Assembly: GCA_002269645.1 (NCBI GenBank)
Contig: NIVC01000006.1
Location: forward strand, 744,001 to 808,000
Direction of reading: 5' to 3'
DNA: 64,000 bases
From: Macrostomum lignano
Lineage: Eukaryota
Within the stretch, counting starts at the first letter, position 1. The number at the start of each line of letters is the position of its first letter. This document shows positions 1 through 64,000 of the stretch, in pieces. The position numbers and the translations under genes are program-made. The notes beneath the pieces are model-generated. The model saw only the letters and a list, made by a program, of their open reading frames with translations. It was not told the DNA's origin and made no database searches.

Positions 1-234
1 CCTGAAGCCGGGCAACATTCCGCCGCCGCCGCCGCCACCGCCAACGCCGGGGATGCTCAGCGCCGACAGCCGGCTGGCGGTGAACCTCGGCAAAACCTCC
101 GGCTGAGGAGGCGACTCGCCTGGAGCCAAGCTGAGCAGCAGTTCCACACGGTTGTGCAGCCACTCCAAGCTGCTGGCCAGGACGGCCTCGGAGTCTTCAT
201 CTCTGAGGTTGATGCGGACTGTCTGCACGCTGAC
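1..234 (-). CDS. Internal exon of unidentified gene (continues beyond window start)
   Basis: Acceptor gtcgcag| then open frame VSVQTVRINLRDEDSEAVLASSLEWLHNRVELLLSLAP...GGGGMLPGFR to base 1; GC-rich; an alternative phase-2 acceptor at 241 is possible. Confidence 0.55.
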
Positions 235-283
235 CTGCGACCTGCGGCGGCTGAGGATGGGGAGGCAGGGACAAGTTTTCAAT

Positions 284-1600
284 TGCGATTCCAATTGGCG
301 ATTTTTCAATGGCGATTCCAATTGGCGATTTTTCGATGGCGATTTCTTAAGGGCGATTCCAATTGGCGATTTTTCGATGGCGATTTCTTAAGGGCGATTC
401 TCATTGGCGATTTTTCGATGGTGATTTCTCAAGGGCGATTCTCATTAGCGATTTTTTGGTGGTGATTTCTTAAGGGCGATTCTCATTAGCGATTTTTTGG
501 TGGTGATTTCTTAAGGGCGATTCTCATTAGCGATTTTTTGGTGGTGATTTCTTAAGGGCGATTCTCATTAGCGATTTTTTGGTGGTGATTTCTTAAGGGC
601 GATTCTCATTAGCGATTTTTTGGTGGTGATTTCTTAAGGGCGATTCTCATTGGCGATTCTCATTGGCGATTTTTCGATGGTGATTTCTCAACGGCGATTT
701 TCATTAGCGATTTTTGGTGGTGATTTCTTAAAGGCGATTCTCATTGGCGATTTTTCAATAGCGATTCTCATTGGCGATTTTTAGATGGTGATTTCTTAAG
801 GGCGATTCTCATTGGCGATTTCTCGATGGCCATTTCTTAAGGGCGATTCTCATTGGCGATTTTTCGATGGTGATTTCTAATGGGCGATTCTCATTAGCGA
901 TTTTTGGTGATGATTTCTTAAAGGCGATTCTCATTGGCGATTTTTAGATGGCGATTTCTTAAGGGCGATTCTCATTGGCGATTTTTCGATAGCGATTCTC
1001 ATTGGCGATTTTTCGATGGTGATTTCTCATGGGGGATTCCCATTAGCGATTTTTGGTGGTGATTTCTTAAAGGCGATTCTCATTGGCGATTTTTCAATAG
1101 CGATTCTCATTGGCGATTTTTAGATGGTGATTTCTTAAGGGCGATTCTCATTGGCGATTTCTCGATGGTGATTTCTAATGGGCGATTCTCATTAGCGATT
1201 TTTTGGTGGTGATTTCTTAAAGGCGATCCTTATTGGCGATTTTTCGATAGCGATTCTCATTGGCGATTTTTAGATGGCGACTTCTTAAGGGCGATTCTCA
1301 TTGGCGATTTTTCGATGGTGATTTCTCAACGGCGATTTTCATTAGCGATTTTTGGTGGTGATTTCTTAAAGGCGATTCTCATTGGCGATTTTTCAATAGC
1401 GATTCTCATTGGCGCTTTTTAGATGGTGATTTCTTAAGGGTGATTCTCATTGGCGATTTTTTGATAGCGATTTCTCGATGGCGATTTCTTAAGGGCGATT
1501 CTCATTGGCGATTTTTCGATGGCGATTTCTTAAGGGCGAGTCTCATTAACGATTTTTCAAGGGCGATTTTTAAATGGCGATTCTCATTTGCAATTTTTCA
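284..1600. repeat. Intronic tandem satellite, ~41-bp unit built of GGCGATT(T/C) submotifs
   Basis: Repeated ggcgattctcattggcgatttttcgatggtgatttcttaag variants. Confidence 0.95.
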
Positions 1601-1734
1601 AGCGCGATTTTTAGGGAAATTTTTCCAAGGCGATTCCGAGGCAGTTTTAAGCAGACCCAGGTTAAACACGAGTGATGCTGTAGTACTAGCTAAAAACGCA
1701 TCTAGGCTTGATTAAAAGCAGTCTAATCTCTCAC

Positions 1735-1836
1735 CTTGTACTGCTGCATAGTCCGCAAGCCCCTGACATTTGCGGCGGCAGTCGACAAGCCGACAACGGG
1801 CCTAGGACGGCTGCAATTGTAAGTGAAGGTAATCAT
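1735..1836 (-). CDS. Probable first coding exon of unidentified gene
   Basis: ATG at 1836, MITFTYNCSRPRPVVGLSTAAANVRGLRTMQQYK, strong donor AAG|GTGAGA, phase 0 matches exon 1-234. Confidence 0.45.
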
Positions 1837-1934
1837 CTTGACAACATGCACACTGCAGAGCGGCTCTGGGATTGCAACGGAGATTGTTGAACTTTGTACG
1901 CAATAAATTGTAGTTTAATTGATGCTAGATATGG

Positions 1935-3020
1935 TGGATTGCCTCAGGTGGTAGATGGTCGAAGGTGGTAGATGGTCGAAGGTGGTAGATGGTCCCAGGT
2001 GGTAGATGGTCCCAGATGGTAGAGGGTCATAGGTGTTAGATGGTCCCAGGTGGTGGATGGTCCCAGATGGTAGACGGTCACAGGTGGTAGATGGTCTGAT
2101 GGTCCCAGGTGGTAGATGGTAGATGGTCCCAGGTGGTAGATGGTAGACGGTCCCAGGTGGTAGATGGTCCCAGGTGGTAGATGGTCTGATGGTCCCAGGT
2201 GGTAGACGGTCACAGGTGGTAGATGTTCCCAGGTGGTAGATGGTCCCAGGTGGTAGATGGTCTAATGGTCCCAGGTGGTAGACGGTCACAGGTGGTAGAT
2301 GTTCCCAGGTGGTAGATGGTAGATGTTCCCAGGTGGTAGATGGTCGAAGGTGGTAGATGGTCCCAGGTGGTAGATGGTCCCAGATGGTAGACGGTCACAG
2401 GTGGTAGATGGTCTGATGGTCCCAGGTGGTAGATGGTAGATGGTCCCAGGTGGTAGATGGTAGATGGTCCCAGGTGGTAGATGGTCTGATGGTCCCAGGT
2501 GGTAGATGGTAGATGGTCCCAGGCGGTAGATGGTCCCAGGTGGTAGATGGTCTGATGGTCCCAGGTGGTAGATGGTAGACGGTCCCAGGCGGTAGATGGT
2601 CCCAGGTGGTAGATGGTCTGATGGTCCCAGGCGGTAGATGGTCCCAGGCGGTAGATGGTCCCAGGCGGTAGATGGTCCCAGGCGGTAGATGGTCCCAGGC
2701 GGTAGATGGTCCCAGGCGGTAGATGGTCCCAGGCGGTAGATGGTCCCAGGTGGTAGATGGTCTGATGGTCCCAGGTGGTAGATGGTAGATGGTCCCAGGT
2801 GGTAGATGGTAGATGGTCCCAGGTGGTAGATGGTAGACGGTCCCAGGTGGTAGATGGTAGACGGTCCCAGGCGGTAGATGGTCCCAGGTGGTAGATGGTC
2901 TGATGGTCCCAGGTGGTAGATGGTAGACGGTCCCAGGCGGTAGATGGTCCCAGGTGGTAGATGGTAGACGGTCCCAGGCGGTAGATGGTCCCAGGTGGTA
3001 GATGGTCTGATGGTCCCAGG
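1935..3020. repeat. 17-bp satellite GGTCCCAGGTGGTAGAT with GGTAGAT subunits
   Basis: Direct tandem repetition; explains the spurious ORFs at 1915-3099. Confidence 0.95.
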
Positions 3021-3384
3021 TAGCAGATGGAGGGCAGGTCCTATAAAAGATCCAATCAATCAAATTAATCAAATAAGTCAAAGTGGAGAAGAATAACACG
3101 AAAACTTATCAAAATACGGAAGCAAATGCTTACTAGAAAAATTCAGACTAATTGTTAATTACCGAAAAGGATTAGTAACAGAATAATATTATTGGCATTA
3201 TTAATTTTTGAGTAAAATGCAGTATGTCTTAAATGCCTATGCAAAATTGTTATTAATAGTGAAGAATATGAGCGTTAGGGATTCGTTTCAAACCCCAAGT
3301 TACTGGTAAAAGTACAAAAATAAATTGAAGTTTTGCAATGGTCATTAGTTGGATATTGTTACTAAATAGGAAATCGCCCTGCTA

Positions 3385-3591
3385 TCAAGGCTTAGTGTAA
3401 TAGGCCTGACTGAACTTGTTGCAAATTTGCACGGCCTTGTTGTACATGTCCATGTCGAAGTTCTCAGAGCAGCCTCTGTCCAGCTGCACCAGGTGCTGCA
3501 CAGAGACAGAGTTGTCGGACAGGGCGCTGCCAACCACCTCGACGAGGCTGCCCGGCTCGGCGTGGAACTCGCGAGACAGCTGGGCTTTCAC
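3385..3591 (-). CDS. RPA3: Replication protein A 14-kDa subunit, exon 2 (last)
   Basis: Acceptor cccgccag|GTG; [24 protein letters not shown]...[21 protein letters not shown] resembles the RPA3 C-half (GIVEVVG...FDLGLYNEAVKIIHDF); TGA at 3385-3387. Confidence 0.9.
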
Positions 3592-3689
3592 CTGGCGGGA
3601 GGCGTTTCGGTGGATTTGGTTACTGTATGGGTTGGGTGTGCGTGTTGTGCGCTCTTGATTGTGTCTGTACTGCTGTGCTGATGGCTGAC

Positions 3690-4885
<1,196 letters not shown>

Positions 4886-4913
4886 TACAGGTCAATCAGT
4901 CAATAAGACACAC

Positions 4914-5084
4914 CTGCACAGAGTCGGAAGCCTCAAGCAGCAGGCAGGTGGGGCTGGGACAGCTCACCACCCGGCCCAGCAGGCACACGCAGGCGCCCTG
5001 GTGCTGGGCCAGCAGCCCGCCATTGACCCGATGCCGGGCCCTGGCCTCGTCGCTGGAGTCCACGTCCATCACGCTGGTGTTCAT
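4914..5084 (-). CDS. RPA3: Replication protein A 14-kDa subunit, exon 1
   Basis: gccATG; MNTSVMDVDSSDEARARHRVNGGLLAQHQGACVCLLGRV resembles RPA3 [23 protein letters not shown]; donor CAG|GTGTGT, phase 0; spliced product 125 aa. Confidence 0.9.
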
Positions 5085-5934
5085 GGCGCTGGCTACGAGA
5101 AGGGTGCAAATGGCTGAAAGTAATGAGGTAGAAAAACGTGAAAATATTCTATGGAGATATTTTGTACTAACGGAAATCCTCTCATTTTACTTTCTATTCT
5201 CTCTAATATCACTGTTTATTCTCTAATCTCACTGCCTATTTTCTAATCTCACTGTCTATACTCTAATCCAACAGACTATTCTCAAATCTCGCTGTCTATT
5301 CTCCAACCGAACTGCCCATTCTCTAATCTTATTGTCTAGTCTGTAATCTTGCTGTCTATTTTCTTATCTCACTGTCTATTATCTAATCTCATTGTCTAGT
5401 CTCTAATCTCTCCCTATTCTCTAATCTTATCCGTCAATCTTCATATCTCCCATCTCGCTTTTGTCTGTAATTTTGTCTCCATTCCTATATCAAACCAGTT
5501 AAATCGTTTCACGCCCAATACACATCAAGTCACAACTACAAAACATAAAAATAAATTTGATTACAAAAAATATTTCACAGCTTCTAATTTTTCAGTCTCA
5601 CTTTAATTAAAATTTGTGAATAGTGGCGCAGAGTGCAGAGATTTTTAAGCCACTGCGAGACTGCGTTTTAAATAGCAAAAACGAAGCAGACAATGGAATA
5701 AAACGCAGAAATATATTTTGGTGCGCTTGAAAGTCAGAACAGCATTAATAATAGCCGCCTAGTAAACATTCTAGTAATAAAATAGTGTTGACTAGATAGA
5801 GAAGTGGCGATTACCGAAGTGCTTTTTAACAGAGAATATAATAAAATTAAATATTGCTTTGCAGATAGATCTGATCGGGTTTGCTAAATTGCCTTGACGG
5901 GGGCTTGACACTTATGACTTAATAATAGATTAAT

Positions 5935-6590
5935 TATCACCTGGATGGAATGGGGGACTGAGAGCCAATGAGTAATTATCCCCTGGATGGAATGGGGGGA
6001 CTGAGAGCCACTGAGTAATTATCCCCTGGGTGGAATGGGGGGACTGAGAGCCAATGAGTAATTATCCCCTGGGTGGAATGGGGGGACTGAGAGCCAATGA
6101 GTAATTATCCCCTGGGTGGAATGGGGGACTGAGAGCCAATGAGTAATTATCCCCTGGATGGAATGGGGGGACTGAGAGCCAATAAGTAATTATCCCCTGG
6201 GTGGAATGGGGGGACTGAGAGCCAATGAGTAATTATCCCCTGGATGGAATGGGGGGACTGAGAGCCAATGAGTAATTATCCCCTGGGTGGAATGGGGGAC
6301 CGAGAGCCAATGAGTAATTATCCCCTGGATGGAATGGGGGGACTGAGAGCCAATGAGTAATTATCCCCTGGGTGGAATGGGGGACTGAGAGCCAATGAGT
6401 AATTATGCCCTGGATGGAATGGGGGGACTGAGAGCCAATGAGTAATTATCCCCTGGGTGGAATGGGGGACTGAGAGCCAATGAGTAATTATCCCCTGGAT
6501 GGAATGGGGGACTGAGAGCCAATGAGCAATTATCCCCTGGATGGAATGGGGGACTGAGAGCCAATGAGTAATTATCACCTGGATGGAGGA
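5935..6590. repeat. 42-43-bp G-rich satellite, ~15 copies, each with AGCCAATGAG
   Basis: tatcccctggatggaatgggggactgagagccaatgagtaat repeated. Confidence 0.95.
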
Positions 6591-7004
6591 GTTGAATAGC
6601 CGGAAATTATAATTGCACACTATACATAAAACGCAGGCGCTTGAACAAAAAACTTAAGCATATAATCTATAGTGTTAATTATTCATTCATTACGAAGCAA
6701 AATTGTCTCAAAGATCAAGGAATGGCGTCAGTGCTGCGTGTTTGTAACCTTTTATGCGGGCACCAATTGCTAAAAACAAGAAAATACACTGTCAAGAAGA
6801 AAATAGGCAACATAAAAACAAAAGCAGCTACTAATAAAGATATGAATCATTCGATTAACATAGCATTTTGTGGCCCACAGAAACAGGGTTGCTAGGGGAC
6901 GGAATAGTTGCTATTATCAGATTTTATTCAACTATTGTCAAGGCCAAATGCCGATTTTAGATATATGGGCACAAGTATAGTAGGGGTGAGTGGGGCGCTG
7001 GTCG

Positions 7005-7220
7005 GGAACATGTACATTGAGGAGTGAGTGGGGTGGTCGCGAGGAGTGTACATTGGGGAATGAGTGGGGTGGTCGCGAGGAGTGTACATTGAGGAGTGAG
7101 TGGGGTGGTCGCGAGGAGTGTACATTGGGGAATGAGTGGGGTGGTCGCGAGGAGTGTACATTGAGGAGTGAGTGGGGTGGTCGCGAGGAGTGTACATTGG
7201 GGAATGAGTGGGGTGGTTGG
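7005..7220. repeat. 36-bp minisatellite with alternating variants (72-bp dimer)
   Basis: gaggagtgtacattg(a/g)gga(g/a)tgagtggggtggtcgc. Confidence 0.9.
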
Positions 7221-8755
7221 GAGCAATTGTATATAGAAAGGTTCTTTTTTAGGCATGGATAACTATTTAGCCACCTATAAAAGTTCAGTAAAGGTGCAAA
7301 TAAAAAATAAAAAAGGGGCAGAATAGGCGAGACAAGTGCTTGTGCACAGTCTAAAAACTTCTTTGTGACAAACAACTAGCAAAAAACGCATACCTTGTGC
7401 TTTGTGTGAGGAAAATAAAGAGAAAACTATGACATACCGATGATGATGACAATCAGCAGGTGCATTCCAGAAAGTGGAAGTGGCGAGTAAAATTTACAAG
7501 CTATTAAAAACTTAAGAAGTAGTATCGTGTGCACTTCTGAGTACTAGTACGAGTAGAAATTCCAAAAAATAATTTTTGAGAACTCCAATTTTTTTGCATC
7601 TTGTGGAATGATTTATCATTCAGCAGATTATCTAAATAATTTTTTTTTCAATAATAATAATGCTAGCCGCCGCGATGCAAACGTTTTACAATTATACAAA
7701 TTTTATCCTGCTAATTAAAAAAGGTTAAAGAAAACCTCTCATTACAGAGCGCCATCAATGGAGACCTCTGATTCTGCTTAGAGGTTATAAACAGAAAAAC
7801 AAAACAAAAAGTGTGTGTGTGTGTGTGTAAAAAAACAGAAAATAAAAGAACATGAATAAAATTTGCACAACCAAATTCGGTTATCGTAGGCAGCAGTGTG
7901 CTACTATAAGTAGCAAGGAGAACAAGCTAAAATTAGAGGTTAACAAAAAAGGTAATTCTATGCTGTTTTCTTAAAAACTCCATGTCTATGTCAGAAACAG
8001 AAATATGTGTGTTTTCGAAGAAACGGTATCGCTGATCCGCCAACAGCCTGTGTTCCAAGAAACAATACCATTTCTTAGAAAATTACTCATTCAAAAGTGT
8101 ACGCAAGTTTAAGGAACACATTTCTGTAATATAAGCAAAGAAGTCAAGAGCAATTGAAATGTGCGAGCAAAAAGGAAAAAATTAAATAAACAACTGACTA
8201 CTGACAGAGACAATTAAGTAGCGTGCACAAAATGCCGCATATTAATAGTATTATTGTAACGAAACAATATTTTTCTCTTAAATAAAAATTGGTCAAAAAG
8301 CGAATGGGTAAATTATTTTGCTTTTAATTAAAAATGTGGATTTTTATTAATGAAGAAATACTTTGCAGTCGGTGTTAGAAGATCAATCATGGGGATTGCT
8401 GCTGTGTACACATTTTTATTTCAAAAGAGGCCAGTTCAAGGCTGACTTTCCAATCTAATCATAAAGCTCCCGTACAATTTATTAACAAGTGGAGAATCAG
8501 TAAATACTGGTAGTACAGATTAGTATGACTAGATAAAGAAAAAATCCACAGTGATTTGACAAGAAAGTGCAGATTGACTAGAAATTATTGCAGACATTAC
8601 TCACAAACAGAATATTAGGTAACAGCATATCCCAGGGTTAGATTCAAAACGCATTTATTAATTAGACATTCCTTAATTACTTACTATAAGTAGCTTGATC
8701 ATTTTCTTCAACAAGTTAACAGTAAATTAAAAAACACGGTCGTTGTTCCCAAGAA

Positions 8756-9622
8756 CAGATACTAGAATAGCTAACTATGCCACGCGCAACAAAAGTTGTG
8801 AAAAGTTTCTTTTTCAGCAGTTTTGCCTCGCAGTGTCACTTGAAATTAATACGGAAGCTAAAATTTCCTTTCCTTCCTCTGAAGGAGCACATGGAGTTGG
8901 GAATGGGAAAAGCAAGCTTTTAACTCAAGGTACACAAGGTAAACGCAGACGGATGAAACCCTGTCTAGGAGTGCAGAACAATCTGGTTCAGCCAATGAGA
9001 GAGCAGTAAGGAGAGAGATCAAAGTCAGAAGGACGAAACTCAGCCTAGGGCGAAGGCCCAATCCATGTCAGCCAATGAGAGAGCAGTAAGGAGAGAAATC
9101 AAAGTCAGAAGGATGAAACTCAGCTTAGGGGACAGGCCCAGTCTAGCTCAGCCAATGAGAGAGCAGTAAGGAGAGAAATCAAAGTCAGAAGGATGAAACT
9201 CAGCTTAGGGGACAGGCCCAGTCTAGCTCAGCCAATGAGAGAGCAGTAAGGAGAGAGATCAAAGTCAGAAGGACGAAACTCAGCCTAGGGCGCAGGCCCA
9301 ATCTAGCTCAGCCAATGATTGGGAAGTAAGGAGAGAGGTCAAAGTCAGATACAAGCGGACAAGAGGAAATCCAAAACTGTTTATCGGCCTGGCTGAAGCG
9401 CCACCCCCTTTCTCTCTTGCTCGCCATGCACACGCACTGGATCTGACTTTTTCAAGGTAAAGATGCCAATTTAAATGGTCTGTTTGTAGAAAGCCTGAGC
9501 TAATTGTTACAGCTTCAACAAAAACTTAAATTTTTTTACAAAAAGTAAAATTAACTGAAAAAGCTAAAAAGAGTAGATAAGCGCGTTTTTGCGAGTGATA
9601 TCTAGCTATTCTAGTATCTGTG
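8756..9622 (+). mobile_element. Non-autonomous TIR element (copy A) with internal 80-bp array
   Basis: CAGATACTAGAATAGCTA at 8756 and its inverse TAGCTATTCTAGTATCTG(TG) at 9603-9622; internal array and flanks homologous to the inverted copy at 19535-20584; no TSD found for this copy. Confidence 0.75.
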
Positions 9623-9866
9623 AGTAACGCCAGATCGCAGAGCAAAGCGTGTACACTGTCTGACGCAATGCGAAAGTCATCAGGGCCGCTGTACGATTAC
9701 ACCTTGCATGATCAGCCGAGTAATTACAGCTCTGGCTTCAGCTGGCAATCTACCCTATACTTTGACAAATTTACTAAATATTAAACAAAGATCTTTAAAC
9801 ATATTTTTAACACAAGGAATGCGCTCCAGCTGCAAAAGCAGATACTAATAACTATTGCAATTCGAA

Positions 9867-10532
9867 TCACGCCTTCGCCGCCGCACCGTCAGCGTCTGCT
9901 GCTGCTGCTGCCTCTTGCGGAGGCAGAAAGGCGACAGCTTCAGTCTGCTTTTGGTCAGTCTCAGGTCCTCCGGCAGATGGTCGAGCTTTGTGATGTTGGT
10001 GACGCTGGTGATGATGCTGATGCTGAGCAGCTGGTCTGCTCACAGCGGTAGTCGCGCCGCCGTCTAGCTCCCGCTCAGACGGGCCCCGGCAGCAGTACTT
10101 GCGCACTTTCGGCAGCACAAACGGCAAACTGCACAGAGCCGCAACACCGCCAATGCAGCCGAGAACCACAACGTAAAACAAAAAGTTCGGCGCCGTGGCG
10201 GCGTAGTCATCGCAGTTGGCTGGACTTTCGTCCGCTTCGCTTGGACACTTGGCATCGCCGCTGCACAGCTGATGGCAGGGATAGTAGGCGCTGGATAGCT
10301 GATAGCTGGAATTGCTGCCCTGGATGAAGTCGCAGGTGCAGAAGCACTTTTGAGAACAGCCGGGACACGCGAGCGAGTCGCTGACCAAACCGGCCGCGCC
10401 GCTCTCTGAAGCGTCAGCTGCCGTAGGCAGGCTGCGGCAAGGCGCGCAAGCCGGCCGGCACTGCGTGTGACGGCCGCGGTTCTTTGAGGACACCCGATTG
10501 CAGGTGTGCTGCAGCTCGTTGAAGCAGGTCAG
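9867..10532 (-). CDS. Last exon of single-pass membrane protein with Cys-rich/LDL-receptor class A-like module
   Basis: Acceptor cccgcag|CTG; CHQLCSGDAKCPSEADESPANC is LDLa-like, followed by hydrophobic FLFYVVVLGCIGGVAALCSLPFVL, basic KVRK stop-transfer and His/Ala-rich tail. Confidence 0.75.
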   Translation of the reverse strand: MTCFNELQHTCNRVSSKNRGRHTQCRPACAPCRSLPTAADASESGAAGLVSDSLACPGCSQKCFCTCDFIQGSNSSYQLSSAYYPCHQLCSGDAKCPSEADESPANCDDYAATAPNFLFYVVVLGCIGGVAALCSLPFVLPKVRKYCCRGPSERELDGGATTAVSRPAAQHQHHHQRHQHHKARPSAGGPETDQKQTEAVAFLPPQEAAAAADADGAAAKA

Positions 10533-10554
10533 CTGCGGGATCGGGTGCGGCAAT

Positions 10555-11510
10555 GGGCTGGGGATTCAGATTTGGGATCTGATTGGGGATCTGATTGGGG
10601 ATCTGATTGAGGATTCAGATTTGGGATCTGATTGGGGATTCAAATTTGGGATCTGATTGGGACTCACATTTGGGATCTGATTAGGATTCAGATTTGGGAT
10701 CTGATTGGGATTCAGATTTGGGATCTGATTGGGGATTCACATTTAGGATCTGATGATTGGGGATTCAGATTTGGGATCTGATTGGAATTCAGATTTGGGA
10801 TCTGATTGGGATTTCAGATTTGAGATCTGATTGAATATTCAGATTTGAGATCTGATTGGGATTCACATTTGGGATCTGATTGGGATTCACATTTAGGATC
10901 TAATTGGGGATTCAGATTTAGGATCTGATTGGAATTGAGATTTGGGATCTGATTGGGAGTCACATTTAGGATCTGATTGGAGATTCACATTTGGGATCTG
11001 ATTGGGATTCAGATTTGAGATCTGATTTGGATTCACATTTGGGATCTGATTGGGATTCACATTTAGGATCTGATTGGGGATTCAGATTTAGGATCTGATT
11101 GGAATTGAGATTTAGGATCTGATTGGGAGTCACATTTAGGATCTGATTGGAATTGAGATTTGGGATCTGATTGGGAGTCACATTTAGGATCTGATTGGAG
11201 ATTCACATTTGGGATCTGATTGGGATTCAGATTTGGGATCTGATTGGGATTCACATTTAGGATCTGATGATTGGGGATTCAGATTTGGGATCTGATTGGA
11301 ATTCAGATTTGGGATCTGATTGGGATTTCAGATTTGTGATCTGATTGGGATTTCAGATTTGGGATCTGATTGAGGATTCAGATTTGGGATCTGATTGAGG
11401 ATTCAGATTTGGGATCTGATTGGGATTCACATTTGGGATCTGATTGGGGATTCAGATTTGGGATCTGATTGAGGATTCAGATTTGGGATCTGATTGAGGA
11501 TTCAGATTTG
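10555..11510. repeat. 24-bp intronic satellite GGGATCTGATTGGGATTCAGATTT
   Basis: Direct tandem repetition. Confidence 0.95.
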
Positions 11511-11710
11511 AGCTGAGCCATCTACTGGTTAATCCCTTTTGGGATTTACTGGGGAATCCCTTTTTGGTATCTACTGGGGAATTACTATTGGATCTACTGG
11601 GGAATTCCTAATGATATCTACTGGGAAATCCCTACTGTGGTCATCAGTTGGTCAGAACGAAGGAATATATAACGCAAGACTCAATAACATCCCCAAAAAG
11701 CCAGTCTCAC

Positions 11711-12128
11711 CCGAACAATGCCGTCAGCTCCCAGTCCGGCCGGTCTGTGGGTCACGGCAAACCAGGCGCAGAACATGTCGGGCTCCTGGGACAGGCACAG
11801 CTGCAATGCCCGGCCGAAAGTTCTCTCCGCCGGTTTCAAGCGTTTCAATTCGCGAGCAGCCCCCGCAGAGGCGTTCAACTCCCGCCAGATGCGTCGGTCC
11901 AGCTGCATCTGCCTGTGCATGTCGGTCACCTCCGTGACAGCTGACAGCGGACCTGACCGATCTTCAGACGATGGCAAAGTGGTCAAACCGCCGGACACCT
12001 GCTGGGCAGAGCTGGCCCGAGTTGCCAGCGCTGTTGCCAAGGCCATGGCAACTAAACAGCGGATAGCCGGACTGGATGAGGATAAGCCGCAGAAACAGAT
12101 TCGAAAACACTCGTAATTATGAAACCAG
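11711..12128 (-). CDS. Upstream exon of the LDLa-like membrane protein (5' boundary and start uncertain)
   Basis: Open GC-rich frame with hydrophobic CLVAMALATALATRASSA, donor CGG|GTGAGA phase 0 joining 10532; candidate ATG at 12046, candidate acceptor ctaacag at 12129. Confidence 0.6.
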
Positions 12129-12239
12129 CTGTTAGATAACAGCATCATCGACTGCACAGGTGACATGAATGAAATAAATAGATATATTTCTAAATATCTG
12201 CGAAATAACAATAAACAGACATGAAATCCTAAATATTTA

Positions 12240-12950
12240 TTCATTATGAAATCCCAAATATCTATGGATTTTGAAATCCCAAAATATCTATCGATTATGA
12301 AATCCCAAAATATCTATGGGTTATGAAATCCAAAAGTATCTATCGATTATGAAATCCCAAAATATCTATCGATTATGAAATCCCAAAATATCTATGGGTT
12401 ATGAAATCCAAAAGTATCTATCGATTATGAAATCCCAAAATATCTATAGATTATGAAATCATCACAAATATCTATAAATAATGAAATCCCAAATCTCAAT
12501 AGACTCTAAACCCCCAAACACTATGGATTATGAAAATCTAAATCTCTGTGGATTATTAAATCCCTAATATGTATAGATTGTGAAGCATGAAATCCTAAAT
12601 ATTTATTGATTATGAAATCCCAAATATCTATGGATTATTAAATCCCAAAATATCTATGGATTATGAAATCCCTAAATTTCTATCGATTATGAAATCCTAA
12701 AATATCTATGGATTATGAAATCCCAAATCTCAATAGACTATAAAATCCCAAACACTATGGATTATGAAAATCTAAATCTCTGTGGATTATGAAATTCCAA
12801 ATATATATGGATTATGAAATCATCACAAATATCTATAAATAATGAAATTCCAAATATATATGGATTATGAAAATCGAAATCTCTATGGATTATTAAATCC
12901 CTAATATCTATAGATTATGAAGTCCCACCTAAATCTATGGATTTTTGAAC
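12240..12950. repeat. Degenerate ~21-bp AT-rich satellite (tatgaaatcccaaaatatctatggat-like)
   Basis: Tandem repetition. Confidence 0.85.
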
Positions 12951-13483
12951 CAAGAACTGAAAGCTGAAAATCTCATTAATTAAAATAATAAACGCAGAAA
13001 AGACGCCTAAAAGTATATTTAAAATTAGCTATGCATAATTAGTAAGCCAATAAATATATTGCATTAGAACGACATAAAAATATGGTTATAAAATAAGACT
13101 TATAAACAAGCCAACAGACTTGATAACTTATCTCAAGCTGAGACCAACAAGCTGAGCACAGCGGCAAATTGGTAGCATTGAAGAAAAAGCAGAGAAAGAT
13201 TGCTGCTACTAAAATCAGAGCCAAGTGAGATGGGAAGAGAGAGGAAGTGAATCAAATTAGTGCTAGCGATCCCAAACTCTACACTTGCCTTCACTCGATG
13301 AGCAGGGTGAAGCCTCTTTCATGTTCTCGCCAGATGCGACCTGAACCAATCACATCGATATTGGCGATATCGCATGGCTGACAAGGTAATTAATTACATT
13401 ATATATCTAACTGTACTTGTATGCAGTATATTATAGTTGCAACTATGTATCACTGTCCTAAATAATAAGGCGCACTTGAATCA

Positions 13484-14030
13484 GACTGTTGCCATATCTT
13501 AGCTAATGTTTAATCATGGACTGTTGCCATATCTTAGCTAATGTTTAATCATGGACTGTTGCCATATCTTAGCTAATGTTTAATCATGGACTGTTGCCAT
13601 ATCTTAGCTAATGTTTAATCATGGACTGTTGCCATATCTTAGCTAATGGTTAATCATGGACTGTTGCCATATCTTAGCTAATGGTTAATCATGGACTGTT
13701 GCCATATCTTAGCTAATGGTTAATCATGGACTGTTGCCATATCTTAGCTAATGGTTAACCATGGACTGTTGCCATATCTTAGCTAATGGTTAATCATGGA
13801 CTGTTGCCATATCTTAGCTAATGGTTAATCACGGACTGTTGCCATATCTTAGCTAATGGTTAACCATGGACGGTTGCCATATCTTAGCTAATGGTTAATC
13901 ACGGACTGTTGCCATATCTTAGCTAATGGTTAACCATGGACTGTTGCCATATCTTAGCTACATGTAATGGTTAATCATGGACTGTTGCCATATCTTAGCT
14001 AATGGTTAATCATGGACGGCTTCTATATCT
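13484..14030. repeat. 35-bp satellite, ~15 copies
   Basis: ggactgttgccatatcttagctaatg(t/g)ttaatcat. Confidence 0.95.
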
Positions 14031-14232
14031 TAGCCTAATGGTAATTTAGGTAGTACTATACGCAGATACAGAAGTAATACAGCATATGATAGACAATCTA
14101 TTAACTTCTAACACATAAGAAATCAACTATATAAATATGCTATTGATATTGTGGAACGTTAGTAACACGCGCAAACGAGGGAAGACAAAAATCTACTCGT
14201 CAGTAGTTGAACAGTTAAAAGTCGCACTCGTA

Positions 14233-14301
14233 CTACTTAGAGTAGTTGCGCTCGCCAAATATTGTACTGCCGACGCGTACATTTGTACTGCCCATTTTTA
14301 T
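14233..14301 (-). CDS. PLPBP: Pyridoxal phosphate homeostasis protein, exon 3 (last)
   Basis: Acceptor ttttag|ATA; IKMGSTNVRVGSTIFGERNYSK* carries the YggS/PROSC C-terminal GSTxVRVGSTIFG motif (too short for the ORF track). Confidence 0.92.
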   Translation of the reverse strand: MKMGSTNVRVGSTIFGERNYSK

Positions 14302-14421
14302 CTAAAATTTTAATTGAGGAAAATTAAATACGCAAAATATTCAAATGACACTACTGACAATCTAACCGATAAGTAGAAAGTAAGACTTTGTTTTTAAAAT
14401 AAAAATAAAAATCAAACTCAC

Positions 14422-14691
14422 GGCCAATTCAAAATCGGACGACATGCCCATGCTCAGCTCCAGCTGCTCCTCGCCGCCAAGTTTCAATGCCGCGGTGAGC
14501 TCGCGGCGGCACAAAACCAGCCGTTCAAAATCCGCGTTGCCATCCTCAGCTTGATGCGAAGCTTCCAACGAACCAATTGTCATGAGGCCGGCTAGGCTAA
14601 TTGCCGGGCAATTTTCTAGCAAGTGGCCGGCCAAACCGACCACTTGGTTGGGCTGGCAGCCGTACTTCTGCTCCTCGTTGCTTGTGTTCAC
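14422..14691 (-). CDS. PLPBP: Pyridoxal phosphate homeostasis protein, exon 2
   Basis: VNTSNEEQKYG...LAGLMTIG...LELSMGMSSDFELA; acceptor tatccag, donor GCC|GTGAGT, both phase 0. Confidence 0.92.
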
Positions 14692-14709
14692 CTGGATACA
14701 CGTTGGAGG

Positions 14710-15030
14710 TTAGGGTAGAGGCGAGTGAGAGTACTTTAGGGGTAGAGGGGAACGAATGTACATTATTAGGGGTAGAGGGGAATGAATGTACATTATTAGG
14801 GGTAGAGGGGAATGACTGTACATTGTTAGGGGTAGAATGGAATGAATGTACATTATTAGGGGTACGAAAATTGAAGGCTCAGTGTACATTAATGGGTAGA
14901 ATAGTGGGGCTGAGTGTTCATGTAGATTAATGGGGGAAGAAATTTTGGGGGCCGAGTGTACATAGGGGGTAGGGGGAAATGAGTGTACATCAAGAGGTAG
15001 GAGCAGCGGAGTTTGCGTGTACATTAGGGG
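14710..15030. repeat. 30-bp degenerate intronic minisatellite
   Basis: ggggtagaggggaatgaatgtacattatta. Confidence 0.85.
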
Positions 15031-15207
15031 GTAGAAATAGAAAAAGTGCAGGAGTTGAGTGAGTGTGCGTATGTGGGGTTGAGGTGTAGGTTGGGATCAG
15101 GATCAGATTGGGATGAGATGTAGGTTGTTAACAGACGTTAATTTTACTATAAACAACTAAAAAAATGCTGAATAAAGCTAATCCGTCACACTGAGCACAT
15201 GTCTCAC

Positions 15208-15639
15208 CTGAATAAACACTCTCAATTTGCTACCTGACTCATAGGCGGAGGTCTTGGTCCACTCTTTGTGCAGCAGATTTGCTAATTTTTCAGAATCTAC
15301 CGTTTCCATAGTATCCAAATTGTTAACCTGGGATAAACGTTTCACATTCTTTGACTGACAATGACCGATAAAATGCCAGCGAATGTCCGGGCACTGCGAC
15401 TGGATCTCGGGGCTGTGGGATTTCTCGTACAATTCTTGAACATAGTTCTCGCCAAAGTGCCTCTGGCCAGCCGAGTAGGCGGCTACAATATCGGATATCG
15501 GCTTGGTTTTCGACACGGCAACCAAGCGAGGGAGCTGCTTGGCCGAGCCGCCCGAAGCTGCGGCAGCCGCGCTAGCGATTCGCTGGAGCACGGACTGAAG
15601 ACGGGAGGCAACCTCGGTGCCGCCAGTGACCACGGACAT
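15208..15639 (-). CDS. PLPBP: Pyridoxal phosphate homeostasis protein (YggS/PROSC family), exon 1
   Basis: LVAVSKTKP (PLP lysine), FGENYVQE, WHFIGHCQSKNVK, ETVDSEKLA; ATG 15639; donor CAG|GTGAGA; spliced product 256 aa. Confidence 0.93.
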
Positions 15640-15664
15640 TTCTTGCTGCTGTGGCTGAAATACC

Positions 15665-16375
15665 AAAGATACCCCCAGCAGTGGAATATAGATACCCACA
15701 GTAGCGGAATATAGATACCCACACCCTGGAATATAGATACCCACAACCCTGGAATATAGATACCCACAGCAGCGGAATATAGATACACACAGCACTGGAA
15801 TATAGGTACCCACAGCAGTGGAATATAGATACCCACAACATGGAGTGTAGATACCCACAGCACTGGGATATATACCCACAGTACAGGAATATAGATACCC
15901 ACAGTACAGGAATATAGATACCCACAGCACAGGAATACAGATACCCACAGTACAGGAATATAGATACCCACAGTACAGGAATATAGATACCTACAACACT
16001 CGAATATAGATACCCACAGCACAGGAATATAGATACCCACAGTACAGGAATATAGATACCCATAACACTCGAATATAGATACCCACAACACTCGAATATA
16101 GATACCCACAACACTCGAATATAGATACCCACAACACTCGAATATAGATACCCACAACACTCGAATATAGATACCCACAACACTCGAATATAGATACCCA
16201 CAACACTCGAATATAGATACCCACAACACTCGAATATAGATACCCACAACAATGGGATATAGATACCCACAGCACAGGAATATAGATACCTACAACATTC
16301 GAATATAGATACCCACAGCACTGGGATATAGATACCCACAACACTCAAATATAGATACCCACAGCAGCATCTTAG
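15665..16375. repeat. 22-bp satellite abutting the PLPBP 5' acceptor
   Basis: ggaatatagatacccaca(g/a)cac repeated. Confidence 0.95.
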
Positions 16376-17189
16376 CACATAAATCATAGCTCATAAATCA
16401 AGATAGCTTAATAAGCCAGCTAAAACTGTTACATAATCAGATCAAATTATCACATAAAAAAGACACCACTAATCCATGGCAAAATTCAGTGCATATTTTA
16501 TCTACAAATCCTTTTTTATACACGCGGCCTTTTAAAACACAAAAATAATGCTTGCGAACATCAGTGTAAAAAAACAATAATGGAAACAAATAAAAAGTGT
16601 GCTAATGCGTAATATCGCAGATAAAAGTAACTGAGCAAGTGCAGTACATGTACTTCTAACTAATTCGCTTAGATCATAAAAATGAAGGTGACACAGTGGT
16701 AAAAAATAATCAGCCACATCAGATTTGCATTGGTGTGTCAGGGAGTTTGAGAGGATTAAATAATAATATTTTTCCTTTTAGATTTACAACCATTGCGCGT
16801 GAAATTTTATTAATTATTTCGAAGTGTTGTTATTATACTACTAAAAATATTATGTGCATAATATATACAGTAAAATTATCTTTTGTACAAAGATTACAGC
16901 AACAATGTGGACAGAATTGCCATAACGCTGCGATCTGCGGAATCTCACAGAAAAAAATATGGGAATCTCAATTAACAAAGGAGAATACCTAAAAAACAAG
17001 ATGCATCTCATAACGAAGGAAATTCTTTGCAGCAAATTATAATTTTCACGACAAGGGGGACCTCAAAACAAAGAATCGCACATGAAAAGGAATCCTCGAA
17101 CGATAGGAAATCTCAAATTCATGATGGCAAACTTCAGAGCAAGGGAATCTTAAAGCAACGGAGAATCACACAGCATAGAGAATTTCAGC

Positions 17190-17680
17190 AATGGGGAATC
17201 TCAAAACAAGGGAAATCTCACATCGAGGGAACCCTAAGGCAAGGGGAATTTTCAAACAAGGGGAATCCCAAGACAAGGGGAATCTCAAAACAAGGGGAAT
17301 TTCTAAACAAGGGAAATCCCAAGACAAGGGGAATTTCCAAACAAGGGGAATCTCAAAGCAAGAAAATTTCCAACCAAGGGGAATCTCAAGACAAGGGGAA
17401 TTTCCGAACAAAGGGGAATCTCAAAGCAATGGGAATTTCTAAACAAGGGGAATCTAAAGACAAGGGGAATCTCAAAACAAGGGGATTTCCAAAAAGTGGA
17501 ATCTCAAAACAAGGGAATTTCCAAACAAGGGGACTCTCAAAACAAGGGGAATTTCCAAACAAGGGGACTCTCAAAACAAGGGGGATTTCCAAAAAGTGGA
17601 ATCTCAAAACAAGGGAATTTCCAAACAAGGGGACTCTCAAAACAAGGGGAATCTCAAAACAAGGGGAATCTCAAAACAAT
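17190..17680. repeat. ~19-bp degenerate satellite (aaacaaggggaatctcaa-like)
   Basis: Tandem repetition. Confidence 0.85.
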
Positions 17681-17820
17681 AAAAAATAGGGTAAAAATGA
17701 CATGACAACACAAACTTTAAATCTACGATAGAAATAATGTAAAAAACTTATCTAATAAACTTCAAAGTAAGAAGCCGGTAAATTCTGCTACCGCTGTTAA
17801 CGAAAACCCTTTAAACCACT

Positions 17821-18270
17821 TCAAAAAGAATTCGGAGCAACAGCGTTTAGATCGCGAAACACGGTGGAATTCTTTCGTTTCCTTGACAACGCCGCAATGC
17901 CTCCCAATACGCCGCCGCCGGGCGAAACAGAAGCGGCGGTGGAGTCAGCAGCCCGCGGCATCGGCAGGCACTCGGCCAGCAGAATGCCGCCAGATTGGCC
18001 CAATCCGTCTTCTATGATATCGTCACAGAGCTTCATTCGTTTTGGCGGACTCGGACAGCACAGACCCGCGTGTTTGTAACTTTTGTCTTTGTCTTTGTCC
18101 CCATCGGACTGGCCGGTATTGCCTAAGCAGACGGCGCTGGTCATTGTTGGAGATCGAGAGGGGAACAGCAGCAGGCTGGGGAAATTCCTGCTAAGCCACG
18201 AGGTCCCGATGGCGCCCGTGTTATTGACGCGGCAATTGATACCGCTTTTACACCTGTCTGCCCCGCACAT
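17821..18270 (-). CDS. Orphan 149-aa ORF, single exon, with basic NLS-like motifs
   Basis: GC-rich open frame in AT-rich flanks, gccATG context, SPPKRMK and RKRK motifs; no family recognised. Confidence 0.4.
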   Translation of the reverse strand: MCGADRCKSGINCRVNNTGAIGTSWLSRNFPSLLLFPSRSPTMTSAVCLGNTGQSDGDKDKDKSYKHAGLCCPSPPKRMKLCDDIIEDGLGQSGGILLAECLPMPRAADSTAASVSPGGGVLGGIAALSRKRKNSTVFRDLNAVAPNSF

Positions 18271-18419
18271 GGCTTTCAGTTATTACTGTTTGAGTAGTGA
18301 TTTTAAGTCTGCGACGCAGTTGCGCGTGGTAGTTTGAGAAACCTCATGCAAGATTATTAGCATGAACTCAAGTTTGCATTGTTTGTAAATCAATTATCAG
18401 ATCCACTTGTTCATCCGTC

Positions 18420-19122
18420 TCTCTGTCAGTCTGTCTGCCCGTCTGCCTGTCTGTCTGCCTGTGTCTGTCTGTCTGGCTGGCTATCTATCTATCTATCTGT
18501 ATGTCTCTCTGTCTGTCTGCATGCCTGTCTGTCTGCCCGTCTGCCTGTCTGTCTGCCTGTGTCTGTCTGTCTGGCTGGCTATCTATCTATCTATCTGTAT
18601 GTCTCTCTGTCTGTCTGCATGCCTGTCTGTCTGCCCGTCTGCCTGTCTGTCTGCCTGTGTCTGTCTGTCTGGCTGGCTATCTATCTATCTATCTGTATGT
18701 CTCTCTGTCTGTCTGCATGCCTGTCTGTCTGCCCGTCTGCCTGTCTGTCTGCCTGTGTCTGTCTGTCTGGCTGGCTATCTATCTATATATCTGTATGTCT
18801 CTCTGTCTGTCTGCATGCCTGTCTGTCTGCCCGTCTGCCTGTCTGTCTGCCTGTGTCTGTCTGTCTGGCTGGCTATCTATCTATCTATCTATCTGTATGT
18901 CTATCTGTCTGTCTGCATGCCTGTCTGTCTGCCCGTCTGTCTATCTGCCCGTTTTTTTATGTCTGCCTATTTGTCTGTCTGCCTGTCTGTCTGGCTATCC
19001 ATCTGTCTGTCTGTTTGTCTGTCTTGCTCCCTTTCTCCCTCCCTCCCTATCTGTCTGTCTGCCTGTCTGTCTGTCTGTCTGTCTGTCTGCCTGTCTGTCT
19101 GTCTGCTGTCTGTCTGTCTGCC

Positions 19123-19155
<33 letters not shown>

Positions 19156-19225
19156 GCTGTCTGTCTGCCTGTCTGTCTGCTGTCTGACTGTCTGTCTGCT
19201 GTCTGTCTGCCTGCCTGCCTGCTTG
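18420..19225. repeat. (CTGT)n/(CTAT)n compound microsatellite with higher-order periodicity
   Basis: Tandem tetranucleotide blocks. Confidence 0.95.
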
Positions 19226-19534
19226 CCAGAAAAGAATGTTACATGCTTTTTAATCTAGCTGAGATACTGGACCACTGAGAATTTTCCTACGAGCAAACTG
19301 CCCTAAATAAAAAGTAAATAAATGAATAAACGAAAATTTGACCTACAAAATCCCAAGCTGTCGTGATGATGCTGGCTTTATTAAAAACACCTGATACAAT
19401 ACACACAATGAGTATTGATAGAACAGGCTTTCAAACGCCGACACAAATACGACGCCGTAACGAAATGCGAAAGAGACAAGTACAGAACCATTTGCTTAAT
19501 TCCAAGCTATAATCAAGGACATACATATTGACAC

Positions 19535-20584
19535 CACAGGTACTAGAATAGCTACGCTTTCGTCTATTTTTTCAGTTTCATGATTAACATTTTTTGTTAT
19601 TTTATTTGCTAAAATAAAAAAACAATACATTTTACAACTTACTTTAATTTTTGAAGCTGATAACAAACAGACCCACTTAATTGGCAACTTTAACTTGAAA
19701 AAAGTTGAAAGTTGCAAAACCTGAAAATCCAGTGCGTGCATACCAAACAAGCGAGAAAAGGGTGGGCCCCAGCCCCCAGCCAGTCCGATAAACAGTTAGG
19801 CTTTCCTCTTGCCCCGCTGGTGTCTGACTCTCCTTACTGCTCTCTCATTGGCTGAGCTAGATTGGGCCTGCGCCCTAGGTTGAGTTTCGTCCGTCTGACT
19901 TTGACCTCTCTCCTTACTGCTCTCTCATTGGCTGAGCTAGATTGGGCCTGCGCCCTAGGTTGAGTTTCGTCCGTCTGACTTTGACCTCTCTCCTTACTGC
20001 TCTCTCATTGGCTGAGCTAGATTGGGCCTGCGCCCTAGGTTAAGTTTCGTCCGTCTGACTTTGACCTCTCTCCTTACTGCTCTCTCATTGGCTGAGCTAG
20101 ATTGGGCCTGCGCCCTAGGTTGAGTTTCGTCCGTCTGACTTTGACCTCTCTCCTTACTGCTCTCTCATTGGCTGAGCTAGATTGGGCCTGCGCCCTAGGT
20201 TGAGTTTCGTCCGTCTGACTTTGACCTCTCTCCTTACTGCTCTCTCATTGGCTGAGCTAGATTGGGCCTGCGCCCTAGGTTGAGTTTCGTCCGTCTGACT
20301 TTGACCTCTCTCGTTACTGCTCTCTCATTGGCTGAGCTAGATTGGGCCTGCCCCCTAGGCTGAGTTTTGTCCGCCTTGCGTTCACTTGTGTAAATCGAGT
20401 TAAATGCTTGTTGTTCATTTTAACCCCCTATGCTCCTGAGGCTTTTAAATCCCGAGGCAAAGAAATATTAGCTACCACATTAAATTAGAGTAACGCTGAG
20501 CAGACCAACTAATGACAAAAGAGTAGATAGTTCTAATTTTTCACAACTTTAATTGCGAGTGGTACAATCAATCTAGTATTTATA
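19535..20584 (-). mobile_element. Non-autonomous TIR element (copy B), CACAG terminus, 8-bp TSD, ~7 x 80-bp internal array
   Basis: CACAGGTACTAGAATAGCTA at 19535, degenerate inverse CTAGTATTTATA ending 20584, flanked by ATTGACAC at 19527-19534 and 20585-20592. Confidence 0.75.
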
Positions 20585-20605
20585 ATTGACACTGGAAGCG
20601 AAGCA

Positions 20606-21305
20606 TTAGGCCTGGGAAAACTCCACTACAGTTTGAACAAAACTATCGAAATCTTCAGAGACGACTTTAGCCGACTTCTTAGCATTGATAATTTGGCACA
20701 ATAACTCTGGTATTGGAGGAGCGGATGCTTGAACTGAGTCGCTATGCTCGGACAGCAGTTCGCCAGTGAGACGCAGCACCAACAGTTGAAGGTCGCCAAT
20801 ACCATCTTCATCATCATCATCAGCATCCTCGGCAATATTCGAATCGAATTCATTCGGCGAACAGCTGACAATATGACGCAACGAATTGACAATCAAAGCC
20901 TGAGCTACAGAGCAGCTAGGCGTAGGACTCAAATTCAATAACAGGCTTAGCCTCAGAGAGGCGAGGCCAAGCACTAGAATGGACAAGAAGTTGTTGGCAC
21001 ACAAACGATTATTTCCAGAGCCAATTGAAACAGTCAGATAGTCTGTCAGACTAGCTATCATGTCAGTCAGTTGTTGGCCATCAAAGCACAAGTTGGAGGC
21101 GTCCTCTTCAGCCGAGTGCATCTGACCCAGAGTGAGGTTCAGCAGCACATTCGCCAGAGGAGACAGGGCGCTGGACGATGAGGCAGCAAGTTGACGAGCG
21201 AGACAGTCAGACATCAGGTAGCGAACTAACTGGCGACTACTCTTGCGAAGAAGCTCGACGCCATCGTCTGAGGAGGTGAGGGTGCACAGGTAGGGCAGGG
21301 CGGCT
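20606..21305 (-). CDS. NCDN: Neurochondrin, last exon
   Basis: Acceptor cccgcag|A, phase 2; AALPYLCTLTSSDDGVELL resembles NCDN LLLPGWCHLTVEDGPREIL; TAA at 20606. Confidence 0.75.
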
Positions 21306-21492
21306 CTGCGGGAGGTTCAATAAGCATGTCTGAGGTTATAGTCTAGTGATAATATGATTTATGATTTAGATCTATTTTAGATCTATGATTTATGATTTAT
21401 TAATAAATCTTCATGGATAGCAACCCCATTTTAATTTTTTATCCTTAATTGAGCACTTGCAGATCATCACATATCTACATAGACTGAGTTAC

Positions 21493-23105
21493 CTGGCAAC
21501 GTCATCAGCATCCTCAGAATCCACGGCATCGTTCGGTCCTTCAGCTCCCATCAGCCAGCCAAGCAGCTGTACAAACGCGCCCCGCTTACGACAGCTCTTG
21601 CTGTTGAATTCATCATCATTGCCCACCCGTTCGCGAATCTGTTCGGCAAGTTCATCGCCTTCGCTCAGCCACAGGCAGAGGCAGCGGGAGCAGGCGGCCA
21701 AGAACAGTCGCTGAGGCCGATTCGAACCAGCGTAAGCAGCTGTCAGCGGCGATTTCATAACTGCAGAAGCTCCAGCAACAAGACGATCCAATAGAAGATC
21801 AAAAGCGTCGCTGAGACGAGTAAGTAATCGCTCAAAATAATCCGGTCGTTGATCGGCGCCACGGTCCGATTGCTGCTGCTCCAACAATCGGCGAATAGTT
21901 TCTTCTAGTAGAACGAAACAAGCGCCAAGAGTTTCGCGATGCTGCGAACTCGCGATTACAAGTTCAAATGCTCGGTCGCTTTCGTCCGCAAGATTTAATC
22001 GGACATCAACTTCCAAAGCGGCCAACGAGCCGATCAGGTAGAGCAGCTCCGATTCGGCCACTGCACCAGAGCTCGCCTTGCTATCAACAATGTCCGCAAG
22101 ACCACGCTTGCTAGCCGAAGCTAAATTGGCTAATAGCGACAGACTGACAGCTCGAAGACTGCGGTTGCCAAGGAGACTGGGCATCAAAGGACGCAACTGC
22201 TCGGTTAGACGACCAGACGAAATTTTGACGCAGTTTGGCGTAACGTAGGACAACAGCTGACTGACGAATTCGAGGATATCCGCCGTGCCGGGTAATTGGG
22301 AATCCTCGGTCGGGGATTTCCCTTGGGATTCCCCGCTTGAGGATTTCCCTTGGGATTCCCCGGATTGGGTTTTCCCTTGGGAATCATCAGTTGGGGATTT
22401 CCCTTGGGATTCCCCACGTGAAGAGTTCCCTTGATCGGACTGCTTTGTCTTGGACAGTTCAGCTTGAAACTCTTCGACAAGCTCAGCGGTTAGGTTAGAG
22501 AGCAGCTTGTCAACAGATGGAGCCACTCGATCAAGCATGCCGGCAAAAGCGCACCGATCCAACGCCACCAGCGCTAGCCTCAGGCTGCTATCCCACTCCG
22601 GCAGCCGGTTGAGCACAGATTCCACAAGAGTTCCCACTAGCGGCGAATCTGCCAAGAACTCTCTGCACTGATCCAGCTCTAATCCACAGGCGATAAAGTA
22701 CAGCGCCTGGTGAAGCTGCTCAACAAGTTGGCGAATCTCCTCGGATTGAGCGGCAGCCGGCTGCCACCGAGCCAGGCATCGGCAGAGGCCATTCAGCAGG
22801 TCGGGGAAATCCGCCCGGCCAGCCAGTCCGGCCAAGTCTCGCTCGGCCAAGTGTCCGATAATCGAGGCCGCGGCGGAGACGTGCGCCAGCGTGTCCGCAT
22901 CGTCGCCGTCGCCCTCGCCGTCGCGGTCGACTAGAAGCAGGCGTAGCAAAAATTTGGTATCGATATGAGCAAATACTGAGCTGCTCTCGGGGGCGCTGAA
23001 TGCGGCCAGCTGACGGGCGGTGAGCAGTAGAGCGGCCACCCGGTCATTGTCTGTGCCGGCTTTGGCCAGCGCCTTAGCGCATAGAGCTGCGGCTGATTGG
23101 CGCGA
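21493..23105 (-). CDS. NCDN: Neurochondrin, large first coding exon (no ATG at start)
   Basis: ALAKAGTDNDRVAALLL..TKFLLRLL ~ NCDN ALREAKNDSEQFAALLL..FTFPNRLL; LAALEVDVRLNL..ACFVLLE..SRCLCLWLSE ~ LACVEVRLAL..ACYALME..VRILGAWLAE; acceptor ttacttttcag|TCG, donor AG|GTAACT. Confidence 0.8.
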
Positions 23106-23226
23106 CTGAAAAGTAAATTAGTAATATTTCAATATGCTGCTAAGAATCCTAATCGCACTACTTATAGCAGCATGGTCGGGAAACTCAACAGAGGTCTGCA
23201 AAAAGCCTCTCCAACCAGCCCTCGGG

Positions 23227-23890
23227 TCCTTTGAAACTTCACAATAACAATCCGGCCTGTGTCGCTTCTCCCCCTTCTCTCATCTCTCCTTTCTTGTCTC
23301 TTCTCTTCCCATTCTCTAATCTCTCTTTTCTCTCGCCCTTCTCTCTTCTCTCTCCATTCTATCTTCTCTCCTCTCTTCTCTCTCCATTCTATCTTCTCTC
23401 CTCTCTTCTCTCTTCTCTCTTCTCTCTCCATTCTATCTTCTCTCCTCTCTTCTCTCTTCTCTCCCCTCTTCTCTCATCTCTCCTTTCTTCTCTCCCATTC
23501 TCTCTTGTCTCCCCCGCCCCTTCTCTCCCCCTTTCTCTTTTGTCTCCTCTCTTCTCTCATCTCTCCCCTCTTCTCTCATCTCTCCCCTATTCTTTCTTCT
23601 CTCCCCTCTTCTCTCTTCTCTCCTCCCTTTGCTCTTTTCCTCTCTATTCGCTTCTCTCTTCTCTCCTCCCTTTATCTTCTCACTTCTCTCCCCTCTTTTC
23701 TCTCTCTCCTTATCTCTACTTCGTTTCCATCGCTCGTCTTATCTCTCAGTTCTTCGCCTCTCTCGCAATCTTACCTTTCATTGCTAATCTTCTTCTCTCC
23801 TCTATCTCCCCTTTTCCTTCCCTCACTCGCCTGGCCCACAGCCATGAGCTGGATTCTTTATCTAGCGCTTGATATAAGTCTGCCGACCCC
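23227..23890. repeat. CT-rich polypyrimidine element with conserved ends (copy 1)
   Basis: TCCTTTGAAACTTCA ... CT tract ... GCCATGAGCTGGATTCTTTATCT, same ends as 43583-45058. Confidence 0.75.
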
Positions 23891-24206
23891 TGTCACATAG
23901 CAGAGGGGTGCAAATGAAAAAAATTCACAAAAGACGTTTAAAATCGTGAATTAGCTTTAAATGTGTGCTTATTATTTAAGAAAATTCAGTGTAAAAATAT
24001 TATTAAAACTTATTATTCTGTAAATACAGAATTAGATAGAATACCGGATATGAAGCATGCAAACTATTGAAACAAAATCATTCAATGGCAATGATTTATA
24101 TATAAAAATCTGAATCTAATGGAATAATCAAACTCTTATTATAGAAATGCTTACTATTGATTCGAATAGCTCTTTACGAATAGATAACGCTCGCAATAAC
24201 TAATAT

Positions 24207-24299
24207 TTATGGTTGCTGCCGTCCGTTTTTTTGCCGCGCGTAAAGCTGCTGCAGTGCTTTCATTTGTTCCACCAATGAGGCCAATTCTGATGGTGACTT
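24207..24299 (-). CDS. GNPTG: GlcNAc-1-phosphotransferase gamma subunit, exon 4 (last)
   Basis: Acceptor ttcccag|AAG, phase 0; KSPSELASLVEQMKALQQLYARQKNGRQQP* is a coiled-coil-like tail like that of GNPTG. Confidence 0.65.
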   Translation of the reverse strand, partial: KSPSELASLVEQMKALQQLYARQKNGRQQP

Positions 24300-24314
24300 C
24301 TGGGAATGGAAAAT

Positions 24315-25050
24315 GTAATTGCTACTCATTTAGCGACTCATTTGACTACTCATTTATCTACTCATGAAGCTACTCATTTATCTACTCCTTTAGCTACTGA
24401 TTTAGCTACTGATTTAGCGACTCATTTGACTACTCATTTATCTACTCCTTTAGCTACTGATTTAGCTACTGATTTAGCGACTCATTTGACTACTCATTTA
24501 TCTACTCATTAAGCTACTCATTTATCTACTCCTTTAGCTACTCCTTTAGCTACTGATTTAGCGACTCATTTGACTACTCATTTATCTACTCATTAAGCTA
24601 CTCATTTATCTACTCATTTATCTACTCATTTATCTACTCCTTTAGCTACTGATTTAGCAACTCATTTGACTACTCATTTATCTACTCATTTATCTACTCC
24701 TTTAGCTACTCATTTAGCGACTCATTTGACTACTCATTTATCTACTCATGAAGCTACTCATTTAGCGACTCATTTGACTACTCATTTATCTACTCCTTTA
24801 GCTACTCAGTTATCTACTTATTTAGCTACTCTGTTATCTACATATTTAGCTACTCAGTTATCTACTCATAAAGCCACTCAGTTATCTACTCATATAGCTA
24901 GTCAGCTATCTACTTATTTAGCTACTCAGTTATCTACTTGTTTATCTACTCATTTATCTACTCATTTAGCTACTCATTTAGCTACTTATATATCTATTTA
25001 GTTATCTATTATCTACTCATTTATCTACTCATTTAGCTACTCATTTAGCA
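24315..25050. repeat. 12-bp intronic satellite (ctactcatttag/ctactcatttat)
   Basis: Tandem repetition. Confidence 0.93.
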
Positions 25051-25081
25051 ACTAACTAATAAAAGGAAGGGCTAAGCTTAC

Positions 25082-25240
25082 TGTATACGCTTCAACAGAC
25101 GCTTCAGTGAAAGCAGCTGATACTACTAACTCAGTAGAATAAGCAGGTGTTGCAGATGATTTCACTTGATTAGGAAATTTTCGAGTGTCAGAAAGCAGGC
25201 CAACTCTAAATATTAAATTGTCCAACAGCAATTCGTAACT
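25082..25240 (-). CDS. GNPTG: GlcNAc-1-phosphotransferase gamma subunit, exon 3
   Basis: SYELLLDNLIFRVGLL ~ GNPTG GHEKLLRTLFEDAGYL; acceptor attgcag, donor ACA|GTAAGC, 159 nt, phase 0/0. Confidence 0.75.
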
Positions 25241-25969
25241 CTGCAATGGGAAAATAGGGGAAACCGTGAGAGAGGGGATCAAAAGAAAACGGGGAAATGA
25301 AACAGAAGAAATGAGGATTAAGAAATTTCCATTTTACAACGGTCAAGGCCAAAGGCAGACAGGAAGGAAGGAGAGAGACTGACTGTTAGCAAGCAGAACA
25401 GTCAAGTGAAGCAAAAATGAGGCAATTATCTCCTACATCAAGTTGAGCATGCTGAATTTCCTTCCGTTGTGGGGAAATTACTAATTTTATCATAATCGAT
25501 TAGATAGAAACTCGGTTGACCTTACTACCAGTAAGGGGAATTATTACTTTTAATAATATGACATATGAAGTCTTACATGCACTTAAGCCAAGTATTAAAG
25601 CAAATTAATAAACAGCAAGGAAATTTCGGGTTTAAAGAGCAATCTAGTTGCTAGGGTAGCTTCAATATGCCTAGAATAGAATTAGATCTCATATTTCGTT
25701 GCCCCGTGTAGCCATCAATAGAAACAACAGCTTTGGTAACTCAGTAATGTAATCTGTCAAATTCTTCCCATTGTGCACAGAAAACAGCTATATGCCGATT
25801 TCCTAACATTGCGCGCTATTTAACAATAGTTTAAATGGGGACGGGGCAAGGACTAGCTGCCTCATGATGGTATATGAGGGGACTCTGTGTGAACGTCTGT
25901 ATGAGTGCGTGCGTGCCGATAGTATTGGCGCTTCTATGTGCTCAGGAGTCAGCGGAATGACCTACCGGA

Positions 25970-26290
25970 AAGATCTATGACCTACCAGTACCAGAAGATC
26001 TATGACCTACCAGTACCAGAAGATCTATGACCTACCAGTACCAGAAGATCTATGACCTACCAGTACCATAAGATCTATGACCTACCAGTACCAGAAGATC
26101 TATGACCTACCAGTACCAGAAGATCTATGTCCTACTAGTACCATAAGATCTATGACCTACCAGACCTACCAGTACCATAAGATCTATGACCTACCAGACC
26201 TACCAGTACCAGAAGATCTATGAACTACCAGTACCAGAAGATCTATGAACTACCAGTACCAGAAGATCTATGTATGAAACACCAGGAAGA
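25970..26290. repeat. 25-bp minisatellite aagatctatgacctaccagtaccag, decaying to ~26500
   Basis: Tandem repetition. Confidence 0.9.
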
Positions 26291-26650
26291 CATATGACTT
26301 ATCAGAAAGGTTGGTCTATGACATATCAGACAAGTTTATGAACTACGAGAAGAATCTATGACCTACAATCAAGATTTTTGACCTACCAGAAAGGTCGGAA
26401 CTACCAAAAAGGTAGGTCTTTGAGCTATCAGAAAGGTATATGAACTAACAGGAAGAATGGAAAATCTATGAACTTCCAGAAAGGTCTATGACCTACCTTA
26501 AGAAAGAAGGAAAAATCTTTGTCCCTGAGAAATTTACTCAAATAAGGTAATTCATAAGAACTGAAGAAAGAATGACTTCAAGAAAATATTTTTTCGTTTT
26601 AACTTTTAATTAAAGAATTCGCATAATTTCGGTCCCTTGCTTATATTGGC

Positions 26651-26680
26651 TGCCCCGAAAGGGGGGCACTGGATTGCTAG
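26651..26680 (+). mobile_element. Putative Helitron 3' terminus (GC hairpin + CTAG|T)
   Basis: TGCCCC-gaaagg-GGGGCA hairpin at 26651-26668 followed by CTAG at 26677-26680 and T; 5' end not located. Confidence 0.4.
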
Positions 26681-27104
26681 TCCATATACTATAAATGGTC
26701 TTATCTAAAAATTGGAATTACTAACAAAAAACTACAATAAACAAACTCTAGGAAAGAAAACAGCAAGACACGTGCTTGAAGCGGACTTGACCTTTAACTG
26801 CACTGCGAAGTTTTAACCGGTTAGACAATAATTTTTTAATACTAGAGCAAAATGTAACGAAAATATTTGGTTGGACCAATTATTGGAAACTACAACTACA
26901 CTACGACTACGACTACAAGTATTCTTCTACATGCACTCCTCGAAGTTTATTTAATATAAACAGTTCCTCTTAAGCTCCAGTCAGCCTGAATTTTATGCAA
27001 AAATAAATTTCCTCGTTCTTGTAAGAGTACCCTGAGGAATTCCCCTCTGAGCGTTTTAATGTCAAAAAGATTAAAAATATTTCCCTGAAATCCTAAATTC
27101 ATAG

Positions 27105-27330
27105 GGGAATTGCTGAGATGTCAAGGCTCACGGGGAGGGGGAATTGCTGAGATGTCAAGGCTAACTGGGGAAATTGCTGAGATGTCAAGGCTCACGGGGA
27201 GGGGGAATTGCTGAGATGTCAAGGCTCACGGGGAGGGGGAATTGCTGAGATGTCAAGGCTAACTGGGGAAATTGCTGAGATGTCAAGGCTAACTGGGGAA
27301 ATTGCTGAGATGTCAAGGCTAACGAGGAGA
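27105..27330. repeat. 30-35-bp minisatellite (ggaattgctgagatgtcaaggct...)
   Basis: Tandem repetition. Confidence 0.88.
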
Positions 27331-27585
27331 ATTGCTGGGACGTCGAGGCTCATGTGGGTTTCTCACATGCCTTGAGCCACAGCTCATAGAGGATCTGCAT
27401 CTGATATCGTAGGCTAGACTTCCCTTAAGAGATTAACACTAGCGAACGTACAAGGTCAAAGAAACCAACATGCAGTTGATTAAAAAACATTCTTGCCTCC
27501 CCAACCCCAACAGGAGAGCCAAGAAGGCTAACTTAGTAACAAAATTTTTAGATACTCTCCTGAGAAGTTCCTCAACAACACTTAC

Positions 27586-27910
27586 CGATGCATTCAGCAG
27601 TCCCCGATGCCTCATAGTGTACAGAGCATCCCAAACTGAACGCTGCCGCTCAGTCAGTGACGGATAAACCTGCATAGACTTCGAACCCGTCACGGACTGA
27701 CATGCCAGCGGTGTCTCTAGCAACATTTTGTACTGACAGACTGGAGACTCGACCACTGAGGCCAGCCGAGTGGCCCTGGAGCAGGCCAATTCGACTAGAG
27801 TTCGTCTCGAATCGCGTCCGTGGCCGCAGGGCACGCCGTTTGGCATTGCCATGGCAACTAGGCGGCTTTCGTTGGCGCCACTGTGATCCACGAGCCAGCC
27901 GTCCCACACT
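27586..27910 (-). CDS. GNPTG: GlcNAc-1-phosphotransferase gamma subunit, exon 2 (MRH domain)
   Basis: VWDGW..GVPCG..RRTLVELACSRATRLASVVESPVCQYKMLLETPLAC..MQVYPSL..WD ~ GNPTG [52 protein letters not shown]; donor TCG|GTAAGT. Confidence 0.88.
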
Positions 27911-28094
27911 CTGGGGAATAAGATGGATTAGGGATTCTTGACAGATGCTTGAGATGGGGATCTGGGGAATAAGGCGTCTGTGATTGGGACCTGGGGAATC
28001 AGATGTCTCAGATGGGGATCTGCATCTGGGGAATCAGGTGCCTTAATAGGAATTTGAAGAATCAGATGCCTGAAATGGGGACTGGGGTAATCAG

Positions 28095-28540
28095 AGGCGT
28101 GACGTGTAGGGAATCAGAGGCCTGGTATCTAGGGAATTAGAGGTCTGATATCTAGGGAATCAGAGGCCTGACATCTAGGGAATCAGAGGCCTGATATCTA
28201 GGGAATTAGAGGTCTGATATCTAGGGAATCAGAGGCCTGACATCTAGGGAATCAGAGGCCTGACATCTAAGGAATCAGAGGCCTGGTATCTAGGGAATTA
28301 GAGGTCTGATATCTAGGGAATCAGAGGCCTGACATCTAGGGAATCAGAGGCCTGAAATCTAGGGAATTAGAGGCCTGATATCTAGGGAATCAGAGGCCTG
28401 ACATCTAGGGAATCAGAGGCCTGATATCTGGGGAACCAGAGGCCTGACATCTAGGGAATCAGAGGCCTGATATCTAGGGAATCAAAGGCCTGATATCTAG
28501 GGAATCAGAGGCCTGACACCTAGGGAATCAGAAGCCTAAG
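28095..28540. repeat. 23-bp intronic satellite tctagggaatcagaggcctgata
   Basis: Tandem repetition. Confidence 0.93.
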
Positions 28541-28578
28541 AGAACACAGACACAAGAGAATCAGTAGTCAATAATCAC

Positions 28579-28967
28579 CCAATAACACCATGAAAGCCAT
28601 CTAAAGCGCGATAGACCACATCGCGCTGAGTAGCATTGTCAAATGGGCACAGTGTATACTCATACTGCGCCCCAACTTGAGTTGAATAGCATCGACCAAA
28701 AAGACCAGAGATAAGTCTAGCTGGACCACTAGGAGGCTTAGCTGTTACAGGCTTCTTCGGTTGTTGTGGTCGCTGCTGCTGCTGCTGTTGTTGTTGTTGT
28801 TGAAAATAATTATGCGGCGAATCAAGAACTTTTATTGGTACTTGATGATTTGCAGCTGCCAGTTCATTGTGCAACTGCATAGGCAACATTGCAAAAGCTG
28901 AGCTGGTAATACAATGAAGCACAAAGTTGACTACCATAACAGTAGTGCACAGCACAAACTTTATCAT
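28579..28967 (-). CDS. GNPTG: GlcNAc-1-phosphotransferase gamma subunit, exon 1
   Basis: Signal peptide, poly-Q linker, SGPARLISGLFGRCY..YEYTLCPFDNATQ ~ SGPVHLFRLSGKCF..YKYEFCPFHNVTQ; donor GG|GTGATT, phase 2; spliced product 321 aa. Confidence 0.88.
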
Positions 28968-30974
28968 AATAAAGATCTAGTTGTTTCTGCAATATGTATT
29001 GTTGTAATAAATCTTCCAATGGTGTAACTCATACACCCATACAATAAACTAATACAAGGTCAAAGGCATGAGAGAATTATGGATAACAATGTTGGCATAG
29101 CAAATTGGGCTGACTTACAAGTACTTATATTAGAAATACAAAAAAACTGCTATATACACTCTGTACAAATGCAACCTATAAAATTAAACTGGCTATATGA
29201 CTTAGGTCTGACTGAAAACCTACCAAATATCTTATTATAACTTAGTCTGCTGCTAGTGCAACTCAACTACTCTTTTGTGACTTAATTTTTCTTCTATTGC
29301 AATTCACTTTGTTTTATATTCACTCTTTGATTATTATGTATAGACTTTTCTTTTTTGCTTACCTGTGCTATTTTTATCTTTTTCTTAGGTTGTTTGTTTT
29401 CTTTTTTCATTTTTTAATTTTGGTTATCAATTTTGCAGCTTACCTTTTGCCTGCCTATCCTTTATTGGACCTTGCAAACCACTTCTTAATGGTTAAAAAT
29501 TGCTAAAGTAATAATAAAAACCTTTCTGACTAAAAGCATAAAAACATATAGCCTTAAGTTCATTACCTTTAATATTAGTATATCATATTATACTATGAGA
29601 ATGAAACATTTTATTTCAACCCTAGTGTTATGTCATAAAAAATATTTATAATTTAATTTAAGTGTGCTTAATCCAAATTCCAAAAGCAATAATTGTTCTA
29701 ACTTGAAAATGAGAATCAAAGACAAAGTAGACTCCTAAGGTAACACTGAGCCTGTATATTGCATACTATATTGATCTAATTGACTTTATTGATGACTATA
29801 CATGCTTATTATGACTTATCAACACTTAACTTAGGCCTACTCTCATACTAATGCATACTTATGATCATTCATTTTAATCCTGCACCCAAAACCCCATTTG
29901 CTCTTACATTACTTTATTCAACCTAAAAACCAGTGTCTGTACCTAGTTACTTTAATTATTAAAATACTCATATTCAATCTAAAGAAACATGTCAATAATC
30001 TACTTTAATAGGTTTTCATTTTGAAATTTTAACTTTTAGAAATTATTTATTTTAATAAATAATTTGAAAAAAAACTTGCAATGGCCTAGTTTCATAGATA
30101 ATTTGCTTTAAAAAAACAAGGATTGAATCTATATATTAACAAATTTCTAAATATAATAATTACCCTAGTATCACTATCAGCCTAGGTTTATTTTTGAACA
30201 ATAGGGATTCTATAGCAATATGACTCAAAATTTTATCTTTAGACTAGACTTTCAATAAGGTTTTATATGCTAATACTAACAAAAACCCAGCTATTAGCCA
30301 AGTCTAGTGTTTTTGTTTCCTAGACCAAAAACTTATAAGTATATTTTATTAACTTAAAAAGTTTTTTATCTATATTTTTATATTAACCATTACAGACTAT
30401 AATCAAGAAAATTACCTATAGGAATATAGGCTATAATACATAAATCAGAAATGTGGTTTTTTAGCTTTTATTGGAATTTTTAGGTCTAATATTGATATAC
30501 AGTTGGTAGGCCTATACAAAAAATGGCTAGCTAAATAAAATTCAGGTTTGGCTTTATATAGGCCCTATAATATAGGGGCCTAGCTAAATTTCGAGCAAAC
30601 TCAAAGAAAGCTTTTCTAAAAAAGGAAAATAATGAAAATATTAATGCACCTTATTGGAAAAATAAAAAACTAGGCTTACTAGGCCCTAATTCCTAGCAAA
30701 ATTAGATAATTTATTATATTTAGGCAAATTTGTCAGTTTTGCTTTTAAAAGAATATAAAACACTTGGCAAGGCTAGACCTACAAAAATTATTTTTGGTAT
30801 ATTTTTAATGTATATCAACTTTAGGCTAGAACTAGCAATCTTCGCCCCCCATTGGGGGACATCTGTATAGAATCTCTGTTCTCTACAAGTAACAAAAAGA
30901 TAGCCAAAAACAGCCTTCACATAGAAAACAGACAAAATATTCAAATGAAGTGCAATGCAAAAAGAAATCATCCC

Positions 30975-31150
30975 AAGACTGCAAGCATCCCTCAGATAGC
31001 AAGCATCCCCTAGATAGCAAGCATCCCTTAGATGGTAAGCATCCACAAGATAGCAAGCATCCCCCAGATAGCAAGTATCCCCCAGATAGCAAGCATCCTC
31101 CAGATAGCAAGCATCCCCCAGATAGATAGCATCCCCAAATAGCAAGCATT
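30975..31150. repeat. 20-bp minisatellite gcaagcatcccccagata-like
   Basis: Tandem repetition. Confidence 0.85.
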
Positions 31151-31499
31151 CACAGATAATAAGTAGCTAGTGCGACAATTTTTTTAGCGTTATAGTGGCT
31201 CCTTTAAAATTTGCTTACTTTTATATTTGAAATTGTGTATCTTTTATGTTGACATAGTGGCTCTTTTATGTTCTACATGGTAACTCTTTTGTGTTTGATA
31301 CGATGGCTTTTCAATGTCTGACATGGTGGCTCTTTAATGTTTGACATCGTAGCTATTTAATGTTAGACAAAGTGGCTCTTTAATGATTAACATGATGGCT
31401 CTTTTATGTTTGACATGGTGGCTCTTTATTGTTTGACATGGTGGCTCTTTAATGTTTGACATAAAGTCAGTTATATGTTTGACATGGTAGCTCTTCCAG

Positions 31500-32243
31500 G
31501 ATGGAATTCTTGTATTTCTTAAGTCAAATGGAATTATGCGATTTTTTTATAGCGCGCAAAATATTTTTTATTGGTCGCATTTTTTATTTTGGTACTTAGC
31601 ACGCCGCAAAATAACGAAATAACAAAATACTGAAAGACAATGGGCTTTTTCATATTACCAATTCCAGAACCAGAATTGGTTCGGAATTCCAAGAAAAACA
31701 GCAGTAAAAGTATTAAACTCTGTTAATATTTGACTGCCTTAACAACCTAACTTAGCACAATTTTTCACTCTCTTCTTGGCGATTGTCATTCAATAATAAA
31801 AACTTTATAGCATGTATCTCCCTCTAGTTATGGAGACAAAAAGTTATACTTCACAAATTGGTTCTGGTTCTGGAACCAGAGCAAGCAATATGAAAAGGCC
31901 CAAAAACGAAAAATGCATTCTAAGAAAATGTAGTGATTTGAATTTTCATCCAAATATGTATGTTAGAGAATGTTACGAGTTTCTACTTTTTATAGAATTT
32001 TTTTCGAATTTTTACTTTTGTACCTTATTTAGTTTTTAGTTTTTATTCTTTTTTTCTTTGTGATCTTAGCTAGTAGGATTATCTTTTGCAAAATCCAATA
32101 TCTCAAGCGCACTTTTGCATATATTAGGAATTAGAAATTTTGTTTGAAATTCTGCGACACATTTTTTCTGGATTTTTTGATGCAAAATCGCATTTTTTCG
32201 CTTAATTGCATAACGCGTTGTGTTTTTCTGCAAGAATTCCATC
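31500..32243. mobile_element. Non-autonomous TIR element with CAG (CWG) 3-bp TSD
   Basis: TIR GATGGAATTCTTG / CAAGAATTCCATC, CAG on both sides. Confidence 0.75.
31642..31901 (+). mobile_element. ~260-bp MITE (PIF/Harbinger-like) copy 1, nested
   Basis: GGGC(T)TTTTCATATT...AATATGAAAAGGCCC; near-identical to 35331-35590 and 46195-46455. Confidence 0.85.
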
Positions 32244-34265
32244 CAGGTGGCTCTTAAATATTCTACATTGTGGTTCTTTAATGTTTGACATGGTGGCTCT
32301 TTTATGTTTGATATGGTGGCTCTTTAATGTTTGACATGGCCTAGGCCTATACAACAGCCAATTGCCCGCTAGTTGCTATGCATACTATAAAACATTAGAT
32401 AGGCCCTAGATGGCTACCAAGCATGCAATTAAAGCACTAGGTACCCTATTGCAGCCAATGGCCATTTTCGTGGACGGCGTCCGGCGCGGATTGGCCTGGC
32501 GGCGGCGCGGCGCGCGGCGGCGGCGCGGCGCGTGGCGGCGGCGCGCGGTGGCGTGGCATGTGGCGGCGGCGCGCGGCGGCGTGGCAGGTGCTTCGGCGAC
32601 TGGTGGCAACAAAGGGCCGGGTCAACGTCGATTGATGCGAGCCATTGACTGATTAATTGAACCAAATCACTGATCCTGGGGACTGGCCCTGGCGCGGTAC
32701 GGGTAGATGTCTGGCGCGGGAAAGAGGGGCGTCCGGCGCGGTTCAGACCTTGGCTGCAATAGGGACTAGGTAGATAGAAGACAGCCACCATGCATACAAT
32801 TAAAACACTAAGTGGATGGCTGTCATGCACACAAATGCAAGCTCTCCGTATATAATATGCAAGGCCCTATGAGAATCTTTGTGAAGCACAACTTGCTAGC
32901 CAGTCACTCAGTCAGCCTTTTTTATTGGCTCTGCCTTCTCATTTTATTTTTAGTATTACTTTAAGATGTTTAGGTTAAATGCTAAGTGCCTATTTCATTA
33001 TTTAAGGACATTGCACATCATTTTTACTTATCAATCAGGCTAGGCCTATTCTACAAAATTGTTTATTGAATTATTTTATCATTGTTTGAGTGATTCTCAC
33101 TATTATAGAAGTCATAAAAAGCTTACTGAAAAATATAAGGCCCCAAAAGCATTAGTAGTAAGAATAAAAAACAGAGCAAATTTGTATTTCAAAGCCTTTA
33201 GCCATAGAGCAACAATAGTCATGACTCATGGCTATACTATACATCTATCTATCTATCACTAAGCCTATCTTTACTATTTTAAGTATTTTAATATATACAG
33301 ATATTTCCTTGTAAATGTTTTATACATATATATTATTAATAATACATATAAATATGGTCAGACAATATTATATTTATTTTTTCACATTCTTAAGATAATC
33401 GAGATACGAGATTTAATTGAGATTCATGAATTAGAAGTCAAGTCAAGTCTTGAGTCGGTGAACGCAAATGACCTTGTTCGATTTTCTGCTTTATTTACGC
33501 GAAACGTTTAAACATTTAAACAAAGTTTGTTGTAAAATCAAAGCTCCAGGCTATTTAAAGCTGCAGTAATGCGAAAATTAATAAGCTGTTAAGTTTTTTA
33601 AGCTGCGCCAAGAGTAGTTTTGAACGTAGTTTAGGCTTAGGGGTCAAATTTGCAATAATTTGCGATTAGCCCCCCCTCCGAACAAACGTTTGGGAATACT
33701 GAGGTGGGGTGGAGAAGAAAATAAAATTTTTTAATTGGTTTGGTTTTGTCGTTGGGTTGGTCGACACCAGTGTAGTAGTAGTAAATTTGGCTCAGGCTTA
33801 AGGAGCCTGTTTTGCCTATGTATTTAGTATTTGTTCAAAAGGTTAAATTTTTACACGAGTTACGATGCGAGTTACGATATTTGTAAAAGTAAGGTATTTG
33901 AAAGAGCGTCTAGAGTTTTTTGGAACGGTTTTCCAGCCGATTAACGACTAACGCCAGAATAACAAGATTCTAAGCAGGGAAAAATAAAAAATCAATGTCG
34001 TACATGTATATATATGACCTTAAAGCAATAACGATTCTTCTAGAATGCGATTCAGAAAAGGTAGTTAGATATTAACAAATATTAACAAATATCGAGTATA
34101 ATTAAGGATAGCTCTACAGTAATAGGCGATTTATTGTAAAAAGATGTAGTATTTTTGAAAGCGCGTGATATTTCAAAGCGTGAAAAACGAACATAAACAT
34201 ACTTCGAACGAACTTTACGTCTAACGAATAACGAGGATTTAAATAGGAAATTAAAAAAGACAGTA

Positions 34266-35237
34266 CGAGGGTCATCCCAAAAGTTTCAGCAATCGAATGA
34301 TTTTGTGCCATAGACAACTTTTAGGACTACAGCACTTATACCACACGAAAGATGAGCATATTTTGGGTGTCTGAGTAAGTTTTTAGCATTCTAGCTGCAA
34401 AATTCTGTTTTCTAAAGAACATTTTGTGAGATACTAAATCGAACATCGGCCGACGACGATAAAATGGAATTTCCGTCGAACTTGGAGCAGCGCTCATACA
34501 TTAAAAAGGAATGTCTTCGTGGTGTCCCTGCAGCTCAAATTCACTGTCAGTTGCTGCAGGCCCATATATGGGCCAAATGCGATGAGCCAGCGAGCCGTGT
34601 ACGACTGGTACAGTCGATTCAAGAATGGCCGCTCTGATGTCGAGGATGATGTCGAGTACGAGGAAGGCCAAAAGAAGCTCGGACAGAGTTGAACATCGAG
34701 TTTGATCCTAGGGCTGCTGAACATCGATCGCCGTTGGACATGCGAAGAAATGGCTGAGTCGTCTGGAATCCCCTCGTCGAGCTTCATTATTCACCATCTT
34801 CGACCTGCCTTGGGCAAAAAGCGGCCACAGACCCTGGAACTTGGTCCACTCCTTCTGCACGACAATGCCAGTTCGCACACAGCCCGCATTGTGCAGGACC
34901 TACTGCGGGACTACCAGTGGGAGGTGCTGCCTCATCCTCCTTACTTCCCAGACCTCAGTCCCTGCGATTTCGACCTTTTTCCGAAGCTTAAGAACCAGCT
35001 CCGAGGGCGTCGTTTCCATTGCCCTGATGACCTGTTCAGCGAGGTCGGCCGCATTGCAAAAGACCTGTGCGAGTCCGGCGCTGCTGACGGCGTTCAGAAG
35101 TTGCCTGGGCGCTGGGAGCGCACAATTCAAGTCAACGGAAGTTATTTTGAAGGTTTTTGACATGTTTAATTCATTGTTCTGACACTCGTTTGTTGAAAAT
35201 TAATAGGCGTTTGCTGAAACTTTTGGGATGACCCTCG
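34266..35237 (+). mobile_element. Internally deleted mariner (DD34D) element
   Basis: TIR CGAGGGTCATCCCAAAAGTTTCAGCAA at both ends with TA TSDs; ORF remnants MEFPSNLEQRSYIK.., HDNASSH, HPPYFPDLSPCDF; WVP/TGDE region missing. Confidence 0.92.
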
Positions 35238-35330
35238 TAAATAAATAAATAACTGAAAAGCGGATTTGCTACACTGCTAAATTATGTATCTGATTCAGTT
35301 TGTTTAACTGTTTTAGCTATTCATGACTTC

Positions 35331-35590
35331 GGGCCTTTTTATATTACCAATTCCAGAACCAGAATCGGTTCGGAATTCCAAGAAAAACAGCAGTATAACT
35401 ATTAAACTCTGTTAATATTTGACTGCCCTAACAACCTAACTTAGCACAATTTTTCACTCTCTTCTTGGCGATTGTCATTCAATAATAAAAACTTTATAGT
35501 ACGTATCTCCGTCTAGTTATGGAGACAAAAAGTTATACTTCACAAATTGGTTCTGGTTCTGGAACCAGAGCAAGCAATATGAAAAGGCCC
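35331..35590 (+). mobile_element. ~260-bp MITE copy 2
   Basis: GGGCC termini, TTC 3-bp TSD. Confidence 0.88.
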
Positions 35591-37658
35591 TTCATATATT
35601 TTAGCTACACCAGTGAGTTCTTTTTTGACTCTTTCATTTGTAGCATATCCTATCTTGTGTATTTGATTGCCATTTAAGAGGTATTGACAGAAGTATTTTT
35701 TCCTGATCTCTTCAGTTTGTGGACATTCGGTCAAGTAGTGTAGAATATTCATGAGGTGGGGCGGATTCCACGTTTGAACCGCCGCCTGCGTTGTCTCAGC
35801 ACTCGTAAAGCCGGAAAATTTCACGAATTGATGCGTTGAGTCTTCTCCTTGGATACTCCGTCTGCCGGGGTCCTCAATTCCGGGGGGGGGGGGGGTAGTC
35901 GTAATCGTAGTCGAGCGGTCTTGTAGCGGCCCGGGTCGTTCAGAATGGGTCCTCAGACACCGTAAACTTCGTTATTCGTCGAAGATGCTCGTTTCGTTAC
36001 TAACAATAGTAAAAGTAGCGCTGCCACCACCGTAAATGTCGTTTTACGGAACGTTGAGGGTCTCAGAGCTTTCTTTGAGTTGAGACAAACTGGTTATTTT
36101 ACGCCCCGCGGGCAAAGAACTCAATATAAACTAGAGGCTTCGATTAGGTCTAACTGGATAAATATTAATGTTAGAAAAGCTTTATTGGGCCCCTATCTTA
36201 TTCGTTATTATTATTACTACGGTCAACTAATTATTAATAAAGATGCTACGTAAGATAAATTAAGCAAGTGACAAGTTAGCTTACTGGTTTTAGTTCTGAG
36301 TAATAAACAAATGAATATCGCTAACTATCAAATTAGACGAATGATCACGAGACAGTAGACCGAGTGAAACGGTGGTTATTAACTGCAAATTCACACTTAA
36401 CTCAAAGGTAACTCGGGGAGGCTCCAGTCTAAGCAAAACTAATGTTATACGCAATGATTTTTATACAAAAAATTACATAAATTCAGCTGGTGAAACACTA
36501 GGGGGAACACCGGCGGAACACTGGTGGGAAAAGAGGGACAAAACCCGGGAAGAACACATAAAACAAGGCGGAACCAAAGGAAGGGGCAATTCTAATGGAC
36601 CAAAGGTGGGATCAACGAAGGGGAAACGCACAGTCATCCGGGGGAGCGGCTCATGACGTCAACACAATCCCAACGGATGGAGGCGTTTCGCGCGTCGCCA
36701 ACTGTTGAAGGAGCCCCAGTAGACCGGCCTACCACAATACTAATTAATATTCAATTTAAGTAATCGCTGGTAAACCTCTAAGGGTGTAAATCACAGGCAA
36801 CTCTTTTGACTCTTGCCCTTTTGATCTGTCGCCCTTTTGACTCTTGCTCTTTTGATCTGTCGCCCTTTTGACCTGTAACCAAATCACCTGTGAGCAATCT
36901 AGGCCCTCCTAAAATGCACTGTATCCACATCCATGACTTTTGGCATGGCAAGCAAAAGGAGTGAACAACAAGCAATGAAGCTGAAGCCCACTGGGAAATA
37001 TTTTATTGCTTTAAAAGTTTTGTTTCTCCAAGTTTTTCCATAGGCCTAGATATATTTGTCAAAGCAACCTAACAAGGAAGTCTGAGTAGGGGCCTATCTA
37101 TATATTCAATCAAAAGTAATTTTGTTACTTTCTGCTAGGTTGCTGTTGCTGACTTACTTACCATAAGTCTATGCCTCTATACTTAAGCTCCTGCTATATT
37201 TTTGATAATAGCTAATAGCTTTTATTTCTATTGACCATTGTACTCATAATATTTGCTTAGTTACCTTGAAAATTAAATTCTACCCCTGATATGCTAGGGG
37301 CAGGGCAGGGCCTACTTGGAGTCTTGGACTATACAATAAATATTTGTTCTCTAGGGCCTATTTATCTTTTATAAAAGTTGTTGTGTGAGTAAAAATATAT
37401 TAGACCCTAACTTAAGTTTAAAGATGGCCTTTGTTAGACCATAATGGCTTAATGCATCAAAATAATTTAATTTTGGGTGTAATCTATGATGATTTTCATG
37501 TATTTATATTATTCTTTTGCCTTCAAAAGCATGCTAGGCCTACCTTACTTCAATTTTAAATTTTTGCTTTATAGACTTATTTTGCATGCAATTAATCATT
37601 TCTCTAAATTTTTATATGTATTTAAATAATGCAATAATGCATGCCAATCATAGGCCTA

Positions 37659-37932
37659 CATGCGCAACAGTTGGCCGATCTGGCCGACCGATTTGGCAGC
37701 CCACCAAGGAAGTTGCAAAAATGCCCACCCAAAAAACAGTAGTAGTACTAAGTAGCTGACGAGGCATTTTGCTTAATAAGACAGTCATAGTTACTCCTGC
37801 CGTTTACCTAAAGTTGCGGTAATTTTTCTTCATTGTTTTTTTACATGTAAGTCGCATTTTTGGCCTAAAACTATGTCGCATTTTTGTTAAAACTAAGTCG
37901 CACAGCCGACCGAATTTTAGAGGTTGCGCATG
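37659..37932. mobile_element. 274-bp MITE with TA TSD
   Basis: TA|CATGCGCAAC ... GTTGCGCATG|TA; partial second copy of its right end at ~42545-42615. Confidence 0.7.
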
Positions 37933-37934
37933 TA

Positions 37935-39360
37935 TGATGCCAATAAAGTCTTCATGCACTTGTAAATCTGGCTTTGAAACCCACCGAATGCACACTGACA
38001 TTTGTTCCTTGCAGCTTACGTCATGTGATTCATCAGCAATCAATGCGAATGTTGTTGACTTCTCACTAATGTCAAGTAACAAATTCAGAGAACCTGATAT
38101 GCCATGATTTCCATTATCTCTCCAATCACATCAACACTCAAGTACTTAGAATCCTTTAGCCAAGATTGCAGTTCAGGCACATCTTCAGACCTTAAAATAA
38201 GCAGCTATCTAAGATTGCCTTCAATCTCCTAACTATTTCTTATTGCCATTCCTTGACGCATAAGATATCACAATGAGCTAAAAACCCACTGCAGATTTTC
38301 CCAATTTTGTAATAGCTGTTGAGAATGAATAGCATCTAATTGTGCTCCTATTGTAGATTGTAATTTCAGTCAAGTGTACACCTTCTCGTAGGCTTCTTAG
38401 TGAAAATGACTGTTATTATGTTTCTTTAGCTTTTCAATTGCTTTCTTCCAGTCACAAAAGCCGCGAGAGGTGAATGTACTCTCTCCACAACTTCTTGATA
38501 GCTTCATGCCTGAGTTTAACGCAAAGCAACAATAAAAACAAAAAAAGGTGCCTTGAGATAAGCAGTATGTAAGCCAGTCAAACTGCACAAACCATTGTAG
38601 TTGGCATGATCGACTTGCATTGCAATCTAGCAGTATCCGCAGTCTAACATTTCGCATGGATTAGATGTGCTAGTGCTAAGAATGGTATTTTTTGCTGCAG
38701 ATATAGCAGTCTCACCAACATCAGCATTGGCAATAGCGGCAGGGGCAGTAGGCTCTCTAGAGTCAGCATTGGCAGCAGCGGCAGGGGCAATAGAGTCAAC
38801 ATTGGCAGCGGCAGGGGCAGTAGAGTCAGCATTGGCAGTGGCAAGGGCAGTAGAGTCAGCATTGGCAGTGGCAAGGGCAGTAGAGTCAGCATTGGCAGTG
38901 GCAGGGGCAGTAGAATCAGCATTGGCAGTGGCAAGGGCAGTAGAGTCAGCATTGGCAGTGGCAAGGGCAGTAGAGTCAGCATTGGCAGTGGCAAGGGCAG
39001 TAGAGTCAGCATTGGCGGTGGCAAGGGCAGTAGAATCAGCATTGGCAGTGGCAGGGGTAGTAGAGTCAGCATTGGCAGCAGCAGCAGGGGCAGTAAGCTC
39101 TCTCGAGTCAGCTTCAGTAGCAGCAGCTGTGCCAGATGGAGCATTCGAGTTAGCTTCAATGGGAGAAACAAGCCTAAAAACAGCAATTAACAAGCAGCAT
39201 ACAGCTTAATATCAACACAGTAGCATATCTTCATAGCCTACATTTAGATTACGTATTTACCAGTTAGTCATTTTCCTTGACTTTTTGGCTGCCTGTACAG
39301 CCTGTTTTATATCCTCTTCATGTTGTTTCTTTCTCCTTTTAGCCATTGGCATTTTATTTT
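37935..39360 (-). pseudogene. Decayed hAT-superfamily (ZMYM1-like) transposase
   Basis: FALIADESHDVSCKEQMSVCIRWV...EDFIG (hAT ADESxD motif), GFCDWKKAIEKLKKHNNSHFH, N-terminal MAKRRKKQHEED; multiple stops and frameshifts. Confidence 0.75.
38690..39100. repeat. 30-bp minisatellite (ATANADSTAL in frame on minus strand) within the hAT remnant
   Basis: gcagtagagtcagcattggcagtggcaagg repeated. Confidence 0.9.
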
Positions 39361-41998
39361 AGATTGTATTTTTCTGAAACTGATAGGTATGTACGGCTCT
39401 GAATTTTTGCTGAAGGCTCTGAAGCCAAGCTTTTAAGCCCAGTCCAATATAGGTGTAGTGATTCATATAGCATTATTTATTTAAAAGCATACTACACCGT
39501 CTGTCTTTCTCAGATCCCAGTAACGTTGCTTATAAGACCCACTGTCTTATTATTTCATCCTCAGTGGACTCCCCACATTCCCTGCACTCCACTGACCACT
39601 GGCAAGATTCATAAATATACTGTCTATGTACATCTACATGGGGGTGGGGCCCTTGCTGGTCCACTGTAAGGGACAAGGTCAGAATCTCTGGAGTGGAGAA
39701 GGGGCAGGACAGGAAAGGAAAACTTGAGTGCAGTCCAGTCAAGATTTAGCAATAAACAAGAGACAGAAAGGATGGATAAGGAGTAGTGGACATTAAGCAC
39801 TGTACATTCAAATCAAAGTGAATGGTTTAACTTTAATGGATTTGGGGGGCTTGGCCCTACTTGGGTTGTGCTTATTGGGCGCAACTAAGGTCCTAGGACA
39901 CAGGGCACTTAAAAAATTTACTGGGGCACTTAAAAAATTTACTGGGGCACTTAAAAAATTTACTGGGGCACTTTGAAATTTTAAAAGGGCACTTTTAAGG
40001 GTCTTTCAAAAAGTGGGGGGCTTATGCCCCCCGGTTCTGACACCCCTGCTACCAGTGTTATACCCAGGCTTCTCCTACTGTCTAGCACAATGGTTTTGGC
40101 TCTCCGTCTTCTCACTTGGAAGTCTTTTTAACTTTCAGTAGCATAGGTAATGTTGCCACTAGTTCTTTTAGGTCTTGGCCTTCGATGAGGTAAGCTTCCC
40201 ATTGGAACAAAATAACAGAGTCAACGAACTCAGCACAATGTACAAATTTGCAGCTCAATGTACAGGGCATCTCATCAGCAATACCTGCCAGGCTTGGTTG
40301 GTGGATGGGAGAGCTATGTTAGCCTCTCGTAGGTTGGGGGTTGGGTTTAGTAGGATCTCAGTCAGACCAATAGCAATGAACTCAATGTACGCAGATGGGC
40401 GCTTAGTATAGGCACTCAAACTTAGAAACTCATAACTCAAGAAACTCCTTGACAGAAAAAAAGGAGAGAGGGGTCTTATTTATAGCCAAGATTCTCCCGC
40501 ATACAAGACCTCGTGACTTGTTCTATTTTTAGAACTGACATCACTTGAGGTCTCTGGGCAGAGTGCGCCAGGCTGACTCAGTGGCTATTTTTAGCAACAT
40601 GAGTCACTCCTCTCTTTAGAGAAGGGAAGGGCCTTAGGCATGTGATTCTCCTAGTAAACAGGACTAGTAAACATGTTTACCATACTTTAAGACTCCAAGA
40701 ATGCAAGATATGTCATATGACTTGCTCACATGACAGAGGAAACCAAGATGGGAACAAAAACAAAGACAGCCCATAGCAGAGAGCTGAGAACAGAGGGGAT
40801 TTCACTTAGTGCTAGATATGGTCCTATATCAGTATCATCAGTACTGCATGCCTGGCATCTTAGTCTACTACATGGCTGTTTCAACTCTAAATGTATTACC
40901 ACATTCATTTTTGGCTCATTTCTATAGCAAACTATTCTCGCATACAAAACCTATATATGTAGATTTATAGGCATTGTTTGTCTATGGCCTGTGCATCAAT
41001 GCCATACAGCAATAGCATTATTGCACAAAATTTTTTTACATACTATTACAAGTACAAAGGAATAATCTCTAAAATGATGTTGAATGCCCAATTTCCTAAA
41101 AAATAGCAATAGATGCTTGCACAAATGTACAGCAAGCTTGCTGGCGAGTAGAAACCTCCGTTGGCCTTATTCAAGTTCCATAGAAAAGGTGTACCGCACA
41201 CGCCAGTGCAGAGCATTCACACTTAGTGATGTCAACTTAAATGGATCCATTTGCATTGATGAAGTCATTCAGTTGCTTTACTAAGCTCCTCCTCTCTTGA
41301 TACTGGTAATGCAACACTCTTTATCCAACTTGTCAACTGACTATTCCAATGTGAACACTTGATCAATATCCTCGAGAGAAAGTGCTTCAGCAGCTTTCTC
41401 CAAGCCAAAATCATCCATGTACTTCTTGATCTCGGCGCCAGTAAGTTCACTTATCCATTAAATTTTATCATTCTACGAGGGAAAGTGTCCCAGTGAAGAA
41501 GCCGGGTTGTAGTCATTTTACAGCTTGTTAGTCAACTGAGAAGTCCTTTCTTTTCTTAACTTACTATCTATGAGTATATAGCACTGTTTTGTAGGACATA
41601 GTCTATGGTAGTCTGGTAAAAATGAAACAATATAAAACCTTTAGTTCATACCATAGACATAAGTATACACACACTTTCTAAGTATTAAATTTTAGCTGGC
41701 TTATGTGGTGCATGGATGAAAGAATAAAATTATATTCCTTCATCCATGATGTGGGGGCTCTGCACCCACACCCCCAGAATGGTGCTAAACACTACCATAG
41801 ACAAAATGCTTTAAAAAAAATTAAAGATAGCAAGGATGCACGCACAGAAAAACAATGGATAACTAAAGCATGGCTTTAGTCATAAAGACACTTGTGTTAT
41901 GAATGTTGCTACACTCCTAGCTATGCTTTAGTGCCTCATTAATAGTACATTAATACCTATGCTTTAAGGGTTTTAATGGGAAAATCAAAGGGCACTGT

Positions 41999-41999
<1 letters not shown>

Positions 42000-42047
<48 letters not shown>
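42000..42047. repeat. (GA)n microsatellite
   Basis: Nearly pure dinucleotide run. Confidence 0.95.
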
Positions 42048-42051
<4 letters not shown>

Positions 42052-43582
42052 CAAGGATTTCTCATTAATGCTCGCAAAGCATGGGTATTACTATTATTGT
42101 GCCATAGACATTTGTGTCGTTGACAAAGTAGGACAGAAAAATTGTGCAATAAATGTCATTTAACTGCCTACTAATTTGTATTAAAGTAAGTTTGACAAAG
42201 ACAATTGGGCATTAAATGTCATTAACTACCTGCTAATTTTGATATTTCTTTATTGCAAGCAAGCTTAAATGTAGTCTATGGCATTAAAAGGCAAGAATAA
42301 GTGTCCAACGGGCACAAAGGTCATAGTTTAGCAGTCACTATTATGATGGATGTATTAAAACAAACTTGTAAATTTTAGAAAAAATTTTTTAACATTTATG
42401 GTTCATGAAATCTTGTTTTGTAAAATGTTTTGCAATGTTTTGTAATGTCTTGTTTTGTAATATTTTGTGAAAACATTGTTTATTCAAAATTGAAACTTAA
42501 CTTAAAGACAGGCTATATTTTCTAGGAAAAGCATCTATTAACAAATAAAACTAGGTCGTATTTTTGGTCAAAACTAAGTTGCATGACCAGCATAATTTCA
42601 GAGGTTGCGCATGTATGAACTAGCAGCTCACTACACTATAGGTGTATTGACTTATTGTAAAAAAACTATTATATCAACTAGATAAAAATTTGAAGTTACA
42701 CATGTATAAATTGCTATATGATATGATGTTTCTGTTTTCAATATTATTAATCCAATAATTATATATTATATATTTTAATGTTTCACCATAACCAATTTTT
42801 TATATTTATTATTTTTTTTCTAATAGTCTATATATCCATATATTAATATTCATAGCTAATTAATTCTTTATAAGTCATTTCCAATTAGTCATAAACTTCA
42901 CTGGCTATTTTAATTAGCTGGAACTGCATTTATCTTATCTTTAGCTAATTATCCTAATTATCCTAACTATGCAATGCAATGTGCACATAGGGTCAAAAAG
43001 CCCTGTTGTTTAAGCTCCTGACCTTAAGGACTTAGAGCCCCTTCACATTAAAAATGAAAACATTTATCTTAACTTAATCCCCTACCATACCAACTATATA
43101 ATATGCACATAGCATTAAAATATCTCTCACTTGATCCAATTAGACTTCTCCTTGCAAAGGTTCTGAAACAAAAAACAAATTGACACCCATTAAATCCATA
43201 GTTGGGATGTTTCCCATATCTATATTGGCATATTGTGTCTTAAAACCTCCATATCTATTACTTCATATAGCCATATCTGTAGCTTTTATGGAACTCTAAC
43301 ATATTTACTCTATTATATAATGATACAAGCTGTTAAAACCCGCGGATTTTGAACCCGGGGAACTCCATTCCCTGTAATTATTTTTGCATGTATTCTAAAA
43401 TCTGAGGTCAAACTCAAACAAAAACTTGTTCATAGTTAGGATAGAGTTTAACATAAAAGAGTATACATTCATGTAAAATTAGGATTTGAGGCAAACATTG
43501 ATATTGTTGGCTGGGGTGCTGCGCAGAATGTCAGGCAAACTCTGGCCTCTACGTACCTCTGCCTCTCCCTATGTCCTTTGCA

Positions 43583-45058
43583 TCCTTTGAAACTTCATCT
43601 TCTTTTCTGTTTCCTATCTTCTCTCTCGTCTTTTCTCTCTCTCCCCTCTTATCTCTTCTTTCTTCTCTCCTCTCTCGTCTCCTCTCTCGTCTCTTCCCTC
43701 TCCCCTCTATTCTTTTCTCTCTCTTCTCCTCTCTTCGCTCTGGTCTCTGGTCTCTCATATCTCCTTTCTCCTGTTTTATCTTTTCTCATTTCTCTCTGCT
43801 CTTTACTCTCTCTTCCCTCTGCTCTCTGCTCTCTCTTCCCTCACCTCTCTTCTCACTCCTTACTCTACCCTCTCTCAACACTTTCCTTATCTCTACTCTC
43901 TTCTTTTTCCTCTCTTCTCTCCCCTCTTTCCTCTCCTCTCTCGTCCTTTTCACCAATTTCCCATGTCCTCTCGATTCTCTCCCTTCCCCTCCTCTCTCCT
44001 CACTCACTTCTCATCTCTCCCTTGTCTCCACCTCTCATCCCTTATTTCTTATCTCTCCTCTTTTCTCTCTACTCTCCCATCTCTCGTCTGTTCACTCTCG
44101 TTTCTGCTCTCTCATCTCCCCTCTCTTATCTGTCATCTTTACTCTCATATGTTCTCTCACCTCTCTCCCCTTGTACTCCTCTCTTTCCCCTTTTTGACTC
44201 AGGAGGACTCGATCCTTTCTTCTTTCTTCTCGTCTCTTCTCTTCTCTCTTCTATACTCTCTCCCTCTCTTGTCTTCTCTCTTCTCTCTCACTCTCCTCTC
44301 TCCTCTCTTATATCGTCTGTTCACTCTCATCGTTGCTCTCTCACTCCCCTCTCTCTTCTGTCATCTCTCCTCTCCTCTACTGTGCACTCTTCTCTTTCCC
44401 CTCTTCTGACTCCTCTCTTTCCTTACTCCTCTCTTCTCTTCCCTCTTCTATACTCTCTTCCCTCTATTCTCTTTTCTTGTCTCTCCGCACTCTGCTCTCT
44501 CTTCCTTCATCTCTCATCTCTACTCTACTCTCTCATATTTCCTTTCATCTCACTCATCTCTACAATCTCATCTCTTTCCTCTCTCCTCCTCTTCCCTTTA
44601 CTCTATCATCTCTCCTTTGTCCTCTCTTCTTTCTCAACTCTCTCTCTCATGTCTATCTTCTCTCTTCTCACTCGTCTCTCCCTCTCTTATCTCCTCTCCT
44701 CTATCCTTTCTAATCCCCCCTCTCGATACTCTCCTCCTCTTTGTTCTCTCATCTCACTCTTCTCTACTCTCCTCTCTCATCGATCCTCTGTCTCATCTCT
44801 CCCCTCTTCTCTCTCCATCTTCTCACCTCTACTATTTCCTCTTCCTTCTCTCTCCCCTCCTCTCGCTTCTTTGTCCCATATTCTCTGCTCTCTCCTCAAC
44901 CTCGTCGTATGTCTCTCCTGTTATCTTCTATCTTTTCTTTTATCCCCTCTCGCCCCTCCTCCCTTTCTAATAGTCTATTCCTTTTCACTCTCATCTGGCC
45001 CGTAGCCATGAGCTGGATTCTTTATCTGGCCTTTGAGATAAAAATCTGCCGATCCCTG
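43583..45058. repeat. CT-rich polypyrimidine element with conserved ends (copy 2)
   Basis: Same 5' 15-mer and 3' ~50-nt motif as 23227-23890, with a ~1.4-kb CT tract. Confidence 0.75.
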
Positions 45059-45829
45059 CTTCGAAAGCCAGTTTGTGGGACGTAGTACTATCATGGTTGT
45101 TATCATTTCCCATGCTTTAATCACGTCATCTTTCTGGTCAATTAGCAGCCCTGAGAGAAATTTGTATATCTCCAGCTCCACCACCAGTCTGCAGCAGTCT
45201 AACAACCATGGAAATACGCATTTCTTAGGAGGCCATTTAAATTTTAAAGTACCTTATGCGAATCTTAATGTTAAAATTTTTATGGTGTAACTTATTTAGT
45301 AGGATTGCATTGTAATAAGTTATTCATTAATTTTTCGATATTTTTATAAACCATCCCACATCGCCTTGATTTGCCATCCTTGTTTAACTGCTGCAGACTT
45401 GTCTATTCAGAGGAAAGGAAAGTGGTTTAAAATTGAATCTCTCGCTAAACTCTCTCCTCTCCACTCGCGGGGGTACAGAGAAGGCTATTAAAAAGTTATT
45501 CCAAAACACTGTACACTCGCTATGTACATTGAGCCCTATCGCCTGACCCTTCGTCTGGCTCTGGGGGAATGAGTGAGTGAGTGGCACAAACAACAGAAAA
45601 AGCAGACAAACTTCACATGCTTACAGTTTCTGTTCTGATTGAGTTAGAGAGTTGAAACTTTACATTTAGACAGAGAATAAATCAAAGAAGAATTGTGTTA
45701 AGTTAGAAGTCAATCGCTTCACGTGGAGCAAACTTATGGCAACCGAAAGTTAGGCATTTTAAAACCTGATTCACACCCTTTGCCCAGATCGGGAAAGAGA
45801 GCAGGCGGGCGGAGGTTGGGGTGGCTGTA

Positions 45830-45990
45830 GGGATTCCAATCCCGGGATTGGGGCCAAAAATCCGGGATTTGAATCCCGGGATTTTTTTGGGAATCGAATC
45901 CCGGGATTTTTAATCCCGGGATTGCAAAAGACCGGGATCGGGATCCCGGGATTTCAAGGCCTTAATCCCGGGATTGGTCCGGGATTAGAA
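45830..45990 (+). mobile_element. Partial CCCGGG-rich MITE (left end)
   Basis: TA|GGGATTCCAATCCCGGGATT, near-identical to 46525 onward. Confidence 0.65.
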
Positions 45991-46194
45991 CGACCTTTCA
46001 ATGCCTAAATTAGATAATTTAAAGTCTAAACGTTTATTTGAATAATAAAACATTTATTTGTTTTTGCTGTTTCTCAATGAAACGTTAAACATTTGCAAAG
46101 CTCCTGTCCTAATTGAGCTAAAAATTGTTAATGTGAACTGTAAATTATAGATTATTTTAACTTTTTTTCGTTTTCTACCACGAGACGAGACTGA

Positions 46195-46455
46195 GGGCCT
46201 TTTCATATTGCTTGCTCTGGTTCCAGAACAAGAACCAATTTGTGAAGTATAAACTTTTTGTCTCCATAACTAGAGGGAGATACGTGCTATAAAGTTTTTA
46301 TTATTGAATGACAGTCGCCAAGAAGAAAGTGAAAAATTGTGCTAAGTGAGGCTGTTAAGGCAGTCAAATATTAACAGAGTTTAATAGTTATACTGCTGTT
46401 TTTCTTCGAATTCCGAACCGATTCTGGTTCTGGAATTGGTAATATGAAAAGGCCC
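46195..46455 (-). mobile_element. ~260-bp MITE copy 3 (inverted)
   Basis: GGGCC termini, TGA 3-bp TSD. Confidence 0.88.
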
Positions 46456-46483
46456 TGAGACTCTGAGAGTCGCGAGACCATGA

Positions 46484-47134
46484 CTACTGCACGCGGCACG
46501 CCGCACAGTCCGTCTAGCAATTTAGGGATTCCAATCCCGGGATCCCGGGATCCCGGGATTGGGGCCAAAAATCCGGGATTTGAATCCCGGGATTTTTTTG
46601 GGAATCGAATCCCGGGATTTTTAATCCCGGGATTGCAAAAGCACCGGGATTCCGGGATTTTGAATCCCGGGATTTCAACAGCATCGGGATTTCGGGACTA
46701 TTCAATCCCGGGATTGTAAAATGTCGGGATTTTGGAATCCCTAGGTGGCTGCCTCGCTGAAAAAAACAGCCTAACTTTAAAAGTGCACAGCGGCTTTCAG
46801 GATTAACTTTGAGATTTGAAATTTTACACGATTGTGTCAAAATAGTTGAAAATTGCCTGTGTCAAATTTGAAGAGAATCGGTAGAAGTGGAGCGGCGCTA
46901 TGGAGGATTTAGTGAAAAAATCGCGCATTTTGAGCAGTTTTTGGTACTTTTAGGCAGGAAGACTTGAGTCTAGGAAATTTAAAGATAGCCTAAGACATTC
47001 TCCGTAGTGAGTTTAGGGTGGGTGTAAAATTTGGTGTTAGTTGGTTGAGTGGTTTGGGAGTCCATAGCGATCAAAATTGTCCACAGACACACAGACAGAC
47101 AGACAGACAGAGTTTTGATTTTTATATGTATAGA
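46484..47134 (-). mobile_element. Non-autonomous Helitron (DINE-1/Lep1-like architecture)
   Basis: Minus-strand 5' end A|TCTATACATATAAAAATC followed by (TCTG)n; 3' hairpin GCGGC-gt-GCCGC (46493-46504) then GTAG|T (variant of CTAG|T). Confidence 0.65.
46525..46741. mobile_element. CCCGGG-rich MITE with TA TSD, nested in the Helitron
   Basis: TA|GGGATTCCAA...TTGGAATCCC|TA; many CCCGGG palindromes. Confidence 0.8.
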
Positions 47135-47423
47135 TACCACAATCATATAACAAACTGTTAAAACTGTGAATATTTGATTTAGCAATAGCCAGAAGTTGGG
47201 TTGAAATAGAAAAGATATAGTCCAGTGTAGGCTGTAACATTTTATTGCCTGCATTACTTTTACCCACTAAAATTAGTTAATTATATAGCTTTTAAGTTGT
47301 AATGTATTTATGCATCTACAATTATATCAAAATGTAACGCATGAACTTATATAAATTGCAAGTAAAATTGTTGCTTAAGTGCTTCAAAGAGTTGGTTGCT
47401 AGGCAGACTCAGAAGTAGAGGTC

Positions 47424-47945
47424 ATGACCTCGAGTCTGTTTCACCATGGCGGCTATCAGTCTCTGGATGGAGACACTGGCCTTGGTGGCGCAGCTGGCAT
47501 GCCCAGCATCGACTTTCACGAAGAAGAGATTGCATTTTCATCCGAGGAGACTTCGCTAGATCCCCGAGATCAATCGCACAGATTTGAACACATTCAAAAT
47601 CTTGACGACTTCTTCACTAGAGTTTATCGCTATCATCAGCGCGGCGGTTTCGTGTGCATGGCACTCGAAGAGCTGTTCCAGCTGTTCCAGTTGGCTTTTG
47701 TTGTCATTTTTTCAACCTTCTTGATGGAGTGCGTTAACTATACAGTGCTGTTTCGCAATGCTATGACTAATGGAACAAAGACTAGGCTATCCGAGGCCGT
47801 TATTAATCCGCAGTATTGCGCCGCCCACCTCAGCGGTTGGGTCGTGTTCGCTGTGATTGTGTCCATATTTGTCTGGCTAGCTAAGTTTGCCAAAGTGTCT
47901 TATAATCTTATCAAGTATTGGGAAACTCGAGGCTTTTATACACAG
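47424..47945 (+). CDS. ATG9: Autophagy-related protein 9, exon 1
   Basis: FEHIQNLDDFFTRVYRYHQRGGFVCMALEELFQLFQLAFVVIFSTFLMECVNY is the ATG9 N-terminal signature; donor CAG|GTAAAT. Confidence 0.93.
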
Positions 47946-48009
47946 GTAAATTTCATTCTTGCTTTGGTTTTTGACTGGTTGCTGGTGGCGGCAGTCATAT
48001 AAAGTCAAA

Positions 48010-48300
48010 TACAGGTAGCAGCAGTTCTAATTAGAGGATCTCATTAAGGGATTACAGGTAGCGGCAGTTCCAATTAGAGGATCTCATTAAGAGATTACAG
48101 GTAGCGGCAGTTCTAATTAGAGGATCTCATTAAGAGATTACAGGTAGCAGCAGTTCTAATTAGAGGATCCCATTAAGAGATTACAGGTAGCAGCAGTTCT
48201 AATTAGAGGATTTCATTAAAAGAGATTACAGGTAGCGGCAGTTCTAATTAGAGGATCCCATTAAGAGATTACAGGTAGCGGCAGTCCTAATTAGAGGATC
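48010..48300. repeat. 43-bp intronic minisatellite
   Basis: tacaggtagcggcagttctaattagaggatctcattaagagat. Confidence 0.92.
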
Positions 48301-48410
48301 TTCTCAAGAGATTGTAAATAAAAAACTTGTGAATATTTTCTGCTTACAAAATATACTACTAGAATTAAGTAGTAACAGACTGCTAACTTGCACTCATTCG
48401 CTTGCCCCAG

Positions 48411-49208
48411 GCCCTTAAGATATGCGACAGCTCGGAGCTGGCCAGTCTGACCTGGGCTGAGGTGCAGTCCAAGCTGTTGGCCATGCAAAAAGAATATCAC
48501 CTGTGCGTGCACAAGAGCGACCTAACGGAGCTGGATATCTATAATCGAATATTGCGATTCGAAAACTACACTGTTGCTATGGTGAATAAAGACCTGCTAC
48601 CGTTGAAGCTTCAGTTGCCGTTCATAGGCGAGAACGTGTACTTTTCCCGGTGGTTAAAGTACAACATTAAGCTAGCCCTGTTCTACTTTCCCTATTGGGG
48701 CCTGTTTGAAAACCGCTGGCACCTGAAGCCGGAGTACAAGCGACTGGACAATCGGAGCGAGTTAGTGGAAAGATTGCGCAAAATATTTCGCATATTCGGC
48801 CTGTTGAATATTCTTCTATTGCCGCTAATTTTCTTGTGGCAGATTCTGCTTTTGTTTTTCAAATACGCCGAACTGGTCAAGCGAGAGCCGTCACTACTGG
48901 GCAGCCGGCGTTGGTCTGAGTACGGCCGGGTCTACCTGCGCCATTTCAACGAATTGGATCACGAACTGGAGGCCAGATTAGTTCGAGCCTACGAGCCGGC
49001 AGCTCGCTACATGAATTGTTTCACATCTCGCGTGCTCACCGTACTCGCTAAGAATGTGATGTTCTTTGCCGGCGCTCTGCTGGTTGTGCTCATTGTGCTG
49101 TCCGTTATTGATGAGGATGTGCTGCACGTTGAGCACGTGCTCACCGGAATGACGGTGCTGGGCATTGTGGTCACCATTTGTCGGGCTAGCATACCGGATG
49201 AGAATCAG
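48411..49208 (+). CDS. ATG9: Autophagy-related protein 9, exon 2
   Basis: LTELDIYNRILRFENYTVAMVNK, LGSRRWSEYGRVYLRHFNELDHEL, FFAGALL; acceptor gccccag, donor CAG|GTGCGT. Confidence 0.95.
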
Positions 49209-49404
49209 GTGCGTGTCTGCCTGTTAACTGCGATTTCATTAATTAGGGCTTAATTGGAATCTCGGCTTGGCTCTGCTCGTGCAATTAACAACCTCGTGAT
49301 CCAACTCCCAAGACATAGTGAAAATTTACATGTACTGAGTCTGCAATAAGACTGTACGGCGTCTGTACGGCGTATTTTTTGCGCAAGGGGTTGTAGCCTA
49401 GCAG

Positions 49405-52400
49405 CACAGACCAAGAAGTATCTAGACTGCGCAAGCCCCATTACCTGCCTTGGCGTGTTTTTTGACAAAAACGCTGTGGAAAAAATGGTCCCTTGCTCCC
49501 GCGAAAAAAAAATCGATAGTATGTGAAGGTGAGGGGGAACAGGATAGTGGGTACAGAGCATTTTACTGGTCCTTATGGTTTCTAACCCACCTTTTATATG
49601 CGTTCGAATAAGCCATTCTCTCGGTGCTAAAACAACACAAAATTTACCTATCTACTAGAATCAAACCGATTTAATTCAACCAACTTTGTATCAAGCGATG
49701 GAAGAAGTTAATTCCTCTAAGCCGTCGAAGACTCGAAAATGTGGCAGCTATTGCAGTGCTTTTGGTTGCACGAATAGCGCAGCTTCAACTTCCTTCCATT
49801 CCTTTCCCAAGGACGATGAGACGAAAAAGAAGTGGGTAGCAGCACTGAGGCGAAAAGACTTCAAACCGTCAAAAAGTTCAAAAGTCTGCTCAGAGCACTT
49901 TTCTGAGTCTTGTTTCAAGGAGCAGTTTGAAGGCTTCTTGCCCAACGCCAGAAGAAGACTGTATCCGCACGCTGTTCCTTCAATCTTTCCTGCGTTTCCG
50001 GAACATCTGCAGCCAGCTGAAAAGAAGAGAAAGACAATCACAGCAGCCGCGGCTGCTCGAGAAGTTGATTTTGAAATATTTCAGGCGCCTCAAGTAGGCA
50101 GCGAGACGAAATCTGATTTGGAAGCCATTACTAACAATGACGATCTTCCTCAGCCAGACCTTCATGCCAACTGTGTAAGCAGGGAAGATTTCAATACGAA
50201 GGTAAGAGCTTTGAAAAATCTGAGGCGCAGGTACAATAGGCTTCTAGCGGCTTATGCCAAGACCAAGAAGGGTGCGAAAGCTATTGAAATCTTACAGCGT
50301 TCTCTTCGAAACAAGTACCGCAAAATTCGATCATTGCGCTCAAAGCATAGGCAAATTAAGCGAAGAGCGAGAACCCTGAAGGAGGCAATCGGAGAGTTGA
50401 GGAAAAAGAGCATTCTGAATGCAGCGGCTGCGTCGCGCCTGAATTTTTTGACCTCGAATTCTTTGATTAGCAGCATTTTGCCTCAAAGCAATAAGCGGAC
50501 AAGAAAGTTTCCTACTGAAGTGCGAAAATTCGCGTCCACCTTGCACTTCTACAGCCCCAAAGCCTATGAATATGTCAGAAAGTATTTTCAGCTTCCGCAC
50601 CCTGCGTCTCTTCGTAGATGGATTTCAAACGCTAAATGCTTTCCTGGATTTTGTGATCAGGCTTTCCAAGAACTTTCTCATCGACGCAGCTCCGACGATG
50701 GCTCTGCCTTTGACTACTGCAATGTAGTGGCCGATGAGATGTCATTGGAATCAATGATTGAATGGAATTCGAATGAAGGCATGTTCTTCGGCTATGTTGA
50801 CAAAGGAGATGGCAAGGCAAGTGATCAGGAGGCGACGTCGGCATTGGTAGTGATGGCTGTGGGTCTGAAGAACTATTGGAAGTTGCCATTGGGTTATTTT
50901 CTAGTAAATGGTGTGGATGGTGAATTTTTGTCTAGTGTTGTAGAAGAATCAATTCAGAGGCTTTATCAGGTTGGCGTTGTCGCCACATCGTTCACATGCG
51001 ATGGAACGCAGCACAACATTCGAGCTATTGAACTTCTTGGGGTAAAATTAGTTCTCCGGACTCAATTGTCGCCACGTTCCCTCATCCTTGTGACCCAAGC
51101 ATTCAGGTTTCTGCCTTCCTCGATCCGCCTCATATGTTGAAGCTGATTCGCAATCAGTGGCAATCAATGGGCACGATAGTTTGGCCGAATAGGGGGAATA
51201 TTGATTGGAAATATGTTTCACTGTTGCAGCAAGTTCAGGAGAGTCACGGGCTCAAACTGGGAAATAAACTAAGCAGACATCACATCAACTTTGCCAATTT
51301 AAAGATGAAGGTCTATTTGGCATCCCAGCTTTTTAGTAAGCCAGTTGCTGACTCCCTGCGGTGGGTACATCAGCAAGCTTTGGCCGGATTCGAGCACCAT
51401 GATGTACTTGTGACGGCAGATTTTATTGAGCACATGAATGACTTGTTCGACGCCTTTAACTCCAAGCGACTAGTAAATTACGGGGCCAAAATGGCTCTAA
51501 GAGCTGACAACCAGTCGGACTTTTTTGACTTCTTTACTGACTCGATTAAGCTTCTCGGAAGTCTAGAAAATCTGTCTGGACGCAAAATTGTTGAAACTGC
51601 AAAGAAAACAGGCTTTCTCGGCTTCATGGTGAATTGTGAGGCTGTTATGGCCCTTGCCAAGTATTTGTTTTCAAGTTGTGGTTTTTTATTTCTTTGCACT
51701 TACAAGTTGTCACAGGATTTTCTTGAGTTATTTTTTAATGCCGTCAGACTTCGAAACGGCTGGAATCACAATCCGACTCCGAGACAGTTTCGCTCAGCCT
51801 TTAGACAGTTACTAGTGCACGCTGGAGTTGGAATTCTCCAATCGACAAGTCCCAATGTTAAGCAACAGGATGCCACTATTCAGTTGTCATTATCATGTCT
51901 GCCTTCGTCACAATCAACAGAGGCAGGAAAACCTCAATGGAAGCAGATAAGTGCTCAGAACAGTTTGGGTTTAAGCCTTAATTCCATTCAACATTGTGTG
52001 AATGCATCAAAATGCGAAGTATGCCAGTCGATTGTGTATTACATTGCAGGCGCAGTGGTCCGTAGCATGCTTAAATCAATTGAATGCGCGCCGTGCAGAT
52101 CAGCACTCATTTCCAGCACTGAAATGTCAGCGGCTGCACGGTTGCCCTGCTCTCTTGTCACCATGAAAAATGTGCTGAATAAAGAAGGGACTGGGGGTTG
52201 ATTTTTCCAAGCAACTATGTCTTGCAAGTTTTGCTTCATGCCGAAACAATCATTCGACGTTCAAACTATAACAGCGGATTTTCTAGCGATGTGGCTGTCC
52301 AGGAGACGTTGCGCATGTCAGTTGATGCATTTCCCGAACTTGACTTGCATTCCGCGGCTGCCAGCATTGGCATTGAATCCCACAAGCTTCATTTGATTCG

Positions 52401-52859
52401 CATCATGGCGCTGCTCTACATGCGGGTTCGAATGAAGAAGGTGGCGAAAGACCTTTCATGTCCCAGAAGAAAATCAGGAAAGAGACAAAAGCTTCTACGA
52501 ACAGCGGTATTTCTTAATCTGTAGTTTAGCCTATTCTAGTGGATACCTGGTAAGTTGAACTCATTATTTTGATTCTGCAAGTTTTTATACAGGCAAGCTT
52601 TAATTAAATTAAAAGTCTTTAGAAAGAATCTCTTGAAAAATATTTATAAACGAGTCTAAAAAGCTATGATAATATTTTTTGTTGTTGTTGTGCCCTGTAG
52701 GAACCGAAAAGCAGACGAGTGGGAGTGGTTTAGGAAGGGAAATTCTTTACCCACTATCGACCGCGGAGGGGGGGTTGGCTGGGTGCCATTTTTATAACTG
52801 GGAAAGAGGCACACTTTTTTACTCTCCATGCGCAGTCTAGTCTTACTTCTTGGTCTGTG
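49405..52859 (+). mobile_element. P-element superfamily (THAP9-like) DNA transposon, 3455 bp
   Basis: TIR CACAGACCAAGAAGTA..CTAGACTGCGCA at both ends, perfect 8-bp TSD CCTAGCAG (49397-49404, 52860-52867), encodes THAP + P transposase. Confidence 0.95.
49698..52524 (+). CDS. THAP-domain P-element transposase (~942 aa if two single-G frameshifts are repaired)
   Basis: THAP CSAFGC..SFHSFP..W..VCSEHF..AVPSIF; catalytic ADEMSL, CDG, SQDFLELFF; DPPHMLKLIRN; KMKVYLASQLFS; YYIAGAVV..C..C; GGLIFPS; frame breaks at GGGG 51039-42 and GGGGG 52193-97. Confidence 0.88.
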
Positions 52860-53157
52860 CCTAGCAGTTACTAGTTAAAGCGTTGGACTTTGCGATTGAA
52901 AGGTCGGGAGTTCGATTCTCGGCCCACTCGGAACAATTTGTGTCATTGAGCAAGACGCTTAACTCTCTGCATTGCTTCAGTTCACCCAGCTGTAAAATGG
53001 GTGCCAGCATTAGCTGGGGTAATTGAGGGTGTGTGGCGACTCCCCCAGTCCTTGGAATGAACAGCCGTACGCAGCCTTCAGATGCGCCGCGCAATAGCTG
53101 CGGCTGAGCTGTCGGTTGCACATCTGGCCATTGGGGCAGGTGTAATTTATTTTTATT

Positions 53158-53345
53158 TTAACGATAAATAAAGTTAGGGCCGCTGTGCACTCCCGTGTGA
53201 GTGTGTGCCTGTACGTATGACTGCGTACGTATCCGCGCGCTTGTGTGCCTGCTCAGGGGAGTCGGCGGAATGGGCAGTAATGCCTCTCGCCGGTTGTGTG
53301 ACAATGTCGCTTAAAGTGCGCCAGAGTGCCCCCTGCTTCCTTGGC
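53158..53345 (+). mobile_element. 5'-truncated copy of SINE family 2, directly after SINE1
   Basis: aacgataa..taaagttagggccgctgtgcactccc...ttaaagtgcgccag matches the reverse complement of ~60365-60535. Confidence 0.75.
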
Positions 53346-53460
53346 ATGTGCATTCCCCTCAGCAATTTAGATTAATTTTTGTGAGGATAGTTTAGTTAAC
53401 TCGCTATTATGTAGTATAATATTAAAAGTTTTCTGCTGATTGCAACTGCAATACCCTCAG

Positions 53461-53666
53461 GTGTGGTGCCCAGAGCTGCTGCTGAAGAAGACGCTGTGCC
53501 ATATTCACTATCTGCCCGACTCTTGGCAGTGGCGCGGTCGTGAGCACAAAACGGTGACTCGGAATAACTTTTCCGTGCTGTTTCAGTACAAGGTCACCTT
53601 CCTGCTGGAGGAGATGCTGAGTCCAATTGTGACACCTCTGATGCTGCTGTTCGTGTTTCCCGACAG
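53461..53666 (+). CDS. ATG9: Autophagy-related protein 9, exon 3
   Basis: VWCPELLL..HIHYLPDSW..FSVLFQYKVTFLLEEMLSPIVTPLMLLF; acceptor ccctcag, donor AG|GTCAGC, phase 2. Confidence 0.93.
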
Positions 53667-53729
53667 GTCAGCTGTGACCAGGCTGTGATGGGCCTGAGCT
53701 TTTTGGCTACCCTTGATATCGAGTAGCCT

Positions 53730-55525
53730 TGAACCTTCAGTATCCCTGAACCCTCAGTATCCATGAACCTTCACTATCCCTGAACCTTCAGTATCCCTGA
53801 ACCCTCAGTATCCCTGAACCTTCAGTATCCCTGAACCTTCAGTATCCCTGAACCTTCACTATCCCTGAACCTTCAGTATCCCTGAACCCTCAGTATCCCT
53901 GAACCTTCAGTATCCCTGAACCTTCAGTATCCCTGAACCTTCACTATCCCTGAACCTTCACTATCCCTGAACCTTCAGTATCCCTGAACCTTCAGTATCC
54001 CTGAACCTTCAGTATCCCTGAACCTTCAGTATCCCTGAACCTTCACTATCCCTGAACCTTCACTATCCCTAAACCTTCACTATCCCTGAACCTTCAGTAT
54101 CCCTGGACCTTCAGTATCCCTGAACCTTCAGTATCCCTGAACCTTCACTATCCCTGAACCTTCACTATCCCTGAACCTTCAGTATCCCTGAACCTTCACT
54201 ATCCCTGAACCTTCAGTATCCCTGAACCTTCACTATCCCTGAACCTTCAGTATCCCTGAACCTTCACTATCCCTGAACCTTCAGTATCCCTGAACCTTCA
54301 GTATCCCTGGACCTTCAGTATCCCTGAACATTCAGTATCCCTGAACCTTCTATATCCCTGAACCTTCAGTGTCCTTGTACATTTAGGTAGCCTTAAGTCT
54401 TCAGTATCCCTGAACCTTCAGTATCCCTGAACCTTCAGTATCCCTGAACCTTCAGTATCCCTGAACTTACAGTATCCCTGAACCTTCAGTATCCCTGGAC
54501 CTTCAGTATCCCTGAACCTTCACTATCCCTGAACCTTCAGTATCCCTGAACCTTCAGTATCCCTGAACCTTCACTATCCCTGAACCTTCAGTATCCCTGA
54601 ACCTTCAGTATCCCTGGACCTTCAGTATCCCTGAACATTCAGTATCCCTGAACCTTCAGTATCCCTGAACCTTCAGTATCCCTGAACCTTCAGTATCCCT
54701 GAACCTTCTATATCCCTGAACCTTCAGTGTCCTTGTACATTTAGGTAGCCTTAAGTCTTCAGTATCCCTGAACCTTCAGTATCCCTGAACCTTCAGTATC
54801 CCTGAACCTTCAGTATCCCTGAACTTACAGTATCCCTGGACCTTCAGTATCCCTGAACATTCAGTATCCCTGAACCTTCTATATCCCTGAACCTTCAGTG
54901 TCCTTGTACATTTAGGTAGCCTTAAGTCTTCAGTATCCCTGAACCTTCAGTATCCCTGAACCTTCAGTATCCCTGAACCTTCAGTATCCCTGAACTTTCA
55001 GTATCCCTGAACCTTCAGTATCCCTGAACCTTCAGTATCCCTGAACATTCAGTATCCCTGAACCTTCTATATCCCTGAACCTTCAGTGTCCTTGTACATT
55101 TAGGTAGCCTTAAGTCTTCAGTATCCCTAAACCTTCAGTATCCCTGAACCTTCAATATCCCTGAACCTTCAGTATCCCTGAACCTTCTATATCCCTAAAC
55201 CTTCAGTGTCCTTGTACATTTAGGTAGCCTTAAGTCTTCAGTATCCCTGAACCTTCAGTATCCCTGAACCTTCAATATCCCTGAACCTTCAGTATCCCTG
55301 AACCTTCAGTATCCCTGAACCTTCTATATCCCTGAACCTTCAGTATCCCTGAACCTTCAGTATCCCTGAACCTTCAGTATCCCTGAACCTTCAGTATCCC
55401 TGAACCTTCAGTATCCCTGAACCTTCAGTATCCCTGAACCTTCAGTATCCCTGAACCTTCTATATCCCTGAACCTTCAGTGTCCTTGTACATTTAGGTAG
55501 CCTTAAGTCTTCAGTAGCCCTGAAC
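53730..55525. repeat. 17-bp satellite TATCCCTGAACCTTCAG with a higher-order spacer
   Basis: Roughly 90 units; 33-nt spacer gtccttgtacatttaggtagccttaagtcttca recurs at 54371, 54729, 54900, 55088, 55208, 55481. Confidence 0.96.
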
Positions 55526-55605
55526 CCTTCCAATAACCTAAGCCTCATGTTGACCTCATGACCTGCATTCACCTGAGCGCCGCCGCTGCCACTTGAAATT
55601 CGCAG

Positions 55606-56491
55606 ATGCGGCCAGCTCATTGATTTCTTCCGCAACTTCACTATCGACATCCAAGGCGTCGGCGATGTCTGCTCGTTCGCCCAGCTGGACGTCCGCGCCC
55701 ACGGCAACCCGGAATGGTCAGCTGACGCAGACGCCCCAATGCCGACAATGAGCGGCTCCGCAGCCGCTGCCACTTCGACATCGTCGGTTCCGCATGACGA
55801 CCAGCCTGCCGAGCTGGCCCCCAAAGCTGCTGACGGCAAGACTGAACTGTCTCTGCTGCACTTTCACCTCACCAACCCCGGCTGGCAGCCGCACAATCGC
55901 CAGTCCGGACTCTACCTGGACAGCCTGCGGCGACAGGCAATGCAGGCCAGCTGCAGTGTGCAGCAGTTGCAGTCTCAGCAGCAGCAACAGCAGCAGAATC
56001 TTCTTCTAGCAGCTTCATTCCCAAAGCCGGAGGATTCCACCACTGGCGCTCTGCTGATGCTGCAGTCGCAGCAGATCTTCGCCGCGCCGCCAAACAGTCT
56101 GGAAGCTGCCGCCTCGGCTGGCGCAGCGCAGCCAATGTCTCTGCAGCCTCAGCAGCAGCGGCTTGTTGGCGGAGTTTGCCGTCTGGACCATCATCAGGGC
56201 CAGTCCGCCCAGAGTCTGCAACATCAGCAGCAGCAGCAGCAATCAATGGTTGGCATGACAGCATCAGCTGCTCTGTTAGATCCGTATTCTGTAGCTGCTA
56301 ACTCCGGCCAGCAGTCTCTGGCCGCCCAGATGTCCGTGTCCACTCTGTACCTTCACGAGCTGCATCACCACCGACTGTTGAGCCGGGCCCCCGGGGCCGC
56401 CCTGCTTCTGGCGCCCATGGCCGAGGACGAACCGGACAGAGAAGGCGGCGGAGGAGGCGGGCAATACGGCGGATCGGCTGGCACGGCTTGA
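55606..56491 (+). CDS. ATG9: Autophagy-related protein 9, exon 4 (last)
   Basis: Acceptor ttcgcag|A; LIDFFRNFTIDIQGVGDVCSFAQLDVRAHGNPEW and DGKTELSLLHFHLTNPGWQP are ATG9 signatures; Q-rich tail; spliced product 803 aa. Confidence 0.93.
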
Positions 56492-56629
56492 GCACGGTTG
56501 CTATTAGCTACTGCGGAAGCTTGAATAATGCTAGCTGCTACTTTGCTTTTGGTCTACTCATATAGTAGCTATTAGTGCCATTTTCGGCTGAGTTGGGAAA
56601 TTAAAAAAACTTATCACTGTTAGTGACGC

Positions 56630-56965
56630 TTCTGTATGTCTAATCATGATGCTTCTGTATGTCTAATCATGATGCTTCTGTATGTCTAATCATGATACTT
56701 CTGTATGTCTAATCATGATGCTTCTGTATGTCTAATCATGATGCTTCTGTATGTCTAATCATGATGCTTCTGTATGTCTAATCATGATACTTCTGTATGT
56801 CTAATCATGATGCTTCTGTATGTCTAATCATGATGCTTCTGTATGTCTAATCATGATTCTTATGTATGTCTAATCATGATGCTTCTGTATGTCTAATCAT
56901 GATACTTCTGTATGTCTAATCATGCTACTTCTGTATGTCTAATCATGCTACTTCTTTATGTCTAA
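56630..56965. repeat. 23-bp minisatellite atgcttctgtatgtctaatcatg
   Basis: Tandem repetition. Confidence 0.93.
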
Positions 56966-57083
56966 TCATTATTTAGTAACCCCAGGTGAACTTTCAATAT
57001 TCCACACATGCACCTGTGTTCAGTAACCTGCAAGGGATCCCTTACCTGTAGATAAAAGTGTAAAGTTAGCCAATAGATGACTA

Positions 57084-58382
57084 CGAGGGGAAGTCAAAAA
57101 GTAATGATAATTTTGCTGTCACGCCTAAAATATCAGAGTTATTGAACTGCAACTGGTTTCATTTGAAAAAACATATTTTGATCTTTATTTGACAGAGTTT
57201 TGGTTCTTCTAAAGTGATTGATGCCTGCATGGTGACACTCTAATCACAGTATACCCTTTCAGCAATGGAAAATTCAAAAATCGAAGCTCGTACTAACGTG
57301 ACGTTTCTTGTATAGCTTGGTTGGAAGCCAGCCGAAATCATTGACGCTTTGAAGAAGGTCTATGGGGACACTGCTCCACCAGATCCAACCATTTATTGCT
57401 GGATTCGAGCTTTTAAGGAAGGCCGAGAGTCCACGGAGACGCCCAGCGGTCGGGAAGGCCCACAACATCGTGCACAGGGGAAAATGTGGCAGCTGTGCAG
57501 CCAGTGATTGAGCTGGATCGGCGCGTGACCATAGACAATATTGCTGACAAAGTGGGCATTGCTCATGGCAGTGCTCACTCCATTGTGACGGACTGTCTTG
57601 GTCTGAGCAAGCTGAGTGCCCGCTGGGTCCCGAGGCTGTTGCGGCCTGAACACTGGTTTCAGCACACTGAGTGTGCCATCAACCTGCTGAACTGCTTGGA
57701 CGCTAGTTCAGAAAACAGTTACCAGCGCTTAGTGACCGAGGATGAAACATGGATATTTCAGTACAATCCCGAGTCCAAGGTCCAATCCAAGGACTGGCTG
57801 CCACGAGGTTCAGCAGGCCCCAAGAAGTTCCATGCGGAACAGTCTGCAGCGAAGGTCTTGGCGACGATTCTCTGGGATGTTGAGAGAGTGGTGATGGTGG
57901 ACTTCTTGGAAAGCCAGAAGACCATCAATGCCACCTATTATGCGTCGCTTCTGCAAAAGCTCCGCATCGAACTGGCCAAAAAGCAACCTGGCAAGCTGCA
58001 CCTTGGGATTCTCTTTCACCACGACAATGCACCAGCCCACACTTCTCGGCTCTGCCATGAAGCCCTGCAAGATTTCCGCTGGGAAATCCTCCAGCATCCT
58101 CCATATAGCCCTGGTTTGGCTCCTTCGGACTTTTTTTGCTTCCCAAGCTGAAGGAAGCAATCAAAAGGAGACCAAAATGAGGACAAAGAGGCTGCCAAAA
58201 AGGCTACTGTACAGTGGCTTGTTGCACAGCCTCCTGAGTTCTATGTGAACGGCCTGGAGAGATGGCGACACTGCATGGAGAAGCGTCTGACCCTGAAGGG
58301 GGACTATGTAGAAAAGTAGATTTCCATTTGAAGTTTGACACTCGTGACAACAAAATTATCATTACTTTTTGACTTCCCCTCG
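57084..58382 (+). mobile_element. Full-length (1299 bp) inactive mariner, DD34D
   Basis: TIR CGAGGGGAAGTCAAAAAGTAATGATAATTTTG with TA TSDs; WVPRLL, VTEDETW, HHDNAPAH, HPPYSPGLAPSDF; early in-frame TAG and frameshifts. Confidence 0.93.
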
Positions 58383-58876
58383 TATGTTGATTGAGTGGTT
58401 GAGAATATCCTTTCTACAGACTTGAGAATTTATCCATATTAAGCTACCTCTTCCCAATGATCAAATAATTCAGTCTTCAGCCAGTCTGATATATGGGTGT
58501 CTCTTTAAGTCCAAGAGTTTAAGCATGGCTTGAACCAATCAATCATTGTATTGATTAATAAGTAGGTGAGCCACTTTCAGTTGTCTCCATAATTAGCGCT
58601 TAACGTGGATGATGATTTTGATTGTCACGTTTATACTTGTAAAATAGTTTTGCGGTGTAAATAATGTTTTAGATTTCCGTAGATTTTTTAGCTTGTTCAT
58701 TTGTTGCTCTCTTGGGTAACCAAAGTTTTCATTTTATTAAGTTACTTCGGCTTTCCTGTCGCTAAAATAAGTCAGATTAATAATATCATTTCTGCAGTGC
58801 TATGCAAATTTATAGAATTATTAACCCAACATTGATTTTCGGTATTAATTTGTATTTGTAAATATTTGTAGCCGAA

Positions 58877-59136
58877 GGGGCTGATGTCTAGTGGTAAGAG
58901 CGTCGGACTTACGACCTTGTAGGTCGGGGGTTCGAATCCCGATCCCACTATAGTAATTTATGACCAAGACACTTAACTCTGCATTAGCTGGGGAAATTGA
59001 GAGTGTGTGTCGCGTCCCCCCCCCCCCAGTCCTTGGACTGAAAAGCCGTACGCAGCCTTCAGATGCGCCGCGCAATAGCTGCGGCTGAGCTGTCGGATGC
59101 ACATCTGCCCATGGACAGGTGTAATCAATTATTATT
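58877..59136 (+). mobile_element. tRNA-derived SINE family 1, copy 2
   Basis: A box TGTCTAGTGG, B box GGTTCGAATCC; body near-identical to 52940-53150 apart from an internal deletion; ATT tail. Confidence 0.82.
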
Positions 59137-59761
59137 GCTATTTCATTGTCTTGCTTTATGTGCTCTTTCTAATTGAACAAGTTACTTAGGCTTTCCTGTC
59201 ACTAAGGGACTCAGATTATCTCGTCTCTGCAGTGCTTTGAGAATTTCTAGAGTCATTAATTCGTTCACTAATAATGCTAAAAAAACAACCATTACATGAA
59301 TAGCTGCTATCTTCGACTCAACCCCACATTGAATTTCGGTATTAATTGGCATTGCATACTACTACTACAAGAAATATCTTATGCACAAAAATTGTGCGTT
59401 TCGATGGACAAAACGAAACGTACTACATTTTGTATCTCTGCCTGCTGGCCTACTTATACTACTTTTGAGTAGATTATCGGAATATTGTATTTGTAATTTC
59501 TGTTAAATATTTTCTGAGTTTCAGATGCTTTGCTTGTTGCGCGCTTCTGCAATATTATTTTATTTTTATGCTCTATAGATGGCATTGTAAAATAATAAAT
59601 GCGAGTTATTTTTCTAACACGAGCGTACCGTTGTCACAAAAATGTTTCATTTGGCATGTACGCACATGCTGCTTTGAACCGGGACAGTGCTTACTGTGCT
59701 TTGATTCCTTCAACTTTCTTTTGCTATAAAATTGTGATTTTGTCCAAATTTTGGATTTTTG

Positions 59762-59935
59762 AAGACTGTCAGCAACTGCATTGAAGCCCAGGTACAGATT
59801 GTGTCAGGTGAGCGGCCTCAGACGGATCAGCATGACGAAGGCGACGACAATGTTGGCAACGAGTCCGGTGACCACGATCGCAGGCAGCAGGCGCCTACCA
59901 CGTTGGACACGGCGCAGTAAAGCTTCGGTCGGCAT
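59762..59935 (-). pseudogene. Class A (peptide) GPCR TM1-TM2 fragment with in-frame stop
   Basis: LLPAIVVTGLVANIVVAFVMLIRLRPLT*HNLYLGFNAVADSL resembles the TM1 GxxGN and TM2 NLYLxxLAxAD motifs; TGA at 59804-59806. Confidence 0.5.
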
Positions 59936-60345
59936 GGCTCACCGCTCATTATCAGGCAGTCCCTGACCATCAGCATGGCGGTTGTCTCCGAATACAACTC
60001 GCCTAACTTTGTCAGTAGCGTTCATCTTTAAAACAACTGTACCTGTCTTACATAACAACCAATCCCATTAAATTTATTACTGTGCATAAACTTTGAAGCA
60101 TATTTAATAACCTTAATGAGTAGATTTTTATTGGTCCAAACCTGCGATTGGTTCTTCTTCCAGAATACCTGCAGTAAAGGGAAGTTCCAAGTTTTCTGAA
60201 GCCTGTTGTCTGGTTTGCGTCCCACATCACCATGTACGGTAAATAATGGAACAGTTGTATTGTCAGCCTGACTTGCTAGGGGGTTAAACCAGTGAGGCGT
60301 AGCGCTTGCAGTCGGGTGATGGGGCCGTTCCTGGGTCACGTGACT

Positions 60346-60707
60346 TTTTTTTATTAGAGGCAGGGGGGTTGTGTGCACCCTGGCGCACTTTAAGCGACAT
60401 AGGCACACAACCGGCGAGAGGCATTACTGCCCATTCCGCCGACTCCCCTGAGCAGGCATACAAGCGCGCGGATACGTACGCATGCACACACTCACACAGG
60501 AGTGTACAGCGGCCCTAACTTTATATTATCGTTAGGCATGTACACTTCACTGCGCCTTGGGGGGTTGGCTCTCAAAGCCGTTAATTGCACGAGCAGAGCC
60601 AAGCCGAGATTCCAATTCAGCCCCAAATTAATGTGACTGCACTTGGAATCGAGCCTGGGTCGCTGGCACACCAGAGCCTGCGCTACCGCTGGGCTACGGC
60701 CCCCCTA
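60346..60707 (-). mobile_element. tRNA-derived SINE family 2, full length with TSD
   Basis: Head GGGGCCGTAGCCCAGCGGTAG..GGCTCGATTCC, poly-A tail, 12-bp TSD GGTCAC(G/A)TGACT at 60334-60345 and 60708-60719. Confidence 0.78.
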
Positions 60708-61988
60708 GGTCACATGACTGCACCCTTTTATTAGATCTGTGACGAATACTAGTGAGGCGGCCTCGAGAATAAGCGAAGGCAAACGAATGCGGCAGAGGCA
60801 AATTTGTAGCGGTAGCACTTGGCCGTTAATATCAGTTAAAGTTAATGCTAAAGCAATCAATCGCTGCAGACTTGGTTTATTGTCAACAGAAATACTAGTT
60901 GGATTCGTAATAATGCACTGGCGGCTACACAACACCAAGTTAGATAGCTTAGGTAGTAGAAGTGGCGTGGCTGAGAGTGGCAAAGGGGAGGCGGAGAGAG
61001 AAGGCAAGTAAACAAGTAAAGGCGGCAAGAGCCTACAGGCGGGGACGCAAAGCCAGGCGGGACGAGGTTGGCGGCGGAGCAAAGGAGCGGAGCGGAGGAG
61101 AGGAGCGGAGTCAAAACAGGGTCTGAACGGGTCTAAACCCCGAGCGCACGGCCAGACAGAACTGATAAGGAGCGGGCTGGGGGTGTGGCGCGCGAGAGTA
61201 ATTAATATAATTAATGCGCGGCTTTTCTATTGGCCGGCTGAGAAAAACAGGAATAGAAATTATCGATCGCGCGCTGTACGCAGGGTTTACAATTGTACGC
61301 AGCTGATTAAAATTCTTTGGGCACTACTTTAAGCAGACGTAAGAATACGAAACCAGTAATATTAAAGATTTGGTACCGTATTTCAAAACGGCCCTTGGCG
61401 GGGCTACGTAAACTAACAACGTCACATCTATTTATTGCTAAGCCTGCGGCTACTGTTTCACCAAGTGGCCGGGCCAAAAGGCAAGCGACTCTATTATCAA
61501 GTCTCTATATTTCACTTTGCTAATTTTATTCTTAATTGACTGTACTCGATACGAATTGATATACCAAACGGAGGCTTGCTTACACTGTACCTCTTTCATT
61601 TAGTTTTAGGAGGAACGAACTTTTTGTGGCGGTGATTGGGAGGCCGGGGCCCCCCGCCTTCGGTTAACTCTCGAAGCCGCTGTACCCGGGCACAACGCAA
61701 ACTTCGGGTTGCTTTCAACGGAAGCTTCAGAAATATGTACATCACTCGTGACTTTATACGCTTCTTAGATGTATTTCCCAAAAAAACACTGATTAAGTGT
61801 GTCAATCCATTAAATTTAAACCAACACAAAAACACTTACAAGACAAATTTATTAGTGCAAACACTAGAAGTACTTGTATTGGTCTGGCTTTCTCTGAACT
61901 ACATTATACCTAGCTAGAGTACGTGGAACGGCACCATTGCTTGTGGTGTGGAAAATGCTTTGCATGTACATAAAGGCGGTACATAGCT

Positions 61989-62257
61989 AATAATAATAAT
62001 AAATTAATTGATTACACCTGTCCATGGGCAGATGTGCAGCTGACAGTTCAGCCGCAGCTATTGCGCGGCGCATCTGAAGGCTGAAGGCTGCGTACGGCTG
62101 TTCAGTCCAAGGACTGGGGGGTCGCCACACGCACCCTCAATTACCCCAGTTAATGCTGGCACCCTGCATTTTACAGCTGGGACACAAATTTTTCCAGTTG
62201 GATCGGGAAATCGAACCCCCACCGACGCTCTAACCACTAGCTAGGCTACAGCCCCCC
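61989..62257 (-). mobile_element. tRNA-derived SINE family 1, copy 3
   Basis: Reverse complement: GGGGCTGTAGCCTAGCTAGTGGTTAGAGCG...GGTTCGATTTCC, same body, (ATT)n tail. Confidence 0.82.
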
Positions 62258-62685
62258 TAGAATCTGTAGCCAGCAAATGCTGTTTACAAGTAGCATAAGC
62301 AGCTACACACAATCCGAACAGTCGAAGGTCATTTCAAAGCCTCTATTATCATGTGACTTTCATACAAGTAGCTCACTCTAAACGCATAGCGCAATTAGTA
62401 ACGGCAGGTTTTGCAGCACCTCGGCCGCTGGTACGTTCATGCGTGCAAAGCTTAAACACACCCCTGTCAGCGATAATGGTTGCCATGGCAACTATACGTG
62501 TATACCAAATTTGAAGTCGGGAAAGATAGCGAGGGTCACAGAAACCCTGATTAAGTCGCGATTAATGACACTCGAGTATATCAGCCTTCTGTTTCGCTTC
62601 AAGCGGCTGAAACTCGATTTTAAATCTAGAATTTAACTGCAGTCGCAATTAAAAATTTTCGACTGACTGGCCCTAAATACGAGCC

Positions 62686-62843
62686 ATGAAACCTCGATTG
62701 AATGTCGTTTTGGTTGCTTCCGCTGGTCTGCTGCTTGCGGCAGCCAGCATCTGCGTGCAGCGGGCTGGCGCCGTGAAAACGAACTGCTTCCCAGAGCTCA
62801 AGCAGAATGAGGATCCTGGAAGAGAGCGCTGCGAACAACGAAA
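62686..62843 (+). CDS. GH31 alpha-glucosidase (GAA/MGAM-like), exon 1: signal peptide + trefoil start
   Basis: gccATG MKPRLNVVLVASAGLLLAAASICVQRAGAVKTNCFPE..RERCEQR; donor AA|GTAAGA, phase 2 (missed by the ORF track). Confidence 0.72.
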
Positions 62844-62999
62844 GTAAGACAATGACTGTGCAATCGGATTTTCAACTTTGATCTTTGACCTTGTGATCCC
62901 AACTGATTGTGGAGCAGTAAACCCGGGTTCAGTCACATAATTTTGGGATCTGTGGTTGGCGTACATTCTTTACGACGTTTAAGTCGGGGATGCTATACT

Positions 63000-63208
63000 C
63001 AGTGGCGGATCCAGAGTTTCATTTTGGGGGGGGGTGGTCCAAGTTTGGGGCGCCAACACGAGTGTAAGGGGCGCCAATTTTTAAGCTAGGGGGCGCAAAA
63101 AATGCACGTAGGGGGCGAAAAATTGGGGGGCGCAATATGTTCGGTTAAGCTATTTTGGGGGGGGAGGGCGGCCGCCCCCCCCCCCCCCCCCCCCCAAATC
63201 CGCCCCTG
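63000..63208. mobile_element. hAT-type MITE in intron 1 of the GH31 gene
   Basis: CAGTGGCGGAT...ATCCGCCCCTG with 8-bp TSD GCTATACT (62992-62999, 63209-63216). Confidence 0.88.
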
Positions 63209-63319
63209 GCTATACTGTACACCCTACATACAGCCTAAGCATTTAGCATTTCTTGAAGAATCCATGAGTATGCCATAGCTGGAGCTGACTCATCTTTTTG
63301 ACGCATTTTGACTCGGCAG

Positions 63320-63536
63320 ATGCGAATACGAAGGTCAACAGAGTGATAACTCACCCTCCTGCCTCTGGACAAGAGGCGGCTACATAGTCTCGAGTGTCAC
63401 TGAGAACACCAACACCCAATATTCGGCAGTTCTTACACGTCAACAAGACTACAATGGACCGTTCCCAGGAAGCCGAGATCTTGACGAGCTGCGATTCTCA
63501 GTCAAGGCAATTTCGGACAACGGCTTGAGAATCACG
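63320..63536 (+). CDS. GH31 alpha-glucosidase, exon 2 (gene continues beyond window)
   Basis: Acceptor tcggcag|A; CEY..SPSCLWTRGGYIVSSV..QYSAVLTR..LDELRFSVKAISDNGLRIT ~ GAA PWCF..SYKL..GYTATLTR..ILTLRLDVMMETENRLHFT; donor ACG|GTTGAG. Confidence 0.72.
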
Positions 63537-64000
63537 GTTGAGTGCCTTCAATTGTTTCGTATTTTTCATAAAAATCCTTGTAGAAAGTAGATTTTTGTGT
63601 AACTTACCATGCAAGCCGTAGAAACTAAGTTCTGCGCACATCCTACCGTTATAGATCTAAGAGAATTTAGCCTTTAGCTTTCCTTTACCCTTGGAGTAAA
63701 TTTTCATTTACGATAGCTGGTAGGCTAGACTTAGTATACATTTTACAATAAGTAAGTGGTTTATCGTGCAAGTTCCTATAGATTTTCTCGCTAGAATGAC
63801 TACTCTGAATAATTTAATAAAAGGCATTTTTGGATGAAATGACTCATGAGTTTCAGTTTAAACGTGCGATAGGCCAGGTCTGGTTACTTTGTCAGCTGGT
63901 CTTTACCTCTGAGTCACGCTTTTCTCCTCTTCTATACTCTTCGCTTTAGTAGGCAATCTCTTACAACTCTGTAGAGTTGAACCGAACGATATAAAATTTT

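What the first reader, a model, noticed from the sequence alone, without database searches (positions are those of the whole stretch)
1..28986. Seven consecutive co-oriented genes with acceptors just upstream of their starts: candidate trans-spliced operon
Seen: GNPTG, NCDN, ORF149, PLPBP, the LDLa-like gene, RPA3 and the unknown gene all lie on the minus strand. Stop-to-start gaps are only ~1.1-4.8 kb, and much of that is satellite or TE. U-rich acceptors sit just before the coding starts: GNPTG ttgcag 19 nt, PLPBP tttcag 15 nt (a satellite begins right behind it, leaving little room for a promoter), RPA3 tttcag 29 nt, NCDN ttttcag 0 nt. Established: flatworms use spliced-leader trans-splicing, and operon-like polycistronic units are reported in them. 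Inference: this is one or more polycistronic units of housekeeping genes. Seven genes on one strand by chance is about 1 in 64.
Basis: partly seen in the sequence, partly recalled or inferred. Interest (0 to 1): 0.72.

Follow-up and report, generated by a model that had tools for sequence, protein, structure and literature searches.

The report
Trans-spliced gene cluster in a flatworm
Seven neighbouring same-strand genes of the flatworm Macrostomum lignano all get the spliced leader at acceptors just before their coding starts, and the published annotation already groups several of them into shared multi-gene transcripts, so this is a correct reading of a known kind of flatworm operon.

Summary
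The window is Macrostomum lignano Mlig_3_7, NIVC01000006.1:744001-808000. Seven co-oriented minus-strand genes lie in 1-28986: a GNPTG-like MRH protein, neurochondrin, ORF149, PLPBP, a 372-aa membrane protein (no LDLa support), RPA3 (two exons) and a SERAC1-like gene.

Every gene has a [T/C]TNCAG acceptor at its mRNA 5' end. [quoted passage not shown]
- annotated 5'-partial CDS that start at the junctions;
- a published table that flags NCDN and RPA3 as TRANSSPLICED;
- NCDN having no ATG of its own for 186 codons (the SL ends in ATG, in frame);
- four assembly "footprints" where the last 3-4 bases before a junction read as the SL 3' end;
- an orthologous PLPBP transcript that starts with the SL.

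Polycistrony is supported only indirectly. GNPTG, NCDN and PLPBP share one transcriptional-unit prefix (Mlig010458 g1-g3), and the paralogous locus joins GNPTG, NCDN and ORF149. Five of six satellite-adjusted gaps are under the published 1-kb operon threshold. TM372 to RPA3 (about 3.3 kb) is not.

The likeliest layout is two or three units, not one seven-gene operon. This class is already described and annotated in M. lignano, so interest is low.

The parts
24260..28986 (-). GNPTG-like MRH-domain gene (BOX15_Mlig010458g1). The mRNA starts at junction 28986 and the ATG is at 28967. CDS exons are 28967-28579, 27910-27586, 25240-25131 and 24299-24260. The introns hold four satellites.
   Evidence: Pfam PRKCSH/PRKCSH_1. 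P0133 was mapped to the window. The paralogue's 5'-partial CDS starts 1 nt after the homologous ACAG junction.
28987..28992 (-). GNPTG trans-splice acceptor TTGCAG, 19 nt before the ATG.
   Evidence: Sequence. The AG position is kept in paralogue L005 although the flanks diverge.
20606..23105 (-). Neurochondrin gene (BOX15_Mlig010458g2). The CDS begins at the first base after the acceptor. It has no ATG for 186 codons, and there is an in-frame TAA 15 nt upstream in the outron. The SL ATG must supply the start codon. Exons are 23105-21492 and 21304-20606.
   Evidence: The gene is flagged TRANSSPLICED with an mRNA of 3466 nt in Grudniewska 2018 Suppl. Table 2.
23106..23112 (-). NCDN acceptor TTTTCAG, directly abutting the first codon.
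   Evidence: It is 100% identical in paralogue L005.
17821..18344 (-). ORF149 transcript. The SL junction is at 18344, followed by a 74-nt 5'UTR and the ORF at 18270-17821. Coding status is doubtful.
   Evidence: The paralogue is annotated as Mlig021282g3. Between the two copies there are 9 nonsynonymous and 4 synonymous differences, and there is no Pfam hit.
18345..18351 (-). ORF149 acceptor overwritten in this assembly copy. It reads TTGCATG (the SL 3' end) where paralogue L005 reads TTTTCAG.
   Evidence: The assembly was polished with RNA-seq reads.
14233..15654 (-). PLPBP gene (BOX15_Mlig010458g3). The junction is at 15654 and the gene's own ATG at 15639 is in frame with the SL ATG. Exons are 15654-15208, 14691-14422 and 14301-14233.
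   Evidence: NCBI protein P0015 starts PQQQEM at the junction. L005 carries an SL footprint at the same junction. An orthologous transcript begins with the SL.
15655..15660 (-). PLPBP acceptor TTTCAG. A 700-nt 23-mer satellite (15667-16366) begins 13 nt upstream of the junction.
9867..12163 (-). Exons are 12163-11711 and 10532-9867. The intron holds a 24-mer satellite.
   Evidence: The model reproduces P0007 exactly. There is no Pfam family.
12164..12167 (-). TM372 acceptor overwritten. It reads CATG (the SL 3' end) where both paralogues read TCAG (TTTCAG). The apparent genomic ATG at 12166-12164 is therefore an assembly artefact.
   Evidence: Pilon polishing with RNA-seq.
3385..5113 (-). RPA3 gene (BOX15_Mlig033707g3). 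The junction is at 5113 and the ATG at 5084. Exons are 5113-4914 and 3591-3385. The intron holds 1.2 kb of (AGAC)n.
   Evidence: The gene is flagged TRANSSPLICED with an mRNA of 707 nt. Paralogue L003 has a 10-nt SL footprint, TTATTGCATG, at this junction.
5114..5119 (-). RPA3 acceptor TTTCAG, 29 nt before the ATG.
1..1810 (-). 5' part of the SERAC1-like gene (643 aa, DUF676 serine esterase). Exon 1 is 1810-1735. Exon 2 runs from 250 off the left end of the window. Intron 1 holds the 27/41-mer satellite at 279-1610.
   Evidence: The annotated 5'-partial CDS starts at 1808, 2 nt after the junction.
1811..1816 (-). SERAC1-like acceptor TTGCAG.
   Evidence: It is identical in all three copies.
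23106..24259 (.). Spacer GNPTG to NCDN. It is 1154 nt, or 703 nt after subtracting tandem repeats. It contains no AATAAA or ATTAAA.
15655..20605 (.). Spacers NCDN to ORF149 (2262 nt, 911 adjusted) and ORF149 to PLPBP (2166 nt, 966 adjusted). Satellites lie at 19828-20373, 18417-19221, 17180-17679 and 15667-16366.
12164..14232 (.). Spacer PLPBP to TM372. It is 2069 nt, or 787 nt adjusted.
5114..9866 (.). Spacer TM372 to RPA3. It is 4753 nt, or 3290 nt after tandem repeats (about 2800 if a MITE-like element with inverted ends at 8755-9621 is also removed). It is the only gap above the 1-kb operon threshold and the likeliest place for an internal promoter.
1811..3384 (.). Spacer RPA3 to SERAC1-like. 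It is 1574 nt, or 511 nt adjusted. Given the published 707-nt RPA3 mRNA, only about 200 nt are non-repeat between the poly(A) site and the acceptor.

Best explanation
This is a cluster of seven SL-trans-spliced genes in Macrostomum lignano. Each pre-mRNA has a [T/C]TNCAG acceptor at or within 74 nt upstream of its coding start. The 35-nt spliced leader, which ends in ATG, is joined there.

For NCDN the leader's ATG is the only possible start codon. For PLPBP and the 372-aa gene it is in frame and upstream of their own ATGs.

The cluster is most likely transcribed as two or three polycistronic units:
- GNPTG-NCDN-ORF149-PLPBP;
- the 372-aa gene, either alone or attached to the first unit;
- RPA3-SERAC1-like.

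The intercistronic spacers, normally about 100 nt, have been inflated to 1-2 kb by satellite arrays. Trans-splicing coupled to upstream 3'-end formation resolves the precursors into single mRNAs.

Shown here: gene identities, acceptors, and SL use (by indirect RNA evidence). Inferred: the physical continuity of the precursors, the RPA3-SERAC1-like pairing, and the absence of internal promoters.
For: Organism and locus.

SL sequence, acceptor motif and operon criterion: PMC8629364.

5'-partial annotated CDS start 0-2 nt after the acceptor:
- NCDN at 23105;
- PLPBP at 15654;
- TM372 at 12163;
- SERAC1-like at 1808;
- paralogous GNPTG at L005:3405.
Gene boundaries in this annotation were cut at SL-read peaks by the TBONE pipeline.

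NCDN and RPA3 of this very locus are flagged TRANSSPLICED in PMC5816591 Suppl. Table 2.

NCDN has no ATG for 186 codons and a stop codon 15 nt upstream of the junction.

Four SL footprints lie exactly at predicted junctions:
- window TM372 and window ORF149;
- L005 PLPBP;
- L003 RPA3.
They are explained by Pilon polishing with RNA-seq reads.

Logan transcript L006, a PLPBP orthologue at 76% identity, begins with the last 16 nt of the SL.

Polycistrony:
- transcriptional units sharing a prefix were clustered at 95% identity, and genes were then cut from them;
- Mlig010458 g1/g2/g3 are GNPTG, NCDN and PLPBP, and Mlig021282 g1/g2/g3 are GNPTG, NCDN and ORF149;
- repeat-adjusted gaps are 703, 911, 966, 787 and 511 nt, all under 1 kb;
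- the published mRNA lengths leave only about 200-450 non-repeat nt between the NCDN or RPA3 3' ends and the next acceptor.
Against: - No precursor or bridging read could be inspected directly.
- Transcriptional-unit calls differ between the paralogous loci. PLPBP has its own unit in the paralogue, and the third copy uses three different prefixes.
- RNA-seq was mapped allowing up to 1000 multimaps, so satellites could bridge units artificially.
- TM372 has its own prefix.
- The TM372-RPA3 gap stays at about 2.8-3.3 kb after repeat removal.
- Spacers of 1-5 kb could hold promoters. The authors report that 2 kb upstream is usually enough for correct expression.
- About 60% of trans-spliced genes in this species are not in operons.
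- NCDN and RPA3 respond differently to irradiation, which argues against their sharing one unit.
- If used, the SL ATG would open an out-of-frame overlapping ORF on GNPTG.
Confidence: 0.65

Rival explanations
1. All seven genes are SL-trans-spliced, but each is transcribed from its own promoter in the upstream spacer (monocistronic with an outron). The shared unit names reflect read-through or satellite-bridged assembly rather than functional precursors.
For: - About 60% of trans-spliced genes in this species are not operonic.
- The spacers are 1.1-4.8 kb and hold 0.5-3.3 kb of non-repeat sequence.
- Unit boundaries are inconsistent among the paralogous copies.
- RNA-seq was mapped with up to 1000 multimaps.
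- NCDN and RPA3 differ in their response to irradiation.
Against: - The same multi-gene unit, GNPTG-NCDN plus a third gene, was assembled independently at two paralogous loci.
- Five of six gaps fall under the published operon threshold.
- The PLPBP acceptor is embedded in the edge of a 700-nt satellite.
- No canonical poly(A) hexamer lies between GNPTG and NCDN.
Confidence: 0.25
2. The whole 29-kb cluster is one seven-gene operon driven by a single promoter upstream of GNPTG.
For: - All seven genes are co-oriented and all are trans-spliced (see the calls above).
- Operons of up to nine genes are reported in this species.
- The authors note that RNA-seq-derived units tend to break in repeat-rich spacers.
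- NCDN and RPA3 are both in the 'Neoblast, stringent' class.
Against: - The published annotation gives at least three different unit prefixes across the cluster.
- The TM372-RPA3 gap is about 3 kb of non-repeat sequence.
- RPA3 drops far more than NCDN after irradiation.
Confidence: 0.12
3. The acceptors are ordinary cis-splice acceptors of 5'UTR introns, with unrecognised non-coding first exons upstream and no spliced leader.
For: Sequence alone cannot tell a cis acceptor from a trans acceptor. GNPTG at this locus has only motif evidence.
Against: - Published TRANSSPLICED flags.
- SL footprints at four junctions.
- An SL-bearing orthologous transcript.
- NCDN needs the leader's ATG.
Confidence: 0.02

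Closest known systems
Macrostomum lignano operons and SL trans-splicing as described by Wudarski et al. 2017 (PMC5730564), Grudniewska et al. 2018 (PMC5816591) and Ustyantsev & Berezikov 2021 (PMC8629364)
   Same: - Same organism, same 35-nt spliced leader ending in ATG, and same [T/C]TNCAG acceptor.
- Co-oriented conserved genes.
- Intercistronic spacers inflated by repeats, with repeat-adjusted distances under 1 kb.
- Multi-gene transcriptional units cut at SL and poly(A) sites.
- NCDN and RPA3 of this very locus are already flagged as trans-spliced.
   Different: Nothing essential differs. This locus was never described individually. One gap (TM372-RPA3) fails the distance rule, so the cluster is more than one unit under that definition.
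Caenorhabditis elegans operons
   Same: - Co-oriented genes transcribed as a polycistronic precursor.
- Downstream genes are resolved by SL trans-splicing coupled to upstream 3'-end formation.
- Similar operon sizes of 2-8 genes (established knowledge; comparison made).
   Different: - C. elegans uses a dedicated SL2 for downstream genes and has raw spacers of about 100 nt.
- Here a single SL serves all genes.
- Raw spacers here are 1.1-4.8 kb and full of satellites.
- The leader here can donate the start codon.
Schistosoma and other parasitic flatworm SL trans-splicing
   Same: A single SL that ends in AUG. A minority of genes are trans-spliced. Few or small polycistronic units.
   Different: M. 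lignano has far more trans-spliced genes (30%) and far more operonic genes (15%).

Membership tests
SL-trans-spliced genes of M. lignano | An AG acceptor matching [T/C]TNCAG lies directly at the mRNA 5' end. | tested here: met
   TTGCAG or TTTCAG at 28987, 23106, 15655, 5114 and 1811. The ORF149 and TM372 acceptors are overwritten in the window, but their paralogues read TTTCAG.
SL-trans-spliced genes of M. lignano | The mature mRNA carries the 35-nt SL (CGGTCTCTTACTGCGAAGACTCAATTTATTGCATG) at its 5' end. | tested here: met
   The evidence is indirect but comes from several sources:
- published TRANSSPLICED flags for Mlig010458.g2 and Mlig033707.g3;
- SL 3'-end footprints at four junctions;
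- an orthologous PLPBP transcript that begins with the last 16 nt of the SL;
- 5'-partial CDS that start at the junctions.
Raw reads were not inspected. GNPTG at this locus rests on its paralogue only.
SL-trans-spliced genes of M. lignano | No cis donor site is paired with the acceptor in the outron. | not tested
   This needs RNA-seq junction data.
M. lignano operon (Ustyantsev & Berezikov 2021 operational definition) | Adjacent genes on the same strand, with no opposite-strand transcript between them. | tested here: met
   There are seven consecutive minus-strand genes. No annotated plus-strand gene lies in 1-33105.
M. lignano operon (Ustyantsev & Berezikov 2021 operational definition) | The downstream gene of each pair is SL-trans-spliced. 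| tested here: met
   See the rows above. This holds for all six downstream genes.
M. lignano operon (Ustyantsev & Berezikov 2021 operational definition) | The repeat-adjusted intergenic distance is under 1 kb. | tested here: inconclusive
   Met for 5 of 6 gaps (703, 911, 966, 787 and 511 nt, counted from the stop codon and subtracting tandem repeats only). Not met for TM372 to RPA3, at 3290 nt. Transposon masking as used in the paper was not available here.
Operon in the strict sense (one promoter, one polycistronic precursor) | A single primary transcript spans the genes. | tested here: inconclusive
   The published unit names link GNPTG, NCDN and PLPBP here, and GNPTG, NCDN and ORF149 in the paralogue. 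Unit calls differ between copies, and no reads were seen directly.
Operon in the strict sense (one promoter, one polycistronic precursor) | No internal promoters or transcription starts lie in the spacers. | not testable with these tools
   This needs RAMPAGE/CAGE data, chromatin marks or reporter assays.
C. elegans-type operon | Raw intercistronic distance of about 100 nt and a dedicated downstream leader (SL2). | tested here: not met
   Raw spacers are 1154-4753 nt. Only one SL is known in this species.

The most novel reading that the evidence does not exclude
The whole 29-kb cluster is a single seven-gene polycistronic unit. That would be close to the largest reported in this species. Its spacers would have been inflated up to 4.8 kb by satellite arrays, so RNA polymerase II would read through more than 10 kb of satellites. 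The spliced leader would supply the start codon for up to three of the seven proteins.
Probability: 0.12. Interest if true: 0.4.

Novelty: already known. Interest (0 to 1): 0.25.

Why it matters
For the biology, this is a clean worked example of what is already described genome-wide for M. lignano. [quoted passage not shown] It adds no new kind of system.

It is useful as a test locus for a question the field has addressed only computationally: do kilobase-scale, satellite-filled spacers really lack promoters? Stable transgenesis exists in this species, and the locus has three near-identical paralogous copies for comparison.

The practical by-product matters more. At 4 of 17 junction copies examined, the reference assembly has the acceptor overwritten by the 3' end of the spliced leader. 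This most likely comes from polishing with RNA-seq reads. It destroys real AG acceptors and creates false genomic ATG starts. If it is general, it affects motif statistics and start-codon calls across the Mlig_3_7 annotation.

Tried and rejected
- Looked for M. lignano transcript contigs (Logan) by exact-protein look-up, with and without an SL-donated Met. None are in the collection; only NCBI and UniRef entries exist. Direct SL or bridging contigs for this species were therefore unavailable.
- Searched paper full texts for the locus tags and found nothing. Supplements of PMC8629364 and PMC5730564 hold no gene lists.
- Searched Grudniewska 2018 Suppl. Table 2 for GNPTG, PLPBP and SERAC1 terms and found nothing. 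The stored table is cut within the first category, with 50,307 rows missing, so their absence means nothing.
- Used paralogous loci as a microsynteny test. They are recent duplicates, 86-98% identical including the satellites. Their shared gene order says nothing about long-term conservation. No annotated genome of another macrostomid was reachable.
- Ran a self-BLAST of the window for dispersed repeats. Only the satellites recur. Transposon content of the 4.75-kb gap could not be assessed beyond one MITE-like element with inverted ends.
- A tolerant alignment scan for more SL footprints gave only satellite noise.
- Rfam and tRNA scans found nothing in the window.
- A PDB sequence search with the NCDN N-terminus found no hit.
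- Rejected the 'LDLa-like' label, because there is no Pfam support.
A separate SERAC1-like gene starts at 1810.
- Rejected a biological origin for the footprints (cDNA-mediated gene conversion) in favour of the documented RNA-seq polishing. Each footprint changes only 3-4 bases, and the introns are intact.

Full report
**Origin.** The largest exon in the region (21492-23039, minus strand) matches, at 100% identity, a 770-aa partial protein of Macrostomum lignano, BOX15_Mlig010458g2. That protein is encoded on GCA_002269645.1 contig NIVC01000006.1. Coordinates from two independent loci agree that the window is NIVC01000006.1:744001-808000 in the record's orientation. So the organism is a free-living flatworm in which SL trans-splicing and operons are documented.

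**The seven genes.** All lie on the minus strand.
- *GNPTG-like MRH-domain gene:* Pfam PRKCSH/PRKCSH_1. NCBI protein P0133 maps to exons 28967-28579, 27910-27586, 25240-25131 and 24299-24260.
- *Neurochondrin:* Pfam E=5e-17. Exons 23105-21492 and 21304-20606.
- *ORF149 (18270-17821):* no Pfam family and not annotated at this locus. The paralogous copy is annotated as PAA70052.1. The two copies differ at 13 nt, 9 nonsynonymous and 4 synonymous. That is the neutral expectation, so its coding status is doubtful.
- *PLPBP:* Ala_racemase_N, E=4e-18, three exons with canonical splice sites.
It has no Pfam family, so the LDLa label is unsupported.
- *RPA3:* two exons, 5084-4914 and 3591-3385, with 1.2 kb of (AGAC)n in the intron.
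- *The 'unknown gene':* starts at 1810 and runs off the left end of the window. It encodes a 643-aa protein with a DUF676 serine-esterase domain, and its closest named relatives are schistosome SERAC1 proteins.
- *Upstream:* an 18-kb transposon-rich stretch separates GNPTG from ATG9, which is on the plus strand.

**The acceptors.** The SERAC1-like gene has ttgcag at 1811-1816. All match the published trans-splice acceptor motif [T/C]TNCAG. That motif occurs 42 times in 30 kb on this strand. One within 30 nt of a given ATG therefore has p of about 0.04, and four has p of about 3e-6.

**Is the spliced leader really added there?** Five lines of evidence say yes.
1. The GenBank annotation derives from a pipeline that cut gene boundaries at peaks of SL-containing reads. 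The 5'-partial CDS begin 0-2 nt after the acceptor for NCDN (23105), PLPBP (15654; P0015 starts PQQQEM), the 372-aa gene (12163), the SERAC1-like gene (1808) and the paralogous GNPTG (L005:3405, junction at 3404).
2. Supplementary Table 2 of Grudniewska et al. 2018 lists Mlig010458.g2 (neurochondrin, 3466 nt) and Mlig033707.g3 (RPA3, 707 nt), the genes of this very locus, as TRANSSPLICED.
3. The NCDN reading frame opens at the junction. It has an in-frame TAA 15 nt upstream in the outron and no ATG for 186 codons. The leader ends in ATG and is in frame, so it must supply the start codon. It is also in frame for PLPBP (five extra codons) and for the 372-aa gene.
4. Comparing the window with its paralogous loci revealed 'SL footprints'. 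At four junctions, one assembly copy has the last 3-4 bases before the junction replaced by the leader's 3' end.
   - Window 372-aa gene...TTCATG|TCACCT against TTTCAG| in both paralogues.
   - Window ORF149: CTTGCATG|AGG at 18344 against TATTTTCAG|AGC.
   - L005 PLPBP: TTATGCATG|CCACAG against TATTTCAG|.
   - L003 RPA3: TTATTGCATG|CT against TTATTTTCAG|.

   The assembly was polished with Pilon using RNA-seq reads as well as DNA reads. These are therefore almost certainly polishing errors. Even so, they record that SL-bearing reads dominated at exactly these positions.
5. A Logan transcript contig from another sequencing run (SRR28338163) encodes a PLPBP 76% identical to this one. It begins CTCAATTTATTGCATG, the last 16 nt of the leader.

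**Is it polycistronic?** The evidence here is indirect.
- *Unit names:* in the published assembly, RNA-seq-derived 'transcriptional units' were clustered at 95% identity and given a shared name prefix. The authors note that these units are often precursor mRNAs. Genes were then cut out of them.
  - GNPTG, NCDN and PLPBP of this locus are Mlig010458 g1, g2 and g3.
  - At the paralogous locus, GNPTG, NCDN and ORF149 are Mlig021282 g1, g2 and g3.
  - Three unrelated neighbouring genes can share a prefix only if they were cut from one assembled unit.
- *RPA3 numbering:* the RPA3 copies are g1 and g3 of Mlig033707. That suggests a second gene per unit, presumably the SERAC1-like gene, but its name was not visible. 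This step is inferred.
- *TM372 and inconsistencies:* the 372-aa gene has its own prefix. Unit calls are inconsistent between copies: PLPBP is separate in the paralogue, and the third copy uses other prefixes. The authors themselves say that units break in repeat-rich spacers.
- *Distance rule:* the published operational rule is a repeat-adjusted distance under 1 kb between trans-spliced neighbours. I counted from the stop codon to the next junction and subtracted tandem repeats only.

| Gap | Raw (nt) | Adjusted (nt) |
|---|---|---|
| GNPTG to NCDN | 1154 | 703 |
| NCDN to ORF149 | 2262 | 911 |
| ORF149 to PLPBP | 2166 | 966 |
| PLPBP to TM372 | 2069 | 787 |
| TM372 to RPA3 | 4753 | 3290 |
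| RPA3 to SERAC1-like | 1574 | 511 |

- *Non-repeat remainder:* the published mRNA lengths leave only about 200-450 non-repeat nt between the NCDN or RPA3 3' ends and the next acceptor.
- *The gap that fails:* the TM372-RPA3 gap stays at about 2.8 kb even after removing a MITE-like element. It is AT-rich unique sequence.

**Conclusion.** The likeliest layout is GNPTG-NCDN-ORF149-PLPBP, possibly with the 372-aa gene attached, and RPA3-SERAC1-like, with a probable break between 9866 and 5114. A single seven-gene operon is not excluded but is unlikely, at about 0.12. Independent promoters with read-through remain a real rival, at about 0.25. The spacers are long, unit calls vary between copies, multimapping reads could bridge satellites, and NCDN and RPA3 respond differently to irradiation although both are classed as neoblast genes.

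**Novelty.** This is an instance of a phenomenon described genome-wide for this species. Thirty per cent of genes are trans-spliced, 15% are in operons, spacers are inflated by repeats, and operons reach nine genes. The genes are already annotated accordingly. It is already known, and interest is low.

**Left unexplained.**
- The annotated RPA3 CDS starts 11-13 nt downstream of the acceptor in all three copies with no AG there. This may be over-trimming of the leader, because the exon start (CCATTTGCA) resembles the leader's end.
- The L003 SERAC1-like CDS starts at an alternative CTAG| site 9 nt downstream of the main junction.
- Homology between the two GNPTG copies ends 37 nt upstream of the acceptor. 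The upstream flanks are unrelated for at least 3.4 kb, so any promoter for the first gene is not shared between copies within that distance.

Noticed in passing
window 12164-12167 and 18345-18351; L003:9978-9987; L005:17496-17504: At 4 of 17 trans-splice junction copies examined, the assembly has the acceptor (TTTCAG) overwritten by the 3' end of the spliced leader ((TT)GCATG). The cause is probably Pilon polishing with RNA-seq reads. It removes real AG acceptors and creates a false genomic ATG, as for the 372-aa gene. If it is general, it would bias acceptor-motif counts and start-codon calls across Mlig_3_7.
   Followed up: partly
window 23105 (NCDN), 15654 (PLPBP), 12163 (372-aa gene): The terminal ATG of the spliced leader is in frame with three of the seven reading frames. 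For NCDN it is the only available start codon, because the first internal Met is residue 187. For GNPTG it would instead open an overlapping out-of-frame ORF.
   Followed up: yes
window 49686-52524 (+), inside ATG9 (exons 47424-48002, 48402-49253, 53440-53688): A P-element/THAP9-like transposase sits in an intron of the ATG9 gene, in the same orientation. It has THAP, Tnp_P_element, RNase H-like and GTP-binding-insertion domains and is split over three reading frames.
   Followed up: partly
window 34702-35160 (+), 57486-58151 (+), 37804-38657 (-): Two mariner/DDE transposase fragments and a hAT/ZMYM1-like fragment (DUF4371) lie in the 18-kb gene-poor stretch between GNPTG and ATG9 and downstream of ATG9.
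   Followed up: partly
window 8755-9621 and 19777-20416: The same 80-nt tandem repeat occurs twice in opposite orientations, once in the TM372-RPA3 spacer and once in the NCDN 3' region. The first copy is bracketed by 31-nt inverted repeats, which suggests a MITE-like mobile element that carries an internal satellite.
   Followed up: partly
window 29023 / L005:3373: Homology between the two paralogous loci stops 37 nt upstream of the GNPTG acceptor. The upstream flanks are unrelated. Identity also varies along the block, from 92% over GNPTG exon 1 to 98% from 26272 to 19988, which suggests a mosaic history or gene conversion.
   Followed up: partly
window 5102 (RPA3), L003:10001, L004:10001; L003:12360: The annotated 5'-partial RPA3 CDS starts 11-13 nt downstream of the acceptor in all three copies, with no AG there. 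This may be over-trimming of leader-like exon sequence. The L003 SERAC1-like CDS starts after an alternative CTAG 9 nt downstream of the main junction.
   Followed up: no
window 20606-23105 and 3385-5113: Neurochondrin is best known as a neuronal gene in vertebrates. In the published M. lignano expression table it is classed 'Neoblast, stringent' together with RPA3. The two differ strongly in how far they fall after irradiation.
   Followed up: no
L006 (Logan SRR28338163 contig, 988 nt): A mature PLPBP mRNA from a related species (76% protein identity) carries the same leader 3' end, followed by a 67-nt 5'UTR. Both the leader sequence and trans-splicing of this gene are therefore conserved beyond M. 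lignano. The species of that run was not identified.
   Followed up: partly

What the first reader, a model, noticed from the sequence alone, without database searches (positions are those of the whole stretch)
23039..23120. Neurochondrin lacks a genomic start codon: Met probably donated by a spliced-leader 3' AUG
Seen: the 1.6-kb exon begins at a strong acceptor (taatttacttttcag|TCG CGC CAA) exactly in phase 0. An in-frame TAA lies just upstream, and the next in-frame ATG is about 200 codons inside the conserved fold. The first residues (SRQSAAALCAKALAKAGTDNDRVAALLL) align to the very N-terminal helix of NCDN. The nearest upstream donor (23161 region) would bring a stop codon. Established: flatworm spliced leaders end in AUG, and that AUG has been shown to act as an initiator Met. 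Inference: SL-AUG + TCG gives MSRQSAAAL..., a 771-aa protein whose translation depends on trans-splicing. The PLPBP acceptor (15654) is also in frame with its ATG, so an SL-AUG would add MPQQQE. Alternative: micro-exon ATGAAAG|GTAAGA at 23775-23781 spliced to a weaker downstream AG would give MKAAAL.
Basis: partly seen in the sequence, partly recalled or inferred. Interest (0 to 1): 0.8.

Follow-up and report, generated by a model that had tools for sequence, protein, structure and literature searches.

The report
Neurochondrin start codon from spliced leader
In the flatworm Macrostomum lignano the neurochondrin gene has no start codon of its own; its mRNA is on record as trans-spliced and the AUG ending the spliced leader lands in frame, which is a solid but ordinary example of a flatworm mechanism known since 2006.

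Summary
On the minus strand a strong acceptor (TACTAAT..TTTCAG|TCG, first exon base 23105) opens a 1613-nt exon in phase 0. An in-frame TAA lies 15 nt upstream. The first in-frame genomic ATG is codon 190.

The window is Macrostomum lignano (assembly Mlig_3_7). GenBank protein PAA94605.1 (Mlig010458.g2, "partial", 770 aa) starts exactly at that S. A published table flags this gene and its paralog as TRANSSPLICED. The published 35-nt spliced leader (SL) of M. lignano ends in ATG, its only ATG. SL + exon therefore reads MSRQSAAAL…, 771 aa.

Pfam aligns residue 9 to Neurochondrin profile position 9. A third, more diverged paralog keeps the acceptor and frame, with 100% identity in the first 160 exon nt against 86% in the 160 nt upstream.

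Trans-splicing at this site is documented, indirectly here. Initiation at the SL AUG is inferred; I found no read, ribosome-profiling or peptide evidence. The mechanism is already known from Schistosoma (Cheng 2006) and Echinococcus, so interest is modest.

Side finding: the assembly carries SL-like "CATG" in place of acceptor "TCAG" at two neighbouring trans-splice sites. This is probably an artefact of polishing the assembly with RNA-seq reads.

The parts
23106..23123 (-). 3' splice (trans-splice) acceptor: branch-point-like TACTAAT (23123-23117), pyrimidine tract, TTTCAG (23111-23106)
   Evidence: Read directly. It matches the M. lignano trans-acceptor motif [T/C]TNCAG (PMC8629364). It is conserved in all three paralogs.
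23118..23120 (-). In-frame TAA 15 nt upstream of the exon. It closes the frame, so no genomic ATG can be contiguous with the ORF.
21493..23105 (-). Neurochondrin exon 1 (1613 nt), phase 0 from its first base (TCG = Ser). The annotated CDS of PAA94605.1 starts here.
   Evidence: L002 position 10001 equals window 23105.
22536..22538 (-). First in-frame genomic ATG (codon 190). Five out-of-frame ATGs precede it, at 23082, 23047, 22900, 22792 and 22779.
22296..22433 (-). In-frame 27-nt coding repeat (GESQGKS-type). It lies between the two Pfam-matched parts and is expanded by about 72 aa in the third paralog.
21306..21492 (-). Intron 1 (GTAACT...CCGCAG), 187 nt
20606..21305 (-). Neurochondrin exon 2, coding part, ending in TAA (20608-20606)
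23124..24259 (-). Outron / intergenic region between the stop of the upstream same-strand PRKCSH_1-domain gene (TGA 24262-24260) and the acceptor. It contains a GA-rich simple repeat at 23267-23717.
23775..23781 (-). It is not annotated, and its donor is GT->AT in the third paralog.
15208..15654 (-). PLPBP exon 1. The acceptor ggtatttcag|CCACAG is in frame with the genomic ATG at 15639-15637, and the annotated CDS range starts at 15654.

Best explanation
The window is Macrostomum lignano. Its neurochondrin gene (Mlig010458.g2) lies about 1.15 kb downstream of a same-strand PRKCSH_1-domain gene. Its pre-mRNA is SL trans-spliced at the acceptor 23107-23106. The 35-nt spliced leader ends in AUG, its only AUG. 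Joining it to TCG puts that AUG in phase 0, so the mature mRNA starts ...UUAUUGC-AUG-UCG-CGC-CAA and encodes MSRQSAAALCAK..., 771 aa. The genome therefore encodes no initiator codon for this protein, and translation of the full-length protein depends on trans-splicing.

Shown:
- the geometry of acceptor, frame and stop;
- the organism and the SL sequence;
- the published trans-spliced status;
- a CDS annotated as 5'-partial starting exactly at the acceptor;
- N-terminal homology starting at the acceptor;
- a conservation step at the acceptor across three paralogs.

Inferred: that ribosomes actually initiate at the SL AUG.
For: 1. Sequence. An in-frame TAA lies 15 nt upstream. The frame is open from base 1 of the exon. 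The first in-frame ATG is codon 190 and five out-of-frame ATGs precede it.
2. Identity. The only hit among 1.84 billion representative proteins is NCBI PAA94605.1, 'BOX15_Mlig010458g2, partial [Macrostomum lignano]', 770 aa, starting SRQSAAAL. The paralog PAA70053.1 has the same start. The annotated CDS range is window 23105..20606.
3. Published annotation. 'Mlig010458.g2 {TRANSSPLICED} {Pfam: Neurochondrin}' and 'Mlig021282.g2 {TRANSSPLICED}' appear in PMC5816591 Suppl. Table 2. The TBONE pipeline cuts transcripts at SL-read peaks and TransDecoder calls the ORFs (PMC5730564).
4. The SL is CGGTCTCTTACTGCGAAGACTCAATTTATTGCATG, with a GTAAG donor directly after it. The trans-acceptor motif is [T/C]TNCAG and this site reads TTTCAG (PMC8629364).
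5. Pfam Neurochondrin aligns protein residues 9-212 to profile positions 9-199, so nothing conserved is missing upstream. Starting at M190 would delete about 180 profile positions.
6. The third paralog (L003, NIVC01000166.1) has an identical acceptor and frame and no in-frame ATG in the 132-nt upstream open stretch. Identity is 100% over the first 160 exon nt and 98.6% over codons 1-189, against 86% over the 160 nt upstream (Fisher p 1.3e-9).
7. Precedent. SL AUG works as initiator in Schistosoma, where more than 40 cDNAs need it (Cheng 2006, cited in PMC9851317). It is required for conserved N-termini in E. granulosus (PMC3510090). [quoted passage not shown]
Against: - I saw no read, cDNA, ribosome-profiling or peptide evidence. 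No protein starting MSRQ... is in the 15-billion-protein collection.
- The 'TRANSSPLICED' flag does not itself give the coordinate. The coordinate is inferred from the GenBank CDS start.
- SL reads were multi-mapped among near-identical paralogs, so which copy is expressed is unknown.
- The AUG context in the SL (U at -3, U at +4) is weak by vertebrate Kozak rules (my own knowledge).
- A check of transcript length against poly(A) signal was inconclusive.
- Differences between paralogs in codons 1-189 are too few (5 non-synonymous, 3 synonymous) to show purifying selection by dN/dS.
Confidence: 0.8

Rival explanations
1. The mRNA is trans-spliced, but the SL AUG is skipped or unused. Translation then starts at the first in-frame genomic AUG (codon 190) or at a near-cognate codon (for example CUG at codon 13 or GUG at codon 23), giving a shorter protein.
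For: The SL AUG sits only 32 nt from a trimethylguanosine cap and in a weak context (my own knowledge). In E. granulosus not every in-frame SL AUG is thought to be used (PMC3510090).
Against: Five out-of-frame AUGs lie between the SL AUG and M190 and would capture scanning ribosomes. Codons 1-189 are open, 98.6-100% conserved between diverged paralogs, and match Neurochondrin profile positions 9-199. In E. granulosus the doubtful cases have another AUG within a few codons; here there is none.
Confidence: 0.08
2. A cis-spliced upstream exon supplies the ATG in some or all transcripts. Candidates are the micro-exon ATGAAAG|GTAAGA (23781-23775) spliced to the internal AG at 23093, or an exon of the upstream gene.
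For: The micro-exon and the internal AG exist. Parasitic flatworms often share acceptors between cis- and trans-splicing (PMC12582326). The enumeration found 150 ATG...GT segments upstream, one with a good donor at 27586.
Against: No such exon is annotated. The GenBank CDS is 5'-partial and starts at the acceptor in both annotated copies. The micro-exon lies in a GA-rich repeat and its donor is AT in the third paralog. The 27852-27586 segment is an MRH/PRKCSH_1 exon of the neighbouring gene. Sequence conservation stops at the acceptor.
Confidence: 0.07
3. Assembly or annotation artefact: the true genome has an ATG here that was lost, or the gene model is truncated.
For: Mlig_3_7 was polished with RNA-seq reads. 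I found two neighbouring acceptors overwritten by SL-like bases, so local errors at 5' ends do occur.
Against: Three independently assembled paralogous contigs all read TTTCAG|TCGCGCC. The known artefact would add an ATG, not remove one. Pfam shows no missing N-terminal segment.
Confidence: 0.02

Closest known systems
Schistosoma mansoni / S. japonicum mRNAs that use the SL 3'-terminal AUG as initiator Met (Cheng, Cohen, Ndegwa & Davis 2006, J Biol Chem 281:733; seen only as cited in PMC9851317, PMC3510090 and PMC12582326)
   Same: The flatworm SL ends in AUG. The acceptor is in phase 0. No other AUG can give the conserved N-terminus, so the full-length protein requires trans-splicing.
   Different: The species is a free-living macrostomorphan and the SL sequence is different. 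Here there is no experimental test of initiation. As far as I could find in the searched literature, this gene (neurochondrin) has not been named as such a case.
Echinococcus granulosus SL-bearing cDNAs whose conserved N-terminus needs the SL AUG (PMC3510090)
   Same: The argument has the same form: in-frame SL ATG plus N-terminal correspondence to orthologues.
   Different: That study had cDNA sequences containing the SL. Here the junction is inferred from the genome annotation.
slORFs: ORFs created by SL addition in nematodes, Oikopleura and trypanosomes (slORFfinder, PMC9851317)
   Same: The start codon is contributed by the leader.
   Different: Those are mostly near-cognate starts and often alternative or novel ORFs. 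Here it is a canonical AUG starting the main conserved ORF.
Neurochondrin / norbin family (Pfam PF05536)
   Same: The score is above the gathering threshold and coverage runs from profile positions 9 to 511 in two stretches.
   Different: The protein is very divergent. There were no phmmer hits outside M. lignano at E<=0.001 and no PDB relative, and the authors classed it as 'non-conserved'. It carries an inserted GESQGKS repeat.

Membership tests
Flatworm mRNAs initiated at the SL 3'-terminal AUG (Cheng et al. 2006 class) | The organism's spliced leader ends in AUG immediately before the SL donor | tested here: met
   The M. lignano SL is ...TTATTGCATG, followed by GTAAG in the SL RNA gene (PMC8629364). 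ATG occurs only at SL positions 33-35. The organism was identified through PAA94605.1.
Flatworm mRNAs initiated at the SL 3'-terminal AUG (Cheng et al. 2006 class) | The mRNA is SL trans-spliced at the acceptor in question | tested here: met
   The evidence is indirect. The gene is flagged {TRANSSPLICED} in PMC5816591 Table S2. The GenBank 5'-partial CDS starts at the first base after the AG. The pipeline cuts transcripts at SL-read peaks. I did not see junction reads.
Flatworm mRNAs initiated at the SL 3'-terminal AUG (Cheng et al. 2006 class) | The SL AUG is in frame with the main ORF with no intervening stop | tested here: met
   SL + exon translates to MSRQSAAALCAKALAKAGTD.... The ORF runs 770 codons to TAA.
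Flatworm mRNAs initiated at the SL 3'-terminal AUG (Cheng et al. 2006 class) | No genomic AUG can give the conserved N-terminus | tested here: met
   An upstream in-frame TAA closes the frame. The first in-frame ATG is codon 190. The Pfam profile starts at residue 9. The same holds in the third paralog.
Flatworm mRNAs initiated at the SL 3'-terminal AUG (Cheng et al. 2006 class) | Initiation at the SL AUG demonstrated (reporter, N-terminal peptide or ribosome profiling) | not testable with these tools
   No expression, proteomic or Ribo-seq data were reachable. Exact and homology look-ups for MSRQ... found nothing.
Neurochondrin (Pfam PF05536) | Whole-protein score above Pfam's gathering cut-off | tested here: met
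   62 bits against a cut-off of 22, E 4.9e-17. The N-terminal 225 aa alone score 23.7 bits against 22.
Downstream gene of an M. lignano operon (criterion of Ustyantsev & Berezikov 2021) | Same-strand upstream gene with a repeat-adjusted intergenic distance under 1 kb, and the downstream gene trans-spliced | tested here: inconclusive
   The upstream PRKCSH_1 gene stops at 24260 and the acceptor is at 23106, a distance of 1154 nt. About 450 nt of this is simple repeat (23267-23717), leaving roughly 700 nt. Co-transcription, the upstream poly(A) site and the meaning of the '.g2' suffix were not established.

The most novel reading that the evidence does not exclude
The SL-like 'CATG' that replaces the acceptor 'TCAG' at two neighbouring trans-splice sites might not be a polishing artefact. 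The two sites are window 12167-12164 and the PLPBP acceptor of paralog NIVC01001269.1. Under this reading they are real genomic events: gene conversion templated by trans-spliced mRNA or cDNA, which hard-wires the SL-donated AUG into the genome. Neurochondrin, with an intact acceptor in all three copies, would then be the unconverted, still SL-dependent state of the same evolutionary process.
Probability: 0.06. Interest if true: 0.7.

Novelty: new member of a known kind. Interest (0 to 1): 0.3.

Why it matters
For this gene the consequence is practical. The GenBank protein labelled 'partial' is almost certainly complete once the SL Met is added. Any expression construct, antibody design or knock-in for M. 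lignano neurochondrin, a gene in the published stringent neoblast signature, must supply an ATG or keep the trans-splice acceptor.

More generally, it shows that SL-AUG-dependent ORFs exist in an early-branching free-living flatworm (my own phylogenetic placement). That fits the view that the conserved 3' AUG of flatworm SLs is functional. It also suggests that many 5'-'partial' CDSs in the Mlig_3_7 annotation are really complete ORFs that start at the SL AUG.

It does not open a new mechanism. The principle was shown experimentally in schistosomes in 2006.

The side observation is a useful caution for users of this assembly: SL bases appear to be written over acceptors, so some apparent genomic start ATGs at 5' ends may come from the SL.

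Tried and rejected
- The search for homologous proteins timed out three times. It then ran twice and returned nothing, not even the window's own protein. It therefore gave no orthologues and no transcript-derived MSRQ... fragments.
- Exact look-ups found nothing in the collection for M+protein, the M190 form, GTG-start forms and single-exon ORFs. P0005 is not on record.
- No SL RNA gene or SL-like 18-mer is in the window.
- The search of solved structures found no PDB relative.
- I compared published transcript lengths (3466 and 3228 nt) with poly(A) signals to check that the transcript starts at 23105. Neither AATAAA fits, so the check is inconclusive.
- The near-identical paralog L001 gave no comparative power: the intergenic region is identical apart from a 7-nt indel, and the CDS has only 3 differences. 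The third copy, L003, was needed.
- Exon-chain enumeration to rebuild the upstream gene's protein, and so learn its locus tag, produced only junk models and was abandoned.
- A window-wide scan for SL-suffix matches showed no enrichment (19 observed against 19.3 expected). The SL imprints are therefore only recognisable by comparing paralogs at annotated 5' ends.
- Structure prediction was not run. With no diverse alignment it would not have been informative.

Full report
**1. What is in the sequence**

The feature lies on the minus strand. The sequence reads ...gaaatat**TACTAAT**ttacttttcag|TCG CGC CAA TCA GCC GCA GCT CTA TGC..., with the acceptor AG at 23107-23106 and the first exon base at 23105. 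TACTAAT (23123-23117) resembles a branch point (my own knowledge of the UACUAAC consensus).

- TTTCAG matches the published M. lignano trans-splice acceptor motif [T/C]TNCAG (PMC8629364).
- In frame with the exon, a TAA sits at 23120-23118. The four codons between it and the exon (TTT ACT TTT CAG) contain no ATG.
- The exon runs 1613 nt to a GTAACT donor (21493|21492).
- After a 187-nt intron, a second exon (21305-20606) ends in TAA.
- The spliced CDS is 2313 nt, giving 770 aa. Met residues are at positions 190, 308, 450 and further on.
- In the first 189 codons, frame 0 has no stops while the other two frames have 6 and 4.
- Five out-of-frame ATGs precede codon 190.

The only correction is that the first in-frame ATG is codon 190, not about 200.

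**2. What the gene is and where it comes from**

Pfam gives Neurochondrin (PF05536), 62 bits against a cut-off of 22.

A full HMMER scan of 1.84 billion representative proteins with exon 1 returned a single hit. It is 100% identical, 770 aa long and aligned 1-537 to 1-537. This protein is NCBI PAA94605.1, 'hypothetical protein BOX15_Mlig010458g2, partial [Macrostomum lignano]'. A second copy, PAA70053.1 (Mlig021282g2, also 'partial' and 770 aa), also starts SRQSAAAL.

The encoding contig NIVC01000006.1 of GCA_002269645.1 (Mlig_3_7) is the window itself. The annotated CDS range is exactly window 23105..20606.

The same-strand neighbours are:
- a PRKCSH_1/MRH-domain gene upstream (28967..24260, starting with a genomic ATG);
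- PLPBP downstream (15654..14233).

**3. Is it trans-spliced there?**

I could not see reads, but three independent pieces of published annotation agree.

(a) In making Mlig_RNA_3_7, SL-containing reads were trimmed and mapped. The TBONE pipeline cut transcriptional units at the resulting peaks, and TransDecoder called the ORFs (PMC5730564).

(b) Supplementary Table 2 of Grudniewska et al. [quoted passage not shown]

(c) A 5'-partial ORF that begins at the very first base after an AG means the transcript model starts at that base. If the transcript ran on upstream unspliced, the open frame would begin after the TAA (FTFQSRQ...).

The same logic can be checked on the neighbour. My model of PLPBP from its acceptor gives 261 aa starting PQQQEMSV. 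The paralog's version of exactly that sequence is NCBI PAA70051.1, 'partial'.

**4. Does the leader bring an AUG in frame?**

The single M. lignano SL is CGGTCTCTTACTGCGAAGACTCAATTTATTGCATG, followed in the SL RNA gene by the donor GTAAG (PMC8629364). Its only ATG is the terminal one. SL + exon reads ...TTGC ATG TCG CGC CAA..., which translates to MSRQSAAALCAKALAKAGTD.... The genome has CAG, not ATG, before TCG, so the Met cannot be genome-encoded.

**5. Is the N-terminus complete with only that Met?**

With Met as residue 1, Pfam aligns residues 9-212 to Neurochondrin profile positions 9-199 of 605. No conserved segment is therefore missing upstream. A start at M190 would remove about 180 profile positions.

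**6. Comparative test**

The annotated paralog (L001) is too similar to be informative. The 1.1-kb intergenic region is identical apart from a 7-nt indel, and the CDS has three differences.

While following PLPBP I found a third paralogous region (L003, NIVC01000166.1). It contains an unannotated but intact neurochondrin exon 1 of 610 codons, with an expanded GESQGKS repeat. It corresponds to UniRef A0A1I8HVD7.
- It keeps the acceptor (ctttttcag|TCGCGCC) and the frame.
- Its in-frame upstream stretch is 132 nt up to a TGA and contains no Met.
- Identity is 86.3% over the 160 nt upstream of the acceptor. It is 100% over the first 160 exon nt and 98.6% over codons 1-189 (Fisher p = 1.3e-9).

Constraint therefore begins exactly at the acceptor.

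**7. Mechanism and its status**

*Shown or documented:* organism, SL sequence, trans-spliced status, acceptor position, frame, lack of a genomic initiator, N-terminal homology and the conservation boundary.

*Inferred:* the ribosome uses the SL AUG. The inference rests on three things.
- It is the first and only AUG before five out-of-frame AUGs.
- The N-terminal 189 residues are conserved.
- There is precedent in other flatworms:
  - SL AUG initiation was shown in Schistosoma, where more than 40 cDNAs require it (Cheng et al. 2006, as summarised in PMC9851317).
  - SL AUG is needed for conserved N-termini, and this use is conserved among Neodermata (PMC3510090).
  - All reported flatworm SLs end in ATG (PMC12582326).

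Whether the gene is co-transcribed with the upstream PRKCSH_1 gene is plausible but not established. The distance is 1154 nt, or roughly 700 nt after subtracting the GA repeat at 23267-23717. That is below the 1-kb repeat-adjusted criterion of PMC8629364.

**8. Rivals**

- Downstream or near-cognate initiation: about 0.08.
- A cis-spliced ATG exon: about 0.07.
- Assembly or annotation artefact: about 0.02.

The evidence for and against each is in the Rival explanations section.

**9. Novelty and interest**

This is a well-supported new example of a known mechanism, in a species where the trans-spliced status and the 5'-partial CDS are already public. A specialist would not be surprised. I found no paper that names neurochondrin, or discusses SL-AUG-dependent ORFs specifically in M. 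lignano, within the searched library. I rate it 'new member of a known kind' with interest 0.3.

**10. Side finding worth a curator's look**

At two annotated trans-spliced 5' ends near this gene, the assembly has the SL's last bases where an acceptor should be.

- *PLPBP.* The window copy and L003 read ctttggtatttcag|CCACAG. L001 reads ctttgttatGCATg|CCACAG. All five differences in the last 9 nt change L001 to the SL base at that position.
- *The gene starting at window 12163.* The window reads atttcattCATg|TCACCTGTGCAG, but L003 reads attgaatttcag|TCACCTGTGCAG.

The Methods of Wudarski et al. state that the Canu assembly was polished with Pilon using Illumina DNA reads and RNA-seq reads mapped by STAR. 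The simplest explanation is that SL-bearing RNA-seq reads overwrote the acceptors. That would also be in-assembly evidence that ...CATG is joined at these sites.

A real cDNA-mediated conversion is not excluded, but it is unlikely. Only the last 4-5 SL bases are present, as expected from reads forced to align end to end. The neurochondrin acceptor is intact in all three copies, so this artefact does not affect the main conclusion.

Noticed in passing
window 12164-12175 (minus strand); compare L003 12753-12772: The annotated 5'-partial CDS of the next gene downstream (372 aa, no Pfam family on record) starts at 12163. It is directly preceded by atttcattCATG instead of an acceptor. The third paralog has attgaatttcag at the same place. 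The CATG equals the last four SL bases and gives an apparent in-frame 'genomic' ATG. This is probably an imprint from RNA-seq-based Pilon polishing.
   Followed up: partly
L001 17495-17504 (NIVC01001269.1), equivalent to window 15655-15664: The PLPBP acceptor ggtatttcag is replaced by gttatGCATg in this paralog. All 5 differences match the SL base at that position and the AG is destroyed. GenBank still starts the 'partial' CDS (PAA70051.1) at CCACAG.
   Followed up: partly
L003 1949-3777 and onward (NIVC01000166.1): This is a third neurochondrin paralog, not annotated in GenBank but with an intact exon-1 ORF of 610 codons. It has about 72 extra residues of GESQGKS-type repeat, a longer intron 1 and an L94M change that creates an earlier in-frame ATG. 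It matches UniRef A0A1I8HVD7.
   Followed up: partly
window 22296-22433 (minus-strand coding): A 27-nt in-frame tandem repeat encoding S/G/Q/K-rich units (GESQGKS...) is inserted between the two Pfam-matched parts of neurochondrin. Its copy number differs between paralogs.
   Followed up: partly
window 23267-23717: A 450-nt GA-rich (CTTCTCT-type) simple repeat fills much of the outron / intergenic region upstream of the neurochondrin acceptor.
   Followed up: no
window 19828-20373: There are 6.8 copies of a 98%-identical 80-nt tandem repeat in the presumed 3' UTR of neurochondrin. Copy number differs between paralogs.
   Followed up: no
PMC5816591 Suppl. Table 2, row MligTCv3c-14182.1: The neurochondrin transcript cluster is classed as 'Neoblast, stringent': depleted after irradiation and enriched in S/G2/M cells. 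It is labelled 'non-conserved' because BLAST found no human or planarian hit. Only Pfam recognises it.
   Followed up: no
window 14233-15654 (minus strand): The PLPBP product on record for this copy is 221 aa, although the same range and exon structure give 261 aa, as in the two paralogs. The cause may be an alternative isoform or a model difference.
   Followed up: no
window 24207-24262 (minus strand): The annotated stop of the upstream PRKCSH_1-domain gene differs between copies. It is TGA at 24262-24260 here, against the equivalent of TAA at 24209-24207 in the paralog, implying different last-exon frames or isoforms. In the paralog this gene's CDS is also 5'-partial and starts 1 nt after a TTACAG acceptor, so the SL AUG is out of frame there.
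   Followed up: partly
window 47403-56488 (+), with 49659-52198 (+): ATG9 exons (Pfam ATG9 profile 2-116, 116-385, 449-478) are interrupted by a P-element-like transposase ORF pair carrying THAP, Tnp_P_element and TNP-like RNaseH/GBD domains. The transposase presumably sits in an intron.
   Followed up: partly
window 57417-58148 (+), 34693-35157 (+), 37807-38130 (-): These are transposon remnants: a mariner-type Transposase_1/DDE_3 ORF, a DDE_3 fragment and a DUF4371 fragment.
   Followed up: no
window 13484-14042, 15667-16366, 17180-17679, 18417-19221, 24321-25053, 28089-28537: There are many long minisatellite arrays with periods of 35, 23, 17/67, 4/98, 12 and 23 nt between and within genes. 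They produce long spurious ORFs in six-frame listings.
   Followed up: no
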